This document shows positions 1 through 64,000 of a stretch of 64,000 nucleotides of DNA, in pieces. The notes beneath the pieces were generated by a model. The model did no database searches. It had not been told where the DNA came from and was given only the letters and a program-made list of their open reading frames with translations. Source of the DNA: Candidatus Eiseniibacteriota bacterium (GTDB lineage: Bacteria; Eisenbacteria; RBG-16-71-46; CAVPCR01); the NCBI GenBank assembly GCA_963823555.1, contig CAWGMA010000003.1, forward strand, positions 672,001 through 736,000, written 5' to 3'. The translations under genes were made by a program, and so were the position numbers. Numbering within the stretch: position 1 is the first letter of the stretch; the number at the start of each line of letters is the position of its first letter.

Positions 1-2
1 CC

Positions 3-917
3 CTCAAACGCCGACTGGACACCAGGGGATGGCTTTGTCTGGCGCTTCCGTTCGTGGCGGCGGCGATGATCATGAACCTGTCGCCTTTCCAGATGGGAGG
101 TCAAACTCAGGTGCTGGCCGCGATCCACCTTCCCATCGCGTTGTGGTTTGCCGTCGGGTTCGCATATGCCGCAAGCCGATGGCGCAATCACGATCAACGT
201 ATGAACTACGTGCGTTTCTCCGGCGAGTGGTTCATCTATTACGCGCTCATTGCACTTGGCGGCGGCGTCCTGGTGTTGTTCACGGTCTTCATTTTCGACG
301 CTATCGGCTTGAATGCGGAGCCCTTTGCCGCACGCTGGATCATCATGTGCGGAGCCGCCGGTGCGGTCGTTGTTGCTGCCTGGCTAGTCGAGGCCAAGCA
401 GAGCGTCATCGAGAACATGGCGCCTGTGCTCACGGTGCTCTTCACGCCGCTCTTCACGGTGCTGCTTGTCGTCTTCGTGGCAGCCATGATCTGGACCGGA
501 AACGCGATCGATGTCGGGCGCGAGGTGCTCATCGGCTTCGACCTGCTCCTCGTGCTCGTCTTGTGCCTGTTGCTCTACGCAATCTCCGCGCGTGATCCGC
601 AGTCGCCGCCCAGCCGCTTCGACCGACTCCAGCTTCTGCTGGTACTTTGCGCTCTAATCGTCGATGTCTTGGCTCTGTGGGCAATGGCTGCACGCATCTC
701 CGAGTTTGGTGTCAGCCCCAACAAGACCGCGGCTCTCGGACTGAACCTGCTGCTGCTCGTGAACCTGGCCTGGTCGGGCGTGCTCTACGCACGATTCCTC
801 ACCAATCGCTCGTCGTTCTCTGCACTGGAGCGCTGGCAAACATCGTATCTTCCGACATTCGCAGCCTGGGCATGGATCGTGGTGGCGCTCTTCCCGGTGA
901 TCTTCAGCTACCGGTAG
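3..917 (+). CDS. Polytopic membrane protein (permease-prefix/DUF4153-like), 5'-truncated by the window edge
   Basis: Frame is open from position 3; many hydrophobic segments; motifs YYALIALGGGVL, KQSVIENMAPVL, SPNKTAALG, LERWQTSYLP resemble that family. Confidence 0.65.
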   Translation, partial: LKRRLDTRGWLCLALPFVAAAMIMNLSPFQMGGQTQVLAAIHLPIALWFAVGFAYAASRWRNHDQRMNYVRFSGEWFIYYALIALGGGVLVLFTVFIFDAIGLNAEPFAARWIIMCGAAGAVVVAAWLVEAKQSVIENMAPVLTVLFTPLFTVLLVVFVAAMIWTGNAIDVGREVLIGFDLLLVLVLCLLLYAISARDPQSPPSRFDRLQLLLVLCALIVDVLALWAMAARISEFGVSPNKTAALGLNLLLLVNLAWSGVLYARFLTNRSSFSALERWQTSYLPTFAAWAWIVVALFPVIFSYR

Positions 918-1143
918 CTGACGCGGAAACCGCTGCGACCGGGGGTACGAAATACCTTGGAGATGGAGAGCGAGCCCGTAGTATCCGAAGGTTTGATATT
1001 GCTGTCAGACCGCTGCGCGCTTCTGCGTCCCGGTAGCGGAGCTCCCGCTTGCGGGACGCGGATCGCGGCCACGAAACCTCGACAGTCAGCTGGTCATGAA
1101 CGAGCACCTTCTCCACTGTCTGATGGAGAAGAGGCTGTTTTTT
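918..1143 (+). ncRNA. Candidate structured non-coding RNA, possibly an orphan IS110-family non-coding end, ending in a terminator-like hairpin
   Basis: Nested pairings seen by eye: 1001-1006/1081-1086, 1010-1013/1065-1068, 1022-1032/1052-1062, 1035-1039/1045-1049; hairpin 1108-1115/1124-1131 followed by a T run at 1138-1143. Family assignment is recollection only. Confidence 0.35.
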
Positions 1144-1270
1144 GGAGGGGCCCCTGGCCTGGCATCGGAGGCTGCCATCCGCTCTCGCCTGGACGCTGAC
1201 ACGGCGCCGCCGCCGCGTGACCGCAACAGCGCCGCCGGCCGTCCGCAGCCGTGCTACCATCCCCTCAGCC

Positions 1271-2803
1271 ATGTCGCCGACGGCCATCAAGTCCCGCTCC
1301 CGCCTGCAGTGGATCGGCCTCATCACCGCGCCGCTGCTCGCGCTCGCTGTATACGTCGCTCTGCCGGTCTCGTACGAGACGGCGGACGGCACGGCGCCGC
1401 TGACGCACGCCGCGCGCGCCACTACGGCGACGGCGGCATGGATGGCCGTGTGGTGGATGACAGAGGCCATTCCGGTATTCGCCACGGCGCTCCTGCCGAT
1501 CGCGGTGCTGCCCATGGCTGGGGCGGTGAGCATCCGCGACACGGCCGCGCCCTACGCGCACGAGCTGATCTTCCTCTTCATGGGCGGGTTCATCATTGCG
1601 GTCGCCATGGAGCGCTGGGGTCTTCACCGTCGCTTTGCCTATCGCACGCTGCAGCTCGTTGGCACGCGTACCTCCGCCGTCGTGGCAGGCTTCATGGCCA
1701 TCACGGCATTTACCAGCATGTGGGTGTCGAACACGGCGACCGTTATCATGATGCTGCCCATCGCCCTCAGCGTGATCGACCTGGTGCTCAAGCAGACAGG
1801 CCAGTCGCTTCGCGACACGGACGAGTTTGGCGAGGGGGCCGGCCATAACTTCGCGCTGTGCCTCCTGCTCGGGATTGCCTATGCGGCCTCGATCGGCGGC
1901 ATAGGAACGCTCATCGGGACGCCACCCAATCTGTTCCTCGCCTCGTACGTCGAAAGCAATCTCGGCATCGAAATCAGCTTCGTGCGCTGGATGGGGGTAG
2001 GCATTCCACTCGTGCTCGTGTTTCTGCCGGTGACGTGGTGGTTGCTCACCAAGGTGCTCTACCCGATCAAGGTGCCGCGCATCGAAGGAGGAGGAGCGCT
2101 AACGCGCGAAGCATACGTCGAGCTCGGCGCGATGAAGCGGGGGGAGTGGGCCGTGCTCATCGTGTTCCTGCTCACAGCGGCCGCGTGGATCTCACGGCCG
2201 TTACTGGTGAAAGTGAGCGTACTGGGTGCGTACCCACTGTCCGGGCTAACCGACGCGGGCATCGCTATCACGGCGGCACTCGTGCTGTTCGTCATCCCTG
2301 TCGACATCAAGAGACGCGAATTCGTGATGGACTGGGAGCACACCGCGCGCCTGCCGTGGGGTGTGCTGCTGCTGTTCGGCGGTGGGCTCAGTCTCGCCGC
2401 GGCGATCAAGAGCACCGGCGTCGGCGAATTTCTCGGGCACCAGGTGGCCACTTTCGCCGGAGCGCCGTCGCTGGTGATCGTATTGCTCATCGTGACCGTG
2501 ATGATCTTCCTCACCGAGTTGACCAGCAACACCGCCACTACTGCGACGCTGGTTCCCATTCTTGCCGCCCTCGCGCCCGGGCTCGGACTGAATCCGTTCT
2601 TTCTCATTGTGCCGGCCACCATGGCTGCTAGCTGTGCTTTCATGCTGCCGGTGGCGACGCCTCCCAACGCCATCGTGTTTGGCTCGGGCTACGTGCGCAT
2701 CGGACAGATGGTGCGGGCGGGGCTTTGGCTCAATCTCATTGGCATCGTCCTCATCACCGTGATCATGTATGCCGTCGCGCAGGTGGTTCTTCCGATGCGG
2801 TGA
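1271..2803 (+). CDS. DASS/SLC13 family sodium:dicarboxylate or sulfate symporter
   Basis: Motifs WWMTEAIP, SMWVSNTAT, GTLIGTPPN, TELTSNTAT, AFMLPVATPPNAIVF; start placed at ATG 1271. Confidence 0.93.
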   Translation: MSPTAIKSRSRLQWIGLITAPLLALAVYVALPVSYETADGTAPLTHAARATTATAAWMAVWWMTEAIPVFATALLPIAVLPMAGAVSIRDTAAPYAHELIFLFMGGFIIAVAMERWGLHRRFAYRTLQLVGTRTSAVVAGFMAITAFTSMWVSNTATVIMMLPIALSVIDLVLKQTGQSLRDTDEFGEGAGHNFALCLLLGIAYAASIGGIGTLIGTPPNLFLASYVESNLGIEISFVRWMGVGIPLVLVFLPVTWWLLTKVLYPIKVPRIEGGGALTREAYVELGAMKRGEWAVLIVFLLTAAAWISRPLLVKVSVLGAYPLSGLTDAGIAITAALVLFVIPVDIKRREFVMDWEHTARLPWGVLLLFGGGLSLAAAIKSTGVGEFLGHQVATFAGAPSLVIVLLIVTVMIFLTELTSNTATTATLVPILAALAPGLGLNPFFLIVPATMAASCAFMLPVATPPNAIVFGSGYVRIGQMVRAGLWLNLIGIVLITVIMYAVAQVVLPMR

Positions 2804-2830
2804 CCGAACCCGCCCGCTGGGCAGTCGCGA

Positions 2831-3300
2831 TGTGAAGGCTGCGTACGATTCGCCAGTTCCGCGGACCATGGGACCATCACCCTCGCCGTATTCAACGGCA
2901 TGATCAACGCCGGTGTCACGAACCAGGTCACGGGTGCCCAGGTCTGGCGTAGTTCTACCGGGGACAACAACACCTGGGAACAGGTCGCCCCGACCCTACC
3001 TGGAACCATTCCGGCCAGCATTACCGGGTTTGCCGAGTTCGAAGGCGGGCTGTATGCCGCGGTCGAGCTTGAGGAGGATTTGCCGGCGCAAGTCTGGTTC
3101 AGCGACGGCGGCGCCTGGGAGATCGTAATGGGACGGTTTCGGTGATGCCAACACCGTCTCACCGGCGGCATGGCGATGTTCTTGGGGGGTCTTCATGTTG
3201 GCGCGGGAAACACCACCGTCGCGGCCCACCTCTGGCGCAGCCCTGACGGTAGTGTCTGGACACGGGCAATCGCCGCAGCATCCATCTCACCGCACAGACC
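2831..3300 (+). pseudogene. Frameshifted fragment of a beta-propeller repeat protein
   Basis: Three related units (LAVFNGMINAGVTNQVTGAQVWRSSTG; FAEFEGGLYAAVE..AQVWFSDGG; MAMFLGGLHVGAGNTTVAAHLWRSPDG) are split across separate ORFs; no signal peptide or clear start. Confidence 0.6.
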
Positions 3301-3315
3301 TAGGTGGTTGAGCTG

Positions 3316-4197
3316 CTACCGCGATTGGCTGGGGGCCGTGGCGGTCGGCAACGGGGCGAACCCCGCTGCCGCGGCAACCTGCTGGCCCTCCGGGCCAGTG
3401 ATCCATTCGAGGTACGCGGCAACCGCTCCCGTGGGTTTTCCATTCGTGTAGCAATAGAGACTGCGGGCCAGCGGATAAGTGTCGGCATAGATGACCGCAA
3501 GGTCCAGGGACTGTCCGTCGGCCGTGACTGGAGAGATCGCCGGTGCGTCTTTGCTCTCTTTCAGCTTGAGGACCCTGATGCCATTGCTCTTCAGAAAGTG
3601 GGTGGCCGCGCCGTACCCGATGGCAGCTGGCTCGACGCTTAGCGCACTGTCAATGGCGGCAGGACTGGGCATGGCGCGACAGTCAGGCGCGAACTCCCGA
3701 TTGCCCAGCGCATGTTCCTGGAAGAAGCCGCCGGCGGGGTTTGGCGCATAGCCGTAGCGCAAGATTCCATCGTTGGATCCACCGAGGTCTTGCCAGTTGT
3801 TGATGGCGCCCGTGTAGATCGCCTTCAGCTGTTTCATCGTGAGCTCAGCGAGTGGGTTATCCTTGTGCACCACGACGGCCAGAGCGCTCATCGCCACCTT
3901 GTGTTCCACGGGCTCGACCCCCGCTTTGCGAGCAGCCTCTGACTCCACGGGTCGAATCAGGCGGCTAGAGTTGGCGATATCGGTGGTTCCGGCGATGAGC
4001 ACGGCGTGCCCGGTGCCGGAGCCGCCTCCGTTCACCTGGATGTCCACATCGGGGTGAGCGGCCATGTATACCTCGGCCCAGCGCTGCGACAGCGGCAACA
4101 TGGTGTTCGAGCCCACGACGGTAATCTGCTCGGCGCAGACAGGTGTAGCGCATGCGATTCCAGCGATGGCAAGGGCAGCAAGGACTCGACGTAGCAT
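3316..4197 (-). CDS. pstS: Phosphate ABC transporter substrate-binding protein PstS family
   Basis: Signal peptide after GGAGG RBS; ITVVGSNTMLPL, VNGGGSGTG, DIANSSRLI, YPLARSLYCYT motifs. Confidence 0.88.
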   Translation of the reverse strand: MLRRVLAALAIAGIACATPVCAEQITVVGSNTMLPLSQRWAEVYMAAHPDVDIQVNGGGSGTGHAVLIAGTTDIANSSRLIRPVESEAARKAGVEPVEHKVAMSALAVVVHKDNPLAELTMKQLKAIYTGAINNWQDLGGSNDGILRYGYAPNPAGGFFQEHALGNREFAPDCRAMPSPAAIDSALSVEPAAIGYGAATHFLKSNGIRVLKLKESKDAPAISPVTADGQSLDLAVIYADTYPLARSLYCYTNGKPTGAVAAYLEWITGPEGQQVAAAAGFAPLPTATAPSQSR

Positions 4198-4394
4198 CTC
4201 TTGATTTCCCTCCGCGCCGTCCGCTCGCTCCCGGGCAAGGCTCTCTCCGCCGAAGCGCCGCGCGACCCGCCGGGAGTTGGGACTCCGGATCCTACCGCAG
4301 CCGGCCGGGGCTGTGGTAGGATAAGTTGTCACTTGGTATCTCGGTCTTTCTCGGGATCTGTCACGCGATGATTCATTTCTGTTCACTACCTCTT

Positions 4395-6341
4395 ATGCAG
4401 CGTCCTCCGATCGGTCTCGGTCGCCGCCGGCCCCGGGTAGCGGCACCCGCCCTTCTCGCTGTCCTGGTCTTGGCGACCGGAACGGCCTCCGCACAGGGTG
4501 TTGCAACCGATCAAGGGAGCAGGCCCCCGATCTTCGGGGGCCAGTACGCTGATCTCTCGCCCCGGCAGCAGGCGCTGGTCGACGACTGGTTTAGGCGCTT
4601 CAACGAGGAGCAGGACACCAGCCTGGATGCCAAGGTGGCCTACGACCAGATTCCGATCTCGGTACGAACCACCTTCGAGGCGGTTACGCATGCGCTCTCA
4701 AACTCAACGCTGACCAGCCAGGCCGGAGATTCCCTTGGTGCTGCGGTCGATCTCGTCGAAAAGGTCGATCATGTGAAGGGTAGGCTGCCCGGTGCGCGCG
4801 GAGACCTGCAGTTCCGGATCTACGTGCAGCTCAAGGATGGAGCGCTCGCCACGCTGAATGAATGCCGGGAGTTCACGCGCTGCCACGACAATACCGTGTT
4901 TCACAAGAGCTATCCGCTCAACTACAGACAAGGGAAAGGTGCTCCTTCGATCCAGATCTCGATGACCCGCGACGGCCGGCATGCCGATATCGATGTCGAC
5001 TATCGCTCGTCGTTCTTCGCCGTTGCTCTTTTCGATGGCCACCTCACATCCGCGAACTCCGACGTGCGCGCAGGAAACAACGTCGACCGTCACAACGGTA
5101 GGTGGACCGGGCTCACCAACTGGTGGCGGAACCTCTTTGGATTTCCGCGGGCGAATGAAGGTGAAGCGGAGGACATCCAGCAAGGGGACCCGTTCGGGGC
5201 GACCCAGCTTCCTCCTTTCGGCAAGGGCCACATCGAGGATGCCGTTCACGACTATCTAGTCACGTGGCTCATCGCGGGGGAGCCGTGGCGCGCGCTGGCC
5301 TACGCGTCCGAGCAGGCGTTCGATTGCCTGCCGGAGGAGGAGCCCGGACTGGTTGTTGACCGAACGGCGGCACTGTCCCGCAAGTCGAGGGACATGGAAG
5401 TGGCGAGCGAGGCCCTGGGGCAAGTCGAGAACCTGAGCGATGTGGTCGCCCCCATGGACATTCGGGACTCCCGCTTGCAGCACGTGAAGCAGCGCTATCA
5501 CGATCTCTTCAACCTCAATGAGATCCCGGAAGGTGTGGCGGATTATCAGTGCGACGGTCAAGAGACCGGCAAGGAAACGCAGAGCAGAGAAAGGGTGGGC
5601 TACGCCAGGACCAAGAGCGGGCGCTACGTCGCTTCGTTCGTTCTTCATAGCAAAGGTCGCCGCGGCTTCCCGGTCCAGCAGGTCTGGTTCAAGGATGCCG
5701 GCATCTGGCGCATCGAGTCGTTTCTCCTCCAGGCGGATCCGAGTTGGGCGGCGATCCCGGACGTACGTCCGGCAATCGAGCAGAGCGATGACGACATCCT
5801 GCGTGTGCCTGGTGATCCAGCCATGGTCCAGGCGGCTACCGAGTTCCTTGAGGCCTGGTTCATCCGGCGCGACATGGAAGCGGTCCTGACCTATCTCGCG
5901 GACGAGAGCCTCAGCTGCGCGAACCTGGATCTGCCGCCAGGGGAGGCGCCACTGTCAGTGCCTGCCGATCTGCGTGTGCGGATTCAAGGCGGGATGGAGC
6001 GGGTGGCCGCCGGCGTTGGGCAACCGGCGGTGCTCGAGGAATGCCTGGAGAGCGTCGCTCCGGTCAGTGCGGCAACCCGCCTGGTGATGCATCCGCACGC
6101 CGGTGCCTTCGCGCTCCTGGCGCTGCCGAATCACGTCGGTGTGACCATGGACTGCGAGCGCGAGTGGGAGGATGCCGACAGCGCGGCACCTGTGGAGGGA
6201 GACGAAAACTACGGGAATCACTACCTCACCGTGTTCCACTGCCGGCCCATTTCGGGAGAGCAACCGGCGGTGTTCAAGCTGCACTGGGCCCGTGAGAACG
6301 GTGAGTGGCGGGTCATGGCTTTCCACACCCTCGTAGACTGA
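4395..6341 (+). CDS. Hypothetical secreted protein with two internally repeated C-terminal domains
   Basis: Long ORF, signal peptide ending TASA-Q; repeats AVHDYLVTWL..WFKDAGIWRIESF and AATEFLEAWF..WARENGEWRVMAF. Confidence 0.75.
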   Translation: MQRPPIGLGRRRPRVAAPALLAVLVLATGTASAQGVATDQGSRPPIFGGQYADLSPRQQALVDDWFRRFNEEQDTSLDAKVAYDQIPISVRTTFEAVTHALSNSTLTSQAGDSLGAAVDLVEKVDHVKGRLPGARGDLQFRIYVQLKDGALATLNECREFTRCHDNTVFHKSYPLNYRQGKGAPSIQISMTRDGRHADIDVDYRSSFFAVALFDGHLTSANSDVRAGNNVDRHNGRWTGLTNWWRNLFGFPRANEGEAEDIQQGDPFGATQLPPFGKGHIEDAVHDYLVTWLIAGEPWRALAYASEQAFDCLPEEEPGLVVDRTAALSRKSRDMEVASEALGQVENLSDVVAPMDIRDSRLQHVKQRYHDLFNLNEIPEGVADYQCDGQETGKETQSRERVGYARTKSGRYVASFVLHSKGRRGFPVQQVWFKDAGIWRIESFLLQADPSWAAIPDVRPAIEQSDDDILRVPGDPAMVQAATEFLEAWFIRRDMEAVLTYLADESLSCANLDLPPGEAPLSVPADLRVRIQGGMERVAAGVGQPAVLEECLESVAPVSAATRLVMHPHAGAFALLALPNHVGVTMDCEREWEDADSAAPVEGDENYGNHYLTVFHCRPISGEQPAVFKLHWARENGEWRVMAFHTLVD

Positions 6342-6549
6342 TGGGCGCTACGCTACTCCTCGTTTCCTTTCCCTTGGTATCCGAAGGCTGGATGGTAGGC
6401 TAGGCTCCACGTGTGTGCGAGCTCGCACACTATGAGCGCCCAAACAATGACAAACGTCACCGAAGACCCCGATGAGTCCGTGGTGATCAGCGTCTCACCA
6501 GGGTGGTGCCTCCCCGGTTGACGCTTCTACGCTGATCTCACTGTCCGCA

Positions 6550-6958
6550 ATGGGATTCCACGTCGCCATCGTTGTCTTCGGGCTCTTGGGAGTGGTCTGT
6601 CTCTCACCCTCGAAAGCGCAATCGCCTGAATCCCCATCATTCTGGGGAGCTTCAACCCCGGAAGAAGAGGGCCTTGATTCCAGCATGTTGGCCACATGCT
6701 GCAGAGGATTCAATCCGAGCGACTGAACATCCGCAGCGTTCTCATTGTCAGAAACGATAGGTTGGTGCTGGAGAGCTATACTCGGGAGGGAAGTACCTGC
6801 TCGAGGACAACGAGCTTGGCTTCTCTGATGTCACGCCATGGTTCGAACGGCCGGATGTCTCTCGTCTCCAGATCAAGTCTGAAGATGGGGTCCTCGAACT
6901 CGTGATCGGGATGGACGGTGTGTACCGAACCTCGAAACCCGCTTCGACGCGCGAATGA
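6550..6958 (+). pseudogene. Remnant of a serine hydrolase (beta-lactamase-related family) with frameshift and large internal deletion
   Basis: Signal-like start, WGASTPEEEGLDSSML, frameshift into MLQRIQSERLNIRSVLIVRNDRLVLESY (typical N-terminus), then jumps to GKYLLEDNELGF and IGMDGVYRTS; no SxxK core seen. Confidence 0.65.
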
Positions 6959-7055
6959 GGTTCATGGATGACCGCCTGGCATCTCTGTTCATCTGGCAGC
7001 CGCTCGACAGGCGTGTGGCTGTGAGGGGTGCTCGCGAGTGGCTCTATTTCCCCTC

Positions 7056-7105
7056 TTGACAGGTAACCGCTGCATTACCTATTATAGGTAACCGATGGGT
7101 TACTC
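7056..7105 (+). promoter_or_regulatory. Sigma70-type promoter with two tandem palindromic operators for the ArsR-SRPBCC operon
   Basis: TTGACA 7056-7061, TATTAT 7080-7085; AGGTAA-N8-TTACCT 7061-7080 and GTAACC-GATG-GGTTAC within 7086-7105, overlapping the ATG. Confidence 0.75.
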
Positions 7106-7427
7106 AACTGGCATAACCGCCTATGAAAGCGACGGTTTCGCCGCCCTCGCCGATCCTACCAGACGGCGGATCATCGCCCTTCTCGCCGAGCGCGATCGGA
7201 CCGTGAAGGAGATCGCCGAGCACTTCTCCGTCTCCCGGCCGGCGATCAGCAAGCACCTGCAGGTTTTGCGCAGGGCCGGGCTCGTGGCCGAGACGAAGCG
7301 GGGGCGCGAGCGCGTCCAGCGCTTCGAAGGATCAGCCCTGCAATCGGTCGGCGATTGGATCCGCCACTATGAGGCGTTCTGGCAGGAGCGCCTGGCCACC
7401 CTCAAGCAACTCGTGGAGGATGACTGA
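7095..7427 (+). CDS. ArsR/SmtB family transcriptional regulator
   Basis: FAALADPTRRRII, SRPAISKHLQVLRRAGLV winged HTH; stop overlaps next ATG. Confidence 0.93.
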   Translation: MGYSTGITAYESDGFAALADPTRRRIIALLAERDRTVKEIAEHFSVSRPAISKHLQVLRRAGLVAETKRGRERVQRFEGSALQSVGDWIRHYEAFWQERLATLKQLVEDD

Positions 7428-8884
7428 TGAAGGGCGTGCACATGAACATCGACCTCAAGGCCCCGGTCGCGAAGGTGTGGGAGTATCTCACCGATCCCGA
7501 GAAACTGGCCGCCTGGCTCATGGCGAGCGACCTCACCGCGGAGGTCGGCGCACATTTCACCTTCACCGCCTCCCCCTCGGGCACCTGGGACGGACGCCTG
7601 CACTGCAAGGTGATGGATCTCGTCGAGCGCGAGCGCCTCTCCTTTTCCTGGAGCGCCAACGACATCGGCGCCGAGACGCTCGTCACCTTCCAGCTCGAGG
7701 AGATCGCTTCCGGGACGCGCTTGACGCTCACCCACACGGGCTTCGAGGGGGCGCTCCCGGGGGCCGAGGGTCGGCATGCGGCAGGCTGGACGAATGCGCT
7801 GAAAATGCTCGAGACGACGTTGTGCGGCCCGCGAACCGGGTATGACTGGAGCGTGTTCGAGATCACGCGCCACATCGCGGCGCCGCTCCCGGATCTGTTC
7901 GCCCTGTGGGCCACGCCGGCGGGGCTCAAACGCTTCTGGGCCGAGACTGTCGCCTGCACCGCTCCCGATGGCACCGTTCGTGCTGCCACCGACACCTTCC
8001 GCCACGGGGATCGCATCGCCCTCACTTTCTCCACGGGAGCGTCGACGGAGCTCGAGATCATCAACATCGAGCGCGATCGTTTCATCACCTTCACATTCGG
8101 TCGGGACTACGGCTGGGTGCGCGTGGGTCTGTCCCGGGACGGGGACCGCGCGCGGGTGGTCCTGCGCCAGTTCGGCATGCCGATCGACGGCGAGGCCCCC
8201 TGGGAGATCCACGCCAACGCTCGCGGGTGGTGGATCTTCAACCTGATGAATCTCGAGTCGGTCCTCCTCCACGCGCATGATCTCCGGGTGCGCGAGGCCG
8301 CGGCGGAGAATGCCTTGGGCGCGCGATATCTCCCAGGGGATGAAACCGCCGCGCAGCCACATGATTGGACGTCGTTCGACGTCCATCTCTATATCGATGC
8401 CCGGCCCGGTGATGTTCTCTCCCGATGGCGAACCGCCGCCGGCATCGAGAGCTTCTTCGTCCGCGAGGCGTGCTTCACCGACGCGTCGGGCGTGAGGCGC
8501 TCGCCGACCGCCGAGGCCGAGGAGGGAGACGCGTATCAGTGGGACGGCATTCACAACTTCCGGATGACGGGGCGCGTCCTAGACTCCTCTGCAGACCAGG
8601 TTGTCTTCACCTTCGGCGATCGGTATCGGGTGACCGTGAGCGCGTCGGGACACGGTACGGGCACTCTCCTTCATCTACGGCAGAGCGGCATGCGCGACGA
8701 TCCGGAGGACCGGGTGCAAGGATCTCTCAACTGCCGATCCTGCTGGATCTACTTCCTGACCGCACTGAAGGGGAAGATCGAACGCGGCATCGATCTGCGT
8801 GACCTGCGCCCGGAGACGGCTGACTCGATCTCGGTGGGCTACAATCTCGCCCGAGATACGCCGCCGCCCGCGTCGCGCATGTGA
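7427..8884 (+). CDS. Triple SRPBCC (AHSA1/START-like) domain protein
   Basis: First domain APVAKVWEYLTDPEKLAAW..TRLTLTHTGF..GWTNAL, plus two further related domains; coupled to ArsR by TGATG. Confidence 0.85.
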   Translation: MKGVHMNIDLKAPVAKVWEYLTDPEKLAAWLMASDLTAEVGAHFTFTASPSGTWDGRLHCKVMDLVERERLSFSWSANDIGAETLVTFQLEEIASGTRLTLTHTGFEGALPGAEGRHAAGWTNALKMLETTLCGPRTGYDWSVFEITRHIAAPLPDLFALWATPAGLKRFWAETVACTAPDGTVRAATDTFRHGDRIALTFSTGASTELEIINIERDRFITFTFGRDYGWVRVGLSRDGDRARVVLRQFGMPIDGEAPWEIHANARGWWIFNLMNLESVLLHAHDLRVREAAAENALGARYLPGDETAAQPHDWTSFDVHLYIDARPGDVLSRWRTAAGIESFFVREACFTDASGVRRSPTAEAEEGDAYQWDGIHNFRMTGRVLDSSADQVVFTFGDRYRVTVSASGHGTGTLLHLRQSGMRDDPEDRVQGSLNCRSCWIYFLTALKGKIERGIDLRDLRPETADSISVGYNLARDTPPPASRM

Positions 8885-8945
8885 TATTCTTGAATCCTAG
8901 ATTCCGGTGGCGGGCGGTCCCCCAGGCCGAGATCACCGCTTGGAG

Positions 8946-10577
8946 ATGCTATTGAAAGTCCTGGTCATATGTGTCCTTGTGGCAGCGCTTGCTCTGACCG
9001 CACCGCTGGCCGGCGCGCAGGAGCTCCAGAATGTGATCCTGATGATCGCTGACGGCTGGGGATACAATCAGATTGCCGCGACGAAGTACTGGTATGGGTC
9101 GGCGCAGGCTTACGAGGCCTTCCCGGTGCGCCTGGGCATGAGCACGTACTCATGGAATACGTTACAGGTGGATCCGGAAGGATATGACCCATCTCTCGCA
9201 TGGTCCGACTGGGAGTACATGCTGTTGCGGGCTACAGACTCGGCCGCGGCCGCCAGCGCGATGTCAACCGGCGTGAAGTGTCGGAACGCACAGATCAACA
9301 CGCATCCAGATGATGGACAGCCCTTGTTCATGTTTCGGCAGCTGGCGGAGCAGCTTGGCAAGTCGACCGGGGTGGTCACCAGCGTGCAGTGGAGTCACGC
9401 GACACCAGCGGCTTTTGGCGCCCACAACCCATCTCGTGACAACTATGTTGCGATTGCGCAGGAGATGGTCAGCTCGAGTGGCCTCGAGGTCATCATGGGG
9501 GCGGGCAACCCTTTCTACGATGACAACGGCGTCTACACGACTCCATCGGGAGAGAGCAGCTATCGCTACGTTGGCGGCTCGGCTCTCTGGGACGATCTTG
9601 TCGGCGGCGCAACTCCATATACCCTGGTCCAGACTCGCGCGGAGTTCCAGGCGCTGATGACCGGTCCAGCTCCGGCCCGCGTGTGCGGGACGGCACAGGT
9701 TCGTGAGACTCTTCAGCAGTCACGCACCCCGACTGAAGTGGCCAATTCCATGACCCCACCATATACTGTGCCGCAAATCGAGACGGTGCCCACGCTGGCG
9801 GAGATGAGCCGTGGTACGCTCAATGTGCTCGACGACAATCCGTTGGGATTCTTTCTGATGATTGAAGGCGGCGCAGTGGATTGGGCCTGTCACGACAATC
9901 AGGGAGGGCGACTCATCGAGGAGATGACGGATTTTACTCAGGCGGTCGAGGCTGTCATCGCCTGGGTGGAAACGAATAGCAGCTGGAATGAGACGATGGT
10001 GATCGTGACTGGCGATCATGAATGCGGATATCTTTGGGCCCCGGGTTCGGGCCTGCCCGCACAGTTCAACCCGATTGTCGATCATGGCGCCGGTCAGATG
10101 CCGGGGATGCGTTACTTCAGCGGGGACCACGCCAACAGTCTGATTCCATTCTTCGCAAAGGGCAGTGGGAGCGGGTGGTTTTCTGGATTCGCCGACCAGG
10201 TGGATCCGGTGCGCGGTTCCTATGTGGACAATGCCGAGATAGCTGACGTTGTATTCGGTCTCTTGGACCATACTCTGGCGGTGACCGAGCCGGTCGTCTC
10301 TGGCGCTGACGGCAGGGCGTATGCTCTATATCAGAATCACCCCAATCCATTCAATCCCGCTACCAGGGTCATTTACAGCATGAAGGAGACCGGGCGCGTG
10401 AGTCTACGGGTATTCAGTCCTGGTGGACGGCAGGTCGCAACGCTCGTGAACGGCATGGCAGGCCGTGGAGTCCACGCGGCTGATTTCGATGGGAGGAATC
10501 TGCCGTCAGGCCTGTACATCTGTCAGATGGAAGTAGGCGACTTCAAGGCGCAGCAGAAGATGCTATTGATGAAATAG
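8946..10577 (+). CDS. Secreted alkaline phosphatase (PhoA family) with C-terminal T9SS-like/FlgD-Ig domain
   Basis: NVILMIADGWG, TDSAAAASA (catalytic Ser), SHATPAAF, FFLMIEGGAVDWACH, VTGDHECG; tail YQNHPNPFNPAT..LPSGLYI..KMLLMK. Confidence 0.92.
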   Translation: MLLKVLVICVLVAALALTAPLAGAQELQNVILMIADGWGYNQIAATKYWYGSAQAYEAFPVRLGMSTYSWNTLQVDPEGYDPSLAWSDWEYMLLRATDSAAAASAMSTGVKCRNAQINTHPDDGQPLFMFRQLAEQLGKSTGVVTSVQWSHATPAAFGAHNPSRDNYVAIAQEMVSSSGLEVIMGAGNPFYDDNGVYTTPSGESSYRYVGGSALWDDLVGGATPYTLVQTRAEFQALMTGPAPARVCGTAQVRETLQQSRTPTEVANSMTPPYTVPQIETVPTLAEMSRGTLNVLDDNPLGFFLMIEGGAVDWACHDNQGGRLIEEMTDFTQAVEAVIAWVETNSSWNETMVIVTGDHECGYLWAPGSGLPAQFNPIVDHGAGQMPGMRYFSGDHANSLIPFFAKGSGSGWFSGFADQVDPVRGSYVDNAEIADVVFGLLDHTLAVTEPVVSGADGRAYALYQNHPNPFNPATRVIYSMKETGRVSLRVFSPGGRQVATLVNGMAGRGVHAADFDGRNLPSGLYICQMEVGDFKAQQKMLLMK

Positions 10578-10702
10578 CTGCTGTGTCCCCGACCGTGGCC
10601 GCCGGATGGCTGGACCCGGCGCGCAGCGCCGACCACAGGGTTGCCCCCCATGGTCGGCGCCCTGGCCTCGAAGTCGCTGTCAGCGAACTCCGTTCTGTTC
10701 CT

Positions 10703-13700
10703 CTACTTCGTCATCACCAGCTTGCGGTGCTCGCTGAGACCATCCGCCTTGAGCTGCGCATAGTAGACCGCCGATGGCAGCCGCCGCCCACCCTCATCGC
10801 GGCCATCCCATGCCGCCGCGTGCCAGCCCGCCTCCTGCCACACATCATCGAGGAGCAGGCGCACCAGGCGGCCCTGGGTGTCGTGTACGGCGAGTCGCAC
10901 GTGCCCCGCCCGCGGTAGCGTGTAGCTGAACGTCGTGGCTGGGTTGAACGGGTTGGGCTGGACCTGAAGAGCAAGCCCGGCTCCAGGCGCTCCGGTTCCC
11001 GGAGCGGGGCTCTGCTCCTCCACCCCCGTGCCGCCGCCCGCCAGGCGCAGGTCCATCTCCTGGAGCCCATTGTCAGGCAGCGTCAGCCATGGCGAGCGAG
11101 GGCAGAAGGGATCGCCCGTGAGGAACCGCAGGCGCCAGTGATAGCGCTCGCCGGAAATCAGCCCGGATGCCGTTTCCGTGAGCAGAACGAAGCTGCCTCC
11201 GGTGCTCAGGGGCGTACCAGTATCCGCCCAGTTGCCAAGCACCGTTCCGGCGCCATCGAAGGGCGTGCCGTAGAGCTCGATCTCGTACTCCATCCGCACC
11301 TGTCCGCGTCCCATCGGGGTGCGCCCGCGTGCGCCCAGGGCGAAGCCGCTCTCGGTGTTGGACATTCCGAGGGCGGCGATCGGTGACGACAGGTCGCTGT
11401 GCCACTGAACGGGGGTGCGAGGCAGTCCACGGCTTTCGTTGCCAAAGAAGAGGTAGGCGCGTCCCTCTTCGTCCAGCCCGTGGTGGTAGTAACGGGCTCC
11501 GGCCAGCACGTCGGAGAATCCATCGCCATTCGCATCGCCGCCTGCGGCAACTGCGTACCCTAGCTCTGCATTGTTCTGATCACCTTCGATGATCCAGTTG
11601 GCGACGCTGGACGTCAGCCCTGAACTGGAGCCCAGCCAAACGCCGATGGCGCCCGCCCCCGGTTCGCCGGGACTATCATGCAGCGGCGCGCCAGCCAGAA
11701 CGTCGCTGTAGCCGTCATTGTTGACGTCCCCAGCCGACGATACTGCGGCGCCAAGCCAGGCCGCCTCCTCGACCAGCGCGGAGCTCCAGTCGGCCCCGGA
11801 TGGATCATGGCTGACGGGTGGCGAGGCATCGCCATACCAGACGAACACCTTTCCGCCATAGGCAGCGGGGTTGTCGTAGCCGGGCGCTCCGATCAGCACA
11901 TCGCTGAAACCGTCACCATTGACATCGCCGGCTCCCGCCACCGCATAGCCCATCATCGCATGGTTCAGATTGCCGTCGACGTACCACCACGGCGCGCCTG
12001 TCTCGATACCGGTCGGCGTACCGATGAACAGGCTGGCGCGTCCCTCCCAGTTCTCGGGAATATCAGCCCGCGGCGCGCCGATCACCACGTCGCTCAGGCC
12101 ATCACCGTTCACGTCGCCGGCTGAAGCGATGCCGTAGCCGAACTGCGACTCCGCATAGTCGCCATCCTTGAACCAGTTGCTTGAGATGGGTGGTCCCAGG
12201 GAGGATCCGTAATAGCCGAAGACGGCGCCATCCTCGGTCTGGTCGTGCGTGTAGGTGGGCGCGCCCACCAGGACGTCGGCGTAGCCGTCACCGTTCACGT
12301 CTCCTGCTCCCGCCACGGCACGGCCGAAGTCGGCGCCCTCCTGGCCGCCGTAGGCGCTCCAGGAGGCAGTGGACGGGTTACCGTTGGGAATGCCGCCGGG
12401 TAGGCTCAGCCAGATGAAGGCCGCTCCCTCCGCGGTGAATGTGTGCGTGTAGTCGCTGGCGCCGGCGATGACATCGGTATATCCGTTGCCGTCGACATCT
12501 CCTGCCTTCGCCACAGAGATGCCCAACCTGGCGCCAGCCTGATTACTCTCGGCAAACCAGATGGGCAGCGCCGTGAGGCCGAGCCGCGATCCGAGGAAGA
12601 CGAACACGACTCCCTCGTCCGTCTGGCCGTTGTCGTAGAAGGGAGCGCCGACCGCGACATCGGAGAAACCGTCGCCGTTGACGTCCCCGATGCCTGCGAG
12701 GGACCAGCCGAAGCGCGCCTCGACCTGCTCGCTCTCGATGACCCAGCCCGGCTGCCAGCGCGGGCCGTAGGAGCCGCCGAGGTAACAGAAGGCCAGGCCC
12801 TCATCGATCTGAGGATGATCGTAGAGATCGGAGCCGACGAGCAGGTCGCTGTAGCCATCGCCGTTCACATCGCCTGCGGTCGCCACCGAGATCCCGAAAT
12901 GGGCCTCGGCCTGGTCGGATTCCTTGATCCAGATCGGGGAAGTCGACAGACCAGCCCACGATCCAAGGTGGACCCATGCGCGACCCTCCTCGGACTGGCC
13001 ATTGGTGTGCTGTGGCGCGCCGATCAAGATATCCGCGTAACCGTCGCCATTGGCGTCGCCTGCGGTCGCCACCGACATGCCGTACTGAGAACCGGCCTGT
13101 GTGCCATCGAGAACGACGGCAGGTTCGGGGAGGACACCGGTTTCCGATCCCGGATAGAGGAGCACGCGTCCCTCGGCGCCGCCGACCGTGTAGTACGGAG
13201 CACCGACCAAAACGTCGCTGTAGCCGTCCCCGTCGACGTCACCGGCGGTCGAGACGCAATGAGCAAACCAGGAATCGACGCCGTCGTCATAAGCGGACCA
13301 CATCTCGCCGCCGAGACCTCCCGGAGAGCCGTGGTAGACCTTGGCGTAGCCCGGATCGTTCGTAATCCAGATGTCCGGCTCGTTGCCGATGATGGCATCG
13401 GCATAGCCGTCGCCGTTGACGTCACCGGCGGTGGCGACGCAGTGCCCGAAATGGTCCCACTGGCGCTCGCCGTGGGCCGACCAGGCGATCGAGTGCGAGA
13501 GCCCCCCAGCCCCCCCGTGGAATACATAGGCCATGCCATCCTGGGAGAGGCTGAAGTCGTGTAGATCAGCTCCGATGATCACGTCGTCGTAGCCGTCGCC
13601 GTTGACATCGCCGGCGGTGGCCACCGAGACGCCGAAATCAGCGCCTACCTGCTCGCCTTCCTCAATCCAGTCGGCGCTTCCGATGATGCCGTCTTCCGAT

Positions 13701-14866
13701 CCGTAGTAGACATAGGCGCGGCCGCAATCCGCCAGGTCACCATCGTAGAACTTGGCACCGATGATGATGTCGTCGTAGCCGTCGCCGTTCACATCGCCGG
13801 CGGTGGCCACTGACCAACCGAAGAAGGCGTTCTGCTGATTGCTTTCATTGTGCCAGGCGGAGCTCGTTGATAATCCGGCGGATGAACCCATGTAGACGCG
13901 GGCACAGCCCTCGAAGAAGGATCCGCCATCATACCAGGGAGCTCCCACGATGACATCGCTGAAGCCGTCGCCGTCGACGTCGCCCGCGGTCGCCACGGAG
14001 TGACCGTAGAGCGAGCCGGCGAAGTTGATCTCGCCTGTCCAGCTCGGTACGCTGAGGATGGGGTCGATGGTGATTGGGTAGCGAGCGAACTCGTCATCGA
14101 TGCTGAGGCGAATCCCGGAATCGGTGAGCTCGAGCGCGCAGACGAGTTCCTCCCCCGACGCATCGTAGGCGTGCAGGTCGGCATAACGCAGCAGGCAGGG
14201 GGCGACGATGTCGTCGGCTCTTGACCGGTCGTCGTTCACCGCCTCGTAGTCGATGCCGCTCCCGTCATCGGTGAGTCGCCCCTCGAGATGGCTCACCACC
14301 ACGCCGTCGATGATGACGGGGCCGACGCCAGCGGGTCGGGTGTCGATCGTGAACCCCTGCTCCACTCCGGCCGGACCGTTCCCGTACCACTCGACCAGAC
14401 CCGCGTGACGATAGGTGACGCGGATGGCGTCAAGGCAGGGATCGACGGGAGGAAGCGGCGCCAGCGCCTGAGGGCGTCCCCAGGCTGCCGTGTGCCAGGA
14501 CCAGTTCCAGTCATCGCTTCCGGGCTCGCGTGGTTCAACCGCGATGCCGCCGGTCCGGAAGTAGGTGCGCAGGTTATGAGCGCGGTTGGGGGCCTGGAGG
14601 CCCGCATGGCTCTCGCTGGGGTGGTACTCGGCCTCCGTTAACCCTCGTATCACAAGTTCCCACCATGAGTCGTCGGCGCCAGCTGGGAGTTTCGACGAGT
14701 CAGACTTGGAGAGGGCGATGGCTGGTAGCGGATTGCCGGGTTGAACCCTGTCCGATCCCGACATGGGAAGCGAAGCCAGCAACACGAAGCCAGCGACGAT
14801 GAGTAACGTGGTGGCCGATATCCAGGCGCCGGGAGTGCAGTGTGGGAAGCTCGACTGGGGACGCAT
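10703..14866 (-). CDS. Large secreted FG-GAP (integrin alpha-like) repeat protein with C-terminal FlgD-Ig/T9SS-like domain
   Basis: 14 GD(V/A)xxxG(Y/F/L)xD repeats; tail PNPFNPATT..WDGRDEGGRRLPSAVY..KLVMTK; GGAGG RBS before ATG 14866. Confidence 0.92.
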   Translation of the reverse strand: MRPQSSFPHCTPGAWISATTLLIVAGFVLLASLPMSGSDRVQPGNPLPAIALSKSDSSKLPAGADDSWWELVIRGLTEAEYHPSESHAGLQAPNRAHNLRTYFRTGGIAVEPREPGSDDWNWSWHTAAWGRPQALAPLPPVDPCLDAIRVTYRHAGLVEWYGNGPAGVEQGFTIDTRPAGVGPVIIDGVVVSHLEGRLTDDGSGIDYEAVNDDRSRADDIVAPCLLRYADLHAYDASGEELVCALELTDSGIRLSIDDEFARYPITIDPILSVPSWTGEINFAGSLYGHSVATAGDVDGDGFSDVIVGAPWYDGGSFFEGCARVYMGSSAGLSTSSAWHNESNQQNAFFGWSVATAGDVNGDGYDDIIIGAKFYDGDLADCGRAYVYYGSEDGIIGSADWIEEGEQVGADFGVSVATAGDVNGDGYDDVIIGADLHDFSLSQDGMAYVFHGGAGGLSHSIAWSAHGERQWDHFGHCVATAGDVNGDGYADAIIGNEPDIWITNDPGYAKVYHGSPGGLGGEMWSAYDDGVDSWFAHCVSTAGDVDGDGYSDVLVGAPYYTVGGAEGRVLLYPGSETGVLPEPAVVLDGTQAGSQYGMSVATAGDANGDGYADILIGAPQHTNGQSEEGRAWVHLGSWAGLSTSPIWIKESDQAEAHFGISVATAGDVNGDGYSDLLVGSDLYDHPQIDEGLAFCYLGGSYGPRWQPGWVIESEQVEARFGWSLAGIGDVNGDGFSDVAVGAPFYDNGQTDEGVVFVFLGSRLGLTALPIWFAESNQAGARLGISVAKAGDVDGNGYTDVIAGASDYTHTFTAEGAAFIWLSLPGGIPNGNPSTASWSAYGGQEGADFGRAVAGAGDVNGDGYADVLVGAPTYTHDQTEDGAVFGYYGSSLGPPISSNWFKDGDYAESQFGYGIASAGDVNGDGLSDVVIGAPRADIPENWEGRASLFIGTPTGIETGAPWWYVDGNLNHAMMGYAVAGAGDVNGDGFSDVLIGAPGYDNPAAYGGKVFVWYGDASPPVSHDPSGADWSSALVEEAAWLGAAVSSAGDVNNDGYSDVLAGAPLHDSPGEPGAGAIGVWLGSSSGLTSSVANWIIEGDQNNAELGYAVAAGGDANGDGFSDVLAGARYYHHGLDEEGRAYLFFGNESRGLPRTPVQWHSDLSSPIAALGMSNTESGFALGARGRTPMGRGQVRMEYEIELYGTPFDGAGTVLGNWADTGTPLSTGGSFVLLTETASGLISGERYHWRLRFLTGDPFCPRSPWLTLPDNGLQEMDLRLAGGGTGVEEQSPAPGTGAPGAGLALQVQPNPFNPATTFSYTLPRAGHVRLAVHDTQGRLVRLLLDDVWQEAGWHAAAWDGRDEGGRRLPSAVYYAQLKADGLSEHRKLVMTK

Positions 14867-15124
14867 AGCTCCACCTCCATGATCGAAGCTCAAGCTGGCT
14901 GCGTCAGAGGGAAAGCCTGCCGACGGAGCTCAGTTCGTCCAGAAAGTAGCGAGCGCTTGGGACCGCTTCCACTTGCCGAACGGTCCTCCAGGCATGATAT
15001 CAATGAAGACACCTGTTCTCAGCTGCAAGCGACACGTGTGAATCTACAATTCTCATTGCAGATACGTCATGTGTCAGCACAACAGAGTCCTGGAAGGAGC
15101 GGCCGGCAGCGTACTCAACATGCC

Positions 15125-16039
15125 TCACCGGGCGCAGGCGAAGTCCTCGAAGAGCCGCATCAATGCCACGGCGCTCTCTGCTGAGATCTCTATCTCATAG
15201 CGTTCGCAGGCGGATGGACTTCGCACGGCCCCGTACCAGAGCTCGTCGCAATATCGTATCTGATGCTCCACTTCGTATGGGGAGCCGCGACCACCTCGGT
15301 CAGTGTTCCAAGAGCGTAGTTCACCGCACTCGTATCTCGACCGGCATCGTAGCCCGCGTTGCGGGCGGCCGCAGCGGCGAAACGCTCTGCGGATCGGCGC
15401 GGGCTCGACCACCGCCACCTCGGACCGCCCCGTTCATAGCGGTGAGAGCGCGGGCATAGGGCATGTTGGTCATGGCCTTGCCCGGCAGGCTCTCGCCGAT
15501 ATGGCACGCGAGGCGTCCGTCCAGCCACTCGATCGCGGCACAGTCCCGTCCGCGTCGGCGATCAGGAAGTGAACTGGAGGCGCCGAATCCTCGATCCGCA
15601 CCCTCGAGTCAACCCCGATGGCTTCCTCGACGTTGCCGCAGGTATCCAGCACATACTGGGCCCATGTGTGCCGATGGTGAGAGGCACTCGCTCGTCGGGC
15701 TCAGGTAACTCGGATGCCAGTAGTTCCATCGAGCCACCAGGCCGGCTTCGTTCATGCCACCAAAGGCGAACTCATGCTCCGCGAGGTTGAATATGACGCT
15801 GCCGTACTAGGAGACCCATCTTGCCGTCTCCCCAGTCGTGTTCTGCTGGAAGCCCTCTTTGGCGATTCCCGGGGGGTGATGCACAGCAGCCCGTCGCCGG
15901 GGATGAAGAGATCGAGGTTGGCCTCGAAGATCGGACCATCAGGTGTGTCCAGACAGAACGTCGTGCAGGCGTGGCAGATGCTATCCAGCGAGTAGCTCGA
16001 TGGAAGAATGCAGAATGCTGGGATGGCGAGTACGCGCAT
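15125..16039 (-). pseudogene. Frameshifted linear amide C-N hydrolase (choloylglycine hydrolase/penicillin V acylase family)
   Basis: Leader then CTTFCL (Ntn nucleophile), ANLDL, GGMNEAGLV, QYVLDTCGNVEEAI, HFLIADADG, TKWSIRYD spread over several frames. Confidence 0.8.
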
Positions 16040-16265
16040 GATCGCCCTCCGCTTCGCTGATCTTGCGGAGCTGCGCGGAGCTCTCACGCGCATGCTTTGA
16101 CCAGCAGAAATACATACTCGCAGAAGGATCTTGACCGGCCAGGCGACCGAGGTGACGCTTGCGCAAGGTCGTGGTATGCTCGACAGACATCCGGCGCGGC
16201 TTCGGCGCCAGGCAGGCACGGAAGCTGCCGCAACCAGACGAGCGCCCACCATGAGGAGGTCCCCG

Positions 16266-17075
16266 ATGAACCCCCGACGGATCGCATTCCTCGGAGCTCT
16301 CATTGTCGCACTAACGAGTCTCTCAGTAACGGCTTACGCGAGCGGCGTGCTCTTCGACAACGGTGTCATGGTTGCCAACCTCGATCCCGGCAACCTCGCC
16401 AATCGCGGCTGTGGCGTTGCCTTCGATGGCACCTACTACTGGGCGGGTGAGGCCGGTACCTCGAGCGGCAACACGCTCAATCAGTACGATGCCGGCGGCG
16501 CCCTTCTGAATGCCTACCAGAGCGGTGTCGATCATCGTAGCATCTTCACTGATGGCGCCAACGATCTCTATGGGATGCGGTTTGGGGCCGGCGAACTCGT
16601 ACGTTACATGGGCGGTGTCCCGTCGCCCGTTTACACCCTGAATCCGAACTCACCCGACAGCCAGTCCGAACACGGGCTACGCACTTCGAACAACTCCCTC
16701 TACGGCAATGATGCCGGCACGATCTACGTCTACGACTTCGCTACCGGAATGCGCACGTCTTCGTTCAGCCTGTCCGGATACGCGGCAACCTATCCGGCCG
16801 ACGTTCAGCTTGCGGTTGCCAACGGGGCTGCCGACTACCTCCTGACCTACGATGACGCCGGCAATGTGGCGGCCTGGGACTTCGCCGGCAACCAGGTTGG
16901 CCTGTGTGCGATCGGCCTCAACACGTTCGATCAGATCTTCTCGTTCAGCTTCGCGAACGGGCTCGTCTGGATCGAAACGGCACGGAACAGCACCTGGAAC
17001 GGGTACGACATCGGGCTCGGCATGGCGACGGCCGTTGAGCCCACCACCTGGGGGGCGATCAAGGCCCGATTCTAG
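16266..17075 (+). CDS. Secreted beta-rich protein with C-terminal TWGxIK motif
   Basis: GAGGAGG RBS, signal peptide ending AYA, ends ATAVEPTTWGAIKARF. Confidence 0.8.
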   Translation: MNPRRIAFLGALIVALTSLSVTAYASGVLFDNGVMVANLDPGNLANRGCGVAFDGTYYWAGEAGTSSGNTLNQYDAGGALLNAYQSGVDHRSIFTDGANDLYGMRFGAGELVRYMGGVPSPVYTLNPNSPDSQSEHGLRTSNNSLYGNDAGTIYVYDFATGMRTSSFSLSGYAATYPADVQLAVANGAADYLLTYDDAGNVAAWDFAGNQVGLCAIGLNTFDQIFSFSFANGLVWIETARNSTWNGYDIGLGMATAVEPTTWGAIKARF

Positions 17076-17145
17076 GGGGCTGCGGCAGCCCGCATCCTCG
17101 ATGCGGTCGCCGGCAGCAGGTACTGAAAGTCTGTCATTGACGTGC

Positions 17146-17173
17146 GGCCCCGGCGGAAGGCTCCGCCGGGGCC
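17146..17173. terminator. GC-rich hairpin downstream of the secreted protein gene
   Basis: GGCCCCGGCGGA-aggc-TCCGCCGGGGCC 12-bp stem; weak U-tract. Confidence 0.45.
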
Positions 17174-17254
17174 CCGTGCTTATGAGAGACATGACAATTG
17201 TCTCCGCCAACCTTCGTGTGTATGGTCAGAGGAGTACCCCAGCAGGAGGACTCA

Positions 17255-18028
17255 ATGGATAGGAAGACCGTCATCCCGGCTCTGGTCGTCTTGCTGCTCG
17301 TTGCAGCCGTAGTCGTTTATTACCAGTTCTTCCGAGATCGAGAGCAGGCGGGAGTGACGACGACCGAGGAGTTCGCCGGCATCGAGCACGAGCCCGTGGC
17401 GGAAGGACGGAAGATCGAGTACATCGATGTCGAGCTGGACAAGAGCGACGAGCTGGTTCGTAGGCTCGCCGGAGGACTGTCGTCGCGCCCGGAGCTGGCC
17501 CGCTGGTTGCTTTCAGAGCAGCTGATCAGGAGCTTCGTCGCCGCGGCGGAGAACATCGCCGCCGGCCACAGTCCCCGCGCCCAGGTCCCGTTCTTCACGC
17601 CGAATGGGCCTTTTGCCGTCATCGAGGAGGACGGGGAGACCTTCGCCGATCCCGGGAGCTTCCGGCGCTATGACCTCTTTGCCGATGTCTTCACCTCGCT
17701 GGACACCGAGGGAACCATCACCTTGTACCGGCAGCTGACGCCGGCTATCAGCGAAGCCTACAAGGAGCTCGGTCATGCGGACGGTCGCTTCCATCCGACG
17801 CTGGAGCGGGCCATCGCAGAGCTCCTGCGAGTGCCGGTGGTGGAGGAGAGGATCTGGCTCGAGCCGCAGCTTGTCACTTACGAGCTGGTCGATCCTGGGC
17901 TGGAGGGCCTGAGCGCAGCGCAGAAGCACCTCCTTCGCATGGGGCCGGACAACGTGCGGTCGATCCAGGCCAAGCTCCGGGAGATCAGCCAGCACCCGGA
18001 CTTCCGAGCGGCCAGCGTTCGGCCGTAA
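17255..18028 (+). CDS. DUF3014 family membrane-anchored protein
   Basis: N-terminal TM helix; SFRRYD, EAYKELG, LEGLSAAQKHLLRMGPDN..IQAKLRE motifs; AGGAGG RBS. Confidence 0.85.
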   Translation: MDRKTVIPALVVLLLVAAVVVYYQFFRDREQAGVTTTEEFAGIEHEPVAEGRKIEYIDVELDKSDELVRRLAGGLSSRPELARWLLSEQLIRSFVAAAENIAAGHSPRAQVPFFTPNGPFAVIEEDGETFADPGSFRRYDLFADVFTSLDTEGTITLYRQLTPAISEAYKELGHADGRFHPTLERAIAELLRVPVVEERIWLEPQLVTYELVDPGLEGLSAAQKHLLRMGPDNVRSIQAKLREISQHPDFRAASVRP

Positions 18029-18087
18029 GGGCGGCGGGAACCCGATCTTCAGATCATGCGTCCTGCTGTCCCTGCGGGATGAGATCG

Positions 18088-18125
18088 AAAACGAAGATCC
18101 CCAGCCGGCGGGCCGGCTGGGGATC
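18088..18125 (-). terminator. Rho-independent terminator between convergent genes
   Basis: GATCCCCAGCCGG/CCGGCTGGGGATC stem, followed on the minus strand by TTCGTTTT. Confidence 0.7.
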
Positions 18126-18161
18126 CTCGTGTCGTTCGCTGCTGCGAATCGAGCGGGCCGA

Positions 18162-18971
18162 TTACCTGTTGTAGAGGCCCTTGATGTGCCCCCAAGTGGT
18201 CGGCTCGGTCGACGTCGCGCCGCCGCCGGTCCATGCCGCTGCCGAAAAGGTCCCGCTCCCGGTGAACGGGGAGGGAAGGGTTCCGACCTGGGAACCCGTG
18301 GCGGCATCGAAGATGTAGAAGTTGGCCTGCGTGGTGTTGGGACCGTCGGTCACGTAGTAGGCCAGGCCGGCGTTCATCGCGAGCCCGTCGATGTCGGTCT
18401 CGCCCGCCGGGTAGGGGGCGAGGAAGGTCGTCGACTGGGCCACCGTGTCGATCTCGTAGAGGCCGCGACCGGTCGATGGGGCGTCGGTCAGGCCATAGAG
18501 GTTCCCGTTGGTGGCGTCAACATCGAGACCGCCGAAATCGAACGTGCTCGGATAGACGTAGACCTGAGTGGCAATGAGCGTGACAGGATCGATCTCGTAG
18601 ACCGCCTCGGTCGCGATGTTCCGGGTGCCGAGGAGCATCCCATTGCGGAAACCCAGGGCGACGAAATTGACGGTCGCCGAGTTGAACATCATCGTCCCGA
18701 GCGTGGTCGGGGTCAGGCCACCCATGCTGAAAGGCGAGCTGTAGAGCGTTGACCCGTTGTTCCAGTAGAGGGTATTCGTGGTGCCGTCGTACGCCATGCC
18801 CCAGGGCTTGGCGTCAGACGTGCTCGCCGCGTAGAGCGATGTAGCGACACCGGTGTTGACGTCGACGTACCAGATGGTGGCGGTACCCGACTGGTCGTTG
18901 CCGACAACCAACTGGGCCTGCGCGCTGGTCGTAATGAGCGCCAAGGCCGCGGTCAGCAATATCCACTTCAT
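18162..18971 (-). CDS. Secreted beta-propeller-like protein with C-terminal TWGxIK motif
   Basis: Signal MKWILLTAALALITTSAQA; repeated YEID blades; ends ATSTEPTTWGHIKGLYNR. Confidence 0.82.
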   Translation of the reverse strand: MKWILLTAALALITTSAQAQLVVGNDQSGTATIWYVDVNTGVATSLYAASTSDAKPWGMAYDGTTNTLYWNNGSTLYSSPFSMGGLTPTTLGTMMFNSATVNFVALGFRNGMLLGTRNIATEAVYEIDPVTLIATQVYVYPSTFDFGGLDVDATNGNLYGLTDAPSTGRGLYEIDTVAQSTTFLAPYPAGETDIDGLAMNAGLAYYVTDGPNTTQANFYIFDAATGSQVGTLPSPFTGSGTFSAAAWTGGGATSTEPTTWGHIKGLYNR

Positions 18972-19212
18972 TGAGGCATTCCTCCCGTTGCTGATGTCTG
19001 GCAGAACCAAGCTGCGATCGACACGCGGTGGTGGCCGTTCCTTACCACCGGCGCCAATTCTCTACGAAACAACATCTTAGCAGAAATCCAGGTCGACGTC
19101 AATCAGCCCGCCTGAATCGTGTGGGCAATCAGGATGGTCCATGGTCGCCGGCTGCTAGAATCCTGCCCGCGGACCGCGACAACAACGCCGTTACCCTTCT
19201 AGGGAGGACATC

Positions 19213-19845
19213 ATGCGCAAGTCAGTTACCATCCTCGCGCTCATCATGTTGGTTGCGGCCGGCGCCCAGGCCGACGTCGTCATGGTCGAGGCGAGAGGGC
19301 AAGTCTTTTTCAATTCCATTCCGACCCCGCCGCTGGGCAACATCAGCTCGGGGGAGCAAGTTGTGATGTCGTTCACCGTCGATTCGAACAACTTCGTTGA
19401 AGGTATCCCAGGTGATACGCGCGGCTATGAGATCGATCAGCCATCGTTCTCGCTCGGGTTCTCGTCCGGCCTGGACATGGGGTTGATCAGTCCGTTCCCG
19501 GCGGGGCAGACGCCCTATTTCACGCTCGTCGAGGGGTTCCCGGTCAGCGACGGATTCTTCGTGTCCACGAGCCCGATCTCGCCGGGCGGTGTTCCCCTGG
19601 CCCAGGATCCTCACAACTTCAATCTGGATCTCGGTTATGTAGGCAGCACGCTCGGGTCGCTGGACATCCTGGACGCGCAGGGGACCTACGACTTCACCGG
19701 GCTGACCAGGTTCGCCTTCAACATCTGGCGGGTTTTCCCGGACAACGTGGTCCTGGACATCGACTTCGCGCAGATGAGCATCACGGCCGAACTGCTCGCG
19801 GTCGATCCATCGAGCTGGGGTGCGGTGAAAGTGCTGTTCAAGTAA
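19213..19845 (+). CDS. Secreted hypothetical protein with C-terminal SWGxVK motif
   Basis: GGAGG RBS; signal ending AQA; ends LLAVDPSSWGAVKVLFK. Confidence 0.82.
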   Translation: MRKSVTILALIMLVAAGAQADVVMVEARGQVFFNSIPTPPLGNISSGEQVVMSFTVDSNNFVEGIPGDTRGYEIDQPSFSLGFSSGLDMGLISPFPAGQTPYFTLVEGFPVSDGFFVSTSPISPGGVPLAQDPHNFNLDLGYVGSTLGSLDILDAQGTYDFTGLTRFAFNIWRVFPDNVVLDIDFAQMSITAELLAVDPSSWGAVKVLFK

Positions 19846-19872
19846 AGGCGATCCCTTCGCTCTCTTGCTCCC

Positions 19873-19905
19873 AGGACCCGGGTCTTGCCCCGGGTCCTTT
19901 CGTTT
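19873..19905 (+). terminator. Rho-independent terminator
   Basis: AGGACCCGGG-tcttgc-CCCGGGTCCT followed by TTCGTTT. Confidence 0.75.
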
Positions 19906-19943
19906 GGGGCCGGACGAAGGGGGTGGGCTTCACGGCTGGCGAC

Positions 19944-21242
19944 CTACCCCGTCAGCCAGTCGCACAGCTGATCGATCGCTGTGAGCACGTTGCGACAGTG
20001 GTTCTCGAGGAAGGACTGGCCGAGGGCTCGATCGGCGGGTGTCACCTCGGCAGCGGCCAGCGCGTGCGCTCCATCGAAATCGACGTAGGCCAGGCGCGCG
20101 GTCAACTCGTCGCTTCGCCGACCGAAGGCGCTCCCGGGGAGCATGGCCACGCCCGTGTCCTGGAAGATCGCCTCGCAAAGGCTCAGACTATCCCGCACTC
20201 CACGCTGGGCAAGCTTGTCGCGGAAGGGGGCAAAGTCAGGGAAGAGGTAGAAGGCTCCCTTCGGTTTCTCGATGTCAAGGCCGATGTCGTTCAGCCGGCG
20301 GGTGATCCAGCGGGCAAGAGCTGCGAGAACGCGGCGCGAGTTCCAGAGATAGCGCTCGATGGATATGCCACCCTGGAAGGCCCTGACTGCTGCGTACTGG
20401 ATCGGGGCGCTGGTTGTCGTGTAGGTCTCGCTGGCGGCGGTGGCCATCGACTCGAGGAGCCAGTTCAGGATCGGTGGAAAGGCGAAAGCGCCTAGCCGCC
20501 AGCCACCGGCCCCGCACCACTTGCTGAGCCCGGTCGAGATGATGGTCCCCTCGGGGTAGAAGCGAGCGATCGATACGTGCTGGCCCTTGTGGTGTAGACC
20601 ACCATAGATCTCGTCGGAGAGCAGGACGACGCGGTGTTGCCGCGCCACTCGGGCCAGGTCTTGTAGCTCATCCGCCTTGTAGGTGCCGCCGGTAGGATTG
20701 CTGGGATAGTTGAGGACGACGATCCGCGGCCGGCCCCGGTCCTGTTCGCAGTGCTTGGCGAGCTGATCCGGAGTCAGGCGCCAGCCGCTGGTCCTCTCGG
20801 TGTGAAGCCATTTCACCTGGCGGCCGATGATGTGCGCCTGAGGCGCGTAGGAAACCCAGGCGGGCGTGGGGATGACGATGTCTCCGTAATAGACAAGCTG
20901 TAGCAGGAACATCAGCTCTTTCGAACCGGGTCCCACCAGGACCTGATCACCGCTCAGGCAAACTCCCTGCATGCGGCAATGGTAGTCGGCGATGGCCAGC
21001 CGAAGTGCCTCGAGCCCCTTGACCGGAAGGTAGGCCTTCTGATGGGCGTTGGCCTTGAGCTCTTCAACCACCGGCTGCGGCACCGGGAAGGGGGATTGCC
21101 CGAGACCGAGCTTGTAGACCTGTTTTCCCTCTTTGCGCAAGCGGTCGCAGCGCTCGTTGATGGCGACCGTGGCCGACGGCAGCAGCCCGCGCACGTTGAG
21201 GTTGAGATTGACGTCGAGGGCCTTTGCTCGGACCTGTCCCAT
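19944..21242 (-). CDS. PLP-dependent aminotransferase class I/II (aspartate aminotransferase-like)
   Basis: NYPSNPTG, SDEIY, GLSKWCGAGGWRLG (PLP Lys), GAFYLFPDF. Confidence 0.92.
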   Translation of the reverse strand: MGQVRAKALDVNLNLNVRGLLPSATVAINERCDRLRKEGKQVYKLGLGQSPFPVPQPVVEELKANAHQKAYLPVKGLEALRLAIADYHCRMQGVCLSGDQVLVGPGSKELMFLLQLVYYGDIVIPTPAWVSYAPQAHIIGRQVKWLHTERTSGWRLTPDQLAKHCEQDRGRPRIVVLNYPSNPTGGTYKADELQDLARVARQHRVVLLSDEIYGGLHHKGQHVSIARFYPEGTIISTGLSKWCGAGGWRLGAFAFPPILNWLLESMATAASETYTTTSAPIQYAAVRAFQGGISIERYLWNSRRVLAALARWITRRLNDIGLDIEKPKGAFYLFPDFAPFRDKLAQRGVRDSLSLCEAIFQDTGVAMLPGSAFGRRSDELTARLAYVDFDGAHALAAAEVTPADRALGQSFLENHCRNVLTAIDQLCDWLTG

Positions 21243-21344
21243 GAGGTTACGACTCCCGCTTGGAATCCGAGAACTGAGCTCGGCTCTGCTTTCCCCGAGC
21301 CGCTGACTCCTTTGATTCAGCTTAGCACACTCGCATGTCGGGCT

Positions 21345-21737
21345 TTAGATCCAACCCAGGCGTTTCAGCGCGCCATAGACCAGGTAAACGCCGACCATGC
21401 AGACGAAGATGCCGAACAGCAGACGAAGGTGTGCCCCCTTCATCTGGTTGGCTGCGTAGGCACCTACCCAGGCCCCGGCGAACATGCTAGCGGCAACGAT
21501 GATCGCAGCGCGGACATCCACGTTGCCGTGACGGTAATACTCGATCGCCGCGGCGAGCCCGATGGGTGGCAGCAGCACGGCGAGGCTCGTTCCCGTCGCT
21601 CGGTGCTGAGAGAAGCCGGCCCAGTAGATGAGAGCGGGGACGATGACAAGCCCGCCGCCCACGCCGAACAAACCGGCGAAGGAGCCGCCGGCCAGGCCGA
21701 TGATCACGAAGATCCACCACGCTGGCATGCCATCCAC
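21345..21737 (-). CDS. Half-size TSUP (TauE/SafE sulfite exporter) family membrane protein
   Basis: GLFGVGGGLVIVPAL, QHRATGTSLA, YYRHGNVD; about 4 TM segments. Confidence 0.88.
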   Translation of the reverse strand: MDGMPAWWIFVIIGLAGGSFAGLFGVGGGLVIVPALIYWAGFSQHRATGTSLAVLLPPIGLAAAIEYYRHGNVDVRAAIIVAASMFAGAWVGAYAANQMKGAHLRLLFGIFVCMVGVYLVYGALKRLGWI

Positions 21738-22037
21738 CTTTCGTCTTGTGGAGTTCTCCTCGTCTCGTGAAGTCTCTCCGGCTAGCGGCCGGTCCCCTGT
21801 GCCCCGTGCGGTGGGCGGCCAGCGCCGGCGAGCGCGCCAGGGTCGACAGCAGGGAAACCGACGGGATCTTACCAGTGCCCGAGACCGCCTCGAAGCGGGT
21901 TGTCTCCTCCTTCCAGGGTCTTGTCGAGTGATCGGGGGAGGCTTTATGATCCCCCCCGTCCCGAAGCTGCGACCCGGTGGCTTGGCCGATCCCGCCGTTT
22001 CATCGGGTCGTTCACGTCACGATCAGGAGGTGTCCCG

Positions 22038-22550
22038 GTGTTGAAGTTGATCACCATTGCAGCCTGTGTATTGGCGGTTACGGCCGGAATGGCCTGGGCA
22101 GGAGACATGACGTCTCCCCATGGCAAGATGACGTCGGAGCAGATGCAGGCCATGAAGGCGAGCATGATGAAGTGCTCCGTATGCAAGCACATGGCGGTAC
22201 ACATGGACGAGCTGGGTCCAGTGATGACCATGGAAGTGGCCAAGCTGAACGACGGTATGGCCATGATGCACAACATCACCGACCCGGCCAAGATCGCCGT
22301 CTTTCGTGCGGCCGGCAAGGAGACGAGCGCAGCCGGCATGGCTTGCATGGCCATGACGGACGAGCAGGCCAAGGCCGAGCTCTGCGAGTTCTGCCAGGAG
22401 ATCCGCTCGGTCGTGAAGTCGGGTGCTACCATGAGCATGGGTGACACCAAGATGGGCGACATCATGGTGTTCACCTCCTCCGATCCGACCGTTCAAGCCA
22501 AGATTGCCGCCCTCGGCACCAAGTGCGAGATGATGGCAGGGGCGATGTAA
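22038..22550 (+). CDS. Secreted methionine-rich protein with two CxxC motifs
   Basis: AGGAGG RBS, GTG/TTG start, signal ending AWA; about 24 Met in about 170 aa; CSVCKH and CEFC. Confidence 0.8.
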   Translation: MLKLITIAACVLAVTAGMAWAGDMTSPHGKMTSEQMQAMKASMMKCSVCKHMAVHMDELGPVMTMEVAKLNDGMAMMHNITDPAKIAVFRAAGKETSAAGMACMAMTDEQAKAELCEFCQEIRSVVKSGATMSMGDTKMGDIMVFTSSDPTVQAKIAALGTKCEMMAGAM

Positions 22551-22585
22551 ACCGCGTCGATTCTGCCGCACCGCACTGGAAACAC

Positions 22586-22613
22586 GAGGCCCTCCACGAT
22601 CGTGGAGGGCCTC
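22586..22613. terminator. Perfect 28-bp palindrome between convergent genes (likely bidirectional terminator)
   Basis: GAGGCCCTCCACGATCGTGGAGGGCCTC. Confidence 0.65.
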
Positions 22614-22672
22614 ATCGCATGGCGCTGAGATCCCGTCGACGGAATGTGTGAGACGGGCCGGATTCGAACCGG

Positions 22673-24076
22673 CTACTCCCACTCCACGTGGCCGAAGACC
22701 GCGAGCTTTCGCCGCCGAACCGGGCGATCACCCCAGGCCGGTGCGTTGTGGTTCCGGCTGATCTCCTGCATCGCTTCCGAGAAGAAGAAGTCCTCCTCGC
22801 CAAAGGCCGGGATCAGATCGGTCAACCAGGAGGCATTGGGGTCGAACTTGGCGAAGAAGGGAGTCCCGACCCATTTGGGGTCGCGTGCCTGCACGAACTT
22901 GAGGACAAAGACCTTCTCGCCGCGGATCGTGGCGGTTCCTTCCACGAGCACCTTGCCGGGGGTGGCGGACATCGACGGGCCGCGTACGGTGCGGGCGAGA
23001 CCGGACACCCGGCGGTAGGCCCGGTTGAAGATCTCGATCGCCCGGGCAAGCGGCACCTTGAAATAGTCTTTCGGCCCCGTGTCTCGCTCGACGAACATGT
23101 AGTAGGGGACCGCTCCCAGATGCACCTGTGTCCGCCATAGATCGGCCCAGGCGTGGCTGGAGTCATTGACATGGCGCACCAGAGGCGCCTGGCATCTCAC
23201 AACGGCCCCGGTCATCTGGATGCGGCGCACGGCCGCCTGCGCTTCCGGTGTCTCGAGCTCGCGCGGATGGCTGTAGTGCGCCATGAGCGCCACATGCCGG
23301 CCAGCGCGCCTGACTTCCTCGAAGAGCCGCAACAGGTCGTCGGCGTCCGGATCGGTGAGGAAACGGTAGGGCCAGAACGCGGGCGCCTTGGTCCCGATCC
23401 GGATGCTGACGATATGTTCCAGCTCGGGGGCGAGAAGCGGTTCGATGTAGCGGCGCAGCAGCCGCGTCTTCATGATCATGGGGTCGCCGCCGGTGAATAG
23501 AACGCTGTTCACCTCCGGGTGCTCTCGCAAGTAGTGCACCAGCGTCTCGGCCTCCCGGTTGGCGAACTTGAGTTCATCGATGCCGACGAACTGCGCCCAG
23601 CGGAAGCAGTACGTGCAATAGGAGTGGCACGTCTGTCCCTGGCTCGGGAAGAAGAGCACCGTTTCCCGATACTTGTGCTGCATCCCCGGGATCGGCGTGC
23701 CGTCGATGCGAGGTACGTTCAGCTCCATCTGCCCGGCCGGGTGTGGGTTCATCTTCTGCTGGATGCGGTGAGCGACGAGCTTGAGAGTCTTCTCCGGAGC
23801 TCGCCTCTTGAGGAGATTGTAGAGGCGCCGGAAATCGCTTGCCTCGAGCATGCCCACCTGGGGAAACGTGAGCTGATACATGGGATCATCAGGCACGTTG
23901 TGCCAGTCGATGAGTCTCTCGACGACGTAGCTGTTGACGCGGAAGGGGAGCACAGCCGAAACCGCTTTCATCCCGAGAATCTCATCCTGCGTGAGCTGGT
24001 TGAGATGCGGGATGTTGTCGATGTCCTTGCGGCTGAAAGCGCGGAACTTGCGGGGGGGGATTCTGAGCCTGAGCAT
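22673..24076 (-). CDS. KamA family radical SAM aminomutase (lysine 2,3-aminomutase-like)
   Basis: HKYRETVLFF, CHSYCTYCFRW, VLFTGGDP, PYYMFVERDTG, SATPGK; AAGGAGG RBS. Confidence 0.9.
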   Translation of the reverse strand: MLRLRIPPRKFRAFSRKDIDNIPHLNQLTQDEILGMKAVSAVLPFRVNSYVVERLIDWHNVPDDPMYQLTFPQVGMLEASDFRRLYNLLKRRAPEKTLKLVAHRIQQKMNPHPAGQMELNVPRIDGTPIPGMQHKYRETVLFFPSQGQTCHSYCTYCFRWAQFVGIDELKFANREAETLVHYLREHPEVNSVLFTGGDPMIMKTRLLRRYIEPLLAPELEHIVSIRIGTKAPAFWPYRFLTDPDADDLLRLFEEVRRAGRHVALMAHYSHPRELETPEAQAAVRRIQMTGAVVRCQAPLVRHVNDSSHAWADLWRTQVHLGAVPYYMFVERDTGPKDYFKVPLARAIEIFNRAYRRVSGLARTVRGPSMSATPGKVLVEGTATIRGEKVFVLKFVQARDPKWVGTPFFAKFDPNASWLTDLIPAFGEEDFFFSEAMQEISRNHNAPAWGDRPVRRRKLAVFGHVEWE

Positions 24077-24228
24077 GAGCCCTCCTTCGTGCGGGGGGAT
24101 CGCTGGGAACCGCCCGGCGCTCGGACCGCCCCACCTGACAACGATAGCGGACGATTTCTCGCCTAGCGTACGAATTCCCACCGGTTCCGTCGACCCCGGA
24201 TGCCGCCGCCCGCTCGCCCCGAATTGGC

Positions 24229-27200
24229 TCAAGCAGTGGGAGCCGAGCCCCCCTCCGCAATCGCGAGATCGATCGCCTGCTCGAGACTCATCCGGCGGCC
24301 GCGCTCCCACTCCACGGCAAATGCCCGGTCTCCCAGAGCGCTTTGCGCCTGCGCGGTGGCGTTCTCCACCTCGGCGCGCTGGGCCGGCGGAGTGGGCGAT
24401 TCGATCTCGGCGCGTAGCGTGGCCACGGTGCCGAGGATCTGAGCCGCTCGTTCCCAGGAACCTTCCCGGGCTGCGAGAAGCCCGATCAGCTCGAGAGATT
24501 CGGCAATGTTGAGCCGGTCGCCAAGCCGCTTCTGGATGGCCAGACTCTGGGCGTAGAAGGCCCGGGCCCGGCCGAGCCGCCCCTCTTGCGCGTCGATGGC
24601 CGCAAGGCAGCGCAGGGATTCGGCGATGCCCATGGGGTCGTCGCGCTGACGGCGGTTGGCCAGGCTCTCTTCGTGCCGGTCGCGGGCCTGTTCGAGATCC
24701 CCCATGCGCTCGGCGACCATCCCCAGTGCGTTCAACGAATCGGCGATGCCCATGAGATCGCCTACCTCGCGCCGGAGCGCGAGACTTTCCTCGTTGAATG
24801 CACGCGAGTCTTCGAACTGACCCATCCGGAAGCAGAGTTCGGCGAGGTTATGAAGGGACACCGCCTGGTAGCGTAGATTGCCCTCTGCTCGCCGCAGGGC
24901 GAGACTCTCCTCGTACATGGCGCGACTTCGCGCGAACTCTCCTCGTTCCTGCGCCACAGCACCGAGGTTGTTGAGCGACTGCGATATACCCATGCGGTCG
25001 CCGAGCTCACGCCGGATGTCGAGGCTCTCCTGGTTCAGGGACCAGGCCTCATCGAGGTCGCCCTGCCAGAGCGCGATCCATCCGGTCCAGGCCAAGGCTT
25101 GAGCGCGTGCCGCATCTCTCGTCTCCGCCCCGGGGAGACCGAGGATCTCCTTCATGAGCGTGCGGCCCTCGGTCCAGCGCCCGCGTCCGTACCAGTAGCG
25201 ACCCAGCGCCGCTGCGATCTTGATGGCTGTCAGTACATCTCGATCCGGCCCGGAGCCACAGGCGCCGACGATGGCTGCGCGCAGGTTGTCGTGTTCAACC
25301 TCGAGCCGCTGGGACCATGCGTGCTGTTCAGGCCCGACCAGATGGCCTGAGGACGCCGCCGCCATGGTCTCGAAGTACCGCCGGTGTCGCTTCCGTATCT
25401 CACTCCATTCGTCGCTTTCCTGGAGGCGTTCGCGGGCGTACTCACGGATCGTCTCCAGCGCTCGGTATCGCGGCTGACCGGTGCGCCGGCTGCCATGGAC
25501 ATCGCGCTCAACCAGGGATTTCTCGACGAGTTGCGAATGCAGGTCGAGCACCTCCCAGGGTTCAATGCCGTTGTTGCCGCACACTTCCTCGACGGCTTCC
25601 AGCGTCCATCCGCCGGCGAACACGGCCAAGCGCCTGAGCAGGATGCGCTCCTTGCCAGAAAGATGGTCGAAGCTCCAGTCGATGAGAGCGCGCAAGGTCT
25701 GGTGGCGGGGCATTGCGGTCCGGCTCCCCGTGGTGAGGAAGTTGAACCGGTCATCGAGACGTCTGGCGATCTCAGCCGGTGCCAGCGCCTTCACGCGGGC
25801 CGCGGCCAGCTCGAGGGCGAGCGGGATGCCGTCGAGACGCCGGCAGATCTGCGCGAGCGCGGGAGCGTTCTCCCGGGTCAGCGTGAAGCCGATGTCTGCC
25901 GCGCGCGCCCGGTCGAGAAACAGACGGATCGATTCCACCCGCTCCAGCCGCTCGAGAGGAGGCAAAGCCGCCGACTCGGGAGTGTCCAGAGGTCGGAGCT
26001 GGAAGAGGGATTCCCCCCCGATACCAAGTCGCTCGCGACTCGAGGCGAGAATGCGCACGCGCGGGCAACTCTGCACCAGGGCCTCCGCCAGGCGGGCGCT
26101 TGCTTCCAGCAGGTGTTCGCAGTTGTCGAGAACCAGCAACAGCTCCCGGTTCTTGAGGTGGAGTCTGAGCGTATCGCGGAGCGAGCGGCGAGAATCCTCG
26201 CGCACGCCAAGGGCATCGGCCACCGCATGCTGCACCTGATCAGGCTCGGTGATCGGCGCGAGCTCGACCAGCCACACGCCATCCGGGAAGCGTGGGAGCA
26301 GGCGACGCCCAACCTCGATGGCGATTCGTGTCTTCCCGCATCCGCCGGGGCCGACCACAGTGACGAGCCGGTCCTTCTCGAGGTGGCGCTTGAGCTGGGC
26401 CATGGAGTGCTCGCGGCCGACGAAGCTCGTGAGCTGAAGCGGGAGATTGGTGGGTGGTCCTGTCGTCCCGTCGGCTGAAAGCGCTGCCGCCATCGGCTGG
26501 CTCTGGTTCGCGATCTCGTCTTCCAGGACCTGGCGCACGCGCGCCATGGACTCGAGCCGGGCATCGAGCTCCTTCTCCAGGCAGTCGGCGAGCAGGCGGC
26601 GGATCCCTTCTGGAGTGCGATCTGGCAGCGCGCTCCAGTCCGGTTGGCGTTCGAGCGTTGCGGCGATCTGATCGAACAGCGACCGGCTGGGAAAGGTGAG
26701 CTGCGCCGTGATCATCTCGTACAGCACACAGCCAAAGGCCCAGATGTCGCTGCGGTGGTCAATCTCGTCTCCCCTGAGTTGCTCCGGACTCATGTAGCCC
26801 GGTGAGCCCTGGATCCGCGCATCCATCGTGGCATCGTCGGGGTGCGGTTCCAGCCCGCGGACCCCGCTCGCGCCGGCGCGCGCCAGGCCGAAGTCGAGCA
26901 GCTTGACCTTCTCCTCCGGGGTGATCTTGATGTTCTTCGGTTTGAGATCGAGGTGGATGACGCCGGCTGCGTGAGCAGCTTCGAGGGCATGGGCGATCTG
27001 ATGGGCGTAGGCGAGCACGTCTGCCAGGGGCAAGGGCCCCATGGCGATGCGCTGAGCCAGGGTTTCGCCTGGCACAAACTCCATGGTCAAGTAATGGAGG
27101 TCGTCGGCATGTTCCAGCGAATAGATGGTGGCGATGTTCGGATGGTTGATGGCGGCGAGGAGCCTGGCTTCACGCTCGAAACGGGCAAGTCTGTCGGGAT

Positions 27201-27423
27201 CGGCGGCGAGCCTGGCCGGCAAGACCTTGATGGCGATCTGCCGCCGGAGGCGGGGATCCTCGCCGGCATAGACAACGCCCATGCCGCCGCGACCGAGGAG
27301 GCGCGTCACGGGGTAGGAACCGACATGCTTCGGGAGCGGGGCATCGTCCCTGGCGCCCGGCGGCAAGAACTCGCTCTCGTCGCTTGGGCCGCGTGTGTCA
27401 GGGCTGTCTTGCGAGGACATCAT
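24229..27423 (-). CDS. Ser/Thr kinase - STAND/NB-ARC-like ATPase - TPR repeat protein
   Basis: GRGGMGVVY, HLDLKPKN, DFGLA, YMSPE; Walker A GPGGCGKT, Walker B LLVLDNCEH, GIPLALELAA; C-terminal 40-aa TPR repeats. Confidence 0.92.
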   Translation of the reverse strand: MMSSQDSPDTRGPSDESEFLPPGARDDAPLPKHVGSYPVTRLLGRGGMGVVYAGEDPRLRRQIAIKVLPARLAADPDRLARFEREARLLAAINHPNIATIYSLEHADDLHYLTMEFVPGETLAQRIAMGPLPLADVLAYAHQIAHALEAAHAAGVIHLDLKPKNIKITPEEKVKLLDFGLARAGASGVRGLEPHPDDATMDARIQGSPGYMSPEQLRGDEIDHRSDIWAFGCVLYEMITAQLTFPSRSLFDQIAATLERQPDWSALPDRTPEGIRRLLADCLEKELDARLESMARVRQVLEDEIANQSQPMAAALSADGTTGPPTNLPLQLTSFVGREHSMAQLKRHLEKDRLVTVVGPGGCGKTRIAIEVGRRLLPRFPDGVWLVELAPITEPDQVQHAVADALGVREDSRRSLRDTLRLHLKNRELLLVLDNCEHLLEASARLAEALVQSCPRVRILASSRERLGIGGESLFQLRPLDTPESAALPPLERLERVESIRLFLDRARAADIGFTLTRENAPALAQICRRLDGIPLALELAAARVKALAPAEIARRLDDRFNFLTTGSRTAMPRHQTLRALIDWSFDHLSGKERILLRRLAVFAGGWTLEAVEEVCGNNGIEPWEVLDLHSQLVEKSLVERDVHGSRRTGQPRYRALETIREYARERLQESDEWSEIRKRHRRYFETMAAASSGHLVGPEQHAWSQRLEVEHDNLRAAIVGACGSGPDRDVLTAIKIAAALGRYWYGRGRWTEGRTLMKEILGLPGAETRDAARAQALAWTGWIALWQGDLDEAWSLNQESLDIRRELGDRMGISQSLNNLGAVAQERGEFARSRAMYEESLALRRAEGNLRYQAVSLHNLAELCFRMGQFEDSRAFNEESLALRREVGDLMGIADSLNALGMVAERMGDLEQARDRHEESLANRRQRDDPMGIAESLRCLAAIDAQEGRLGRARAFYAQSLAIQKRLGDRLNIAESLELIGLLAAREGSWERAAQILGTVATLRAEIESPTPPAQRAEVENATAQAQSALGDRAFAVEWERGRRMSLEQAIDLAIAEGGSAPTA

Positions 27424-27682
27424 CCGCTGCTCCTCAGCCTGCTGTGGTCGATGATCGGAGTATACCGTCTATTCCGCGCAGCCGACCATCGCACGCGCCG
27501 GCGGCCAGATCCGCGCGGCTCGTGTGTCTCCTGGCGAGCGGCCCGACAAGGGTCGACTGCCGGTGCATGGCATGCTAGGATAATGCCTTGCGGTAGCTCG
27601 GATGCTCTGTGGCTGATCGCCGGACATTGGTCCCCGTCAGGGCCGCTTCGTGTCCCGGCTTTCGGTTGTAGGGGAGGACTCC

Positions 27683-30220
27683 ATGGCCGATTCACGAGCC
27701 TCCACGGACTCCCGCTCGCTCGCCGATCCGTCCCAGGAATCTACCAAGGCAGCCGGCAGAGCGATCGGGCGTTACCATGTCGCCGAGTCGCTCGGCACCG
27801 GAGGCATGGGGGAGGTGTTTCGCGCCTACGACCCCGTGCTCGACAGGGATGTCGCGCTCAAGCACTGCAAGCTGGCGGATAGTGAAACGACGGAGAGCCT
27901 CCTGCGCGAGGCGCGGCTCGCATCCCAGCTACAGCATGCCTCGGTCGTCTCGATCTACGATGTCTTCGAGTACCAGGGTGAGCCCGTCATTGTGCAGGAG
28001 TTCATCCGTGGTCACCCCCTGAGCGAGCGCATTCGTTCCGGCCAACCCTTCTCTCTCGCTGCATTCTTCACCGTCGCCGAGGAATGTGCATCGGCGCTGG
28101 CCGCAGCGGAGGCTCGGGACATCGTGCACTGCGATCTCAAGCCGGACAACATCCTCCTCGACACCGATGGTCACGGGCACATTCTCGATTTCGGCATTGC
28201 CCGGACCCTCCGGTGCGCAGAACCACGGGACGAGATGGAGGAGTCGCTTCGTTTCGCCGGCACTCCCGCCTACATGGCCCCGGAGCGGATCCGGGGTGAC
28301 GACCCGACGCCGGCGGCGGACATCTTCTCGCTCGGTGTCGTCTTCTACGAGATGCTGACGGGCGATCACCCCTTTCGCCAGAAGACCTTGAGGGCGACCA
28401 TCGATAGTGTCCTCGACTCGACACCGATTGCACCGAAGAACCGGCGGCGATCCATTCCGCGCGGCCTCGATCGGGTCGTGATGAAGATGCTCGCCAAGGA
28501 GCCCGCCCTGCGGTATCAGAGCGCAGCCGATCTGGTGCGGGACATCCAGGGTGTTCGCGACAAGTATGTGCGACGGCGACGCGAACGGCTCGAGGGCGCG
28601 GCGGTCCTGGGGGCGCTGGCTACCGCGGTGATCATCTACCTCATTACCCGGCCGCCCTCTGTTGAAGGGCTGAACCTGCTCGTACAGGATTTCGCGACCC
28701 AGTCCCCGGATTCCACTGCCGAGTTCTTTGCCGCCGGGCTGAGCGAGGCCATCGCCATCCACCTCCTCGACATCGAGGGTCTCAACATCCTCGATCCCCG
28801 CACCGAGATCAGGCCGGACCTCAAGCTGGAGGGCCGGGTGCTCCAGGAGGGCGAACTCATACGTATCCACTATCGCGTTCAGGACTCGGCTCGCGGCAAT
28901 ACGATCGCCGGCGATGTCATCGAAGGTCCCCTGGACGCGCTCTTCGCTCTCGAGGACCGCGTCACTCTCAGCATTGGCCGTGCCCTTAGCAGGAAGTACG
29001 GGTTGCATCAGGAAGCCGTGGAATTCTCGCAACCGACCCCTGATATCGATGCCTACAGCGAGTACTTGAGGGGGCGCGGTTACATGCTCCGTTTCGAGGA
29101 CGAGGGAAAGGTCGATCGCGCCATCCAGCACTTCGAGAAGGCGCTGGCGATCGATCCGCACTTTGCGCTGGCCATGGCTGGCCTGGGAGACGCGTTCTGG
29201 AAGCGCTACGAGGCAAGTCACGACACGGCCTGGACGCGGCGTGCGGAATCCATCTCCTTGACTGCCGCCGCTGAGGATTCGAGTCTGGCGGAGGTCCATG
29301 TCACCCTTGGCACCATCTATCAGGGCACAGGGCGTGATGAGATGGCGGCAGCCGAATTCCAGCGCGCCATTGCGGCCGACCCCAAGAACGAGGCGGCCTA
29401 TCGGGGGCTGGCGCGCTATCAGGAATCGCGGGGTGATCTGGCTGCCGCTGAAGAGACCTATCGCAAGGCCATCGATGCGCGGCCCTACTACTGGGCAGCT
29501 CACAACGATCTCGGTGTCTTCTACTTCCGCCAGGGCCGATTTGCCGACGCGCGTGGTGCTTTTGAGCGGGTTGTGGAGCTCACCGAAGACAACGCGCGGG
29601 GATATGCCAATCTCGGTGGCATGAACGCTCTGCTCGGTCAGGATTCACTGGCAGTCGCGGCCTATGAGAAGTCGATTGAGATCAAACCTAATTTCGCCGC
29701 CTATACGAATCTCGCCACGTTCTACCGGAGCCGGACGCGCTTTGCCGAGGCCGCCGCAACCTATGGGAAGGCGCTGGCCATCAACCCAAATCACTATGAG
29801 ATCTGGGGTGATCTGGGTGCCGTCTGTAGCCAGATCCCGGGGCGGGAGGCGGAGAGCGACAGCGCACTGGCGCGAGCCATTGAACTCGGCCGGGTCCAGA
29901 TCGGGGTCAATCCTGAGGATCCCTTCCTGCTCGTGCGGATAGCGCAGTACGAAGTGGCGCTGGGGCACGAGGACGAGGGTATGCAGCTGGCGGCGAAAGC
30001 CCTCGCCCTGGCACCCGATCAGCCCGAGGTGCTGTGGTATGCGGCGGGCGTCTTCGAGGGGGCCGGCGATCGGGATCGTGCCCTGTCAACGTTGCGTGAT
30101 GCACTCGAGGCGGGGTATCCCGCCGATGCAATGCGCCAGGAGACCTCTCTCGCGGAACTGCTCGCGGATCCGCGTTTCGAGAAGATCGTCAGGGAGGTTG
30201 AAGTCATCCAGGAGAGATGA
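27683..30220 (+). CDS. Membrane Ser/Thr kinase with TolB-N-like and TPR domains
   Basis: GTGGMGEVF, HCDLKPDN, DFGIA, GTPAYMAPE; TM helix AAVLGALATAVIIYLI; multiple TPRs; GGAGG RBS. Confidence 0.92.
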   Translation: MADSRASTDSRSLADPSQESTKAAGRAIGRYHVAESLGTGGMGEVFRAYDPVLDRDVALKHCKLADSETTESLLREARLASQLQHASVVSIYDVFEYQGEPVIVQEFIRGHPLSERIRSGQPFSLAAFFTVAEECASALAAAEARDIVHCDLKPDNILLDTDGHGHILDFGIARTLRCAEPRDEMEESLRFAGTPAYMAPERIRGDDPTPAADIFSLGVVFYEMLTGDHPFRQKTLRATIDSVLDSTPIAPKNRRRSIPRGLDRVVMKMLAKEPALRYQSAADLVRDIQGVRDKYVRRRRERLEGAAVLGALATAVIIYLITRPPSVEGLNLLVQDFATQSPDSTAEFFAAGLSEAIAIHLLDIEGLNILDPRTEIRPDLKLEGRVLQEGELIRIHYRVQDSARGNTIAGDVIEGPLDALFALEDRVTLSIGRALSRKYGLHQEAVEFSQPTPDIDAYSEYLRGRGYMLRFEDEGKVDRAIQHFEKALAIDPHFALAMAGLGDAFWKRYEASHDTAWTRRAESISLTAAAEDSSLAEVHVTLGTIYQGTGRDEMAAAEFQRAIAADPKNEAAYRGLARYQESRGDLAAAEETYRKAIDARPYYWAAHNDLGVFYFRQGRFADARGAFERVVELTEDNARGYANLGGMNALLGQDSLAVAAYEKSIEIKPNFAAYTNLATFYRSRTRFAEAAATYGKALAINPNHYEIWGDLGAVCSQIPGREAESDSALARAIELGRVQIGVNPEDPFLLVRIAQYEVALGHEDEGMQLAAKALALAPDQPEVLWYAAGVFEGAGDRDRALSTLRDALEAGYPADAMRQETSLAELLADPRFEKIVREVEVIQER

Positions 30221-30312
30221 AGCACCATGGTGCTCTGTGACCTTCTTCAGGCCAGAGCACCGAGCTCAGCAGCAGGACAGAGATGATCTCTACAATTCGA
30301 GAGGAGGGCGGC

Positions 30313-30597
30313 ATGGTGACCAAGCTCTACGAGATCGTCGTCACCGGGACGCATGTGACGATCACTCCGGATGTGCACGATCTTGGGATCGATGACCAGG
30401 TGCAGTGGTCGATCGACGACGGAACCGGTACCGTGACGTTCGTATCGCGAGGGGTTGTCGACTTTCTCAATGACATTGTGACGCCGGAAAGCCGGGCTGC
30501 GGGGATTGCGATGATCCCCGGGGAGCACAAGTTTGCCGTGAACGTCTGGCTCAGAGGACAGATCAAGACAGTCTACGGGACCTTGATCATCACCTGA
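30313..30597 (+). CDS. Small all-beta hypothetical protein
   Basis: GAGGAGG RBS; 94 aa; follows the kinase gene and precedes a strong hairpin. Confidence 0.65.
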   Translation: MVTKLYEIVVTGTHVTITPDVHDLGIDDQVQWSIDDGTGTVTFVSRGVVDFLNDIVTPESRAAGIAMIPGEHKFAVNVWLRGQIKTVYGTLIIT

Positions 30598-30639
30598 GTG
30601 CGCTCAACGGCGGCGCACCGGATCCAGACCCATGCGACG

Positions 30640-30670
30640 GAGCCCCTGCCAGCGTGACTGGCAGGGGCTC
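30640..30670. terminator. Hairpin between convergent genes
   Basis: GAGCCCCTGCCAG-cgtga-CTGGCAGGGGCTC 13-bp stem. Confidence 0.7.
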
Positions 30671-30718
30671 ATGACCTTTCGGCTGCTCGGGAACCACAGC
30701 GAAATCGCCAGGGCTTGC

Positions 30719-31441
30719 TTACTGGAAGATGGCCTTCAAGGCTCCCCAGGTGCCGCTCTCGACCGGGGTGGAGCAGTCGCTGTCGGCCGTGTCGTAGGCG
30801 TTATCCCCATCGTTGTCGAGGCCCTCGGGATCCCCAGCAAAGTCCTCGCTCGTGTTCGCGTTGCAGGCATCATCGGGCATGGCCGGGTGACCGGTGCCCG
30901 GATTGGCGTAGAAGCTCGGCAGGACATTCTCGCCCACGGGCGTGTAGCTTGCTGGGTTGGCATCGAGATGGCATTCGGCGCAGATCGTTGCTCCCGTATT
31001 GTAGTGATGCTGTCTGAGGCCGGCACCGTATCCGGTGCGTCCGGCGCCGACTTCTGGATTGCCGGCGACGTTGTCCTCCGCCCGGCCATGGCAGCCGACG
31101 CAGCCGATCGCGTCCAGGCCGCTGCCGCCGTCCGACGAATTCAAGATCACCGGGAACGTGTCTCCACCGCCATGACAGGTGTTGCAGTCGCTGTTCAGCA
31201 TGGTGGTCCGGTGCAGGTTGTGGAGATTCCCCCAGTTCATGCCGTCGGTGGCAGAGATGTATGAAGTCGCTCGGAAGTTGCCATGGCAGGCGCCGCAGTT
31301 GGTCGCGTCCCCGCCGTTCTGCGAGTACTGCCTGTAGGCAAGCCCTGGCTGACTCCAAAGGCAGAGAGTGGCGAGGGTGATAAGGCCAGTCGTGATGACC
31401 ACGAGGGATCGGGTTCCCGGGATCGAGTACCTCTTGTCCAT
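30719..31441 (-). CDS. Secreted tetraheme cytochrome c with C-terminal TWGxLK motif
   Basis: Signal peptide; CGACH, CNTCH, CVGCH, CAECH; Asp-rich GLDNDGDNAYDTADSDC; ends STPVESGTWGALKAIFQ. Confidence 0.85.
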   Translation of the reverse strand: MDKRYSIPGTRSLVVITTGLITLATLCLWSQPGLAYRQYSQNGGDATNCGACHGNFRATSYISATDGMNWGNLHNLHRTTMLNSDCNTCHGGGDTFPVILNSSDGGSGLDAIGCVGCHGRAEDNVAGNPEVGAGRTGYGAGLRQHHYNTGATICAECHLDANPASYTPVGENVLPSFYANPGTGHPAMPDDACNANTSEDFAGDPEGLDNDGDNAYDTADSDCSTPVESGTWGALKAIFQ

Positions 31442-31829
31442 TCCGCTTCCTCCGTCGAGCAAAAGGGGCCAAGGAGCCGTGACTCAGAGCAGCAACATGG
31501 CACCGGTCTTCACGATGTCGCCCGCGCTGCAATGGGACCCATACGCCACGATCGCGTCTCCCGCTCAGATTATCAGGCAACTCCATCCTGGACAATGGCT
31601 TTGTCGATTTGGCAAGGGTACTTCCCGCCGCGCCGAGACCGCACCGGGGCCATCCGACGGGTGAAGTGAACTCCCAGGACTCGATGGGGTACCAAAAGTC
31701 ATTGAAATCGGTGCTAGAGTCGCTATCGTCCTCTGGGGTGGCCAACCGCGCAGCCAGCTTTTTGGGGAACCCCCGGATGCTTCTCCTGCAGCTCCGATCG
31801 CGGCAGTGTCCTCCAGGAAGCGAGGCCCG

Positions 31830-33428
31830 GTGAATATCCTCCTCTACAGCCCGGACAATGGGGTCACACGCAATTACATGCCCCACCTCTGGATGTTTTT
31901 GCTCCAGTCCCTTACCCCCCCTGAACACCCCGTTCATCTCGTTGACGCCAATGCCACACCGCTTTCCGAGGATGGATTTGCAGCCTATATCCGCGTGCAT
32001 GACATTAGATTGGTGGGTATCGGCTTCATGACCCGGATGGCCGCCAAGGCGTTCCGCATGGCGGCCGCGGCCCGTGAGGCCGGTGCCATGGTGGTCATGG
32101 GCGGTCCGCACGTGACCGAGATGCCGGGCGAGGCCCTTGGCCGGGACGGGGGGCCGCGGTATGCGGACTCGATCGCGCTCGGCGAGGCCGATCACACCTG
32201 GCCCCAGCTGGTTGCCGACGCGGCGCGCGGTGAGCTCAAGGAGGTCTATGCCCCGCTTGATGTCTGGGGGAAGGAGCAGAAGCCTTCTCTCGCGGACTAT
32301 CCGCGGATTCCCTGGGACCAGATCGATCTCGCCCAGTTCAATCTGATCCGGCTCATGCCAGATTCGATACGCGGCGTGCTCCATAAGTTCGGCATGGAAT
32401 GGGAGTGCTTCCACATCGTGCCGATCGAATCGGGGCGTGGCTGCCCCTACGGCTGCGAGTTCTGTACGGTGACAGGCTTCTTTGGTGATGAGATCCGCTT
32501 CCGCAGCAACGAGAGCGTGGTCAAGGAGCTGCTTCTTCTCAAGAGACTCGAGCGTGAGCGCAAGGGGAAGATCGCTGTCTTCTTCATCGACGATAACTTT
32601 GCGATCAACGTGAAGCGGACCAAGTCGCTCTTGCGAGATATCATTGCCGCCGGGGCCCAGGTGCCCTGGGTGGCGCAGATCAGTATCAACCTCCTGCGCG
32701 ACAGTGAGCTCCTCGACCTGATCCAGGAATCGGGTGGGAAGTGGATCTTCTGCGGCCTCGAATCGATTGATGCCGATCACTTGAACAGCGTTGCCAAGAG
32801 TTTCAACAAACCGGCGGAGTACAGGCAAATACTCGAGCGCATGGCCGAGCGCCGCATCTATGCCATTACCTCATTCATCTTCGGCATGGACAACGAAGCG
32901 GATGACGCCGCCGAGCGAGTCTTGCGTGCTGTCCGCGACTGGCCGCCCGGTCTGCCTGTCTTCGGACTTCTCACTCCTTACCCAGGGACGCCGCTCTATT
33001 CCAAGCTGGCCGCATCGGGACGCCTGGACCGCCCTCGGCACTGGATGGATTTCAGGCCCTTCCACATGGCCTTCACGCCCCTCGGCGCGACCTCAGCTCA
33101 ATCCCAATCTCAGGTCGCTCGCGCCTGGGCCGCTTCCTATGACGCCAGGGCGAACAGCCGAGCGGACACCTGGCTCCGGCGCATGCCGCTGTCAGATCGT
33201 ATCATCCACCTCTTCTCGCGGCTGGCCTTCCGCGGCATCTACTTCCCGCAGATGAGATGGAGCGAGTGGGCCCGCGTCGTCTTCGCCAATTGGCGGACGA
33301 TCTCGGGATTGCTGATCGAGGTTCTTGCCCTGCGCGGTCGCCGGAGCATGGCCCGCTGGCTTCCCTTCCGATCTCGCGATCGCCGGCCGAGCGCAGTTCC
33401 CGTCAAGCTCGCAGCTCCGATCGACTGA
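31830..33428 (+). CDS. B12-binding domain radical SAM protein
   Basis: N-terminal cobalamin-binding domain (VMGGPHVT, GEAD); RGCPYGCEFC; FFIDDNF; TPYPGTPLY. Confidence 0.9.
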   Translation: MNILLYSPDNGVTRNYMPHLWMFLLQSLTPPEHPVHLVDANATPLSEDGFAAYIRVHDIRLVGIGFMTRMAAKAFRMAAAAREAGAMVVMGGPHVTEMPGEALGRDGGPRYADSIALGEADHTWPQLVADAARGELKEVYAPLDVWGKEQKPSLADYPRIPWDQIDLAQFNLIRLMPDSIRGVLHKFGMEWECFHIVPIESGRGCPYGCEFCTVTGFFGDEIRFRSNESVVKELLLLKRLERERKGKIAVFFIDDNFAINVKRTKSLLRDIIAAGAQVPWVAQISINLLRDSELLDLIQESGGKWIFCGLESIDADHLNSVAKSFNKPAEYRQILERMAERRIYAITSFIFGMDNEADDAAERVLRAVRDWPPGLPVFGLLTPYPGTPLYSKLAASGRLDRPRHWMDFRPFHMAFTPLGATSAQSQSQVARAWAASYDARANSRADTWLRRMPLSDRIIHLFSRLAFRGIYFPQMRWSEWARVVFANWRTISGLLIEVLALRGRRSMARWLPFRSRDRRPSAVPVKLAAPID

Positions 33429-33521
33429 CCGTCTTCCGCGGCGGGGCTGCATCGATGACGCGATGGTGATTACCATGCGCCATGTGGTGTGGACACCTCG
33501 AACGTCCAGGGAGCGCCGTCG

Positions 33522-34538
33522 ATGAAGATGAGGTCCATATTCCCGGCCTGGGGCCGAATCCTCCAGGGGTACAAGCCCTTCCTATCAGTGGAGATCACCA
33601 AGGAGTGCCCGCTGCGTTGCCCTGGGTGTTACGCCTACGAGCGCGAGCACCTGAACAACGGGCACACGATCCGCGACCTGCGGGATCTCAAGGGGTCCGA
33701 GCTCGTGGCGGGAGTGGTGGCGCTCGTGCGCCGCGAGCGCCCCCTGCACGTGTCGATCATCGGCGGCGAGCCGCTGGTCCGCTACCGTGAGCTGGGGGAG
33801 TTGATCCCGAGGCTGGGGGCGATGGGGATCGAGGTGCAACTCGTCACAAGCGCTGTCCGGCCCATCCCCCGCGAGTGGGCCGGGTTCTCCAACCTGCACC
33901 TCGTCGTGTCGATCGATGGACTCCGGGAGGAGCACGACGCCAGGCGTGCTCCGGCGACCTATGACCGGATTCTGGAGCACATCTCTGGCCACAAGATCAC
34001 CGTACATTGCACGATCACGAAACAGATGTTGTCACGCAATGACTGTCTGTCGGAGTTCTCCCGCTACTGGTCCGAGCGGCCCGAGGTGCACAAGATCTGG
34101 TTCAGCCTCTACACGCCGCAGGAGGGCGATGGCAGCGGCGAACGACTGACGCCGGCGGACCGGCAGGAGGTGATCACGACCCTCGCGCGTCTCCGGGGTC
34201 GAGTCCCCAAGGTCTACATGCCGGAGGTCGTTCTGAACGGGTACCGCCGTCCACCAGATTCCCCGTCGGAGTGCACATTCTCCCAGGTGACGACCTGCGT
34301 CACGGCTGACTTGGTGACTGCGGTGACGCCCTGCCAGATCGGCGGCAGGCCCGTCTGCTCGGAATGCGGTTGCCTGGCCGCGGCCGGCATGGTGGCGGTC
34401 CGTAATCACAAGCTGGGTGGTCTCGTGCCTGTGGGAGATATCTTTCTGCTCTCGCAGAAGATCGGGAGTCGAGTGCGAACGGACGAGAGTGGATCACGGC
34501 CGTCGAAACCTCGGCTTGATCCACTGCCGGAGACTTAG
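33522..34538 (+). CDS. Radical SAM protein with Cys-rich C-terminal (twitch/SPASM-like) extension
   Basis: ECPLRCPGCY, IIGGEPL, VVSIDG; C-terminal ECTF..C..PCQIGGRPVCSECGC. Confidence 0.88.
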   Translation: MKMRSIFPAWGRILQGYKPFLSVEITKECPLRCPGCYAYEREHLNNGHTIRDLRDLKGSELVAGVVALVRRERPLHVSIIGGEPLVRYRELGELIPRLGAMGIEVQLVTSAVRPIPREWAGFSNLHLVVSIDGLREEHDARRAPATYDRILEHISGHKITVHCTITKQMLSRNDCLSEFSRYWSERPEVHKIWFSLYTPQEGDGSGERLTPADRQEVITTLARLRGRVPKVYMPEVVLNGYRRPPDSPSECTFSQVTTCVTADLVTAVTPCQIGGRPVCSECGCLAAAGMVAVRNHKLGGLVPVGDIFLLSQKIGSRVRTDESGSRPSKPRLDPLPET

Positions 34539-35146
34539 CATCTTCGCATCGCTGCCTGGTTGCACTCGACGGCAGTCCGCCCTCCGCCTCGAGACCGCGG
34601 CGGCGCTGCCATCGGGGACGGCCCGGGCGAGGACGAGGCGGGGTCCGGGCCGGGGGGTTACGGCGGCCGCGCCGTGCTCGCCGCGCCCGTGGCCCAACCC
34701 GGCCACCGGGATACTCGACCGTCTCCTGGATCCTGCCCCAGGCTGGGCCGAGGCCCTCTCCCTCGGCGACGCGGGGGGGCCAGGGTGAGCGTGCTCCGGA
34801 GCGGATGGTGGCGCCGGCGCCGGTTACGCGCGCTGGGACGGCCGATCCCGCCGCGGGGGCCCCAGGAATGGCCCGCCGAAGAACGAGCTTGACCCGACCG
34901 GCGGAATGGCCGATAGTCTCCGTGGGATCCGGGTTCCGCCGACCGTCGGCGGCAGTACTAGACACGAAACCAAGTCTCGCCGTGAAGGATCTGTTCCCGC
35001 GGCGTTTTTTTATTGGGGTCGAGTCTGAGGTCTGAACCGGGCCTCCCCGGCGCCTCGCCGGACCATGTCCTGCTTCTCCGCTGGAGACGCCGGCACTGGC
35101 AGCGGAATCGGCGTTGGAAACAGTGAAGAATCAGGAGTGCATTGGT

Positions 35147-35440
35147 ATGAGTACGCGCCTTTACGTGGGAAACCTTCCATATAACATCGACGAGACCGAA
35201 TTGCGCAGCATCTTCGAGGCTGACGGTCGCACGGTCACTGATGTTTCGATCATCACGGATCGCGACACCGGCCGGCCTCGCGGTTTTGCCTTCGTCGAGA
35301 TGGCGAATCAGAACGACGCTGAAAGCGCGATCAGCGCGCTGAACGGCCAGGACATTGGTGGTCGTTCACTCACGGTCAATGAGGCCCGCGAGCGGACCGG
35401 AGCTGGCTCCGGTGGCGGTTCTCGTCGCCGCGACTATTAA
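35147..35440 (+). CDS. RRM (RNP-1) RNA-binding protein
   Basis: RNP2 LYVGNL, RNP1 RGFAFVEM, LTVNEARER, Gly/Arg tail. Confidence 0.95.
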   Translation: MSTRLYVGNLPYNIDETELRSIFEADGRTVTDVSIITDRDTGRPRGFAFVEMANQNDAESAISALNGQDIGGRSLTVNEARERTGAGSGGGSRRRDY

Positions 35441-35472
35441 GAAGCGATCTCTCGCGTCATTGCCTGAGACCA

Positions 35473-35504
35473 GAAGCCCCGTCGGGTCATCCCGGCGGGG
35501 CTTC
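35473..35504. terminator. Hairpin between convergent genes
   Basis: GAAGCCCCGTCGGG-tcat-CCCGGCGGGGCTTC. Confidence 0.7.
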
Positions 35505-35547
35505 ACGCTTCGGATCCCGGCGGCAACCGGCCGTGGTCGCGCTCCAC

Positions 35548-37872
35548 CTACTCGATGTCGATACGTTGCTCCGCGGAGACCCAGAGGACATCGCGGAGCG
35601 CCGGGTGCCGCAAGAAGATCTCCGCCTGCTTTTCCCGCAAGCGCTCGTCGGTGAAGCCGAGAATGACGAGATCGGCCTCCGCCGATCGATGTTCCACGAG
35701 CTTCTTGAACTCCATTCGCTCGTCCGTGGCGATGACGCGCAGGTTCTTCGTCGTGATCGGAAGACGTCCCGAAGAGATCATCTCGATCAGCTTGGCCCGT
35801 TGTTCCTCCACCTCGTCATGAGGGAAGGCGGCGAAGATGCGGATCTCAGCCTTCTCCCAGTCGGGATGACCGAGCAGGATGTAGGAGAGGAGGATCATGA
35901 GATTCGCGTTGTCATAGTCGTGCCAGGTGAGCCAGATGTGCACCTTGGATCGGCTGCCGAAGTAGTGGTCGCTGTGACGCAGCACCAGCGAGTTCATGCG
36001 GCCGCGGGAAGTCAGAAGGCATCCCTCGTAGACCTCGGCGAGGACCTCCGGGCCGTCATGAGTCGAGAACTCGAAGAGCACGGTGTTGTTCTCCATGCCG
36101 GTGACACCGGGGACCTGGATGCATTGAGCCAGTGCGGAGCGCATGGATGGTGAGACGATGGTGTCGACGTAGACCGAACTCTTGCGCGCCTGCGCGAGCT
36201 GGATGAGGCGGCCAAGCACCTTGCGGCTCAGACGATAGGAATCATCGTCCAGCACCCCTTCGATGTAATGGAGATAGGTGCCGAAGCCATACCGCCGGCA
36301 GATCCAGGTCAGGAACTGCAGCGGGGAGGTGCGCTCGAAGGTTCGCCCGTTGATCATGATGACGCTCGGCCGCCAGTCCTCGTGGGTGGCCGGGCTTGCC
36401 GCCTGCTGCAGCTTGATCTGCGAATAGCGGGTGGCCTGGGTCATTACCCCCTGCAGGATCGCTCCCAGATCGCCCTTGCCGCCGCGGCTGATGCGGATGC
36501 CCTGGTAGATGGCGGCCATGATCACGACCGCCAGGCTGGCGAAGACGAAGTCCATCTGGAACATGAGCACCAAACAGACGATCGCGCCGGTCAAGCTCAG
36601 ATACCACTTGGACCGGAAGCTCGGGCGATAGCTCGGACTGGCGGCGAAGTGCTCGAAGAAGCTGATGGCGCAGAGCGTGCCGTACGTCACCATGAAGAAC
36701 ATCGAGATGATCCGGGCCACGAAATCGATGCTGCCGCCGGCAACCGTGGCGAGTGCGATGGCTGCCGTGACGAGGGTGGCGTTGCGTGGCTCGTTGTTGT
36801 CACCGAGGCCCTGCGCGAGGAACTGGTTCAGGGGACGGCGCGGCACGATCCGATCGGCGGCCAGCGCCTGGAGGGTGCGCGGGGCGACCAGGATCGAACC
36901 GATGGCCGAGGAGATGGTGGCGCAGGCGAGCCCGATCGGGATGATCGGTCCCCACAGCGCGATCCGCGACATGACGAGCTGATCCGTCGCCAGGAGCTCC
37001 GGTGAGGCCGATGCGGTCAGCTTGACCACGGTCAAGACGTAGACCACCAGTCCGGTCAGGGTGGCGGCCAGGATCCCGAGGGGGATCGAGCGGCGCGGGT
37101 TGGCCAGATCGCCCGATAACCCGACCCCGGCCGTCATCCCGGTGAATGCGGGGAAAACGATGGCGAAGACCAGCATGAAGGGGTCGTGATTCGCAACCTT
37201 GTTGAAGAGCGCGAGCTCGTGACGTGCCGTGCTGTCGGCCGGAGATCCGAGGAAGAAGAAGAGGAGTGAGCACGCCAGGACCCCGACCACCACCCAAAGG
37301 GCCTTGACCCCGAGATTGGCGCCCCGGGTGATGACGAGCAAGCCCAGCAGCACCGTGGCGGGCAGCGAGACCACGCGGGGGTCGAAGGCGAGCCCGGTGA
37401 GCGTCTCCCACCGCGGAGCCAGGGGGGCAAAGGCCTCGGCGAAGGCGATCATGTAGAACGCCACCGAGACCGCCTGCGACAGGTAGAGGGAGATCCCTAT
37501 GGTGCCGCCGATGGTCTTGCCGAACGAGCGCGAGATGATGAAGTACTCGCCGCCACCCTCGACCCGGCGGTTGGTGGCGATCTCGGCGATGGCGAGCGCG
37601 GTGGGGATGGTGACCAGATGTCCGAGGAGGATGATGAGGAGGGCGCCGAGGAGGCCGGCGTTCCCCACCGCGTAGCCGAAGCGGAGAAAGAGGATCGCCC
37701 CGAGGATGGTGCTGATGCTGGCGAGGTAGACGGGGGCTGTCCCGAAGCCATGGCCGATCCCGAGCGTCTCCACGGCCACGCCGCCGGACTCGTGACGGGC
37801 GGCTGCGCCAGGGGCTGACGCGCCGGGGCCGATCGCTGGAGATCCTGATCCCGAAGACGGCGTATGATTCAT
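35548..37872 (-). CDS. Cation-chloride cotransporter (SLC12/CCC)-like APC permease
   Basis: [56 protein letters not shown], long cytoplasmic C-terminal domain. Confidence 0.88.
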
Positions 37873-38124
37873 GGAAGGGGCATCATAGGACGGCCGAGGG
37901 GGGCCGTAAAGGACGGCTCCGGGGCCTTCCTTCCGCAACCGACCGCTCCCTGGCGGTGTCCTAATGACGATGTGAGGAGCCTCGGCCTCGGGCCCGCGCG
38001 GGGCCCGCCTCGGCTCTTCGCGGGCGCTCGAAGCGCCCCAAGTGCCGCCAACGGGTCCGGGCCCCGCCCTGCGCGCTGGTCCGGCCCCGAGGCAACATCG
38101 CCCCCCGAGAGGCGGCTGTTACCG

Positions 38125-39231
38125 ATGTCAAGTCAACGAATGCCCGTACCGCACGGTCTGACCCTGTACGGCGCTGTCATCGTCCTCATGTCCGTTCATC
38201 TGATTCAATGCGGTCCGCGCTCCGGGTCCACCGCCGAGCCGGCGCGAAAGGTCGAGCCCATGAGCGAGTTCAAGAAACCGGATCCCGAGGAGCTCGAGCG
38301 CAGGCTCACTCCCGAGCAGTACCGGGTGACGCAGGAAGAGGCTACCGAGCGGCCGTTCCATAACGCCTACTGGAACAACAAGGAGCCGGGGATCTACGTC
38401 GACGTCGTATCGGGTGAGCCGTTATTCAGCTCGCTCGACAAGTTCGATTCAGGAACCGGGTGGCCCAGTTTCACTCGACCGCTCACGGCGGAGAACATCG
38501 TCGAGCACAAGGACACGACCCTCGGCATGACTCGCATCGAGGTGCGATCGCGGCATGCTGACTCCCATCTCGGTCACCTCTTCGATGATGGACCGGATCC
38601 GACCGGGCTCCGTTACTGCATCAACTCGGCGGCGCTGCGCTTCGTGCCGGCCGACAAGCTCGCCGAGGAGGGCTACGGCCAGTATGCCGCAGGCTTCGCG
38701 CCTGCCGCCAGTGACTCGAGCGCACGCCGCTCCCAGAAGGCGGAGGCGCATGCGGTCGCGACTCTCGCCGGCGGCTGCTTCTGGGGGATGGAGGACATCA
38801 TTCGTGAAATCCCGGGTGTCATCGACACCCAGGTCGGCTACACCGGAGGCACCCTCGAGTCACCCCGCTACGAGAACGTGAAGACCGGACGCTCCGGGCA
38901 TGCCGAGGCCATCCGGGTCGTGTTCGATCCTGAGCAGATCAGCTACGAGGATCTGCTCGGCTATTTCTTCCGCATGCACGATCCGACCACGCTCAACCGC
39001 CAGGGCAATGACACCGGGACTCAATACCGCTCAGCCATCTTCTTCCATGACGAGAAGCAGCATCGCATCGCGGAGGAAGTGAAGGAACGCGTCGATGCCT
39101 CGGGCAAGTGGAAGAAACCGGTGGTGACCGAGATCGTCCCGGCGGGTCCGTTCTACCCCGCCGAGGATTATCATCAGGATTATCTCGAGAAGAACCCCGG
39201 AGGCTACACCTGCCACTGGCTGCGCGACTGA
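38125..39231 (+). CDS. msrAB: Bifunctional methionine sulfoxide reductase, MsrB-MsrA order, with possible export or lipoprotein leader
   Basis: Msr[31 protein letters not shown]; Msr[18 protein letters not shown]; start uncertain (38125 or a downstream ATG). Confidence 0.93.
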
Positions 39232-39992
39232 TGAGAACCGTACTCATCAGCGGCGGATCGAGCGGCATCGGGCGGGCGATGGTGGAGGAATTCGCCGCGA
39301 GTGGCTACCGGGTCTGGTTCACGTATCACACGGGATGGGACCGGGCCCAGCGTCTCACCGCCGCGCTCGCCGGGCGTGAGGTCCAGGCATTTCCCCTGGA
39401 GCTCGGCAACCGGGCGAGCCACGTGGCGCTCCTCTCCGCGCTCCCGGGACCGGTCGACATTCTGGTCAACAATGCCGGACTGGGCTCGAAGACCGTGGAG
39501 AAGGTCGCGGCCGATATCCACGATCAGGATGCAGCGCTCATGATGGTGAACGCAGTGGGAGCGCTCTGGCTCACCCGTGATCTCCTCCCGGCCATGGAAG
39601 AGCGGGATTTCGGCAAGGTGATCATGGTGAGCTCCGTGGGTGGAGGAATCACCCAGTACGCTCCTTTCCATCTCGCGGATGGCATGAGCAAGGCGGCTCT
39701 GGCCTACCTCGGACGTCACCTGCAAGCCCTCTACAGCCGGGAGCCGATCGATGTCTTCACCATCTGTCCCGGCGCCACCGAAACACCCATGTTCGAGGCG
39801 AGCACGCTGGCCAAGCTCGATGCGGAGGCCAGGTCGAGACTGATCGACTCGTTGCCGGGGCGGCGGCTGATCGATCCCAGGGAGATCGCGCGGTTCGCCG
39901 TCTGGCTATGCACGGACGAGGCCCGCATCCTGCGCGGGGCCGTGATCGATGCCTCCCTCGGCCTTGGCGCCGACCCCGGCGTGCTGAGCTGA
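39231..39992 (+). CDS. SDR family oxidoreductase (atypical active site)
   Basis: ISGGSSGIG, ILVNNAG, ICPGATETPM; DGMSK at the YxxxK position; ATG overlaps the msr stop. Confidence 0.88.
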   Translation: MRTVLISGGSSGIGRAMVEEFAASGYRVWFTYHTGWDRAQRLTAALAGREVQAFPLELGNRASHVALLSALPGPVDILVNNAGLGSKTVEKVAADIHDQDAALMMVNAVGALWLTRDLLPAMEERDFGKVIMVSSVGGGITQYAPFHLADGMSKAALAYLGRHLQALYSREPIDVFTICPGATETPMFEASTLAKLDAEARSRLIDSLPGRRLIDPREIARFAVWLCTDEARILRGAVIDASLGLGADPGVLS

Positions 39993-40004
39993 GGGCAGGC
40001 CCGG

Positions 40005-41342
40005 CTAGGGAGCTCCGGCTCGGCGCTCGAGATGGTCCCAGAGAACCTCGCTCATGAGGCGGATGCCGAGAGGGACGGCGCGTTCATCGGGATCGAAGCT
40101 GGGGCTGTGAATGGTCATCGGTCGATCGGGGCGGCCGACGCCCAGGCGGAACATGAACCCGGGCACCAGCGCTTGATAGCGGGAGAAGTCCTCGCCCCCC
40201 ATCGCCGGGTCATAGCGCACGACATTCTCCTCGCCCATGACCCGCTTCAGGGTGGGGAGCGTCTCCGCGACCAGATCCGGGTCGTTGTACATGGAGGGTG
40301 TCCCGAGCGCGTAGCGGATCTCCGGCTCCGGCGCCCCGCTCGCCGCGGCCACGCCGCGCACCGTGCGGGGAATCGCCGCTTCGAGCTGAGCGCGGACTTC
40401 GGGCTCGAGGCTGCGCACGGTCCCGTGCAGGGTGACCTCCTCCGGGATCACATTGCTCGTCGTTCCACCGTGGATCGAGCCCACGGTGACCACCGCCTGC
40501 CGGGCTGGATCGATCTCTCGGCTCACAATCGTCTGCAGCTCGAGAACGATCTTGGAGGCGATGACGACAGGATCGATGGCCTTGTGCGGGTAGGCGCCAT
40601 GACCACCGCGTCCGACCACGTGGATGAAGAAGTCATCGACGTTCGCTGCCGAACGGCCCGGGCAATAGCCCACCTGCCCGTAGAGGATCGTCGGATGGTC
40701 GTGCAGCGCGAAGATGGCCTCGGGGCGGTGGCCATTCTCGAAGAGCCCCGCCTCGAGCAGAAGCGCGGAGCCGGCTCCGATCTCCTCCGCGGGCTCGATG
40801 ATGAAGAGCACCGAGCCCGACAGCGAGGCTCGCACCGCGGAGAGCACTCGCGCCGTACCGAGGAGAACGGCGGTGTGGATGTCGTGACCGCAGGCATGCA
40901 TGACCCCGACCGTCCGCTCGCCGAGAGTATCCGTGCGGGTGCAGGCGTAGGGGAGGCCGGTCGCCTCGGTGATCGGTAGGCCATCGATATCGGCCCGATA
41001 GCCGACGAGGGGGCCAGGCCGGTCGCCGCGGAGGATGGCGACGAGCCCGGTGCCCCATTCTCCGGGCACGAGCTCGACTCCAGGGATGGCTTCGAGCTTG
41101 GCGCGCACCCAGCTCTGAGTCTCGAACTCGCGGAGCGACAGCTCGGCGTGCTGGTGGAGCCAGCGGCGATCGGCGGTGGCTTCCTCGCCGTGCTCCGCGG
41201 CGAGCGCTGCAAAGTCCGGCCGCGGAACACTGGCCTCGGCGTGCGCCTGGCTCGTCTCGCCGGCCTGGGTCACGGCCAAGACGGCGGCGACGAAGCCAAC
41301 TGCAGCCAGGGTACCGCGGATCGCTGGGCGCGCGAGATTCAT
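40005..41342 (-). CDS. M20 family amidohydrolase, probably secreted
   Basis: RADIDGLPI, MHACGHDIH, PAEE, GRGGHGAYPH, GEDFS, HSPSFDPDE; N-terminal signal-like segment. Confidence 0.92.
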   Translation of the reverse strand: MNLARPAIRGTLAAVGFVAAVLAVTQAGETSQAHAEASVPRPDFAALAAEHGEEATADRRWLHQHAELSLREFETQSWVRAKLEAIPGVELVPGEWGTGLVAILRGDRPGPLVGYRADIDGLPITEATGLPYACTRTDTLGERTVGVMHACGHDIHTAVLLGTARVLSAVRASLSGSVLFIIEPAEEIGAGSALLLEAGLFENGHRPEAIFALHDHPTILYGQVGYCPGRSAANVDDFFIHVVGRGGHGAYPHKAIDPVVIASKIVLELQTIVSREIDPARQAVVTVGSIHGGTTSNVIPEEVTLHGTVRSLEPEVRAQLEAAIPRTVRGVAAASGAPEPEIRYALGTPSMYNDPDLVAETLPTLKRVMGEENVVRYDPAMGGEDFSRYQALVPGFMFRLGVGRPDRPMTIHSPSFDPDERAVPLGIRLMSEVLWDHLERRAGAP

Positions 41343-41572
41343 GTCATTCCTCCTCAGCGAAAGGACGCACCATCTTCGCATGACCCAAGTCGAGGCCGCA
41401 AGGAACTCCACCCCCGCTGCCTGGGATGAGTTCGGGATGGGTTATTACACACCTGTTACACCCGATCGGGAGAACGACAGCTAGGATGATTCATGGGTGA
41501 TGCGAGACGCTGCGGTCTCGATCATCGGGATACGGCATCCTGGCCGCCGGCTGTTTCCGGCAGGGAGTCATC

Positions 41573-42556
41573 ATGTACAAGAGCTCCTGTCATTTCGCCC
41601 TCGTCCTCGGCGCGGGAATCGCTCTTTTGGCCGCAGCTCCGGAGGTCGGAGCCACGAGGGCTGATCGGGATCTTGTTGTGCTGTCCACGGCGTCCACACG
41701 GGGAGAGCTCGAGCACTGTGGTTGCCACAACGCTCCCAAGGGTGGGCTCACCCGTCGTGCCACCTACGTGGATTCGATGCGCACGGCGGCGGGTCCGCTC
41801 CTGCTGGTCGATGGTGGCGATTACTGCCATCCGACTCCCGGCCATGATGATCGGGAGAACGCGTTCATCCTCGAGGCCATGGGGAAGATGCGCTACGACG
41901 CGATGACCCTGGGCGAGCTGGAGATCGATCGAGGAGTCGACTACGTCAAGGCGCTACTGGTGGCGACGCCGGTTCCCATCACGCTCGCCAATGTCCGCTT
42001 TGCAGCCGATTCGACACCGGTTGGAGAGCCCTACGTGATCCGTGAGGTCGATGGAGTGACCTGCGGGATCATCGGTCTCCTCGGTCAGGATCTGGGTGAA
42101 GGAACGGCGAAGTTCAGCGAGCTCGGGTTCGCCGTCGAGGATCCGTTGGCGGTGGCCGCCAGGATGGTGCCGGAAGTCAGGAAGGAGGTCGATCTCGTCG
42201 TCGTGCTGGCCCACCTGAGCGCGACCGAGGCCGCTGCTCTACCCGAGGCCGTGCCGGGAATCGGTCTTGTCGTTTGCGGCCATTATCCGGGCAGCGCGGA
42301 TCCCGCTCAGTCGGGTGGGGCGATCATGGTGCGGCCTGGCCAGCGCGGGCAGACGGTCGGTGAGACGCGGATCACCCTGGCCGCCGACGGCAAGATCGCG
42401 GGCTTCTCGGGAAGGGCCGTGGTCCTCGAAACCCGCACCATGCGCGAGGACCCGGAGCTGCTGGCCGAGCTTCGCAGCCTCATGGCTGCGCTCGGCAAGC
42501 AACTCCGGGATGATGTGGTGACTGCTGCTGTGGAAAGCGGTGGCGACTACCAGTAG
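41573..42556 (+). CDS. Secreted UshA/5'-nucleotidase N-terminal-like metallophosphoesterase-fold protein
   Basis: RGELEHCGC..KGGLTRRAT, LLVDGGD, YDAMTLGELE, VVVLAH, VVCGH. Confidence 0.75.
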   Translation: MYKSSCHFALVLGAGIALLAAAPEVGATRADRDLVVLSTASTRGELEHCGCHNAPKGGLTRRATYVDSMRTAAGPLLLVDGGDYCHPTPGHDDRENAFILEAMGKMRYDAMTLGELEIDRGVDYVKALLVATPVPITLANVRFAADSTPVGEPYVIREVDGVTCGIIGLLGQDLGEGTAKFSELGFAVEDPLAVAARMVPEVRKEVDLVVVLAHLSATEAAALPEAVPGIGLVVCGHYPGSADPAQSGGAIMVRPGQRGQTVGETRITLAADGKIAGFSGRAVVLETRTMREDPELLAELRSLMAALGKQLRDDVVTAAVESGGDYQ

Positions 42557-42705
42557 ATCGGACCCGAGCCGATGGTGACGCCGCCATAAGGGCCGTGGTA
42601 GGGGCCGCCGATGGGGACGGTCATGCTCACCGAGCCCACACAGCTCAGGAGGGCGAGCGATGTCAGGATCGCCGCCAGCAAGAGGGTTCGCATCGCGCGA
42701 TTCAT
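42547..42705 (-). CDS. Small Gly/Pro/Tyr-rich lipoprotein (52 aa)
   Basis: GGAGG RBS; MNRAMRTLLLAAILTSLALLSC lipobox-like; directly downstream of the VOC gene. Confidence 0.6.
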   Translation of the reverse strand: MNRAMRTLLLAAILTSLALLSCVGSVSMTVPIGGPYHGPYGGVTIGSGPIYW

Positions 42706-42719
42706 GATCGTTCGCCTCC

Positions 42720-43595
42720 TCAGAAGGGGTACTTCTGCAGCGCGAGGGCTGCGCCCGTCGGATCGGCCACGATGGCCGTGCTCGCGTTCCGGACATCGGG
42801 CTGCGGTTCGAAGATGATCTCGCCGCCGAGAGAGCGGGCCTTGGCGACGGCGGTCGCCGCGTCCGCCACCCGGACATAAGGCAGCCAGTTCGGGGTCACC
42901 TTGGGCCATGGCGACTTGAAGACGCCGGCTCGCTCCTTGCCGCCGGCGACGAATAGCTCGTATCCCGGCTTGTGCTCGCGATGATCGTAGCCCGCGACCT
43001 GGCGATAGAAGGCGAAGGCAGACTCGACGTCGCCTGCCACATAGTCGCGCCACAGGAACTCACCGATCTGGGGCTCCCGGCCATCCGCTGGATCTCCGTT
43101 CTCCGAGCGGATGAGACCGAGCGGCGCTCCCTGGGGATCGGCAACGACCGCGACACGACCAAGACCCTTCAAATCGGCAGGGCCTCCATAGACGGACCCC
43201 CCGTTGCGGAACATGTCCGCCGCCGCGTCGACATCCGCAACCGACATGAAGCTCACCCACTGTGAGACATCGGGCAGTGTCGGTGTCGGTTTCATGAGGG
43301 CCATGGCACCCACGGGATGCCCACCCGAGCGAATCAGCGTGTAGGTGCCGCCATCGCCGATGTCCTCGAACTCCCAGCCGAGGAGCTCCCCGTAGAAGCG
43401 TTGGGCGGCGGCAGGGTCATCCGTGAAGAGCGTGTGCCAGACGAATTTCCCGGGAATGTGGGGCGCCGTCGGCGGCTCGGTGATCGGAGGCAGGTTGGAG
43501 GCGCAGGCCGCGACCAGCATGATCAGGACCGCAGCGAGGCCGAGGGGGCGGATGGCGTGTGGTCGCTTCCGTCCCGATGTCGAAGAAGGCAGCAT
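42720..43595 (-). CDS. Two-domain VOC (glyoxalase/bleomycin resistance) family lipoprotein
   Basis: LVAAC lipobox; PGKFVWHTL, FYGELLGWEF, VADPQGA, VADPTGA. Confidence 0.88.
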   Translation of the reverse strand: MLPSSTSGRKRPHAIRPLGLAAVLIMLVAACASNLPPITEPPTAPHIPGKFVWHTLFTDDPAAAQRFYGELLGWEFEDIGDGGTYTLIRSGGHPVGAMALMKPTPTLPDVSQWVSFMSVADVDAAADMFRNGGSVYGGPADLKGLGRVAVVADPQGAPLGLIRSENGDPADGREPQIGEFLWRDYVAGDVESAFAFYRQVAGYDHREHKPGYELFVAGGKERAGVFKSPWPKVTPNWLPYVRVADAATAVAKARSLGGEIIFEPQPDVRNASTAIVADPTGAALALQKYPF

Positions 43596-43708
43596 CGATC
43601 ATCCTCCCATGGATCGGGCCCCGATCAGAGGGGCGCCGGAAGAGGCAAAATGTGGCGCCGGGCGGAGAAGATGTCAAGCCGAGCCAGTCCTCCTGTTCAC
43701 GTCCGTTG

Positions 43709-44896
43709 CTAGCGAAGGATCAGAACACGTTGCGGATCGCCGAGGAACATGCAGTCGGTATTGGTGATCAGCACATCTTCCTCCAGGCCGACATAGCCGT
43801 ATCCTGGCACGGCGAGCCCGGGCTCGACCGTGTAGACATGACCGGGTTCGAGGCGGCGAAAGGGGCCTTCGCCGTAGCGCTCCCAGGCCGGACCCAGGAC
43901 CCCGCCACCATCATGGGCGTTCTGTCCTAGATGATGGCCCGTCGCGTATTTGTACTCGTCATAACCGGCGCCGGTGATGACCGCGCGGGCCGCGGCGTCC
44001 ACCTCGACCCCGGTGCGACCGGGCCGCATGATGTGCATCGCCGCGGCAATCGCCTCGACCACGGTCTGGAAACCCCGCGCCACCGGTTCCGGGGCGCTCG
44101 TCTCCCCGGGGGCGAGCAGATACACGACCCGTTGGATGTCCGAGCAGTACCCGTCCTGGCGCACGCCGAAATCGAAGTGCACGATCTGCCCGCGCTCGAG
44201 GCGGAGATCGCCGGGCGCACCATGACCAACGGGAGAATCGGGGCCGGCGTTGACCGCGGGACAGCCATCCGCATCCCAGGCGGGCTCGACACCGAGTTCG
44301 GCCATCTGCTGGTGCATGAAGGCGCCCACCTCACGCTCGGTCATGCCCGGCTGCATGAAATCGAACGTCTGCTCGTAGATGCGGTTCGTGGTCTCGACGG
44401 CGGCGCGAATGCGGTCGATCTCGCCCGGGGTCTTGCGCCCCCGGAGCGCTCCGATGATGTCCTCGGCACCTACCAGCCGCCCCGCGTACGGCGTGTCCGC
44501 GAGATAGCCGAGCAGGAGCTGATGCATGCCATGAGTGAGACCATCGGCTCCGACATCGTTGAGGGAGTGGTTGATGGCGATCCGGCCCGGGCGCAGGCCA
44601 TCGAGCACCTCGAGTAGGTGTGGGCGAATGGACTCGTGGTAGGGGATCACGGTCGAGTAGATGCCTGCAGCGGCCACGGCATGCGCCTCGTAGTGGCCGA
44701 CAATGGCGATGCGCTCGCCCGAGCGGGAGAGGATGAGAGCGCTCTGCCAGGTGAGGTTGTGCGGGCCGAAGATGAGCGACAGGATCGGATCCCGCATGGC
44801 GCTCGTCTCGCGCACGAAGGTGAGCCAGGCATCGATGCCGGTCTCGCCGAGGATGTCGCTGGCTTGTTCGACTTTCTCGTGGATCAGTGTCGACAT
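43709..44896 (-). CDS. M24 family Xaa-Pro peptidase
   Basis: HFDFGV, GYCSDIQR, TGHHLGQNAHD, TVEPG, GLEEDV; AGGAGG RBS. Confidence 0.92.
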   Translation of the reverse strand: MSTLIHEKVEQASDILGETGIDAWLTFVRETSAMRDPILSLIFGPHNLTWQSALILSRSGERIAIVGHYEAHAVAAAGIYSTVIPYHESIRPHLLEVLDGLRPGRIAINHSLNDVGADGLTHGMHQLLLGYLADTPYAGRLVGAEDIIGALRGRKTPGEIDRIRAAVETTNRIYEQTFDFMQPGMTEREVGAFMHQQMAELGVEPAWDADGCPAVNAGPDSPVGHGAPGDLRLERGQIVHFDFGVRQDGYCSDIQRVVYLLAPGETSAPEPVARGFQTVVEAIAAAMHIMRPGRTGVEVDAAARAVITGAGYDEYKYATGHHLGQNAHDGGGVLGPAWERYGEGPFRRLEPGHVYTVEPGLAVPGYGYVGLEEDVLITNTDCMFLGDPQRVLILR

Positions 44897-45052
44897 CGGT
44901 CTCCTCCTGGCCGGCGGAACATCCCAGGTTCTGGTCCAAGGCGACCACTCTAGCGCAGGGCCGTCACCGCGCCCAGGGCGACGCCCGGGGCGAAGTGGTA
45001 GAATCGTAACGATGCGCGACGCTCGCGTGTCAAGGAAACAACGGAGGATCGC

Positions 45053-46798
45053 ATGCTGCGGACCGGTTGGCTCTTGCTCCTTGCGCTCGTCACCTTCTCC
45101 CTGTTCGCCGGCTCGCCCGCGACCGCCCAGTGGTCCTCCGATCCGGCCCTGAACTTCGCCATCGCCGACCGTACCTCCGAGCAGGTGCTGCCGAAGATCG
45201 CACCCACCGCCGACGGCGGGCTCTATGTGGGCTGGTTCGATCTCGCCAGCGGCAACTATGACGTCTACCTGCAGCGTCTCGACCGCGACGGGATGGAGCA
45301 GTGGCCGCACAACGGCATTCTGGTGAGCGCCAATGTCCAGAACACGTCGCTCGTGGACTGGGATCTGATCGCCGACTCGAGCGACAACGCGGTCCTCGTC
45401 TTCACCGACATCCGCACCGGGGGGGACCTCGATGTCTATGCCTATCGCGTAACCCCTGCGGGGCAGATGCTGTGGGGGGCGAACGGGGTTGCGCTCTCCA
45501 TGAACGACGACTTCGAGCCGGCTCCGCGTGTTGCCGAGGCCGGCGACGGCGACTTCGTCTTCATCTGGTCACGGCTTCCGGACGCCGCCGAAGCCGCCAT
45601 CATGATGCAGCGCCTGGCGCCGGATGGCACGCCGAGGCTCGCCGCGGGGGGCATCCCGGTGGTCGCCCAGAGCGGCGAGGATCCGGCTTTCTGCGCCATC
45701 GTCCCAGCCGAAGACGGCAATGTCATCGTTTCCTGGGTGCGTGACATCACCGTCTTCCAGAGCCCGCGCCACGTGCGAGCGCGGAAGTTCGACCCTGACG
45801 GGGTGCCCCTGTGGCCTGTCGTTATGGTGTTCGACGCCATCTCGGTGCCCATCGCCTACACGCCGCAGCTCAAGGCCGACGGGATGGGGGGCGCCATCGT
45901 GCTCTGGCACCGGAGCTCGGGGAACCTCTACAACTCGCTCGTGCAGCGCCTCGATGCCACGGGCACCGAGCTCTTCCCACACAACGGCATCACGGTCTCC
46001 CTCGAAGGCACCCGGCATCATCTCGATCCGGCCATGGCGCTCGATCCGCCGAGCGGCAACCTGGTCGTCGTCTGGAACGAGCGCAACGCGAATCAGTCGC
46101 AGTGGGGCATCTACGCCCAGAAGCTGTCGGTGGCCGGAGCCCGGCTGTGGGGCAATGACGGGATCGAGCTCCTCCCGGTCAATACGATCTGGAAGTCACC
46201 GCCGCGCTGCGCGCCGCTCGATGGCGGGGCCGTCGTCTTTCTCAGCGACGAGCCCACCGGTCAGTTCGCACGGGATCGGGTCCTGGGCATGCGCCTGGAT
46301 GCCAACGGGGCCCAGGTCTGGCCGAGCTCACCGCTCGTTGTCTCCTCGGTGTTGAGCAGTAAGTCACGCCTGCCCGTGGTTATTGACGGGGATGGCCGGG
46401 CCCTCATGGTGTGGGAGGATGATCGCAGCGGCACCGTCGACATCTACGGGCAGAACGTGAATCCGGACGGGACCCTGGGGCCCGCGTCAACCGGAGTCGA
46501 GGACCCGCTCGCAGCGCCGCCGGGGCGCCTCGTGCTGGCGCAGAACGAGCCCAACCCGTTTGCCGGCACGACCACGATTGCGGTCGCGCGTGGAGATGGC
46601 CGGCATCAGGGCGGGATCGAGATCTTCGATGCCGTGGGGCGGGTCGTCAGGCGCCTCGAGCTTCCCGCCGGCGCGCGCGCGGTCGTTTGGAACGGTCGTG
46701 GCGAGGATGGGGAGGGCCTCCCCAGCGGCACTTACTTCTACCGGCTGGTAGGGGATGAGCCGGGCACGGCCACCCGGAAGGCTGTCCTCCTCCATTAG
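45053..46798 (+). CDS. Secreted beta-propeller repeat protein with C-terminal FlgD-Ig/T9SS-like domain
   Basis: Signal peptide; repeated DVY(L/A)(Q/Y)R..G...W..NG units; TGVE linker, QNEPNPF..WNGRGEDGEGLPSGTYFYRL. Confidence 0.85.
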   Translation: MLRTGWLLLLALVTFSLFAGSPATAQWSSDPALNFAIADRTSEQVLPKIAPTADGGLYVGWFDLASGNYDVYLQRLDRDGMEQWPHNGILVSANVQNTSLVDWDLIADSSDNAVLVFTDIRTGGDLDVYAYRVTPAGQMLWGANGVALSMNDDFEPAPRVAEAGDGDFVFIWSRLPDAAEAAIMMQRLAPDGTPRLAAGGIPVVAQSGEDPAFCAIVPAEDGNVIVSWVRDITVFQSPRHVRARKFDPDGVPLWPVVMVFDAISVPIAYTPQLKADGMGGAIVLWHRSSGNLYNSLVQRLDATGTELFPHNGITVSLEGTRHHLDPAMALDPPSGNLVVVWNERNANQSQWGIYAQKLSVAGARLWGNDGIELLPVNTIWKSPPRCAPLDGGAVVFLSDEPTGQFARDRVLGMRLDANGAQVWPSSPLVVSSVLSSKSRLPVVIDGDGRALMVWEDDRSGTVDIYGQNVNPDGTLGPASTGVEDPLAAPPGRLVLAQNEPNPFAGTTTIAVARGDGRHQGGIEIFDAVGRVVRRLELPAGARAVVWNGRGEDGEGLPSGTYFYRLVGDEPGTATRKAVLLH

Positions 46799-46936
46799 GC
46801 AGCATTCAGCTATCGACTGGTTTTCCGTTAGGAGATGGTAAGCGCTTCGGGCTTCCGACAGCGGTCGCCTCGGCGCCACTCCCCCTCGCATGGGCTGGTC
46901 CGGATCAGGGCGCATCCCCCGCGTGGAGGGAAAGCC

Positions 46937-47725
46937 ATGTTGGGCACCATCTTCTCCTATCTGGCCGAGCGACCGCTGATCGAAGAGGTGGGTCCTTCGG
47001 CGCGGCGATTGACACGCCAGGACGACCGCCGCCGGATGGCGACCGCCCTCCTCTGGGCCGCTGTCTTCCACTTCTCCCTGGCGTCCGTCTGGATGGGTGC
47101 CCGTTTCCGGACCGGACCCGAAGAAGAAGTCATCTACACGACCGTCACCTTCGACAACATCCTCCCGCCCCAGTCGCTCCGGGAAAAGCCCGAACCTCCC
47201 CGGCCTCCCGTGTTTGCCCCGCGGGCGAAGCCGCCGTCCGCCCCGCCCGCGGGCGAGCCGGTTCCGGTTCCCGCCGTCGCCGCCGAGGCGCTGACGATCT
47301 CCGATCAGATCCAGAACACGATGGTCGGCGCCACGACGGATACCGGCCTCGGAGATCATGGTTCAGCGGGTGATCTGCTTGGAGCTGGAGCGGGAGGTGC
47401 GCTCATCGTCATCGATGACGGTGCCGAACGTCCTGACCCGAAGGCTCCGGCCTTCGTCGAGAAGGAACCTGAGCTCGTCACCGGGACGCCGCCGGTCTAT
47501 CCGGAACTGGCGCGGTTGTCGCAGATCGAGGGGACGGTCGTGGTGCGCGCGCTGGTGGGGAGGGATGGCCGCGTGCAGGAGACGCTCCTCGTGCGTGGTG
47601 TGCACGATCTCCTCGATCGCGCCGCACTCGAGGCGGCCACGAGCTACGTGTTCCTGCCGGCCATCCAGAATGAGCGTCCGGTGGCGGTCTGGGTGTCGAT
47701 CCCCTTCCGCTTCACGCTACGTTAG
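46937..47725 (+). CDS. tonB: Energy transducer TonB family protein
   Basis: TM with His (WAAVFHFSL), Pro-rich linker, C-domain YPELARLSQIEGTVVV..IPFRFTL. Confidence 0.85.
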   Translation: MLGTIFSYLAERPLIEEVGPSARRLTRQDDRRRMATALLWAAVFHFSLASVWMGARFRTGPEEEVIYTTVTFDNILPPQSLREKPEPPRPPVFAPRAKPPSAPPAGEPVPVPAVAAEALTISDQIQNTMVGATTDTGLGDHGSAGDLLGAGAGGALIVIDDGAERPDPKAPAFVEKEPELVTGTPPVYPELARLSQIEGTVVVRALVGRDGRVQETLLVRGVHDLLDRAALEAATSYVFLPAIQNERPVAVWVSIPFRFTLR

Positions 47726-47760
47726 ACAAGGGCCCGAGCAGCAGGGCCGGTCCCCGGCTC

Positions 47761-49632
47761 CTAGCTCGGGGTCTCGCTGATCGGTCGTCCATCGACATGC
47801 CGGGCTACGTCGGTGTGATGGGCGACGAGACGTTCGATCCGGGCGTGGAACCTCTCGAGCTGTCCCCGGACCTGATCGCGGAATCTCTTTTCCAGGCCAG
47901 CGCACTCGCGGCGCCCCGTCTCGAGGAGCACGGCGGCGTTGTGCCGGATGGCGGTCAAGTCTCCCGGGCGATGCGCTATCAGACGCTGAGCGGCGGTGGT
48001 GAGGAGGTCCCCGGTGCGGTACCCGCCGGTCTCGGCCAGGGCATGACGGGCGCCCTGGCAGAAGCGCTCGAAGTGGGCGAGCGAGTCCTCGAAGAAGGTC
48101 TGGATGCGCACCACGCGCAGTGCCTGGTCCGCCGCCGTGATCTGGTGGTGCCCGAGCACCGCGAGCTTGAAAGCGTAGACGAAGCGTCGCGGGTGGCGGG
48201 TGAGCACGGCACTCAGGAAGCGCCAGTAGTGGCGCCGGTAGGAGCTCATGACCCCCTGGCGCCACACGGCGCGGAACATCGCGTTCACATAGATGCCATC
48301 GATGGGCGTCGATGTGAGGGGCCTTCGAGTCTGATGCCGCATCATGGTGAGACACCGCTCGAAGAAACGATCGGCTCGGTTCAAGGTGGCGACGATCTTC
48401 TCGTGGCGAGCGAAGAGTTCCTCGGGGTCGATGTTCGGAACGAAGCTCAGCTCCCGGCTCACGAGCCCGGAATCACCGGTGTACTTGACTCCCTCCACGA
48501 GGCGCCCCAGCCGCTGGTAGCGCTTGTAGTCGGGGGTATCGGGCAGGACCCCGAGGATGCCGGCCATGGCCACCGGAATGCCGGCTTCCTGGACGAAATC
48601 GATGGTCTTCTCGGCGATATCCGGCGGATCCGTATCGAGGCCGACGATGAATCCAGCCTGGACGTGGAACCCGTAGCTCTGGAGTGTCCGGACCTTGGCG
48701 ATGAGATCGGTGTCGCCCTGCAGGTTCTTCTGCGCGCCCATGAACCTGAGGCTGTCGGCCGACGGCGATTCGATGCCCACGAACACCGTCTCGAAGCCGC
48801 CGTCGCGCATGGCCTCCATGAGGAGCGGGTCATCGCAGAGACGAATGCTGGCCTGGGTGTAGAGCTGGAAGGGATAGCCTCGCTCTCGCTGCCAGGGAAT
48901 GATCTCCTGCTCGAGGATGGTGCGGATCGCCGTGCGGTTGCCGACGAAGTTGTCGTCGACGGCCATGACGAGCCCCCGCCAGCCGGCGTCGTAGAGGGCA
49001 CTGAGCTCGCGGGTGGTGCGGCTGGCGCTGCGGAGCCGCGTGGTCTTGCCGTAGAGGCTGGGAATGTTGCAGAAGGTGCAGCTCTCGGGGCAACCGCGCG
49101 TGATCTGCACCATCATGGTCGCGTAGTCGTTCAGGTCGATCAGGTCCCAGCGCGGGAGCGGCGTGTTCTCCAGGTCGAGGAACTGGCCGCGCCGGTCGAC
49201 GATCCGCCGGCGCCTTCCCGCCTCGGGGTCGCGCATCATCTCCTCGAGCACATCGAGGAAGCCGTTCTCGGCCTCGCCCAGGTAGAAGACCGCGTCCCCG
49301 GCGATGTCGGCATGGTACTGAGTGGGGAGCGGGCCACCGCAGAGGATGGGCCGGCCGAGGGCGTTGGCGCGGGCGATGATCTCCTCGAGCGAGGGCCAGT
49401 GGATGATCATGGACGAGGTGATGATGGCATCCGCCCAGATCATGTCCTCGTCGTTGAGCGGGTCGGCGTTCAGGTCGACGAGCCGGAGGTCGTAATCAGC
49501 AGGCAGGAGCCCCGCCACGGTGAGAAGGCCGAGCGGCGGAAAGACGGACTTGCGGCCGATCAGCTCGAGCGAGGAGTCATAGCTCCAGAACGTGACCGGG
49601 TTCTTGGGATAGACGAGGAGAACCTTCGGCAT
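47761..49632 (-). CDS. B12-binding radical SAM protein, HpnP-like/DUF4070-type
   Basis: VLLVYPKNPVTFWS, FPPLGLLTVA, RGCPESCTFC, VDDNFVGN, VQAGFIVGLDTD. Confidence 0.88.
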   Translation of the reverse strand: MPKVLLVYPKNPVTFWSYDSSLELIGRKSVFPPLGLLTVAGLLPADYDLRLVDLNADPLNDEDMIWADAIITSSMIIHWPSLEEIIARANALGRPILCGGPLPTQYHADIAGDAVFYLGEAENGFLDVLEEMMRDPEAGRRRRIVDRRGQFLDLENTPLPRWDLIDLNDYATMMVQITRGCPESCTFCNIPSLYGKTTRLRSASRTTRELSALYDAGWRGLVMAVDDNFVGNRTAIRTILEQEIIPWQRERGYPFQLYTQASIRLCDDPLLMEAMRDGGFETVFVGIESPSADSLRFMGAQKNLQGDTDLIAKVRTLQSYGFHVQAGFIVGLDTDPPDIAEKTIDFVQEAGIPVAMAGILGVLPDTPDYKRYQRLGRLVEGVKYTGDSGLVSRELSFVPNIDPEELFARHEKIVATLNRADRFFERCLTMMRHQTRRPLTSTPIDGIYVNAMFRAVWRQGVMSSYRRHYWRFLSAVLTRHPRRFVYAFKLAVLGHHQITAADQALRVVRIQTFFEDSLAHFERFCQGARHALAETGGYRTGDLLTTAAQRLIAHRPGDLTAIRHNAAVLLETGRRECAGLEKRFRDQVRGQLERFHARIERLVAHHTDVARHVDGRPISETPS

Positions 49633-49832
49633 CGCTATCCTCTTGTTGATCCGCCACTACGGGCGGGGCCATCTGGGGCGCGACCTGGGGCGGGTCGGTT
49701 GCGGGGGGAAGGCGGGATCCTAGCAGCATGCCGTCGGCAAGGCCAGCTGCAAGTACCGGCCCCCCCTCCGGAGCGCATCCGCAGCCCGCTGTGGTAAGAT
49801 GGAAAGCTCGTATGTCCTTGCTGGGAGGTGGT

Positions 49833-50153
49833 ATGCCATTCGTCGAAATGAACGGCCGCAAGCTCGAGGTCAACGAGGAGGGGTTCCTCGTCCATCCCGA
49901 GGAGTGGAACCAGGAAGTGGCCCTCATCCTTGCCCGCGCCGAGGAGCAGATCGACGCCCTCGGCCCCGAACACTGGGCGGTTATCGACACCATCCGGACC
50001 TACTATGAGGAGAAACAGATCGCTCCGATGATCCGCCTTCTGTGCAAGAGCTCGGGTGTCCCGCTCAAGCGGATCTACGAGCTCTTTCCGTCAGGTCCGG
50101 CCAAGGGTGCCTGCAAGCTCGCCGGGTTGCCCAAGCCGGACGGGTGCGTCTAG
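49833..50153 (+). CDS. dsrC: DsrC/TusE family sulfur relay protein with both C-terminal cysteines
   Basis: EEGFLVHPEEW, LFPSGPAKGACKLAGLPKPDGCV (CX10C); GGAGG RBS. Confidence 0.88.
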   Translation: MPFVEMNGRKLEVNEEGFLVHPEEWNQEVALILARAEEQIDALGPEHWAVIDTIRTYYEEKQIAPMIRLLCKSSGVPLKRIYELFPSGPAKGACKLAGLPKPDGCV

Positions 50154-50167
50154 GGGGCAGCGCGGCG

Positions 50168-50803
50168 ATGGTTCCTGGGGTGCCGGCTGGAATCGAAACC
50201 TGGGCCTTGCTCTCCGCCCTGTGGGCCCTGGCCGGGATGACCTTCCTCGTGGTGCGGACGTTCTCCTATGCTCGCAAGCCGTACCTGGCCGAGGCGAGCG
50301 GCAGCGCCGCAGGCGGTATTCTCTACGCCTTCGGCCCCGGGATGTCGCCCACGGCCAAGGAGAGCGTGCGCGAGCACCTGCCGACCTACTTCGCCGGGAT
50401 CGGCTACCACCTGGGGATCTTCGTGGCCCTGGCCACGTTCCTGCTCGTGGTGAGCGGAATCGGGGTGCCGGCGCCCATCCGCTGGCCGGCCGGTGCCCTC
50501 CTCGGAGCGGGTTTCGCTGCGGGTCTCTTTCTCATGGCCCGGCGTGCCGCCGATCGGGGTCTGCGGGCGCTGAGTCTGCCCGATGACTACGTCGCCAATA
50601 TTCTCACCGATCTTCTCGTTCTCTCTGCCCTCGTGTTCGTGTTCGATCCGGCCGCGGCTCCGGTCTTCCTCGGTGTCGCCATCCCGTTCTTCATCTACCT
50701 GCCGCTCGGGAAGGTGCGGCATTGCATCTTCTTCTTCGTGAGCCGGACCCTGTTCGGCGCCCTCTATGGTCGCCGCAACGCCTTCCCACCGGGCGGTCAT
50801 TAG
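50168..50803 (+). CDS. Short NarI/DsrM-like membrane subunit (putative cytochrome b)
   Basis: About 5 TM segments; GYHLGIF, LRALSLPDDY, YLPLGKVRH; lies between dsrC and the Fe-S subunit. Confidence 0.7.
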   Translation: MVPGVPAGIETWALLSALWALAGMTFLVVRTFSYARKPYLAEASGSAAGGILYAFGPGMSPTAKESVREHLPTYFAGIGYHLGIFVALATFLLVVSGIGVPAPIRWPAGALLGAGFAAGLFLMARRAADRGLRALSLPDDYVANILTDLLVLSALVFVFDPAAAPVFLGVAIPFFIYLPLGKVRHCIFFFVSRTLFGALYGRRNAFPPGGH

Positions 50804-50822
50804 GTTGCAGCAAGAGACCACG

Positions 50823-52163
50823 ATGCAGCAGAGCGGCAACGGCGATTCATACAGCGAGCGGCTCGAGAACCTGACATCTGAGGATGGGCGCCAGGTCCGG
50901 GATGCATTTCTCGCGCGTCTCGATGCTCGCGCGGCAGCCTACCTCAACGCCTGCGTGCGCTGCGGGCTGTGTGCCGGCGCTTGCCACTACTACCGAACCG
51001 ATGGCGAGGTCGATTCCATCCCGGCTCGCAAGCTCGAGCTCCTGGCCAGCGCCTTCCGTCGCGAGCGCACGCTACTCGGGCGTCTGATGCCGGAGCTCGC
51101 CGGCGCGCAGGAGCTCACTCCTGAACACGTGCGCCGGTGGGTGGACGCGCTCTTCGGGCGCTGCACGGTTTGTGGCCGGTGTGCTGTCAACTGCACGATC
51201 GGGATTCACCTTCCTGCCCTCTTTCGCGCCGGGCGTGGGGCGCTGGCGGCGGCTGGACTCCTGCCGCCCGATCTGGCGGCGACCATTGCCACGCATCGCG
51301 AGACCGGCAACAACATGGGGATCACCTCCGAGGATTGGGTCGAGACCGTGGAGTGGCTCGAGGAGGAGTTGCGCCTCGAGCCCGGATGCGCCGCGGCGCG
51401 CCTGCCGCTCGACGAGAAGGGGACGCGGATCCTCTACACGGTGAACCCGCGCGAGGCCAAGTTCTTCCCTCTCTCGCTGGTCGCGGCCGCCAAGATCTTC
51501 CATGCGGCTGGCGAGAGCTGGACCCTGAGCCGCACGCTTCCCGATCTCACCAACTGGGGCCTCTTCAGCGGGGATGCCGCCCTCGCGCGACCGCTGGCCG
51601 AGAAGCTCGTCGCGCTCATGGACCAGCTTGGAGCACAGATGCTCGTGGTCGGGGAGTGCGGCCACGGCTTCGCCTCCAATCGCTGGGAAGGGCCCGAATG
51701 GCTGGGGCGGCGCTACGGCTTCCCGGTCAAGAGCGTCCTCGAGATCTACGACGAGTACCTGGCGTCCGGAAAGCTCGAGCTCGATCCGACGCGCAATCCC
51801 GATCCGGTCACCCTTCACGATCCCTGCAACCTGGTGCGCATGGGTGGCGTGAGCATGCCGCAGCGCCGGGTGCTCGCCCGCTCGGTCCAGTTCTTCACCG
51901 AGATGGCGCCGCGGGGGCTGCACAACTTCTGCTGCGGCGGCGGGGGGGGACAGCTCGCCATGGGGCGCTACACAGCACGCCGCTTGAAGGCTGGTGGGGT
52001 CAAGGCCGAGCAGATCCGCGACACGGGGGCCCGTGTCGTCGCCGCGCCCTGCCACAATTGCATCGATCAAATCGCCGAGCTCAGCAAGCACTACAAGCTC
52101 GGCGTCGAGGTCAAGACGGTGGGGGAGATCCTCGCCGACGCGCTCGTGCTCGCCGACGCGTGA
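50823..52163 (+). CDS. DsrK/HmcF/HdrD-like Fe-S protein with CCG domain
   Basis: CVRCGLCAGAC, CTVCGRCAVNC, GECGHG, HDPCNL, CCGGGGG, APCHNC. Confidence 0.88.
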   Translation: MQQSGNGDSYSERLENLTSEDGRQVRDAFLARLDARAAAYLNACVRCGLCAGACHYYRTDGEVDSIPARKLELLASAFRRERTLLGRLMPELAGAQELTPEHVRRWVDALFGRCTVCGRCAVNCTIGIHLPALFRAGRGALAAAGLLPPDLAATIATHRETGNNMGITSEDWVETVEWLEEELRLEPGCAAARLPLDEKGTRILYTVNPREAKFFPLSLVAAAKIFHAAGESWTLSRTLPDLTNWGLFSGDAALARPLAEKLVALMDQLGAQMLVVGECGHGFASNRWEGPEWLGRRYGFPVKSVLEIYDEYLASGKLELDPTRNPDPVTLHDPCNLVRMGGVSMPQRRVLARSVQFFTEMAPRGLHNFCCGGGGGQLAMGRYTARRLKAGGVKAEQIRDTGARVVAAPCHNCIDQIAELSKHYKLGVEVKTVGEILADALVLADA

Positions 52164-52209
52164 GTCCGGGCAGCCGCCGGTCAGTCGACTTCGGCTCGCA
52201 CCCCATCGA

Positions 52210-53418
52210 TCAGCTCTTCACCTCGAGCCTCGCCCCGGCGGCCCTCTTCTGGTTCAGTTGGCGGCGGAACTCGGTGATCTCGCGCACCGCGCGGATCGCT
52301 GTTGCGATGTGCTCCTCGGTGTTGAAGGGGCCGACGCCCAGGCGAACGGCGCCGTGCTGATCGGTGCCGAGGGCTTCGTGGACGAGCGGGGCACAATGAA
52401 GCCCGGTGCGGCAGGCGATCGAATGATCCATGTCGAGCATGGTGCCGGTATCGGCGGCTTCCTGCCCATCCACATTGAAGAGCAACACGCTGATGTGATT
52501 CTCGAGATCGTCCTGGCAATAGAGCGTCACGCCGTCGATCTCGTGGAGGCCATCGCGGAGCTGGCGTGTGAGTCGCATCTCGTGGTCCTGGATCGACTCG
52601 AGCCCGCGCTGGAGGATCCACTTGAGGCCGGCCTGGAGCCCGGCGATGCCGACGAGGTTGGGCGTGCCATATTCGAGGCGATAGGGATACTCCTCGAGGT
52701 GGGTGCGCTGAGCGGAGCGCACACCGGTGCCGCCGGCCCGGGTGATGCGAATCTCGACGTCCTCGCCGACGCAAAGACCGCCGACTCCCGTGGGGCCGAG
52801 GAGGGATTTGTGTCCGGTGAAGGCCACCACGTCGATGCCCTGGGTCGCCATGTGGATCGGTACCTTGCCTGCGGTCTGCGAGGCGTCGATCAAGAAGCGA
52901 ATGCCATGCTGCCGGCAGCGGGCTCCGATCTCGGCGATCGGCTGCACGGTGCCGATGACGTTCGAGCCATGGTTGACCGCAACCAGTCGCGTGTTCTTCT
53001 TGAACCTGCGCGCCACGTCCTCCGGGTCGATGAAGCCTCCGGCGTCGAACGGGATGTAGTCGATCTCGACTCCGGCCATCCCCTGGTGGTAGAGGGGGCG
53101 CAGCACCGAGTTATGCTCGAGATGGGTGGTGATCGCGTGGTCGCCGGGCTCGAGCATGCCGAAGATGGCCAGGTTCAGCGCATCGGTTGAATTGCCGGAA
53201 AAGACGAGACGATTGGGATCGCTACCGCCGAAGAACTTGCAGAGCATGCGGCGGGTATCCTCGACCATCTCCCCCGATTCGATGCAGAGGTCGTATCCGG
53301 ATCGCCCAGGATTGACCCCGAAGTTGCGATAAAAGAAGTCCATCTGCCGATAGACTTCCTCGGGCTTGGGAAACGAGGTCGAGCCGTTGTCGAGATAGAT
53401 CACCTTCTCCATGCGCAT
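52210..53418 (-). CDS. Class V PLP-dependent cysteine desulfurase family protein
   Basis: IYLDNGSTSFPKP, EHNSV, DASQTAG, TGHKSLLGP, RTGLHCAP. Confidence 0.92.
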   Translation of the reverse strand: MRMEKVIYLDNGSTSFPKPEEVYRQMDFFYRNFGVNPGRSGYDLCIESGEMVEDTRRMLCKFFGGSDPNRLVFSGNSTDALNLAIFGMLEPGDHAITTHLEHNSVLRPLYHQGMAGVEIDYIPFDAGGFIDPEDVARRFKKNTRLVAVNHGSNVIGTVQPIAEIGARCRQHGIRFLIDASQTAGKVPIHMATQGIDVVAFTGHKSLLGPTGVGGLCVGEDVEIRITRAGGTGVRSAQRTHLEEYPYRLEYGTPNLVGIAGLQAGLKWILQRGLESIQDHEMRLTRQLRDGLHEIDGVTLYCQDDLENHISVLLFNVDGQEAADTGTMLDMDHSIACRTGLHCAPLVHEALGTDQHGAVRLGVGPFNTEEHIATAIRAVREITEFRRQLNQKRAAGARLEVKS

Positions 53419-53494
53419 CCCTCCACCACCATTATCTCCCACCCCCTCAGGTCCGGTCAAAGCAGGCGATGCTCCTCAAGGGGGGCGTTTCCTG

Positions 53495-54553
53495 TCAGCG
53501 GACGATCAGGATCCGGGCCGTCGCCTGCTCCCGGCCCTGAACCAGCCGCGCCAGATAGATCCCGGACGGCACTCGCGATCCGGCATCGCTCCTGCCATCC
53601 CAGCGGACGACATGGGATCCGGCTTCCAGCCGGCCGCGGATCGGGGCCGCCATTCGCCGTCCGAGCACGTTGAAGATGTCGAGCTGGATCAAGCCCGCGG
53701 CCGGGAGCTCGAACCGGAGCTCGGCCGCGCTTCCCGCCGGCTCGCTTCCGCCGAGAACGAGCCGCAACGCTCCGGTCTCCGGGGCCTCGGCGCCGATCGC
53801 GCTCGGGGACCCGGGAATCCAGGCGGCGCCGCCCGTCGAGTGATGGGCCGGGTAGGGGTTGGTGAAGGGTGTCCAGGCGCCGCCCGGCCCCTGGCTCAGG
53901 TCGTAGGCGAAGCAGGGTTCCCCCTCGTCGCCGCGCGTGGCCAGGAGATAGACCGTGTTGTTGCCGACGGCGAGCGCTCGTCCCTGTCCGTTGACATTGG
54001 GCGGGCTCCCCACGAGGCGCGTCATGGCCCCGGAGTCGATGTCGATCGCGTAGAGGCCGCTCGCTCCGTACTCGGTGTAGCCGTAGAGCTTGTCATCGAG
54101 CGGGTTGTAGTCGAGCCCGAAGAAGCGGAAGCCCTGCGCCGACGTGTCGATCGCGAGCGTCGCCACGCCGGTCTGCGCATCGATGGCATAGATGCCGAGC
54201 GGAGAGGTGAAGTTCGAGTATCCGTAGAGCCGACCCCGGCCGTAGCCCATACCGTGCACGTCGACCGTGACGTTGGCCACGAACTGGGGAGGTCCGGTGA
54301 GGGTCGAGCGGTAGAGGCGAGTGGTGAACGGGCCGTTGCACAGGTAAAGCGTGCCGTCCGGGGCGCAGGCGGCGCCGTTCACCTCGAACGGGAAGTGGTC
54401 CGTCCAGGTGACACCAGGGAAGCCGGCGAGATCGGAGGACCGGGTCACGAGGGAGGATTGCTCGAGCCCCACGAAGAGCCGCTGGGCGTCGGCCGAGGTG
54501 GGGAGAAGCAGAGCCAGGGAGGTGGTGGCCAGAAGGGCGAGGAGGATTCGCAT
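53495..54553 (-). CDS. Secreted beta-propeller-like protein with C-terminal FlgD-Ig domain
   Basis: Signal ending ADA; YAID blades; tail DIFNVLGRR..WDGRSDAGSRVPSGIYLARL. Confidence 0.85.
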   Translation of the reverse strand: MRILLALLATTSLALLLPTSADAQRLFVGLEQSSLVTRSSDLAGFPGVTWTDHFPFEVNGAACAPDGTLYLCNGPFTTRLYRSTLTGPPQFVANVTVDVHGMGYGRGRLYGYSNFTSPLGIYAIDAQTGVATLAIDTSAQGFRFFGLDYNPLDDKLYGYTEYGASGLYAIDIDSGAMTRLVGSPPNVNGQGRALAVGNNTVYLLATRGDEGEPCFAYDLSQGPGGAWTPFTNPYPAHHSTGGAAWIPGSPSAIGAEAPETGALRLVLGGSEPAGSAAELRFELPAAGLIQLDIFNVLGRRMAAPIRGRLEAGSHVVRWDGRSDAGSRVPSGIYLARLVQGREQATARILIVR

Positions 54554-54793
54554 CGGGGTTCCCTTCCCTCAGGGTGTTGTTCAGCGCGGCCGCAGTACCT
54601 TCCAGCATATCACCGGGATGAGGGCGCAGGAACGGGCGGCGGAATCCAGGGTGCCCTGCGGGCGCCACGCCGGCGATTGCGGCTTCCTTATGGCCGAAAG
54701 GACCAAGGCGGTCTAGTATGGGAGTTCCCCATCCGGTCGCCGCCATGAACCACCTGGGCCGCCTTTCTTGCGTTTGGACTCCGGGAGGGAAGC

Positions 54794-56437
54794 ATGCCTC
54801 AGTTTGTTTACCAGCCGATGTTCGAGCTCGGGGCGGACAAGACCGAATACAAGCTCTTGCGGACCGATCTGGTATCGACTGCGAGCTTCGACGGCCGCGA
54901 GATCCTGAAGGTGCGCCCCGAGGCGCTCGAGTTCCTCACCGTGCAGGCGATGGCCGACGTCTCTCACCTGCTGCGTGCCAGTCATCTGGCGCAACTACGC
55001 GGTATTCTCGATGATCCAGAGGCCTCGAACAACGATCGCTTCGTCGCACTGGAGCTGCTCAAGAACGCGGTGATTGCGGCGGAGGGCGAGTTACCGAGCT
55101 GCCAGGATACCGGCACCGCGATCGTCATCGGGCACAAGGGAGAGGATGTCCAGACCGGAGTCGACGACGCCGAGTGGCTGTCGCGGGGCATCCACAAGGT
55201 CTACGGGGAGTGGAATCTTCGCTACTCGCAGATGGCGCCCATCGACATGTACACCGAGAAGAACACGGGCAGCAATCTCCCGGCACAGATCGAGATCTAC
55301 GCCGAGCCCGGTGACGAGTACCATCTGCTCTTTCTCGCCAAGGGCGGCGGCTCGGCCAACAAGACGTATCTCTTCCAGGAGACCAAGGCGCTCCTGAACC
55401 CGGATTCGCTCTCGAGCTTCGTCGCCGACAAGATCCGTTCCCTGGGCACCGCGGCCTGTCCGCCCTATCACCTGGCCCTGGTGGTCGGCGGCACATCGGC
55501 CGAGCTCACGCTCAAGACGGTCAAGCTCGCCACCGCCCGGTACCTGGATGGACTACCGACGACCGGGACCGAGAGCGGGCGGGCTTTCCGCGACGTCGCC
55601 TTCGAGGAGAAGGTGCTCGATCTATGCCGGAAGGCCGGGATCGGTGCCCAGTTCGGCGGCAAGTACTTCGCCCACGATGTGCGGGTCATCCGCCTCCCAC
55701 GCCACGGCGCGTCCTGCCCGGTGGGAATCGGCGTTTCGTGCTCGGCCGACCGGCAGATCCTCGGCAAGATCACCCGCGACGGGATCTTCCTCGAGAAGCT
55801 GGAGACGGATCCCGCCCAGTACCTGCCCGATGTGACCGAGAAGGACCTGGTGGGGACGGCGGTCGAGATCGATCTCAATCGACCGATGGCCGAGATCCGC
55901 GCCGAGCTCTCCAGGCATCCGGTCGCCACCCTGGTCAAGCTCACGGGGCCGCTCGTCGTCGCCCGCGACATCGCGCACGCCAGGCTCAAGGAGCGGCTCG
56001 ACCGCGGCGAGGGCCTGCCGCAGTACTTCAAGGATCTCGCCGTCTACTACGCCGGGCCGGCCAAGAAGCCGGAGGGCCGGGCCTCGGGATCGTTCGGTCC
56101 GACCACGGCCGGTCGCATGGACTCCTACGTCGACCTCTTCCAGAGCCAGGGCGGGAGCATGGTGATGCTGGCCAAGGGCAACCGCTCGGCGCAGGTCCGG
56201 GAGGCCTGCAAGAAGCACGGCGGCTTCTACCTCGGGTCGATCGGCGGTCCGGCGGCGCGTCTCGCCGATCACTCGATCAAGAAGGTCGAGGTGCTCGAAT
56301 ACCCTGAGCTCGGCATGGAAGCGATATGGAAGATCGAGGTCGAGGACTTCCCGGCCTTCATCGTCGTCGACGACAAGGGGAACGACTTCTATGCCGATCT
56401 CGGCCGCCCGCAGGGAGCGATTCCGATCGCGCGCTGA
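54794..56437 (+). CDS. fumA: Class I (Fe-S) fumarate hydratase
   Basis: [41 protein letters not shown]. Confidence 0.96.
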
Positions 56438-56458
56438 GAGCCGGCTCGGAGGCGAGTT

Positions 56459-56998
56459 CTACTCGTTGAAGATGTCCTTGACTCGTCCCCAGGTCGCCGG
56501 CTTGATGTCGACCGGCCCCTCCACCATGATCTTGGCATCATCGATGCGAAAGATGTGGTCGTAGTGGCCGGAAATCGAGATCCCGTGCAGCTGGCCGCTG
56601 CTGCGGATCCTGCTCGTGAGATCGAAGCGCGTCCAGGACGACCCCGCATGCTCATGCGGGAACTCGTCCCAGTCGCCGCCGCTCGGCGAGTAGAGGAGCC
56701 GCACGACGTGATTCACCATGGCGGGCGACTTGCAGTAGAGCGAGATCTCGAGGACATCGCCCACCGCCACCGGAGCGATCGTCTGCTGCAGTGACGAGCC
56801 GCTCGTGTTCTCGGCACAGTAGGTCCCCGTGTGAGCGTCACCCGATGTGACCGACCAGGCGCTTCCGGCCCAGGGGGCGATCACGCCGTCCTCGAAACCG
56901 GGGTTCGTGAGCTGATTCACCGGAATGCCGGCCGCGGTCCCGTGGAGCAGGATGAGCCCCAGGGCGATGGCCGTTGTCGTGAGGTTCAACTTGATCAT
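56459..56998 (-). CDS. Secreted CBM-like jelly-roll protein with C-terminal TWGxVK motif
   Basis: Signal peptide; NQLTNPGFEDG, AHTGTY, FRIDD; ends PVDIKPATWGRVKDIFNE. Confidence 0.8.
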   Translation of the reverse strand: MIKLNLTTTAIALGLILLHGTAAGIPVNQLTNPGFEDGVIAPWAGSAWSVTSGDAHTGTYCAENTSGSSLQQTIAPVAVGDVLEISLYCKSPAMVNHVVRLLYSPSGGDWDEFPHEHAGSSWTRFDLTSRIRSSGQLHGISISGHYDHIFRIDDAKIMVEGPVDIKPATWGRVKDIFNE

Positions 56999-57078
56999 CC
57001 TTGCATTCTCCTCGGTGCATTCTCTTCGGTGCCGGCGCGGATCGCGCTGGCGCCTCAACATGCTGCTGATCTGCGTGA

Positions 57079-57724
57079 TCAGCGGAGCCGCACCAGCTTG
57101 GCGGCGCCGCCTCGCGTTCCGTTCCGGACCAGGTAGACGCCGGGCGGTACCTCACGGCCGCGCGAGTCGCGTCCATCCCACTCCACCACGGTGGCGCCGG
57201 AAGCCGTGGCCACAAGCCGGGTCGACCAGACCCGCCGCCCGCTGATATCGAACACCTCGAGCCAGCGCGGTTCCGCTGGCGTCGATTCGAAGAAGATGCG
57301 CACGGCTTGCCCCGCGCTCGGATTTCTGCCCGCGGAACACCATGATGTCGCCATAGTTGCTGGTGACGACGGCATCGAGGCGGAGATCTCCGTCCATGTC
57401 CGCGAGGGCGAGCCCGCGTGACCATCCGGCAGTATCGTACTCGATGGCCGGGGCGAAGCTGCCGTCGCCACGGCCGAGCATGACGCAGAGGTGGCCGAGC
57501 ACATCATCGAGGAAGACCAGATCGAGATGCTCGTCCCCGTTCAGGTCTGCCGCACTTGCGTCATAGCTCCCGCGTCCGCTGGCGGCCATATCGATCCGGG
57601 CGGGCCAGAAGAGGGGGGCGGCCTGGCTCGACGTGGGAAGGGCGGCCAAGGTAGCCAGAGTGAAGGCGACCGTGAGGGAATGCAGTAGGAGGTGGTGCTC
57701 GCGGCTCCTTGAGGTCCCGGGCAT
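57079..57724 (-). pseudogene. Internally deleted or frameshifted FG-GAP/VCBS protein with FlgD-Ig tail
   Basis: GAGGAGG RBS, signal, two repeats (DLNGDEHLD, DMDGDLRLD), then frame change near 57330 into NPSAGQ..FDISGRRV..WDGRDSRGREVPPGVY. Confidence 0.75.
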
Positions 57725-57969
57725 GGCGTCCTCCTCGATAGGGGGCTTTCCGGTCCAATGGTCTTCCCGGGACAGGCGAGCCACACCTCGCCCTCGGTGG
57801 CGCAAGCATGCCTCTGATCAGAGGATACTCCTTCAGGGCCGAAGATTTTCTAACATCCTCATTGTAGATTTTCCATGTCGGCCGGTTATCTCCCCCCCCC
57901 ATGGCAAGGGGCCGGCTCGCGCGCTCGGCGCGAGCCGGCCCCAGTTCGATCCAGGCGGACCGGTCAGGA

Positions 57970-59679
57970 TCAGTAGTAGTAGTTCCGATCGGTGGGCGTG
58001 GTCGGCGCCTCGACATCGTTGCCGCCGAGAATCACGACGTGGGCCCCGCCGGCCGCATCCACATAGGTGATGGCGGCATGATTGAAGAACGGAACGCCCC
58101 CGGCGCTCGTGATCGTCTGCGAGCCGGTCGCGCCGTTGAAGCTGCTGATCGTGCCGTCGGGGTTGATCTCGGCATACTGGTGCTCGGTCGCCGAGTTGCG
58201 GGCTCCATTGTAGAGCCCCCCGCTCACGAGCACGGTGCCGCCCGCGACGAGCGCGGTGTGCTTGGCCACCGCCTTGATCAACGAGCTCGGATTCAAGCTC
58301 CACGATCCCTCGATCTCCGCGGTGCGCAGACCGAGCTTGGCCCGGAGGATATCGGCGGTCTCGGTGGTCGTCGTGGTTGCCGACTGCGGCGGCGTCGTTC
58401 CGCGTTCGCCGCCGACCATGTAGAGCACGTCGGCGAACTGGATCAGGCTCGCATAGGAGCGCGGCTCCGGAAGCGTGGCCTGGCTCTCCCAGGGTCCGAG
58501 GTGGCCATCGGGCTCGATATGCGCCCGATGGACTTCCGCCACCGCCTCGTGACCGAGGGTAGCGCCGCCGGTGACGTAGAGCCACGAGCGGAAGACAGCG
58601 ATGCCCATCGAATGGAGCGGTGCCGGCAGCATCGCCTCCTCCGTCCACGATCCCACCGCACGGTCGGTAGACACCGCGGCGCGGAAAACGCTGCGCGTTG
58701 GCGCGCCGCTGGCATCGAGCCCGCCAGCGACGAAGAGGTGTCCGGCAACCATCGTATCGACAAGCGCGTTATAGGGTGTGGCCAGGGCCATACCGTGGAA
58801 CGCCCGGGACTCCGGCAGCGACGCTTCCGAAAGCCAGGACGAGATGGCACCGGTCTGGTCGACCTGCGCTCTGAGCACCTGGTTGCGCGGCGACAGGCTG
58901 CCGTCGGCCCCTCCGGTCACGAAGATGACGTTTTGCCTTCCCGCATCTTCTCCCGAGAGGAAGACCGCCTTGTGGCCCTGAGAGGCAGAAGGCAGGGGTG
59001 TCGTCTCGGTCCAGAAGATCTGGGAGGGACTGAACGTGGCGGCCTCGCTCAAGATGAACTGGACCGTCCGGCTGGTTCCGGTCGGGGTCTCGATCCACAC
59101 CGGGCCCGTGACTGCCGACTGGGGCACCGTGGCCACGATGAAGTCGTTCGTCCACTGTCCCGCAGCGGAGAAGTCGGCCGCTACCGGCTGACCACCGTCC
59201 GCCGTGAACCACGCCGAGCCTTTTCCGACCAGATCGCCGAAGGCATGCCCCTCGAAGAGAATGGTGCTGCCGCGGAGCCCGCTCGGCCGGGCGACGCCGT
59301 TGACGACATCGAGATCAGGGGGCACCGCACGATAGGCGCCGGGAAGCGCGGCGAGACGTCCTCCCGGGTTCGTCACTGTCAGGTCGTAAGCTGTCCCGGC
59401 CACGAGCCCGTCCGGAGCGTGCACGAGCAAGGTGGTCGGTGAGACCACGGTGATGCTCGTCGCCTCGATGTCACCGAAGCGCACACCGAGGCCCGAGGCG
59501 AAGTCGGCGCCGATGATCTGGACCTCGGTGCCGACGGTGCCGCTGTCGGGTTCGATCGCGTTCAGGACCGGCTCGAGTCCCTCGGGACCGGTCGAGTCCT
59601 TCCCGCAGCCAACATTGCCGAAGGCGAGCCCGATCGTGGCGGCGATCACCACCAAGGTGGCGAAGCGCTTCGCGATCAT
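57970..59679 (-). CDS. Lipoprotein with IPT/TIG domains and Kelch-like repeats
   Basis: NVGC lipobox; IEPDSGTVGTEVQIIG..TVTNPGG; repeated (F/Y)V(T/A)GG..W....LP units. Confidence 0.85.
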   Translation of the reverse strand: MIAKRFATLVVIAATIGLAFGNVGCGKDSTGPEGLEPVLNAIEPDSGTVGTEVQIIGADFASGLGVRFGDIEATSITVVSPTTLLVHAPDGLVAGTAYDLTVTNPGGRLAALPGAYRAVPPDLDVVNGVARPSGLRGSTILFEGHAFGDLVGKGSAWFTADGGQPVAADFSAAGQWTNDFIVATVPQSAVTGPVWIETPTGTSRTVQFILSEAATFSPSQIFWTETTPLPSASQGHKAVFLSGEDAGRQNVIFVTGGADGSLSPRNQVLRAQVDQTGAISSWLSEASLPESRAFHGMALATPYNALVDTMVAGHLFVAGGLDASGAPTRSVFRAAVSTDRAVGSWTEEAMLPAPLHSMGIAVFRSWLYVTGGATLGHEAVAEVHRAHIEPDGHLGPWESQATLPEPRSYASLIQFADVLYMVGGERGTTPPQSATTTTTETADILRAKLGLRTAEIEGSWSLNPSSLIKAVAKHTALVAGGTVLVSGGLYNGARNSATEHQYAEINPDGTISSFNGATGSQTITSAGGVPFFNHAAITYVDAAGGAHVVILGGNDVEAPTTPTDRNYYY

Positions 59680-59900
59680 GCGCACTGATGAATGAACGAA
59701 AACACGGAACATGGCAGGACCTCGAACAGGGTGGAGCCGGAGCACCGGCCAGGGTAGGGGAGGGACCTGGCGCCCGCCGCGGCGGGCGTCTGCCCCTCAT
59801 CGAGTCATCGGGATTCCGCGAGCAGATCTTTAGCGGGGGAGGATGGGGAGGCCGGCGGCCCCGGGACCGCCGGCCGGGCAAGTTGCTATGAGTGCAGGCG

Positions 59901-60893
59901 TTACTGGCCCTGTCCCACCGCCAGCGGCTCGGCCGCATAGATCAGGGTCGCGATCGAGTCGCCCTGGCGGTACGTGAGGGCGAGCCGGGTGGCGAGGAAG
60001 GAGAACTTGTTCACGGCCGTGAGGGCCTTCAGGTAGCGATCCTCGAGCAGCGTGATCTCCTCCTCGCAGGCCCGTCGCGTCGAGGCCATGCGATCATCGA
60101 TGGTGATATCTCCGGGCATCTCGCCAGCGCTGACGTTTCCATTGTACCGATTGCATCCCGAAGACCCGGTAAGGCGCGAGCCATCGAACTGGAGCGTGAT
60201 GCGCGGTTCGACCGGGGCCGGCTGGTTCCAGGCGAAGCTCTTGAGGACCCACTCGACTCCTGCCAGGTCCTCGATGGAGAGCGTTCCCGTCGCGGTCGCG
60301 GCGATCTCTTTCAGCGCCCCGGGCTCCAGGGCGAAGACGCGGGTTGCCTTCTGCGACGGGCAGCACATGGCATCTTCGGGTCCCGCCTCGACCAGGTCGA
60401 GCACGAGCCTCGAGTCCACGAGTCGAGCGTGCATGACCTGGACCCGATCCCCGAGCGGCGCGGTGCCGAGATTCTCGGCCGCCGTACCGCGCCCGCCAAC
60501 CACCGCTGCATGAAGGAACGTGCCGGATCCGCCGGAGCTCGTGGCGATGAGAACGATCGCCTCCGGCACGCCATCACCGTTCATGTCGCCAGCGAGCTTG
60601 AAGTCGGGAGCGAGGGTCGCCGAAGGTCGCGAGGCACCGCCCTCCGCGAAGGGCTGGCCCTCCCATTCCCCCGCGGTGAGCGTCACTTCCGGCGCCACGT
60701 CGAGGCCCCGGTAGGTGGCATTGGCGATCTGATCCGCGGTCGGAATCGTTCGTGCCTCCTGCTCGCCGGTGCCGCGCCCGGCAGGCTCGGGTTGCTTGCC
60801 GCAACCAACCGCGAGGATGGCGAGCAGGCTCAGGAACCACATCTCGACGTGCCAGGCTCGGGCACGGATCGAGCGAGGGAACGAGGGGTTCAC
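59901..60893 (-). CDS. META/HslJ domain lipoprotein
   Basis: LAVGC lipobox; DAMCCPS; C-terminal GSSGCNRY..STRRAC; AAGGAGG RBS before GTG. Confidence 0.85.
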   Translation of the reverse strand: MNPSFPRSIRARAWHVEMWFLSLLAILAVGCGKQPEPAGRGTGEQEARTIPTADQIANATYRGLDVAPEVTLTAGEWEGQPFAEGGASRPSATLAPDFKLAGDMNGDGVPEAIVLIATSSGGSGTFLHAAVVGGRGTAAENLGTAPLGDRVQVMHARLVDSRLVLDLVEAGPEDAMCCPSQKATRVFALEPGALKEIAATATGTLSIEDLAGVEWVLKSFAWNQPAPVEPRITLQFDGSRLTGSSGCNRYNGNVSAGEMPGDITIDDRMASTRRACEEEITLLEDRYLKALTAVNKFSFLATRLALTYRQGDSIATLIYAAEPLAVGQGQ

Positions 60894-61063
60894 GCGAGTT
60901 TCCTCCTTCAGCGGGAGCGATGAGCGGCGACCATTCCAGGAACTGCGGGCTGGAGCGTACACCAATTCGCCTCAGGTCGTGCCCAAAGCGAGGGGCCGGC
61001 GGGGTGACCCGCCGGCCCTTTTGCTCGACCGCTAATCCTCGGCCGTCCGATGTCCTGCCGGAG

Positions 61064-62383
61064 CTAGCGCACGCCGGCCTCGGCGAGCAGCTTCTCCGAC
61101 CGCTTCTCGATCGGAACAAAATCGCGCTCGCCGTACCCGTTGTAGACCTGGCGCGGGCGCGCGATCTTCTGCTCCTTGTCGAGGAGCATCTCCTGCCATT
61201 GAGCGATCCAGCCCGACGTACGCGGGATCGCGAACAGCACTGTGAACATCTCGGTGGGGAATCCCATCGCCTGATAGATGATCCCCGAGTAGAAGTCCAC
61301 GTTCGGGTAGAGACGGCGCTTGACGAAGTACTCGTCCTCGAGGGCGATGCGCTCGAGTTCGAGCGCGATGTCGAGGAGCGGGTTCTTCCCGGTGATCGCG
61401 AACACCTTGTCCGCGGTCTCCTTTATGATCCGCGCGCGTGGATCGTAGTTCTTGTAGATGCGGTGCCCGAAGCCCATCAGGAGCCGATCCCCGGACTTCA
61501 CCTGCTTGATGAACTCCGGCACGCGGTCCTTGGAGCCGATCTCTCCCAGCATCTCGAGCACTTCCTGGTTGGCGCCGCCGTGGAGCGGGCCGTAGAGGGC
61601 CGCCACCGCCGCCGCGCACGCCGAGTAGGGATCGGTGTGGGAGCTGCCGACGCCACGCATGGCGTTGGCGCTGCAGTTCTGCTCATGATCGGCATGCAGG
61701 ATGAACAGCACATCGAGCGCCTTGGCCAGCACCGGGTTCGGCTTGTACTTGGGCTCACTCATCCGCCACAACATGCTCAGGAAGTTCTCGCTGTAGCTCA
61801 GTTCGTTGTCCGGATAGACATAGGGCATGCCGCGGCTGTGGCGATACGCGAAGGCCGCCAACGTCGGCATCTTGCCGATGAGCCGATAGGTCTGCTTCAG
61901 GCGGTTGGCCGGGTCCTGGATGTGGCGCGAATCCGGATAGAACGTGGACAGGGCGCCCACCGTGCTCACGAGCATGCCCATCGGGTGCGCGTCGTGATGG
62001 AACCCGTCCATGAACTTCTTGATGTTCTCATGGACGAACGTGTGATACGTGATGTTGTGAGTCCAGTCGTCGAGCTGGCTCTTGGTCGGCAGCTCGCCAA
62101 AGAGGACGAGATAGGCGACCTCGAGGTACGAGCACTTCTCCGCCAGCTGCTCGATGGGATAGCCGCGATAGCGGAGAATGCCCTTGTCGCCATCAATGAA
62201 GGTGATCTTGCTCTTGCACGAGGCTGTGTTGGTGAAGGCCGGATCGTATGCCATCAGTCCAAAGTCATCATCGCTGACCTTGATCTGACGCAGATCCATG
62301 GCCTTGACGGTCCCATCGGTCACCGGGACCTCATAGGCCTTCCCGGTGCGATTGTCGGTGATGGTGAGAGTGTCCCTGCCCAC
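61064..62383 (-). CDS. gltA: Citrate synthase
   Basis: YDPAFTNTASC, LHADHEQN, GPLHGGAN, MGFGHRIYK, YPNVDFYSG, ARPRQ. Confidence 0.97.
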   Translation of the reverse strand: MGRDTLTITDNRTGKAYEVPVTDGTVKAMDLRQIKVSDDDFGLMAYDPAFTNTASCKSKITFIDGDKGILRYRGYPIEQLAEKCSYLEVAYLVLFGELPTKSQLDDWTHNITYHTFVHENIKKFMDGFHHDAHPMGMLVSTVGALSTFYPDSRHIQDPANRLKQTYRLIGKMPTLAAFAYRHSRGMPYVYPDNELSYSENFLSMLWRMSEPKYKPNPVLAKALDVLFILHADHEQNCSANAMRGVGSSHTDPYSACAAAVAALYGPLHGGANQEVLEMLGEIGSKDRVPEFIKQVKSGDRLLMGFGHRIYKNYDPRARIIKETADKVFAITGKNPLLDIALELERIALEDEYFVKRRLYPNVDFYSGIIYQAMGFPTEMFTVLFAIPRTSGWIAQWQEMLLDKEQKIARPRQVYNGYGERDFVPIEKRSEKLLAEAGVR

Positions 62384-62979
62384 GGTAATCCCCCCTTCGA
62401 CCCAGGGCGTTCGACGCCCGACGATTGCGGCGCCTCCTCGCCACGAGGAAGAGCGCCTGGACGGCAAGACGGCGAGAAGGTCCTCGGTCTCGCCTCGCTG
62501 ATCGCACGATGGCCGGTGCCGCCAGCGTGCGACCCGTTTGGCCCACGCAACCCGGAGGCACCTTGAGGCTTCCAGCGCATCGGGCGGGTCCCGAGGCTCC
62601 AGATTCCGGATCTCCACTCGACGTGCCGCACCGTTCCAGAACCATCGCTGGGAGCCACAACACAAAGGGACTCCTATCGAATGCGCAGGAAAGGTGCCTG
62701 CGCCATCCCCGAAACGACCCGCCCAATGTCCGATTTTACAGGCTGTTACGAGGGCGGATCGAAAGCCGGGAACGAGGAGACCGCTTTCAGCCGACATGTT
62801 GACAGACGCGCTTCATGCAACCTGACAGGCTGACAGCCTCCCCACCGGGCTGCAAGCGGGAACGGCCCATCTCGTCGTCGAGCATCCCGCCATTGACTAT
62901 AACTCCCGCTGCGAGATATCTTTAGAGCGTCTCGACGGGCCGCTAGACACCATTCCCGCCCTGCCCTGCGGAGCGCCAC

Positions 62980-64000
62980 ATGAAGATCCTGGGAACCCTC
63001 TCCCTCCACCTGTTCGCCGCTGCGGTTTTCCTGGCCATCGCTTCCCATCCCGCCGAGGCGGAGACGCTCAAGAGAGTGCAGATCCGAGCATCCAATGCGC
63101 CGGAGCTGGCCACGGAGCTCGAACGATCGGGGTTCGATGTGCTCGCGGGGTCGATCGGCAGGGATTCGTTCGACCTGGTCGTGACCGACGGTGAGCTGGC
63201 CCTGCTCGTGGATCGCGGCTATGCGCCGACAACGCTCGCCGTCGGGCGTCCGTTCCGCGATATCCAGGCCGAGCGGGATGCCGCCGCCCGCGCCGCGGGC
63301 GCGACCGCCGTGCCGCCCGGATACCCGAACCTCGCCGAGATCCTGAATTCGCTGGCCACCGCGGCGGCCACCTACCCCGCCATCTGCGAGTTCGTGGACC
63401 TGACCGCCCGCTATGGAACGCCGCCGACGGTCGAGGGCCGTCATCTCTACGCTCTCAAGATCTCGGATAACGTGAGCGTCGAGGAGGATGAGCCGGCGTT
63501 CCTCCTCGTGGCCGACCACCACGCGCGTGAGATCGTGACCCCTGTGATCGCGCTCCATGCCGTGACCGAGCTCACGAGCAGCTATGGCAGCGATCCCGCG
63601 ATCACCGCCCTCGTCGACGCCAACGAGATCTGGATTGCTCCGGTGTGGAATCCCGACGGTTACGAGCACGTCTTCAACATCAACAACCTGTGGCGGAAGA
63701 ACAGGCGCGTGTTCGCGACCGGCGTCGGCGTGGACATCAATCGCAACTATCCCCAGGGATGGTCGAATGCGTGCTCGGGATCGACCTCGCCGAGCAGCGA
63801 GACCTACAAGGGACCGGCGCCGGCTTCCGAGGCCGAGACCCAGACCATGATCGCCTGGAGCCTCGATCAGCGTTTCGCCAAGGTGATCGACTACCACTCC
63901 TCGGGGCGTGAGCTCCTGCGCGGCTATGCCTGCTGGACCCACCCCTTCGATGCCTACTTGGATGGCGAGGCGGCGGCGATCTCGCTCGCCTCGGGCTACG
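62980..64000 (+). CDS. Secreted M14 zinc carboxypeptidase (carboxypeptidase T-like), 3'-truncated; absent from the supplied ORF track
   Basis: Manual translation from ATG 62980: signal MKILGTLSLHLFAAAVFLAIA, HHARE, NPDG, WRKNRR, GVDINRNY, DYHSSG; no stop before the window end. Confidence 0.92.
   Translation, partial: MKILGTLSLHLFAAAVFLAIASHPAEAETLKRVQIRASNAPELATELERSGFDVLAGSIGRDSFDLVVTDGELALLVDRGYAPTTLAVGRPFRDIQAERDAAARAAGATAVPPGYPNLAEILNSLATAAATYPAICEFVDLTARYGTPPTVEGRHLYALKISDNVSVEEDEPAFLLVADHHAREIVTPVIALHAVTELTSSYGSDPAITALVDANEIWIAPVWNPDGYEHVFNINNLWRKNRRVFATGVGVDINRNYPQGWSNACSGSTSPSSETYKGPAPASEAETQTMIAWSLDQRFAKVIDYHSSGRELLRGYACWTHPFDAYLDGEAAAISLASGY

Follow-up and report, generated by a model that had tools for sequence, protein, structure and literature searches.

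A short C-terminal tail of 14-17 residues, with the consensus [TV][AP]V[ED]x2[TS]WGx[IVL]Kx2[YF], ends 105 distinct proteins from 64 body families in the genome of a Candidatus Eiseniibacteriota bacterium, and is very probably a sorting or anchoring signal of some kind. We see roughly an even chance that a dedicated branch of a motor-less (GldN-less) T9SS uses it as its docking tag, a T9SS link that is absent from the earlier note on this DNA. The basis of this docking reading, for and against which we would bet equally, is the terminal position, the swaps at the junction, the small bodies, the SprA-positive genomes and the co-occurrence with LpA, an unnamed NTF2-like lipoprotein.

Tail-bearing proteins

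All five open reading frames for which an undescribed sorting signal had been proposed were found, tails included, in the window, by which we mean the whole 64,000-nucleotide stretch of DNA that was analysed (Table 1). As claimed, each has an N-terminus that resembles a Sec signal peptide, judged by eye and by a hydropathy heuristic (5/5), and an aromatic residue lying 0-2 residues before the stop. Protein 5 has a second in-frame ATG upstream, at 57061.

Table 1. Tail-bearing proteins and their tails; positions are those of the window.
Feature	Position	Strand	Description
Tail-bearing protein 1	16266..17075	+	269 aa; N-terminus signal-like; no Pfam/NCBIfam match for the body
Tail of protein 1	17028..17075	+	TAVEPTTWGAIKARF + stop; profile score 49.9
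Tail-bearing protein 2	18162..18971	-	269 aa
Tail of protein 2	18162..18215	-	TSTEPTTWGHIKGLYNR + stop; profile score 42.1
Tail-bearing protein 3	19213..19845	+	210 aa; predicted all-beta body with detached tail
Tail of protein 3	19795..19845	+	LAVDPSSWGAVKVLFK + stop; profile score 35.3
Tail-bearing protein 4	30719..31441	-	240 aa, c-type cytochrome-like, four CxxCH motifs
Tail of protein 4	30719..30769	-	TPVESGTWGALKAIFQ + stop; profile score 34.8
Tail-bearing protein 5	56459..56998	-	179 aa; CBM_4_9/NTTRR-F1-like body (sub-cut-off matches)
Tail of protein 5	56459..56512	-	VDIKPATWGRVKDIFNE + stop; profile score 22.0

A profile built from 71 seeds, themselves picked near stops, gave 109 matches across the genome, far more than the five tails first noticed. 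These lay at most 16 residues from the stop in 104 cases and at 17-30 residues in 3, and 2 were internal; among matches that were not seeds, 33/38 fell within 16 residues. The strict C-terminal location that had been expected is thus seen in 107/109 matches (30 residues or fewer from the stop) and broken by the two internal copies, both of which sit in lipoproteins with duplicated domains. When the genome was translated in six frames, W[GS]x[ILVM]K stood at most 16 residues from a stop in 124/172 occurrences (94 of them at 8-10) as against 15/75 for the reversed motif, and the terminal clustering is therefore not a matter of chance. Signal-like N-termini, called heuristically, were present in 69/93 called tail genes versus 744/2587 others, in keeping with the expected co-occurrence. 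The tail labels about 3% of the genes of this genome, always on bodies of 500 aa or less, and the 12 Pfam matches among 54 family representatives were all to non-enzymatic modules of exported-protein type.

Poribacteria can do without the aromatic residue, and the upstream V[ED] differs between lineages, which leaves [TS]WGx[IVL]K as the invariant core. A pattern containing V[ED] (98/206) missed most of two families, which the core pattern recovered. The tail HMM proved insensitive across genomes, with 2 matches in a Poribacteria genome compared to 28 by pattern, and for this reason DNA patterns were used for the cross-genome scans.

Tails are short, basic and hydrophobic and contain no TM segment (peak hydropathy of any 13 residues among the final 25 aa: median 0.51, at most 1.6). 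The idea of an amphipathic helix with W, I and F on one face found no support, the hydrophobic moment at 100 degrees (0.354) lying within the range of shuffles (mean 0.325, maximum 0.370). AlphaFold placed a 7-residue helix in the tail with low confidence in one model, and another model was unstructured there. No Pfam or NCBIfam model matched the tail (window proteins 0/5, tails 0/56), a PDB sequence search with the tail, the founder protein described below and LpA gave no match at E<0.05, and no description of the motif, or of T9SS in these phyla, was found in the literature. The tail swaps and the lack of both a TM segment and a Pfam/NCBIfam model give good support to what the earlier note proposed, an undescribed C-terminal sorting signal that has no TM helix.

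Distribution and secretion machinery

The TWGxIK core occurs in 122/125 genomes of this phylum and in 61/61 Poribacteria. In a sample of 221 Bacteroidota genomes the tail marks one conserved FnIII protein, here called the founder, in 80 genomes, all SprA-positive and GldN-negative. By class, and with four pattern rows dropped from the counts, founder and tail were found in 80/123 SprA-positive GldN-negative, 0/44 SprA-negative and 0/54 GldN-positive genomes; a GldN match was absent from 123 of the 177 SprA-positive genomes sampled. This co-occurrence rests on few independent losses, and common ancestry might yield a like pattern. W, G and K are kept across phyla while the founder body has a mean column identity of 36%, which suggests a defined pocket. 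No partner gene was found beside the founder, whose neighbours are, to judge by best matches, MATE, SpoIID/LytB-like, Maf-like and pyr genes.

PorU (475 bits, cut-off 420), SprA (451, cut-off 200) and the PorV family (191, cut-off 90) are all present in this genome, as are 262 T9SS CTDs. GldN had no match, and neither did exosortase PF09721 (genome 92.5% complete; control matched in 1/14) nor PF11751 (PorP/SprF), for which the positive control was silent too; PEP-CTERM-like ends were not found here. The genome's own CTD HMM gave 0 matches to tail ORFs. A complex prediction pairing PorV of genome G206 with the tail scored 0.01 against a mark of 0.32 and weighs neither way. Among the 122 tail-positive genomes of this phylum, 6 had no SprA_N match, all of them drafts of 120-660 contigs. 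Tails are abundant in Poribacteria, where SprA was sub-cut-off and PorV without a match at 1e-25 in the genome searched (G208), and where PorU-like proteins were sub-cut-off in 3/3 genomes. PorU2 (NF052324) was tried as the cognate enzyme and rejected, being present in 47/80 tail genomes and also in 32 tail-less ones; 26/54 GldN-positive genomes, which are tail-less, have it.

LpA is encoded in 82/221 Bacteroidota genomes, 79 of them shared with the tail's 80. The only tail genome without it is G414, and the LpA genomes without a detected tail are G262, G395 and G364, the last being GldN-positive. LpA itself ends in [ST]WSx[LF]K[GA]x[FY], a sister motif of the tail, and three close orthologs end in TTWGIL[KR]GLNR; when LpA and the tails were compared as profiles, just 15 end columns aligned, weakly (probability 14.7, E 0.0018). 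LpA adjoins neither T9SS genes nor the founder. In this genome, at C2:174939-176930, a barrel gene stands ahead of LpA and of LpB, a paralog of LpA, and the same order is seen in 6/6 metagenome loci, from a scan that yielded these six close loci only; no barrel homolog was found in the flanks of the fetched Bacteroidota LpA loci. Both tail and LpA are absent from 41 SprA-positive GldN-negative genomes, so a motor-less T9SS can do without both. The dedicated export or anchoring system that had been postulated has gained a candidate, LpA, by co-occurrence.

Exchange with other sorting signals

Judged from sequence, the tail behaves as an interchangeable sorting signal. In 26/107 tail proteins, representing 9/64 families, a paralogous body runs into a T9SS CTD at the same junction. 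For two window proteins, homologs that are 62-82% identical finish in PEP-CTERM or in dockerin-like repeats instead, with PEP-CTERM-like or TM-plus-basic ends on 85/120 and 44/120 of the best homologs. In homologs of protein 2 the same junction is followed by this tail, by PEP-CTERM, by dockerin-like repeats or by extra domains, and homologs of protein 3 end in this tail or in PEP-CTERM-type TM tails. The founder's FnIII body lies 14-28 residues ahead of a CTD in 8 proteins of this genome, and G206 has a founder twin consisting of signal, FnIII and CTD. For 44/93 tail genes a CTD gene lies within two genes (control mean 20, maximum 31).

The linkers ahead of CTDs were searched for the targeted pattern [AGS][VI][ED], which was enriched (60/243; shuffles mean 28, maximum 41) and resembles the first half of the tail and the published T9SS cleavage consensus, PT/GI (PMC11969387). 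Tails have this pattern in 47/105 cases and P[VI][ED] in 31/105, and only the former is enriched in CTD linkers. A de novo motif search of the CTD linkers recovered Pro/Ala-rich composition only (7.06 versus 6.61 and 6.78 for controls). Proline occupies the predicted +1 position in 45/105 tails, which, like the unenriched P[VI][ED], speaks against T9SS docking.

Proposed mechanism and alternatives

The T9SS branch would bring small tagged proteins to the surface or the outer membrane. A tagged protein would be exported by Sec, its T-W-G-x-I-K core would dock at one conserved site, and the SprA translocon or the attachment complex would then take over the cargo, some of it possibly cut by PorU at the upstream [TS]/[AGS]V[ED] segment. 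The [ST]W[SG]x[LF]K end of LpA would use the same kind of site, LpA and LpB being either the receptor of the tail or a fixed client of that receptor. The ancestral carrier of the tag was probably a single-copy protein, for example LpA or the FnIII founder, from which some phyla probably spread it onto tens of passengers. In a more specific form, which we put forward tentatively and at rather less than even chance, FCB-type bacteria with a motor-less T9SS would run an undescribed export branch in which an LpA-based module reads linear TWGxIK and cargo leaves via SprA. Such a branch would carry folded proteins of small size, c-type cytochromes and lipoproteins among them, with no need of a folded CTD; founder and LpA would form its core, and the cargo would have grown to tens or more than 100 proteins in Eisenbacteria-like phyla, in Latescibacterota and in Poribacteria.

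Tandem (2-4) and N-terminal copies of the tail occur in at least six of the best 150 matches, mostly lipoproteins, and with the internal copies they fit obligatory C-terminal transpeptidation poorly. They favour a T9SS-independent, dockerin-like anchor, in which a scaffold (LpA/LpB, or an outer-membrane barrel such as that next to LpA in this genome) would bind the tail and so keep proteins at the outer membrane or within the periplasm, and co-occurrence with SprA would reflect shared ancestry. We consider this unlikely but a serious contender: dockerin-like repeats stand at the same place in homologs, LpA tracks the tail far better (79/83) than SprA does (80/177), the Poribacteria searched have no canonical PorV or PorU over cut-off, and the barrel precedes LpA-LpB. 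However, no tail was found in the 44 SprA-negative genomes, CTDs are swapped in at matching junctions and share a linker motif with the tail, and the barrel is without a homolog in the flanks of the fetched Bacteroidota loci.

The invariant lysine of the tail (105/105, partly owing to selection) has a counterpart near the end of the CTDs (K/R at -6 in 215/262), where the lysine touches PorV in structures (PMC10994853). The tail could accordingly be pictured as a minimal CTD with no added parts, the short CTDs of Prevotella taken to an extreme, with PorV/SprA reading the lysine, PorU cutting and a surface glycan being joined. Short CTDs of 40-55 residues are indeed cleaved and glycosylated (PMC11969387), and this genome has at least six PorV-family genes; nevertheless we find the idea improbable, as 14-17 residues are too few for the three-strand minimum of short CTDs, GxY and motif B are missing, a tail-less lineage also has PorV and PorU, PorU2 does not follow the tail, and LpA is left unexplained. 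A tail that acts without a receptor, as a lipid- or LPS-binding helix or as a turnover tag for a periplasmic tail-specific protease, would suit its short, basic, hydrophobic make-up and the low-confidence helix of one model. That reading we hold to be very improbable in view of W, G and K being conserved across phyla against the 36% of the founder body and an amphipathicity no better than that of shuffles, and it gives no account of the swaps with true sorting signals or the co-loss with LpA.

The tail would be a new class of bacterial sorting signal, a short linear peptide that is neither a motif with TM helix and basic tail nor a folded CTD. It labels tens of genes in each genome throughout entire uncultured phyla, and the majority of these genes currently have a hypothetical annotation. 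According to published work on the T9SS, energy from the Gld/Por motor frees substrate from the translocon (PMC10994853), which contrasts with the many sampled SprA-positive genomes without a GldN match. Tail, founder and LpA are concrete single knockout targets in GldN-less organisms, of which cultured examples exist, and a 15-residue export tag would serve as a display tool.

Comparison with known systems

LPXTG/sortase, GlyGly-CTERM and MYXO-CTERM signals do not fit, as 56 tails had no NCBIfam match and the tail has no TM helix. Signals of the PEP-CTERM/exosortase system (PF07589, PF09721) take up the same junction in other organisms, on bodies that are 62-82% identical, and this lineage's VEP[SA]TW appears to resemble the PEP[SA]TW with which some PEP-CTERM tails begin. 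Unlike PEP-CTERM, the tail lacks a TM helix and basic cluster, this genome has no detected exosortase, and the VEP part does not occur in the founder and is displaced in Poribacteria. The GC-type dockerin of Phycisphaerae likewise occupies the same position on homologous bodies and comes in repeated copies, but the tail is one short linear motif without an EF-hand-like repeat. T9SS type B CTDs of 150-235 residues, with a PorP/SprF barrel shuttle usually encoded downstream (PMC12618676), are a precedent for an alternative signal needing its own partner; the tail differs in its length, in having no adjacent partner gene and in the absence of a PF11751 match (control silent).

Closest is the T9SS type A CTD (TIGR04183/PF18962), although neither model matched the 5 window proteins or the 56 tails. 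Both signals are C-terminal on proteins with a Sec signal, have no TM helix and a lysine near the end, follow a linker of a small residue plus V/I, are swappable on the same bodies and occur in SprA-positive genomes, here with PorV and PorU as well. The tail is nonetheless far shorter than the 40-100 residues of a type A CTD and is predicted to be coil or a short helix, unlike a beta-sandwich or a set of at least three strands with motifs B, D (GxY) and E; its logo shows no GxY. It is set apart, too, by its invariant Trp-Gly, its small bodies in this genome, the possibility of tandem and internal copies, its absence from sampled GldN-positive genomes and its tie to LpA.

Results

All five window ORFs and the near-identical tails attributed to them by an earlier note are present (Table). 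When all six frames of the 4.62 Mb genome were translated, the motif W[GS]x[ILVM]K lay within 16 residues of a stop in 124 of 172 matches, and the reversed control motif in 15 of 75. A weight matrix built from 71 terminal seeds (score at least 18) gave 109 matches, 104 of them within 16 residues of the stop (33 of 38 among non-seeds), three at 17-30 and two internal, so that the proposed C-terminal location stands for 107 matches and its strictness does not. With two contig-end duplicates taken out these 107 represent 105 distinct tails on 64 body families; W, G and K occur in all 105, partly through selection of the tails, as does I/V/L, with T/S before W in 104 and Y/F in 85. The same tails and CTDs (type IX secretion, T9SS, C-terminal domains) recur at contig ends (C2 end/C4 start; C1 start/C3 end) with frames partly broken, which suggests overlapping or error-prone assembly ends.

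The supposition that no family model covers the motif was borne out: no Pfam or NCBIfam model matched through the tail in the five window proteins or in 56 tails. A PDB sequence search with tails gave no match, and no description was found in the literature searched, which left out most subscription journals. A tail profile matched 970 of 1.84 billion representatives; among the best 150, 147 carried the motif within 16 residues of the end, one was a phage-tape-measure-like repeat, and six, mostly lipoproteins, had tandem, internal or N-terminal copies. The tail is a real, widespread and unnamed candidate of the sorting type.

Using our own crude gene caller and a hydropathy heuristic, signal-like N-termini were found in 69/93 called tail genes versus 145/238 CTD genes and 744/2587 others; a relaxed rule gave 85/107 tail ORFs versus 751/2043 others, the 22 misses including short or broken ORFs. 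Carriers are small (median 228 aa), and bodies above 500 aa occur in 0/93 tail genes versus 129/238 CTD genes. Pfam matches in 12 of 54 family representatives (PKD, beta-helix, LTD twice, CHRD, LamG, PD40, RCC1 and four DUF rows) included no cytoplasmic enzyme. CxxCH heme motifs occur in two tail proteins, at window 30719-31441 (four) and C2:452799-453368 (two), and in four CTD proteins, which suggests that these may be exported c-type cytochromes.

Features of the window
Feature	Coordinates	Strand	C-terminal end
Protein 1	16266-17075		tail
Protein 2	18162-18971		tail
Protein 3	19213-19845	+	tail
Protein 4	30719-31441		tail
Protein 5	56459-56998		tail
CTD ORF	8907-10577	+	T9SS type A-like CTD
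CTD ORF	10703-14893	-	T9SS type A-like CTD
CTD ORF	45053-46798	+	T9SS type A-like CTD
CTD ORF	53495-54553	-	T9SS type A-like CTD
CTD ORF	57079-57507	-	T9SS type A-like CTD
CTD ORF	about 62950 to past window end	+	T9SS type A-like CTD

Six CTD ORFs lie in or overlap the window. Genome-wide, TIGR04183 gave 150 scored matches and a local HMM 262 CTD ORFs, none of them tail-bearing. PorU scored 475 bits (cut-off 420), with PorV and SprA also above cut-off; in this genome (92.5% complete) no match was found to exosortase or to GldN, whose model matched 54 genomes elsewhere. A CTD-bearing paralog exists for 39 of 107 tail bodies, and for 26 (nine families) the CTD begins at the tail's junction, one pair sharing 68% identity across 210 residues. 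Homolog ends were labelled by our own regexes (a precomputed PF07589 annotation existed for 13 of the 240) and the queries contained the tail, favouring tail-bearing homologs: the best 120 of 430 for protein 2 comprised 17 tail (one being itself), 85 PEP-CTERM-like, one dockerin-like and 17 other ends, and with protein 3 the counts among the best 120 of 358 were 72 tail, 29 PEP-CTERM-like, 15 TM+basic and four other. Contig C1 also holds no fewer than 16 peptidase C25 domains of nearly full length, at least six PorV-family genes with several receptor-CTD protein-PorV cassettes, and, inside a porU-porV cluster, a 1106-aa protein with a weak SprA-like stretch (C1:709866-713186; L143:15866-19183), preceded by two DUF5683-like genes and an NHL-repeat gene.

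With each species represented by one genome, a scan found at least 120 loci; among those listed, the tail closes a real ORF in 107, and the other 13 are short or due to chance. Titles of the former were mainly Eisenbacteria, Krumholzibacteriia, Latescibacterota, Poribacteria, Zixibacteria, Ignavibacteria, Kapabacteria, Rhodothermaceae, Chlorobiaceae, Calditrichia, KSB1 and Marinimicrobia, with many 'uncultured bacterium' and a few Alphaproteobacteria, Chitinophagales and Bacteroidia. We infer that this genome's tails, on many bodies, resemble those in Eisenbacteria-type records. Within the window's phylum the core pattern matched 122/125 genomes (control pattern, 1) and SprA_N 118/125; a looser pattern matched 61/61 Poribacteria, at 2-82 copies each versus 0-4 for the control, usually with the aromatic residue missing. 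A second conserved protein (140-150 aa, signal peptide, ending TWG[RK]IKALF[RK]) occurs at L005, L014, L053, L074 and L095, some Zixibacteria-titled; in the four loci with flanks, a rex-like gene lies on one side of it and anti-sigma-factor genes on the other.

In Ignavibacteria-like lineages the tail is borne by one conserved 130-150 aa protein, the founder (signal, FnIII, S[GS]VKRTWGSIKAMFR). Its FnIII module sits directly before CTDs in eight proteins of our genome, and another genome (G206) has a signal+FnIII+CTD twin. A tail gene lies directly upstream of pyrR or pyrB here (C1:377798-378346, with what we take to be a cohesin-like body) and in several Bacteroidota, where it is the founder (L243:9397-9804, L237:9566-9967, L042, L063, L080, L152); this could be either deep synteny or chance.

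Among 221 Bacteroidota genomes, 79 matched the tail pattern before curation; four rows were removed (three with an out-of-frame stop, one an in-frame TWGLIKVLFG in a GldN-positive genome) and five founders added by HMM from 78 genomes searched again, giving 80, all SprA-positive and GldN-negative. The tail was absent from 43 further SprA+GldN- genomes, 54 GldN+ and 44 SprA-. PorU2, considered as cognate enzyme, does not follow the tail in this sample.

Three lipoprotein genes (C1:1650359-1653470) carry terminal and internal tails, and their relatives form a pair, LpA and LpB, at C2:173417-174911, behind a barrel-like gene (region C2:173417-176930, L301; 663 aa, ending YVF, no family above cut-off). 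The barrel+LpA order is kept in 6/6 close metagenome loci and was not seen in Bacteroidota loci. LpA ends SSWSLVKGENR, its orthologs [ST]WSx[LF]K[GA]x[FY] (W 27/27, K 25/27) and three close ones TTWGIL[KR]GLNR. It matched nothing in Pfam, NCBIfam or PDB; its closest named atlas clusters are NTF2-like (0.81-0.86), a lead only. Of the 221 genomes, 82 matched a full-length LpA profile and 79 of these are tail-positive, a count that overstates independence because the profile came largely from tail-positive genomes of the same sample and losses are confined to few branches. G414 has the tail without LpA, G262, G395 and G364 the reverse, and 138 neither; G364 is GldN-positive, and its LpA-LpB pair (C22:573874-574353, L339) is possibly a transfer, contamination or a missed tail variant. 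On sequence grounds, the shared end motif is a second, separate link between LpA and the tail.

Discussion

Our preferred reading, which we hold to be evenly balanced between right and wrong, is that the tail would act as a docking peptide at a site also used by LpA's end, that docking would, judging from the distribution, feed a branch of GldN-less T9SS, and that cleavage may be optional. The link to T9SS is weakened by Poribacteria, where SprA, PorV and PorU are divergent or undetected, and by six tail-positive draft genomes without an SprA_N match. The rival reading of a docking anchor independent of T9SS we think unlikely.

PMC10994853 describes T9SS cargo binding PorV inside the SprA lumen, a near-invariant Lys touching PorV, and release driven by motor energy; PMC11969387 describes PorU cleavage at PT/GI-like sites and functional CTDs of 40-55 residues. 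In this genome's CTD linkers [AGS][VI][ED] occurs in 60/243 (shuffle mean 28), with a peak 17-20 residues before the CTD; the first half of 47/105 tails matches it, but 45/105 tails have Pro at +1. A second rival, in which PorV by itself would recognise the tail as a minimal CTD, we consider quite improbable; PorV and PorU also occur in the tail-less group. Very improbable, in our view, is that the tail works without a receptor, either as a lipid anchor or as a tag for degradation. The amphipathic helix proposed earlier gained no support, with a moment at 100 degrees of 0.354 against a shuffle mean of 0.325 and maximum of 0.370, and a greater one at 170-180 degrees; AlphaFold gave a helix at residues 183-189 of protein 3 (pLDDT about 50-60), separate from the body, and a founder tail without structure.

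No GldN match was found in 123 of the 177 SprA-positive genomes of the Bacteroidota sample. According to PMC12618676, each type B signal depends on a shuttle of its own; a search of PMC12635249 for phylogenetic statements yielded none. The tail has no TM segment, as the earlier note had held in setting it apart from known signals. It falls outside every family tested, yet appears to work in place of their signals, as a candidate C-terminal sorting signal.
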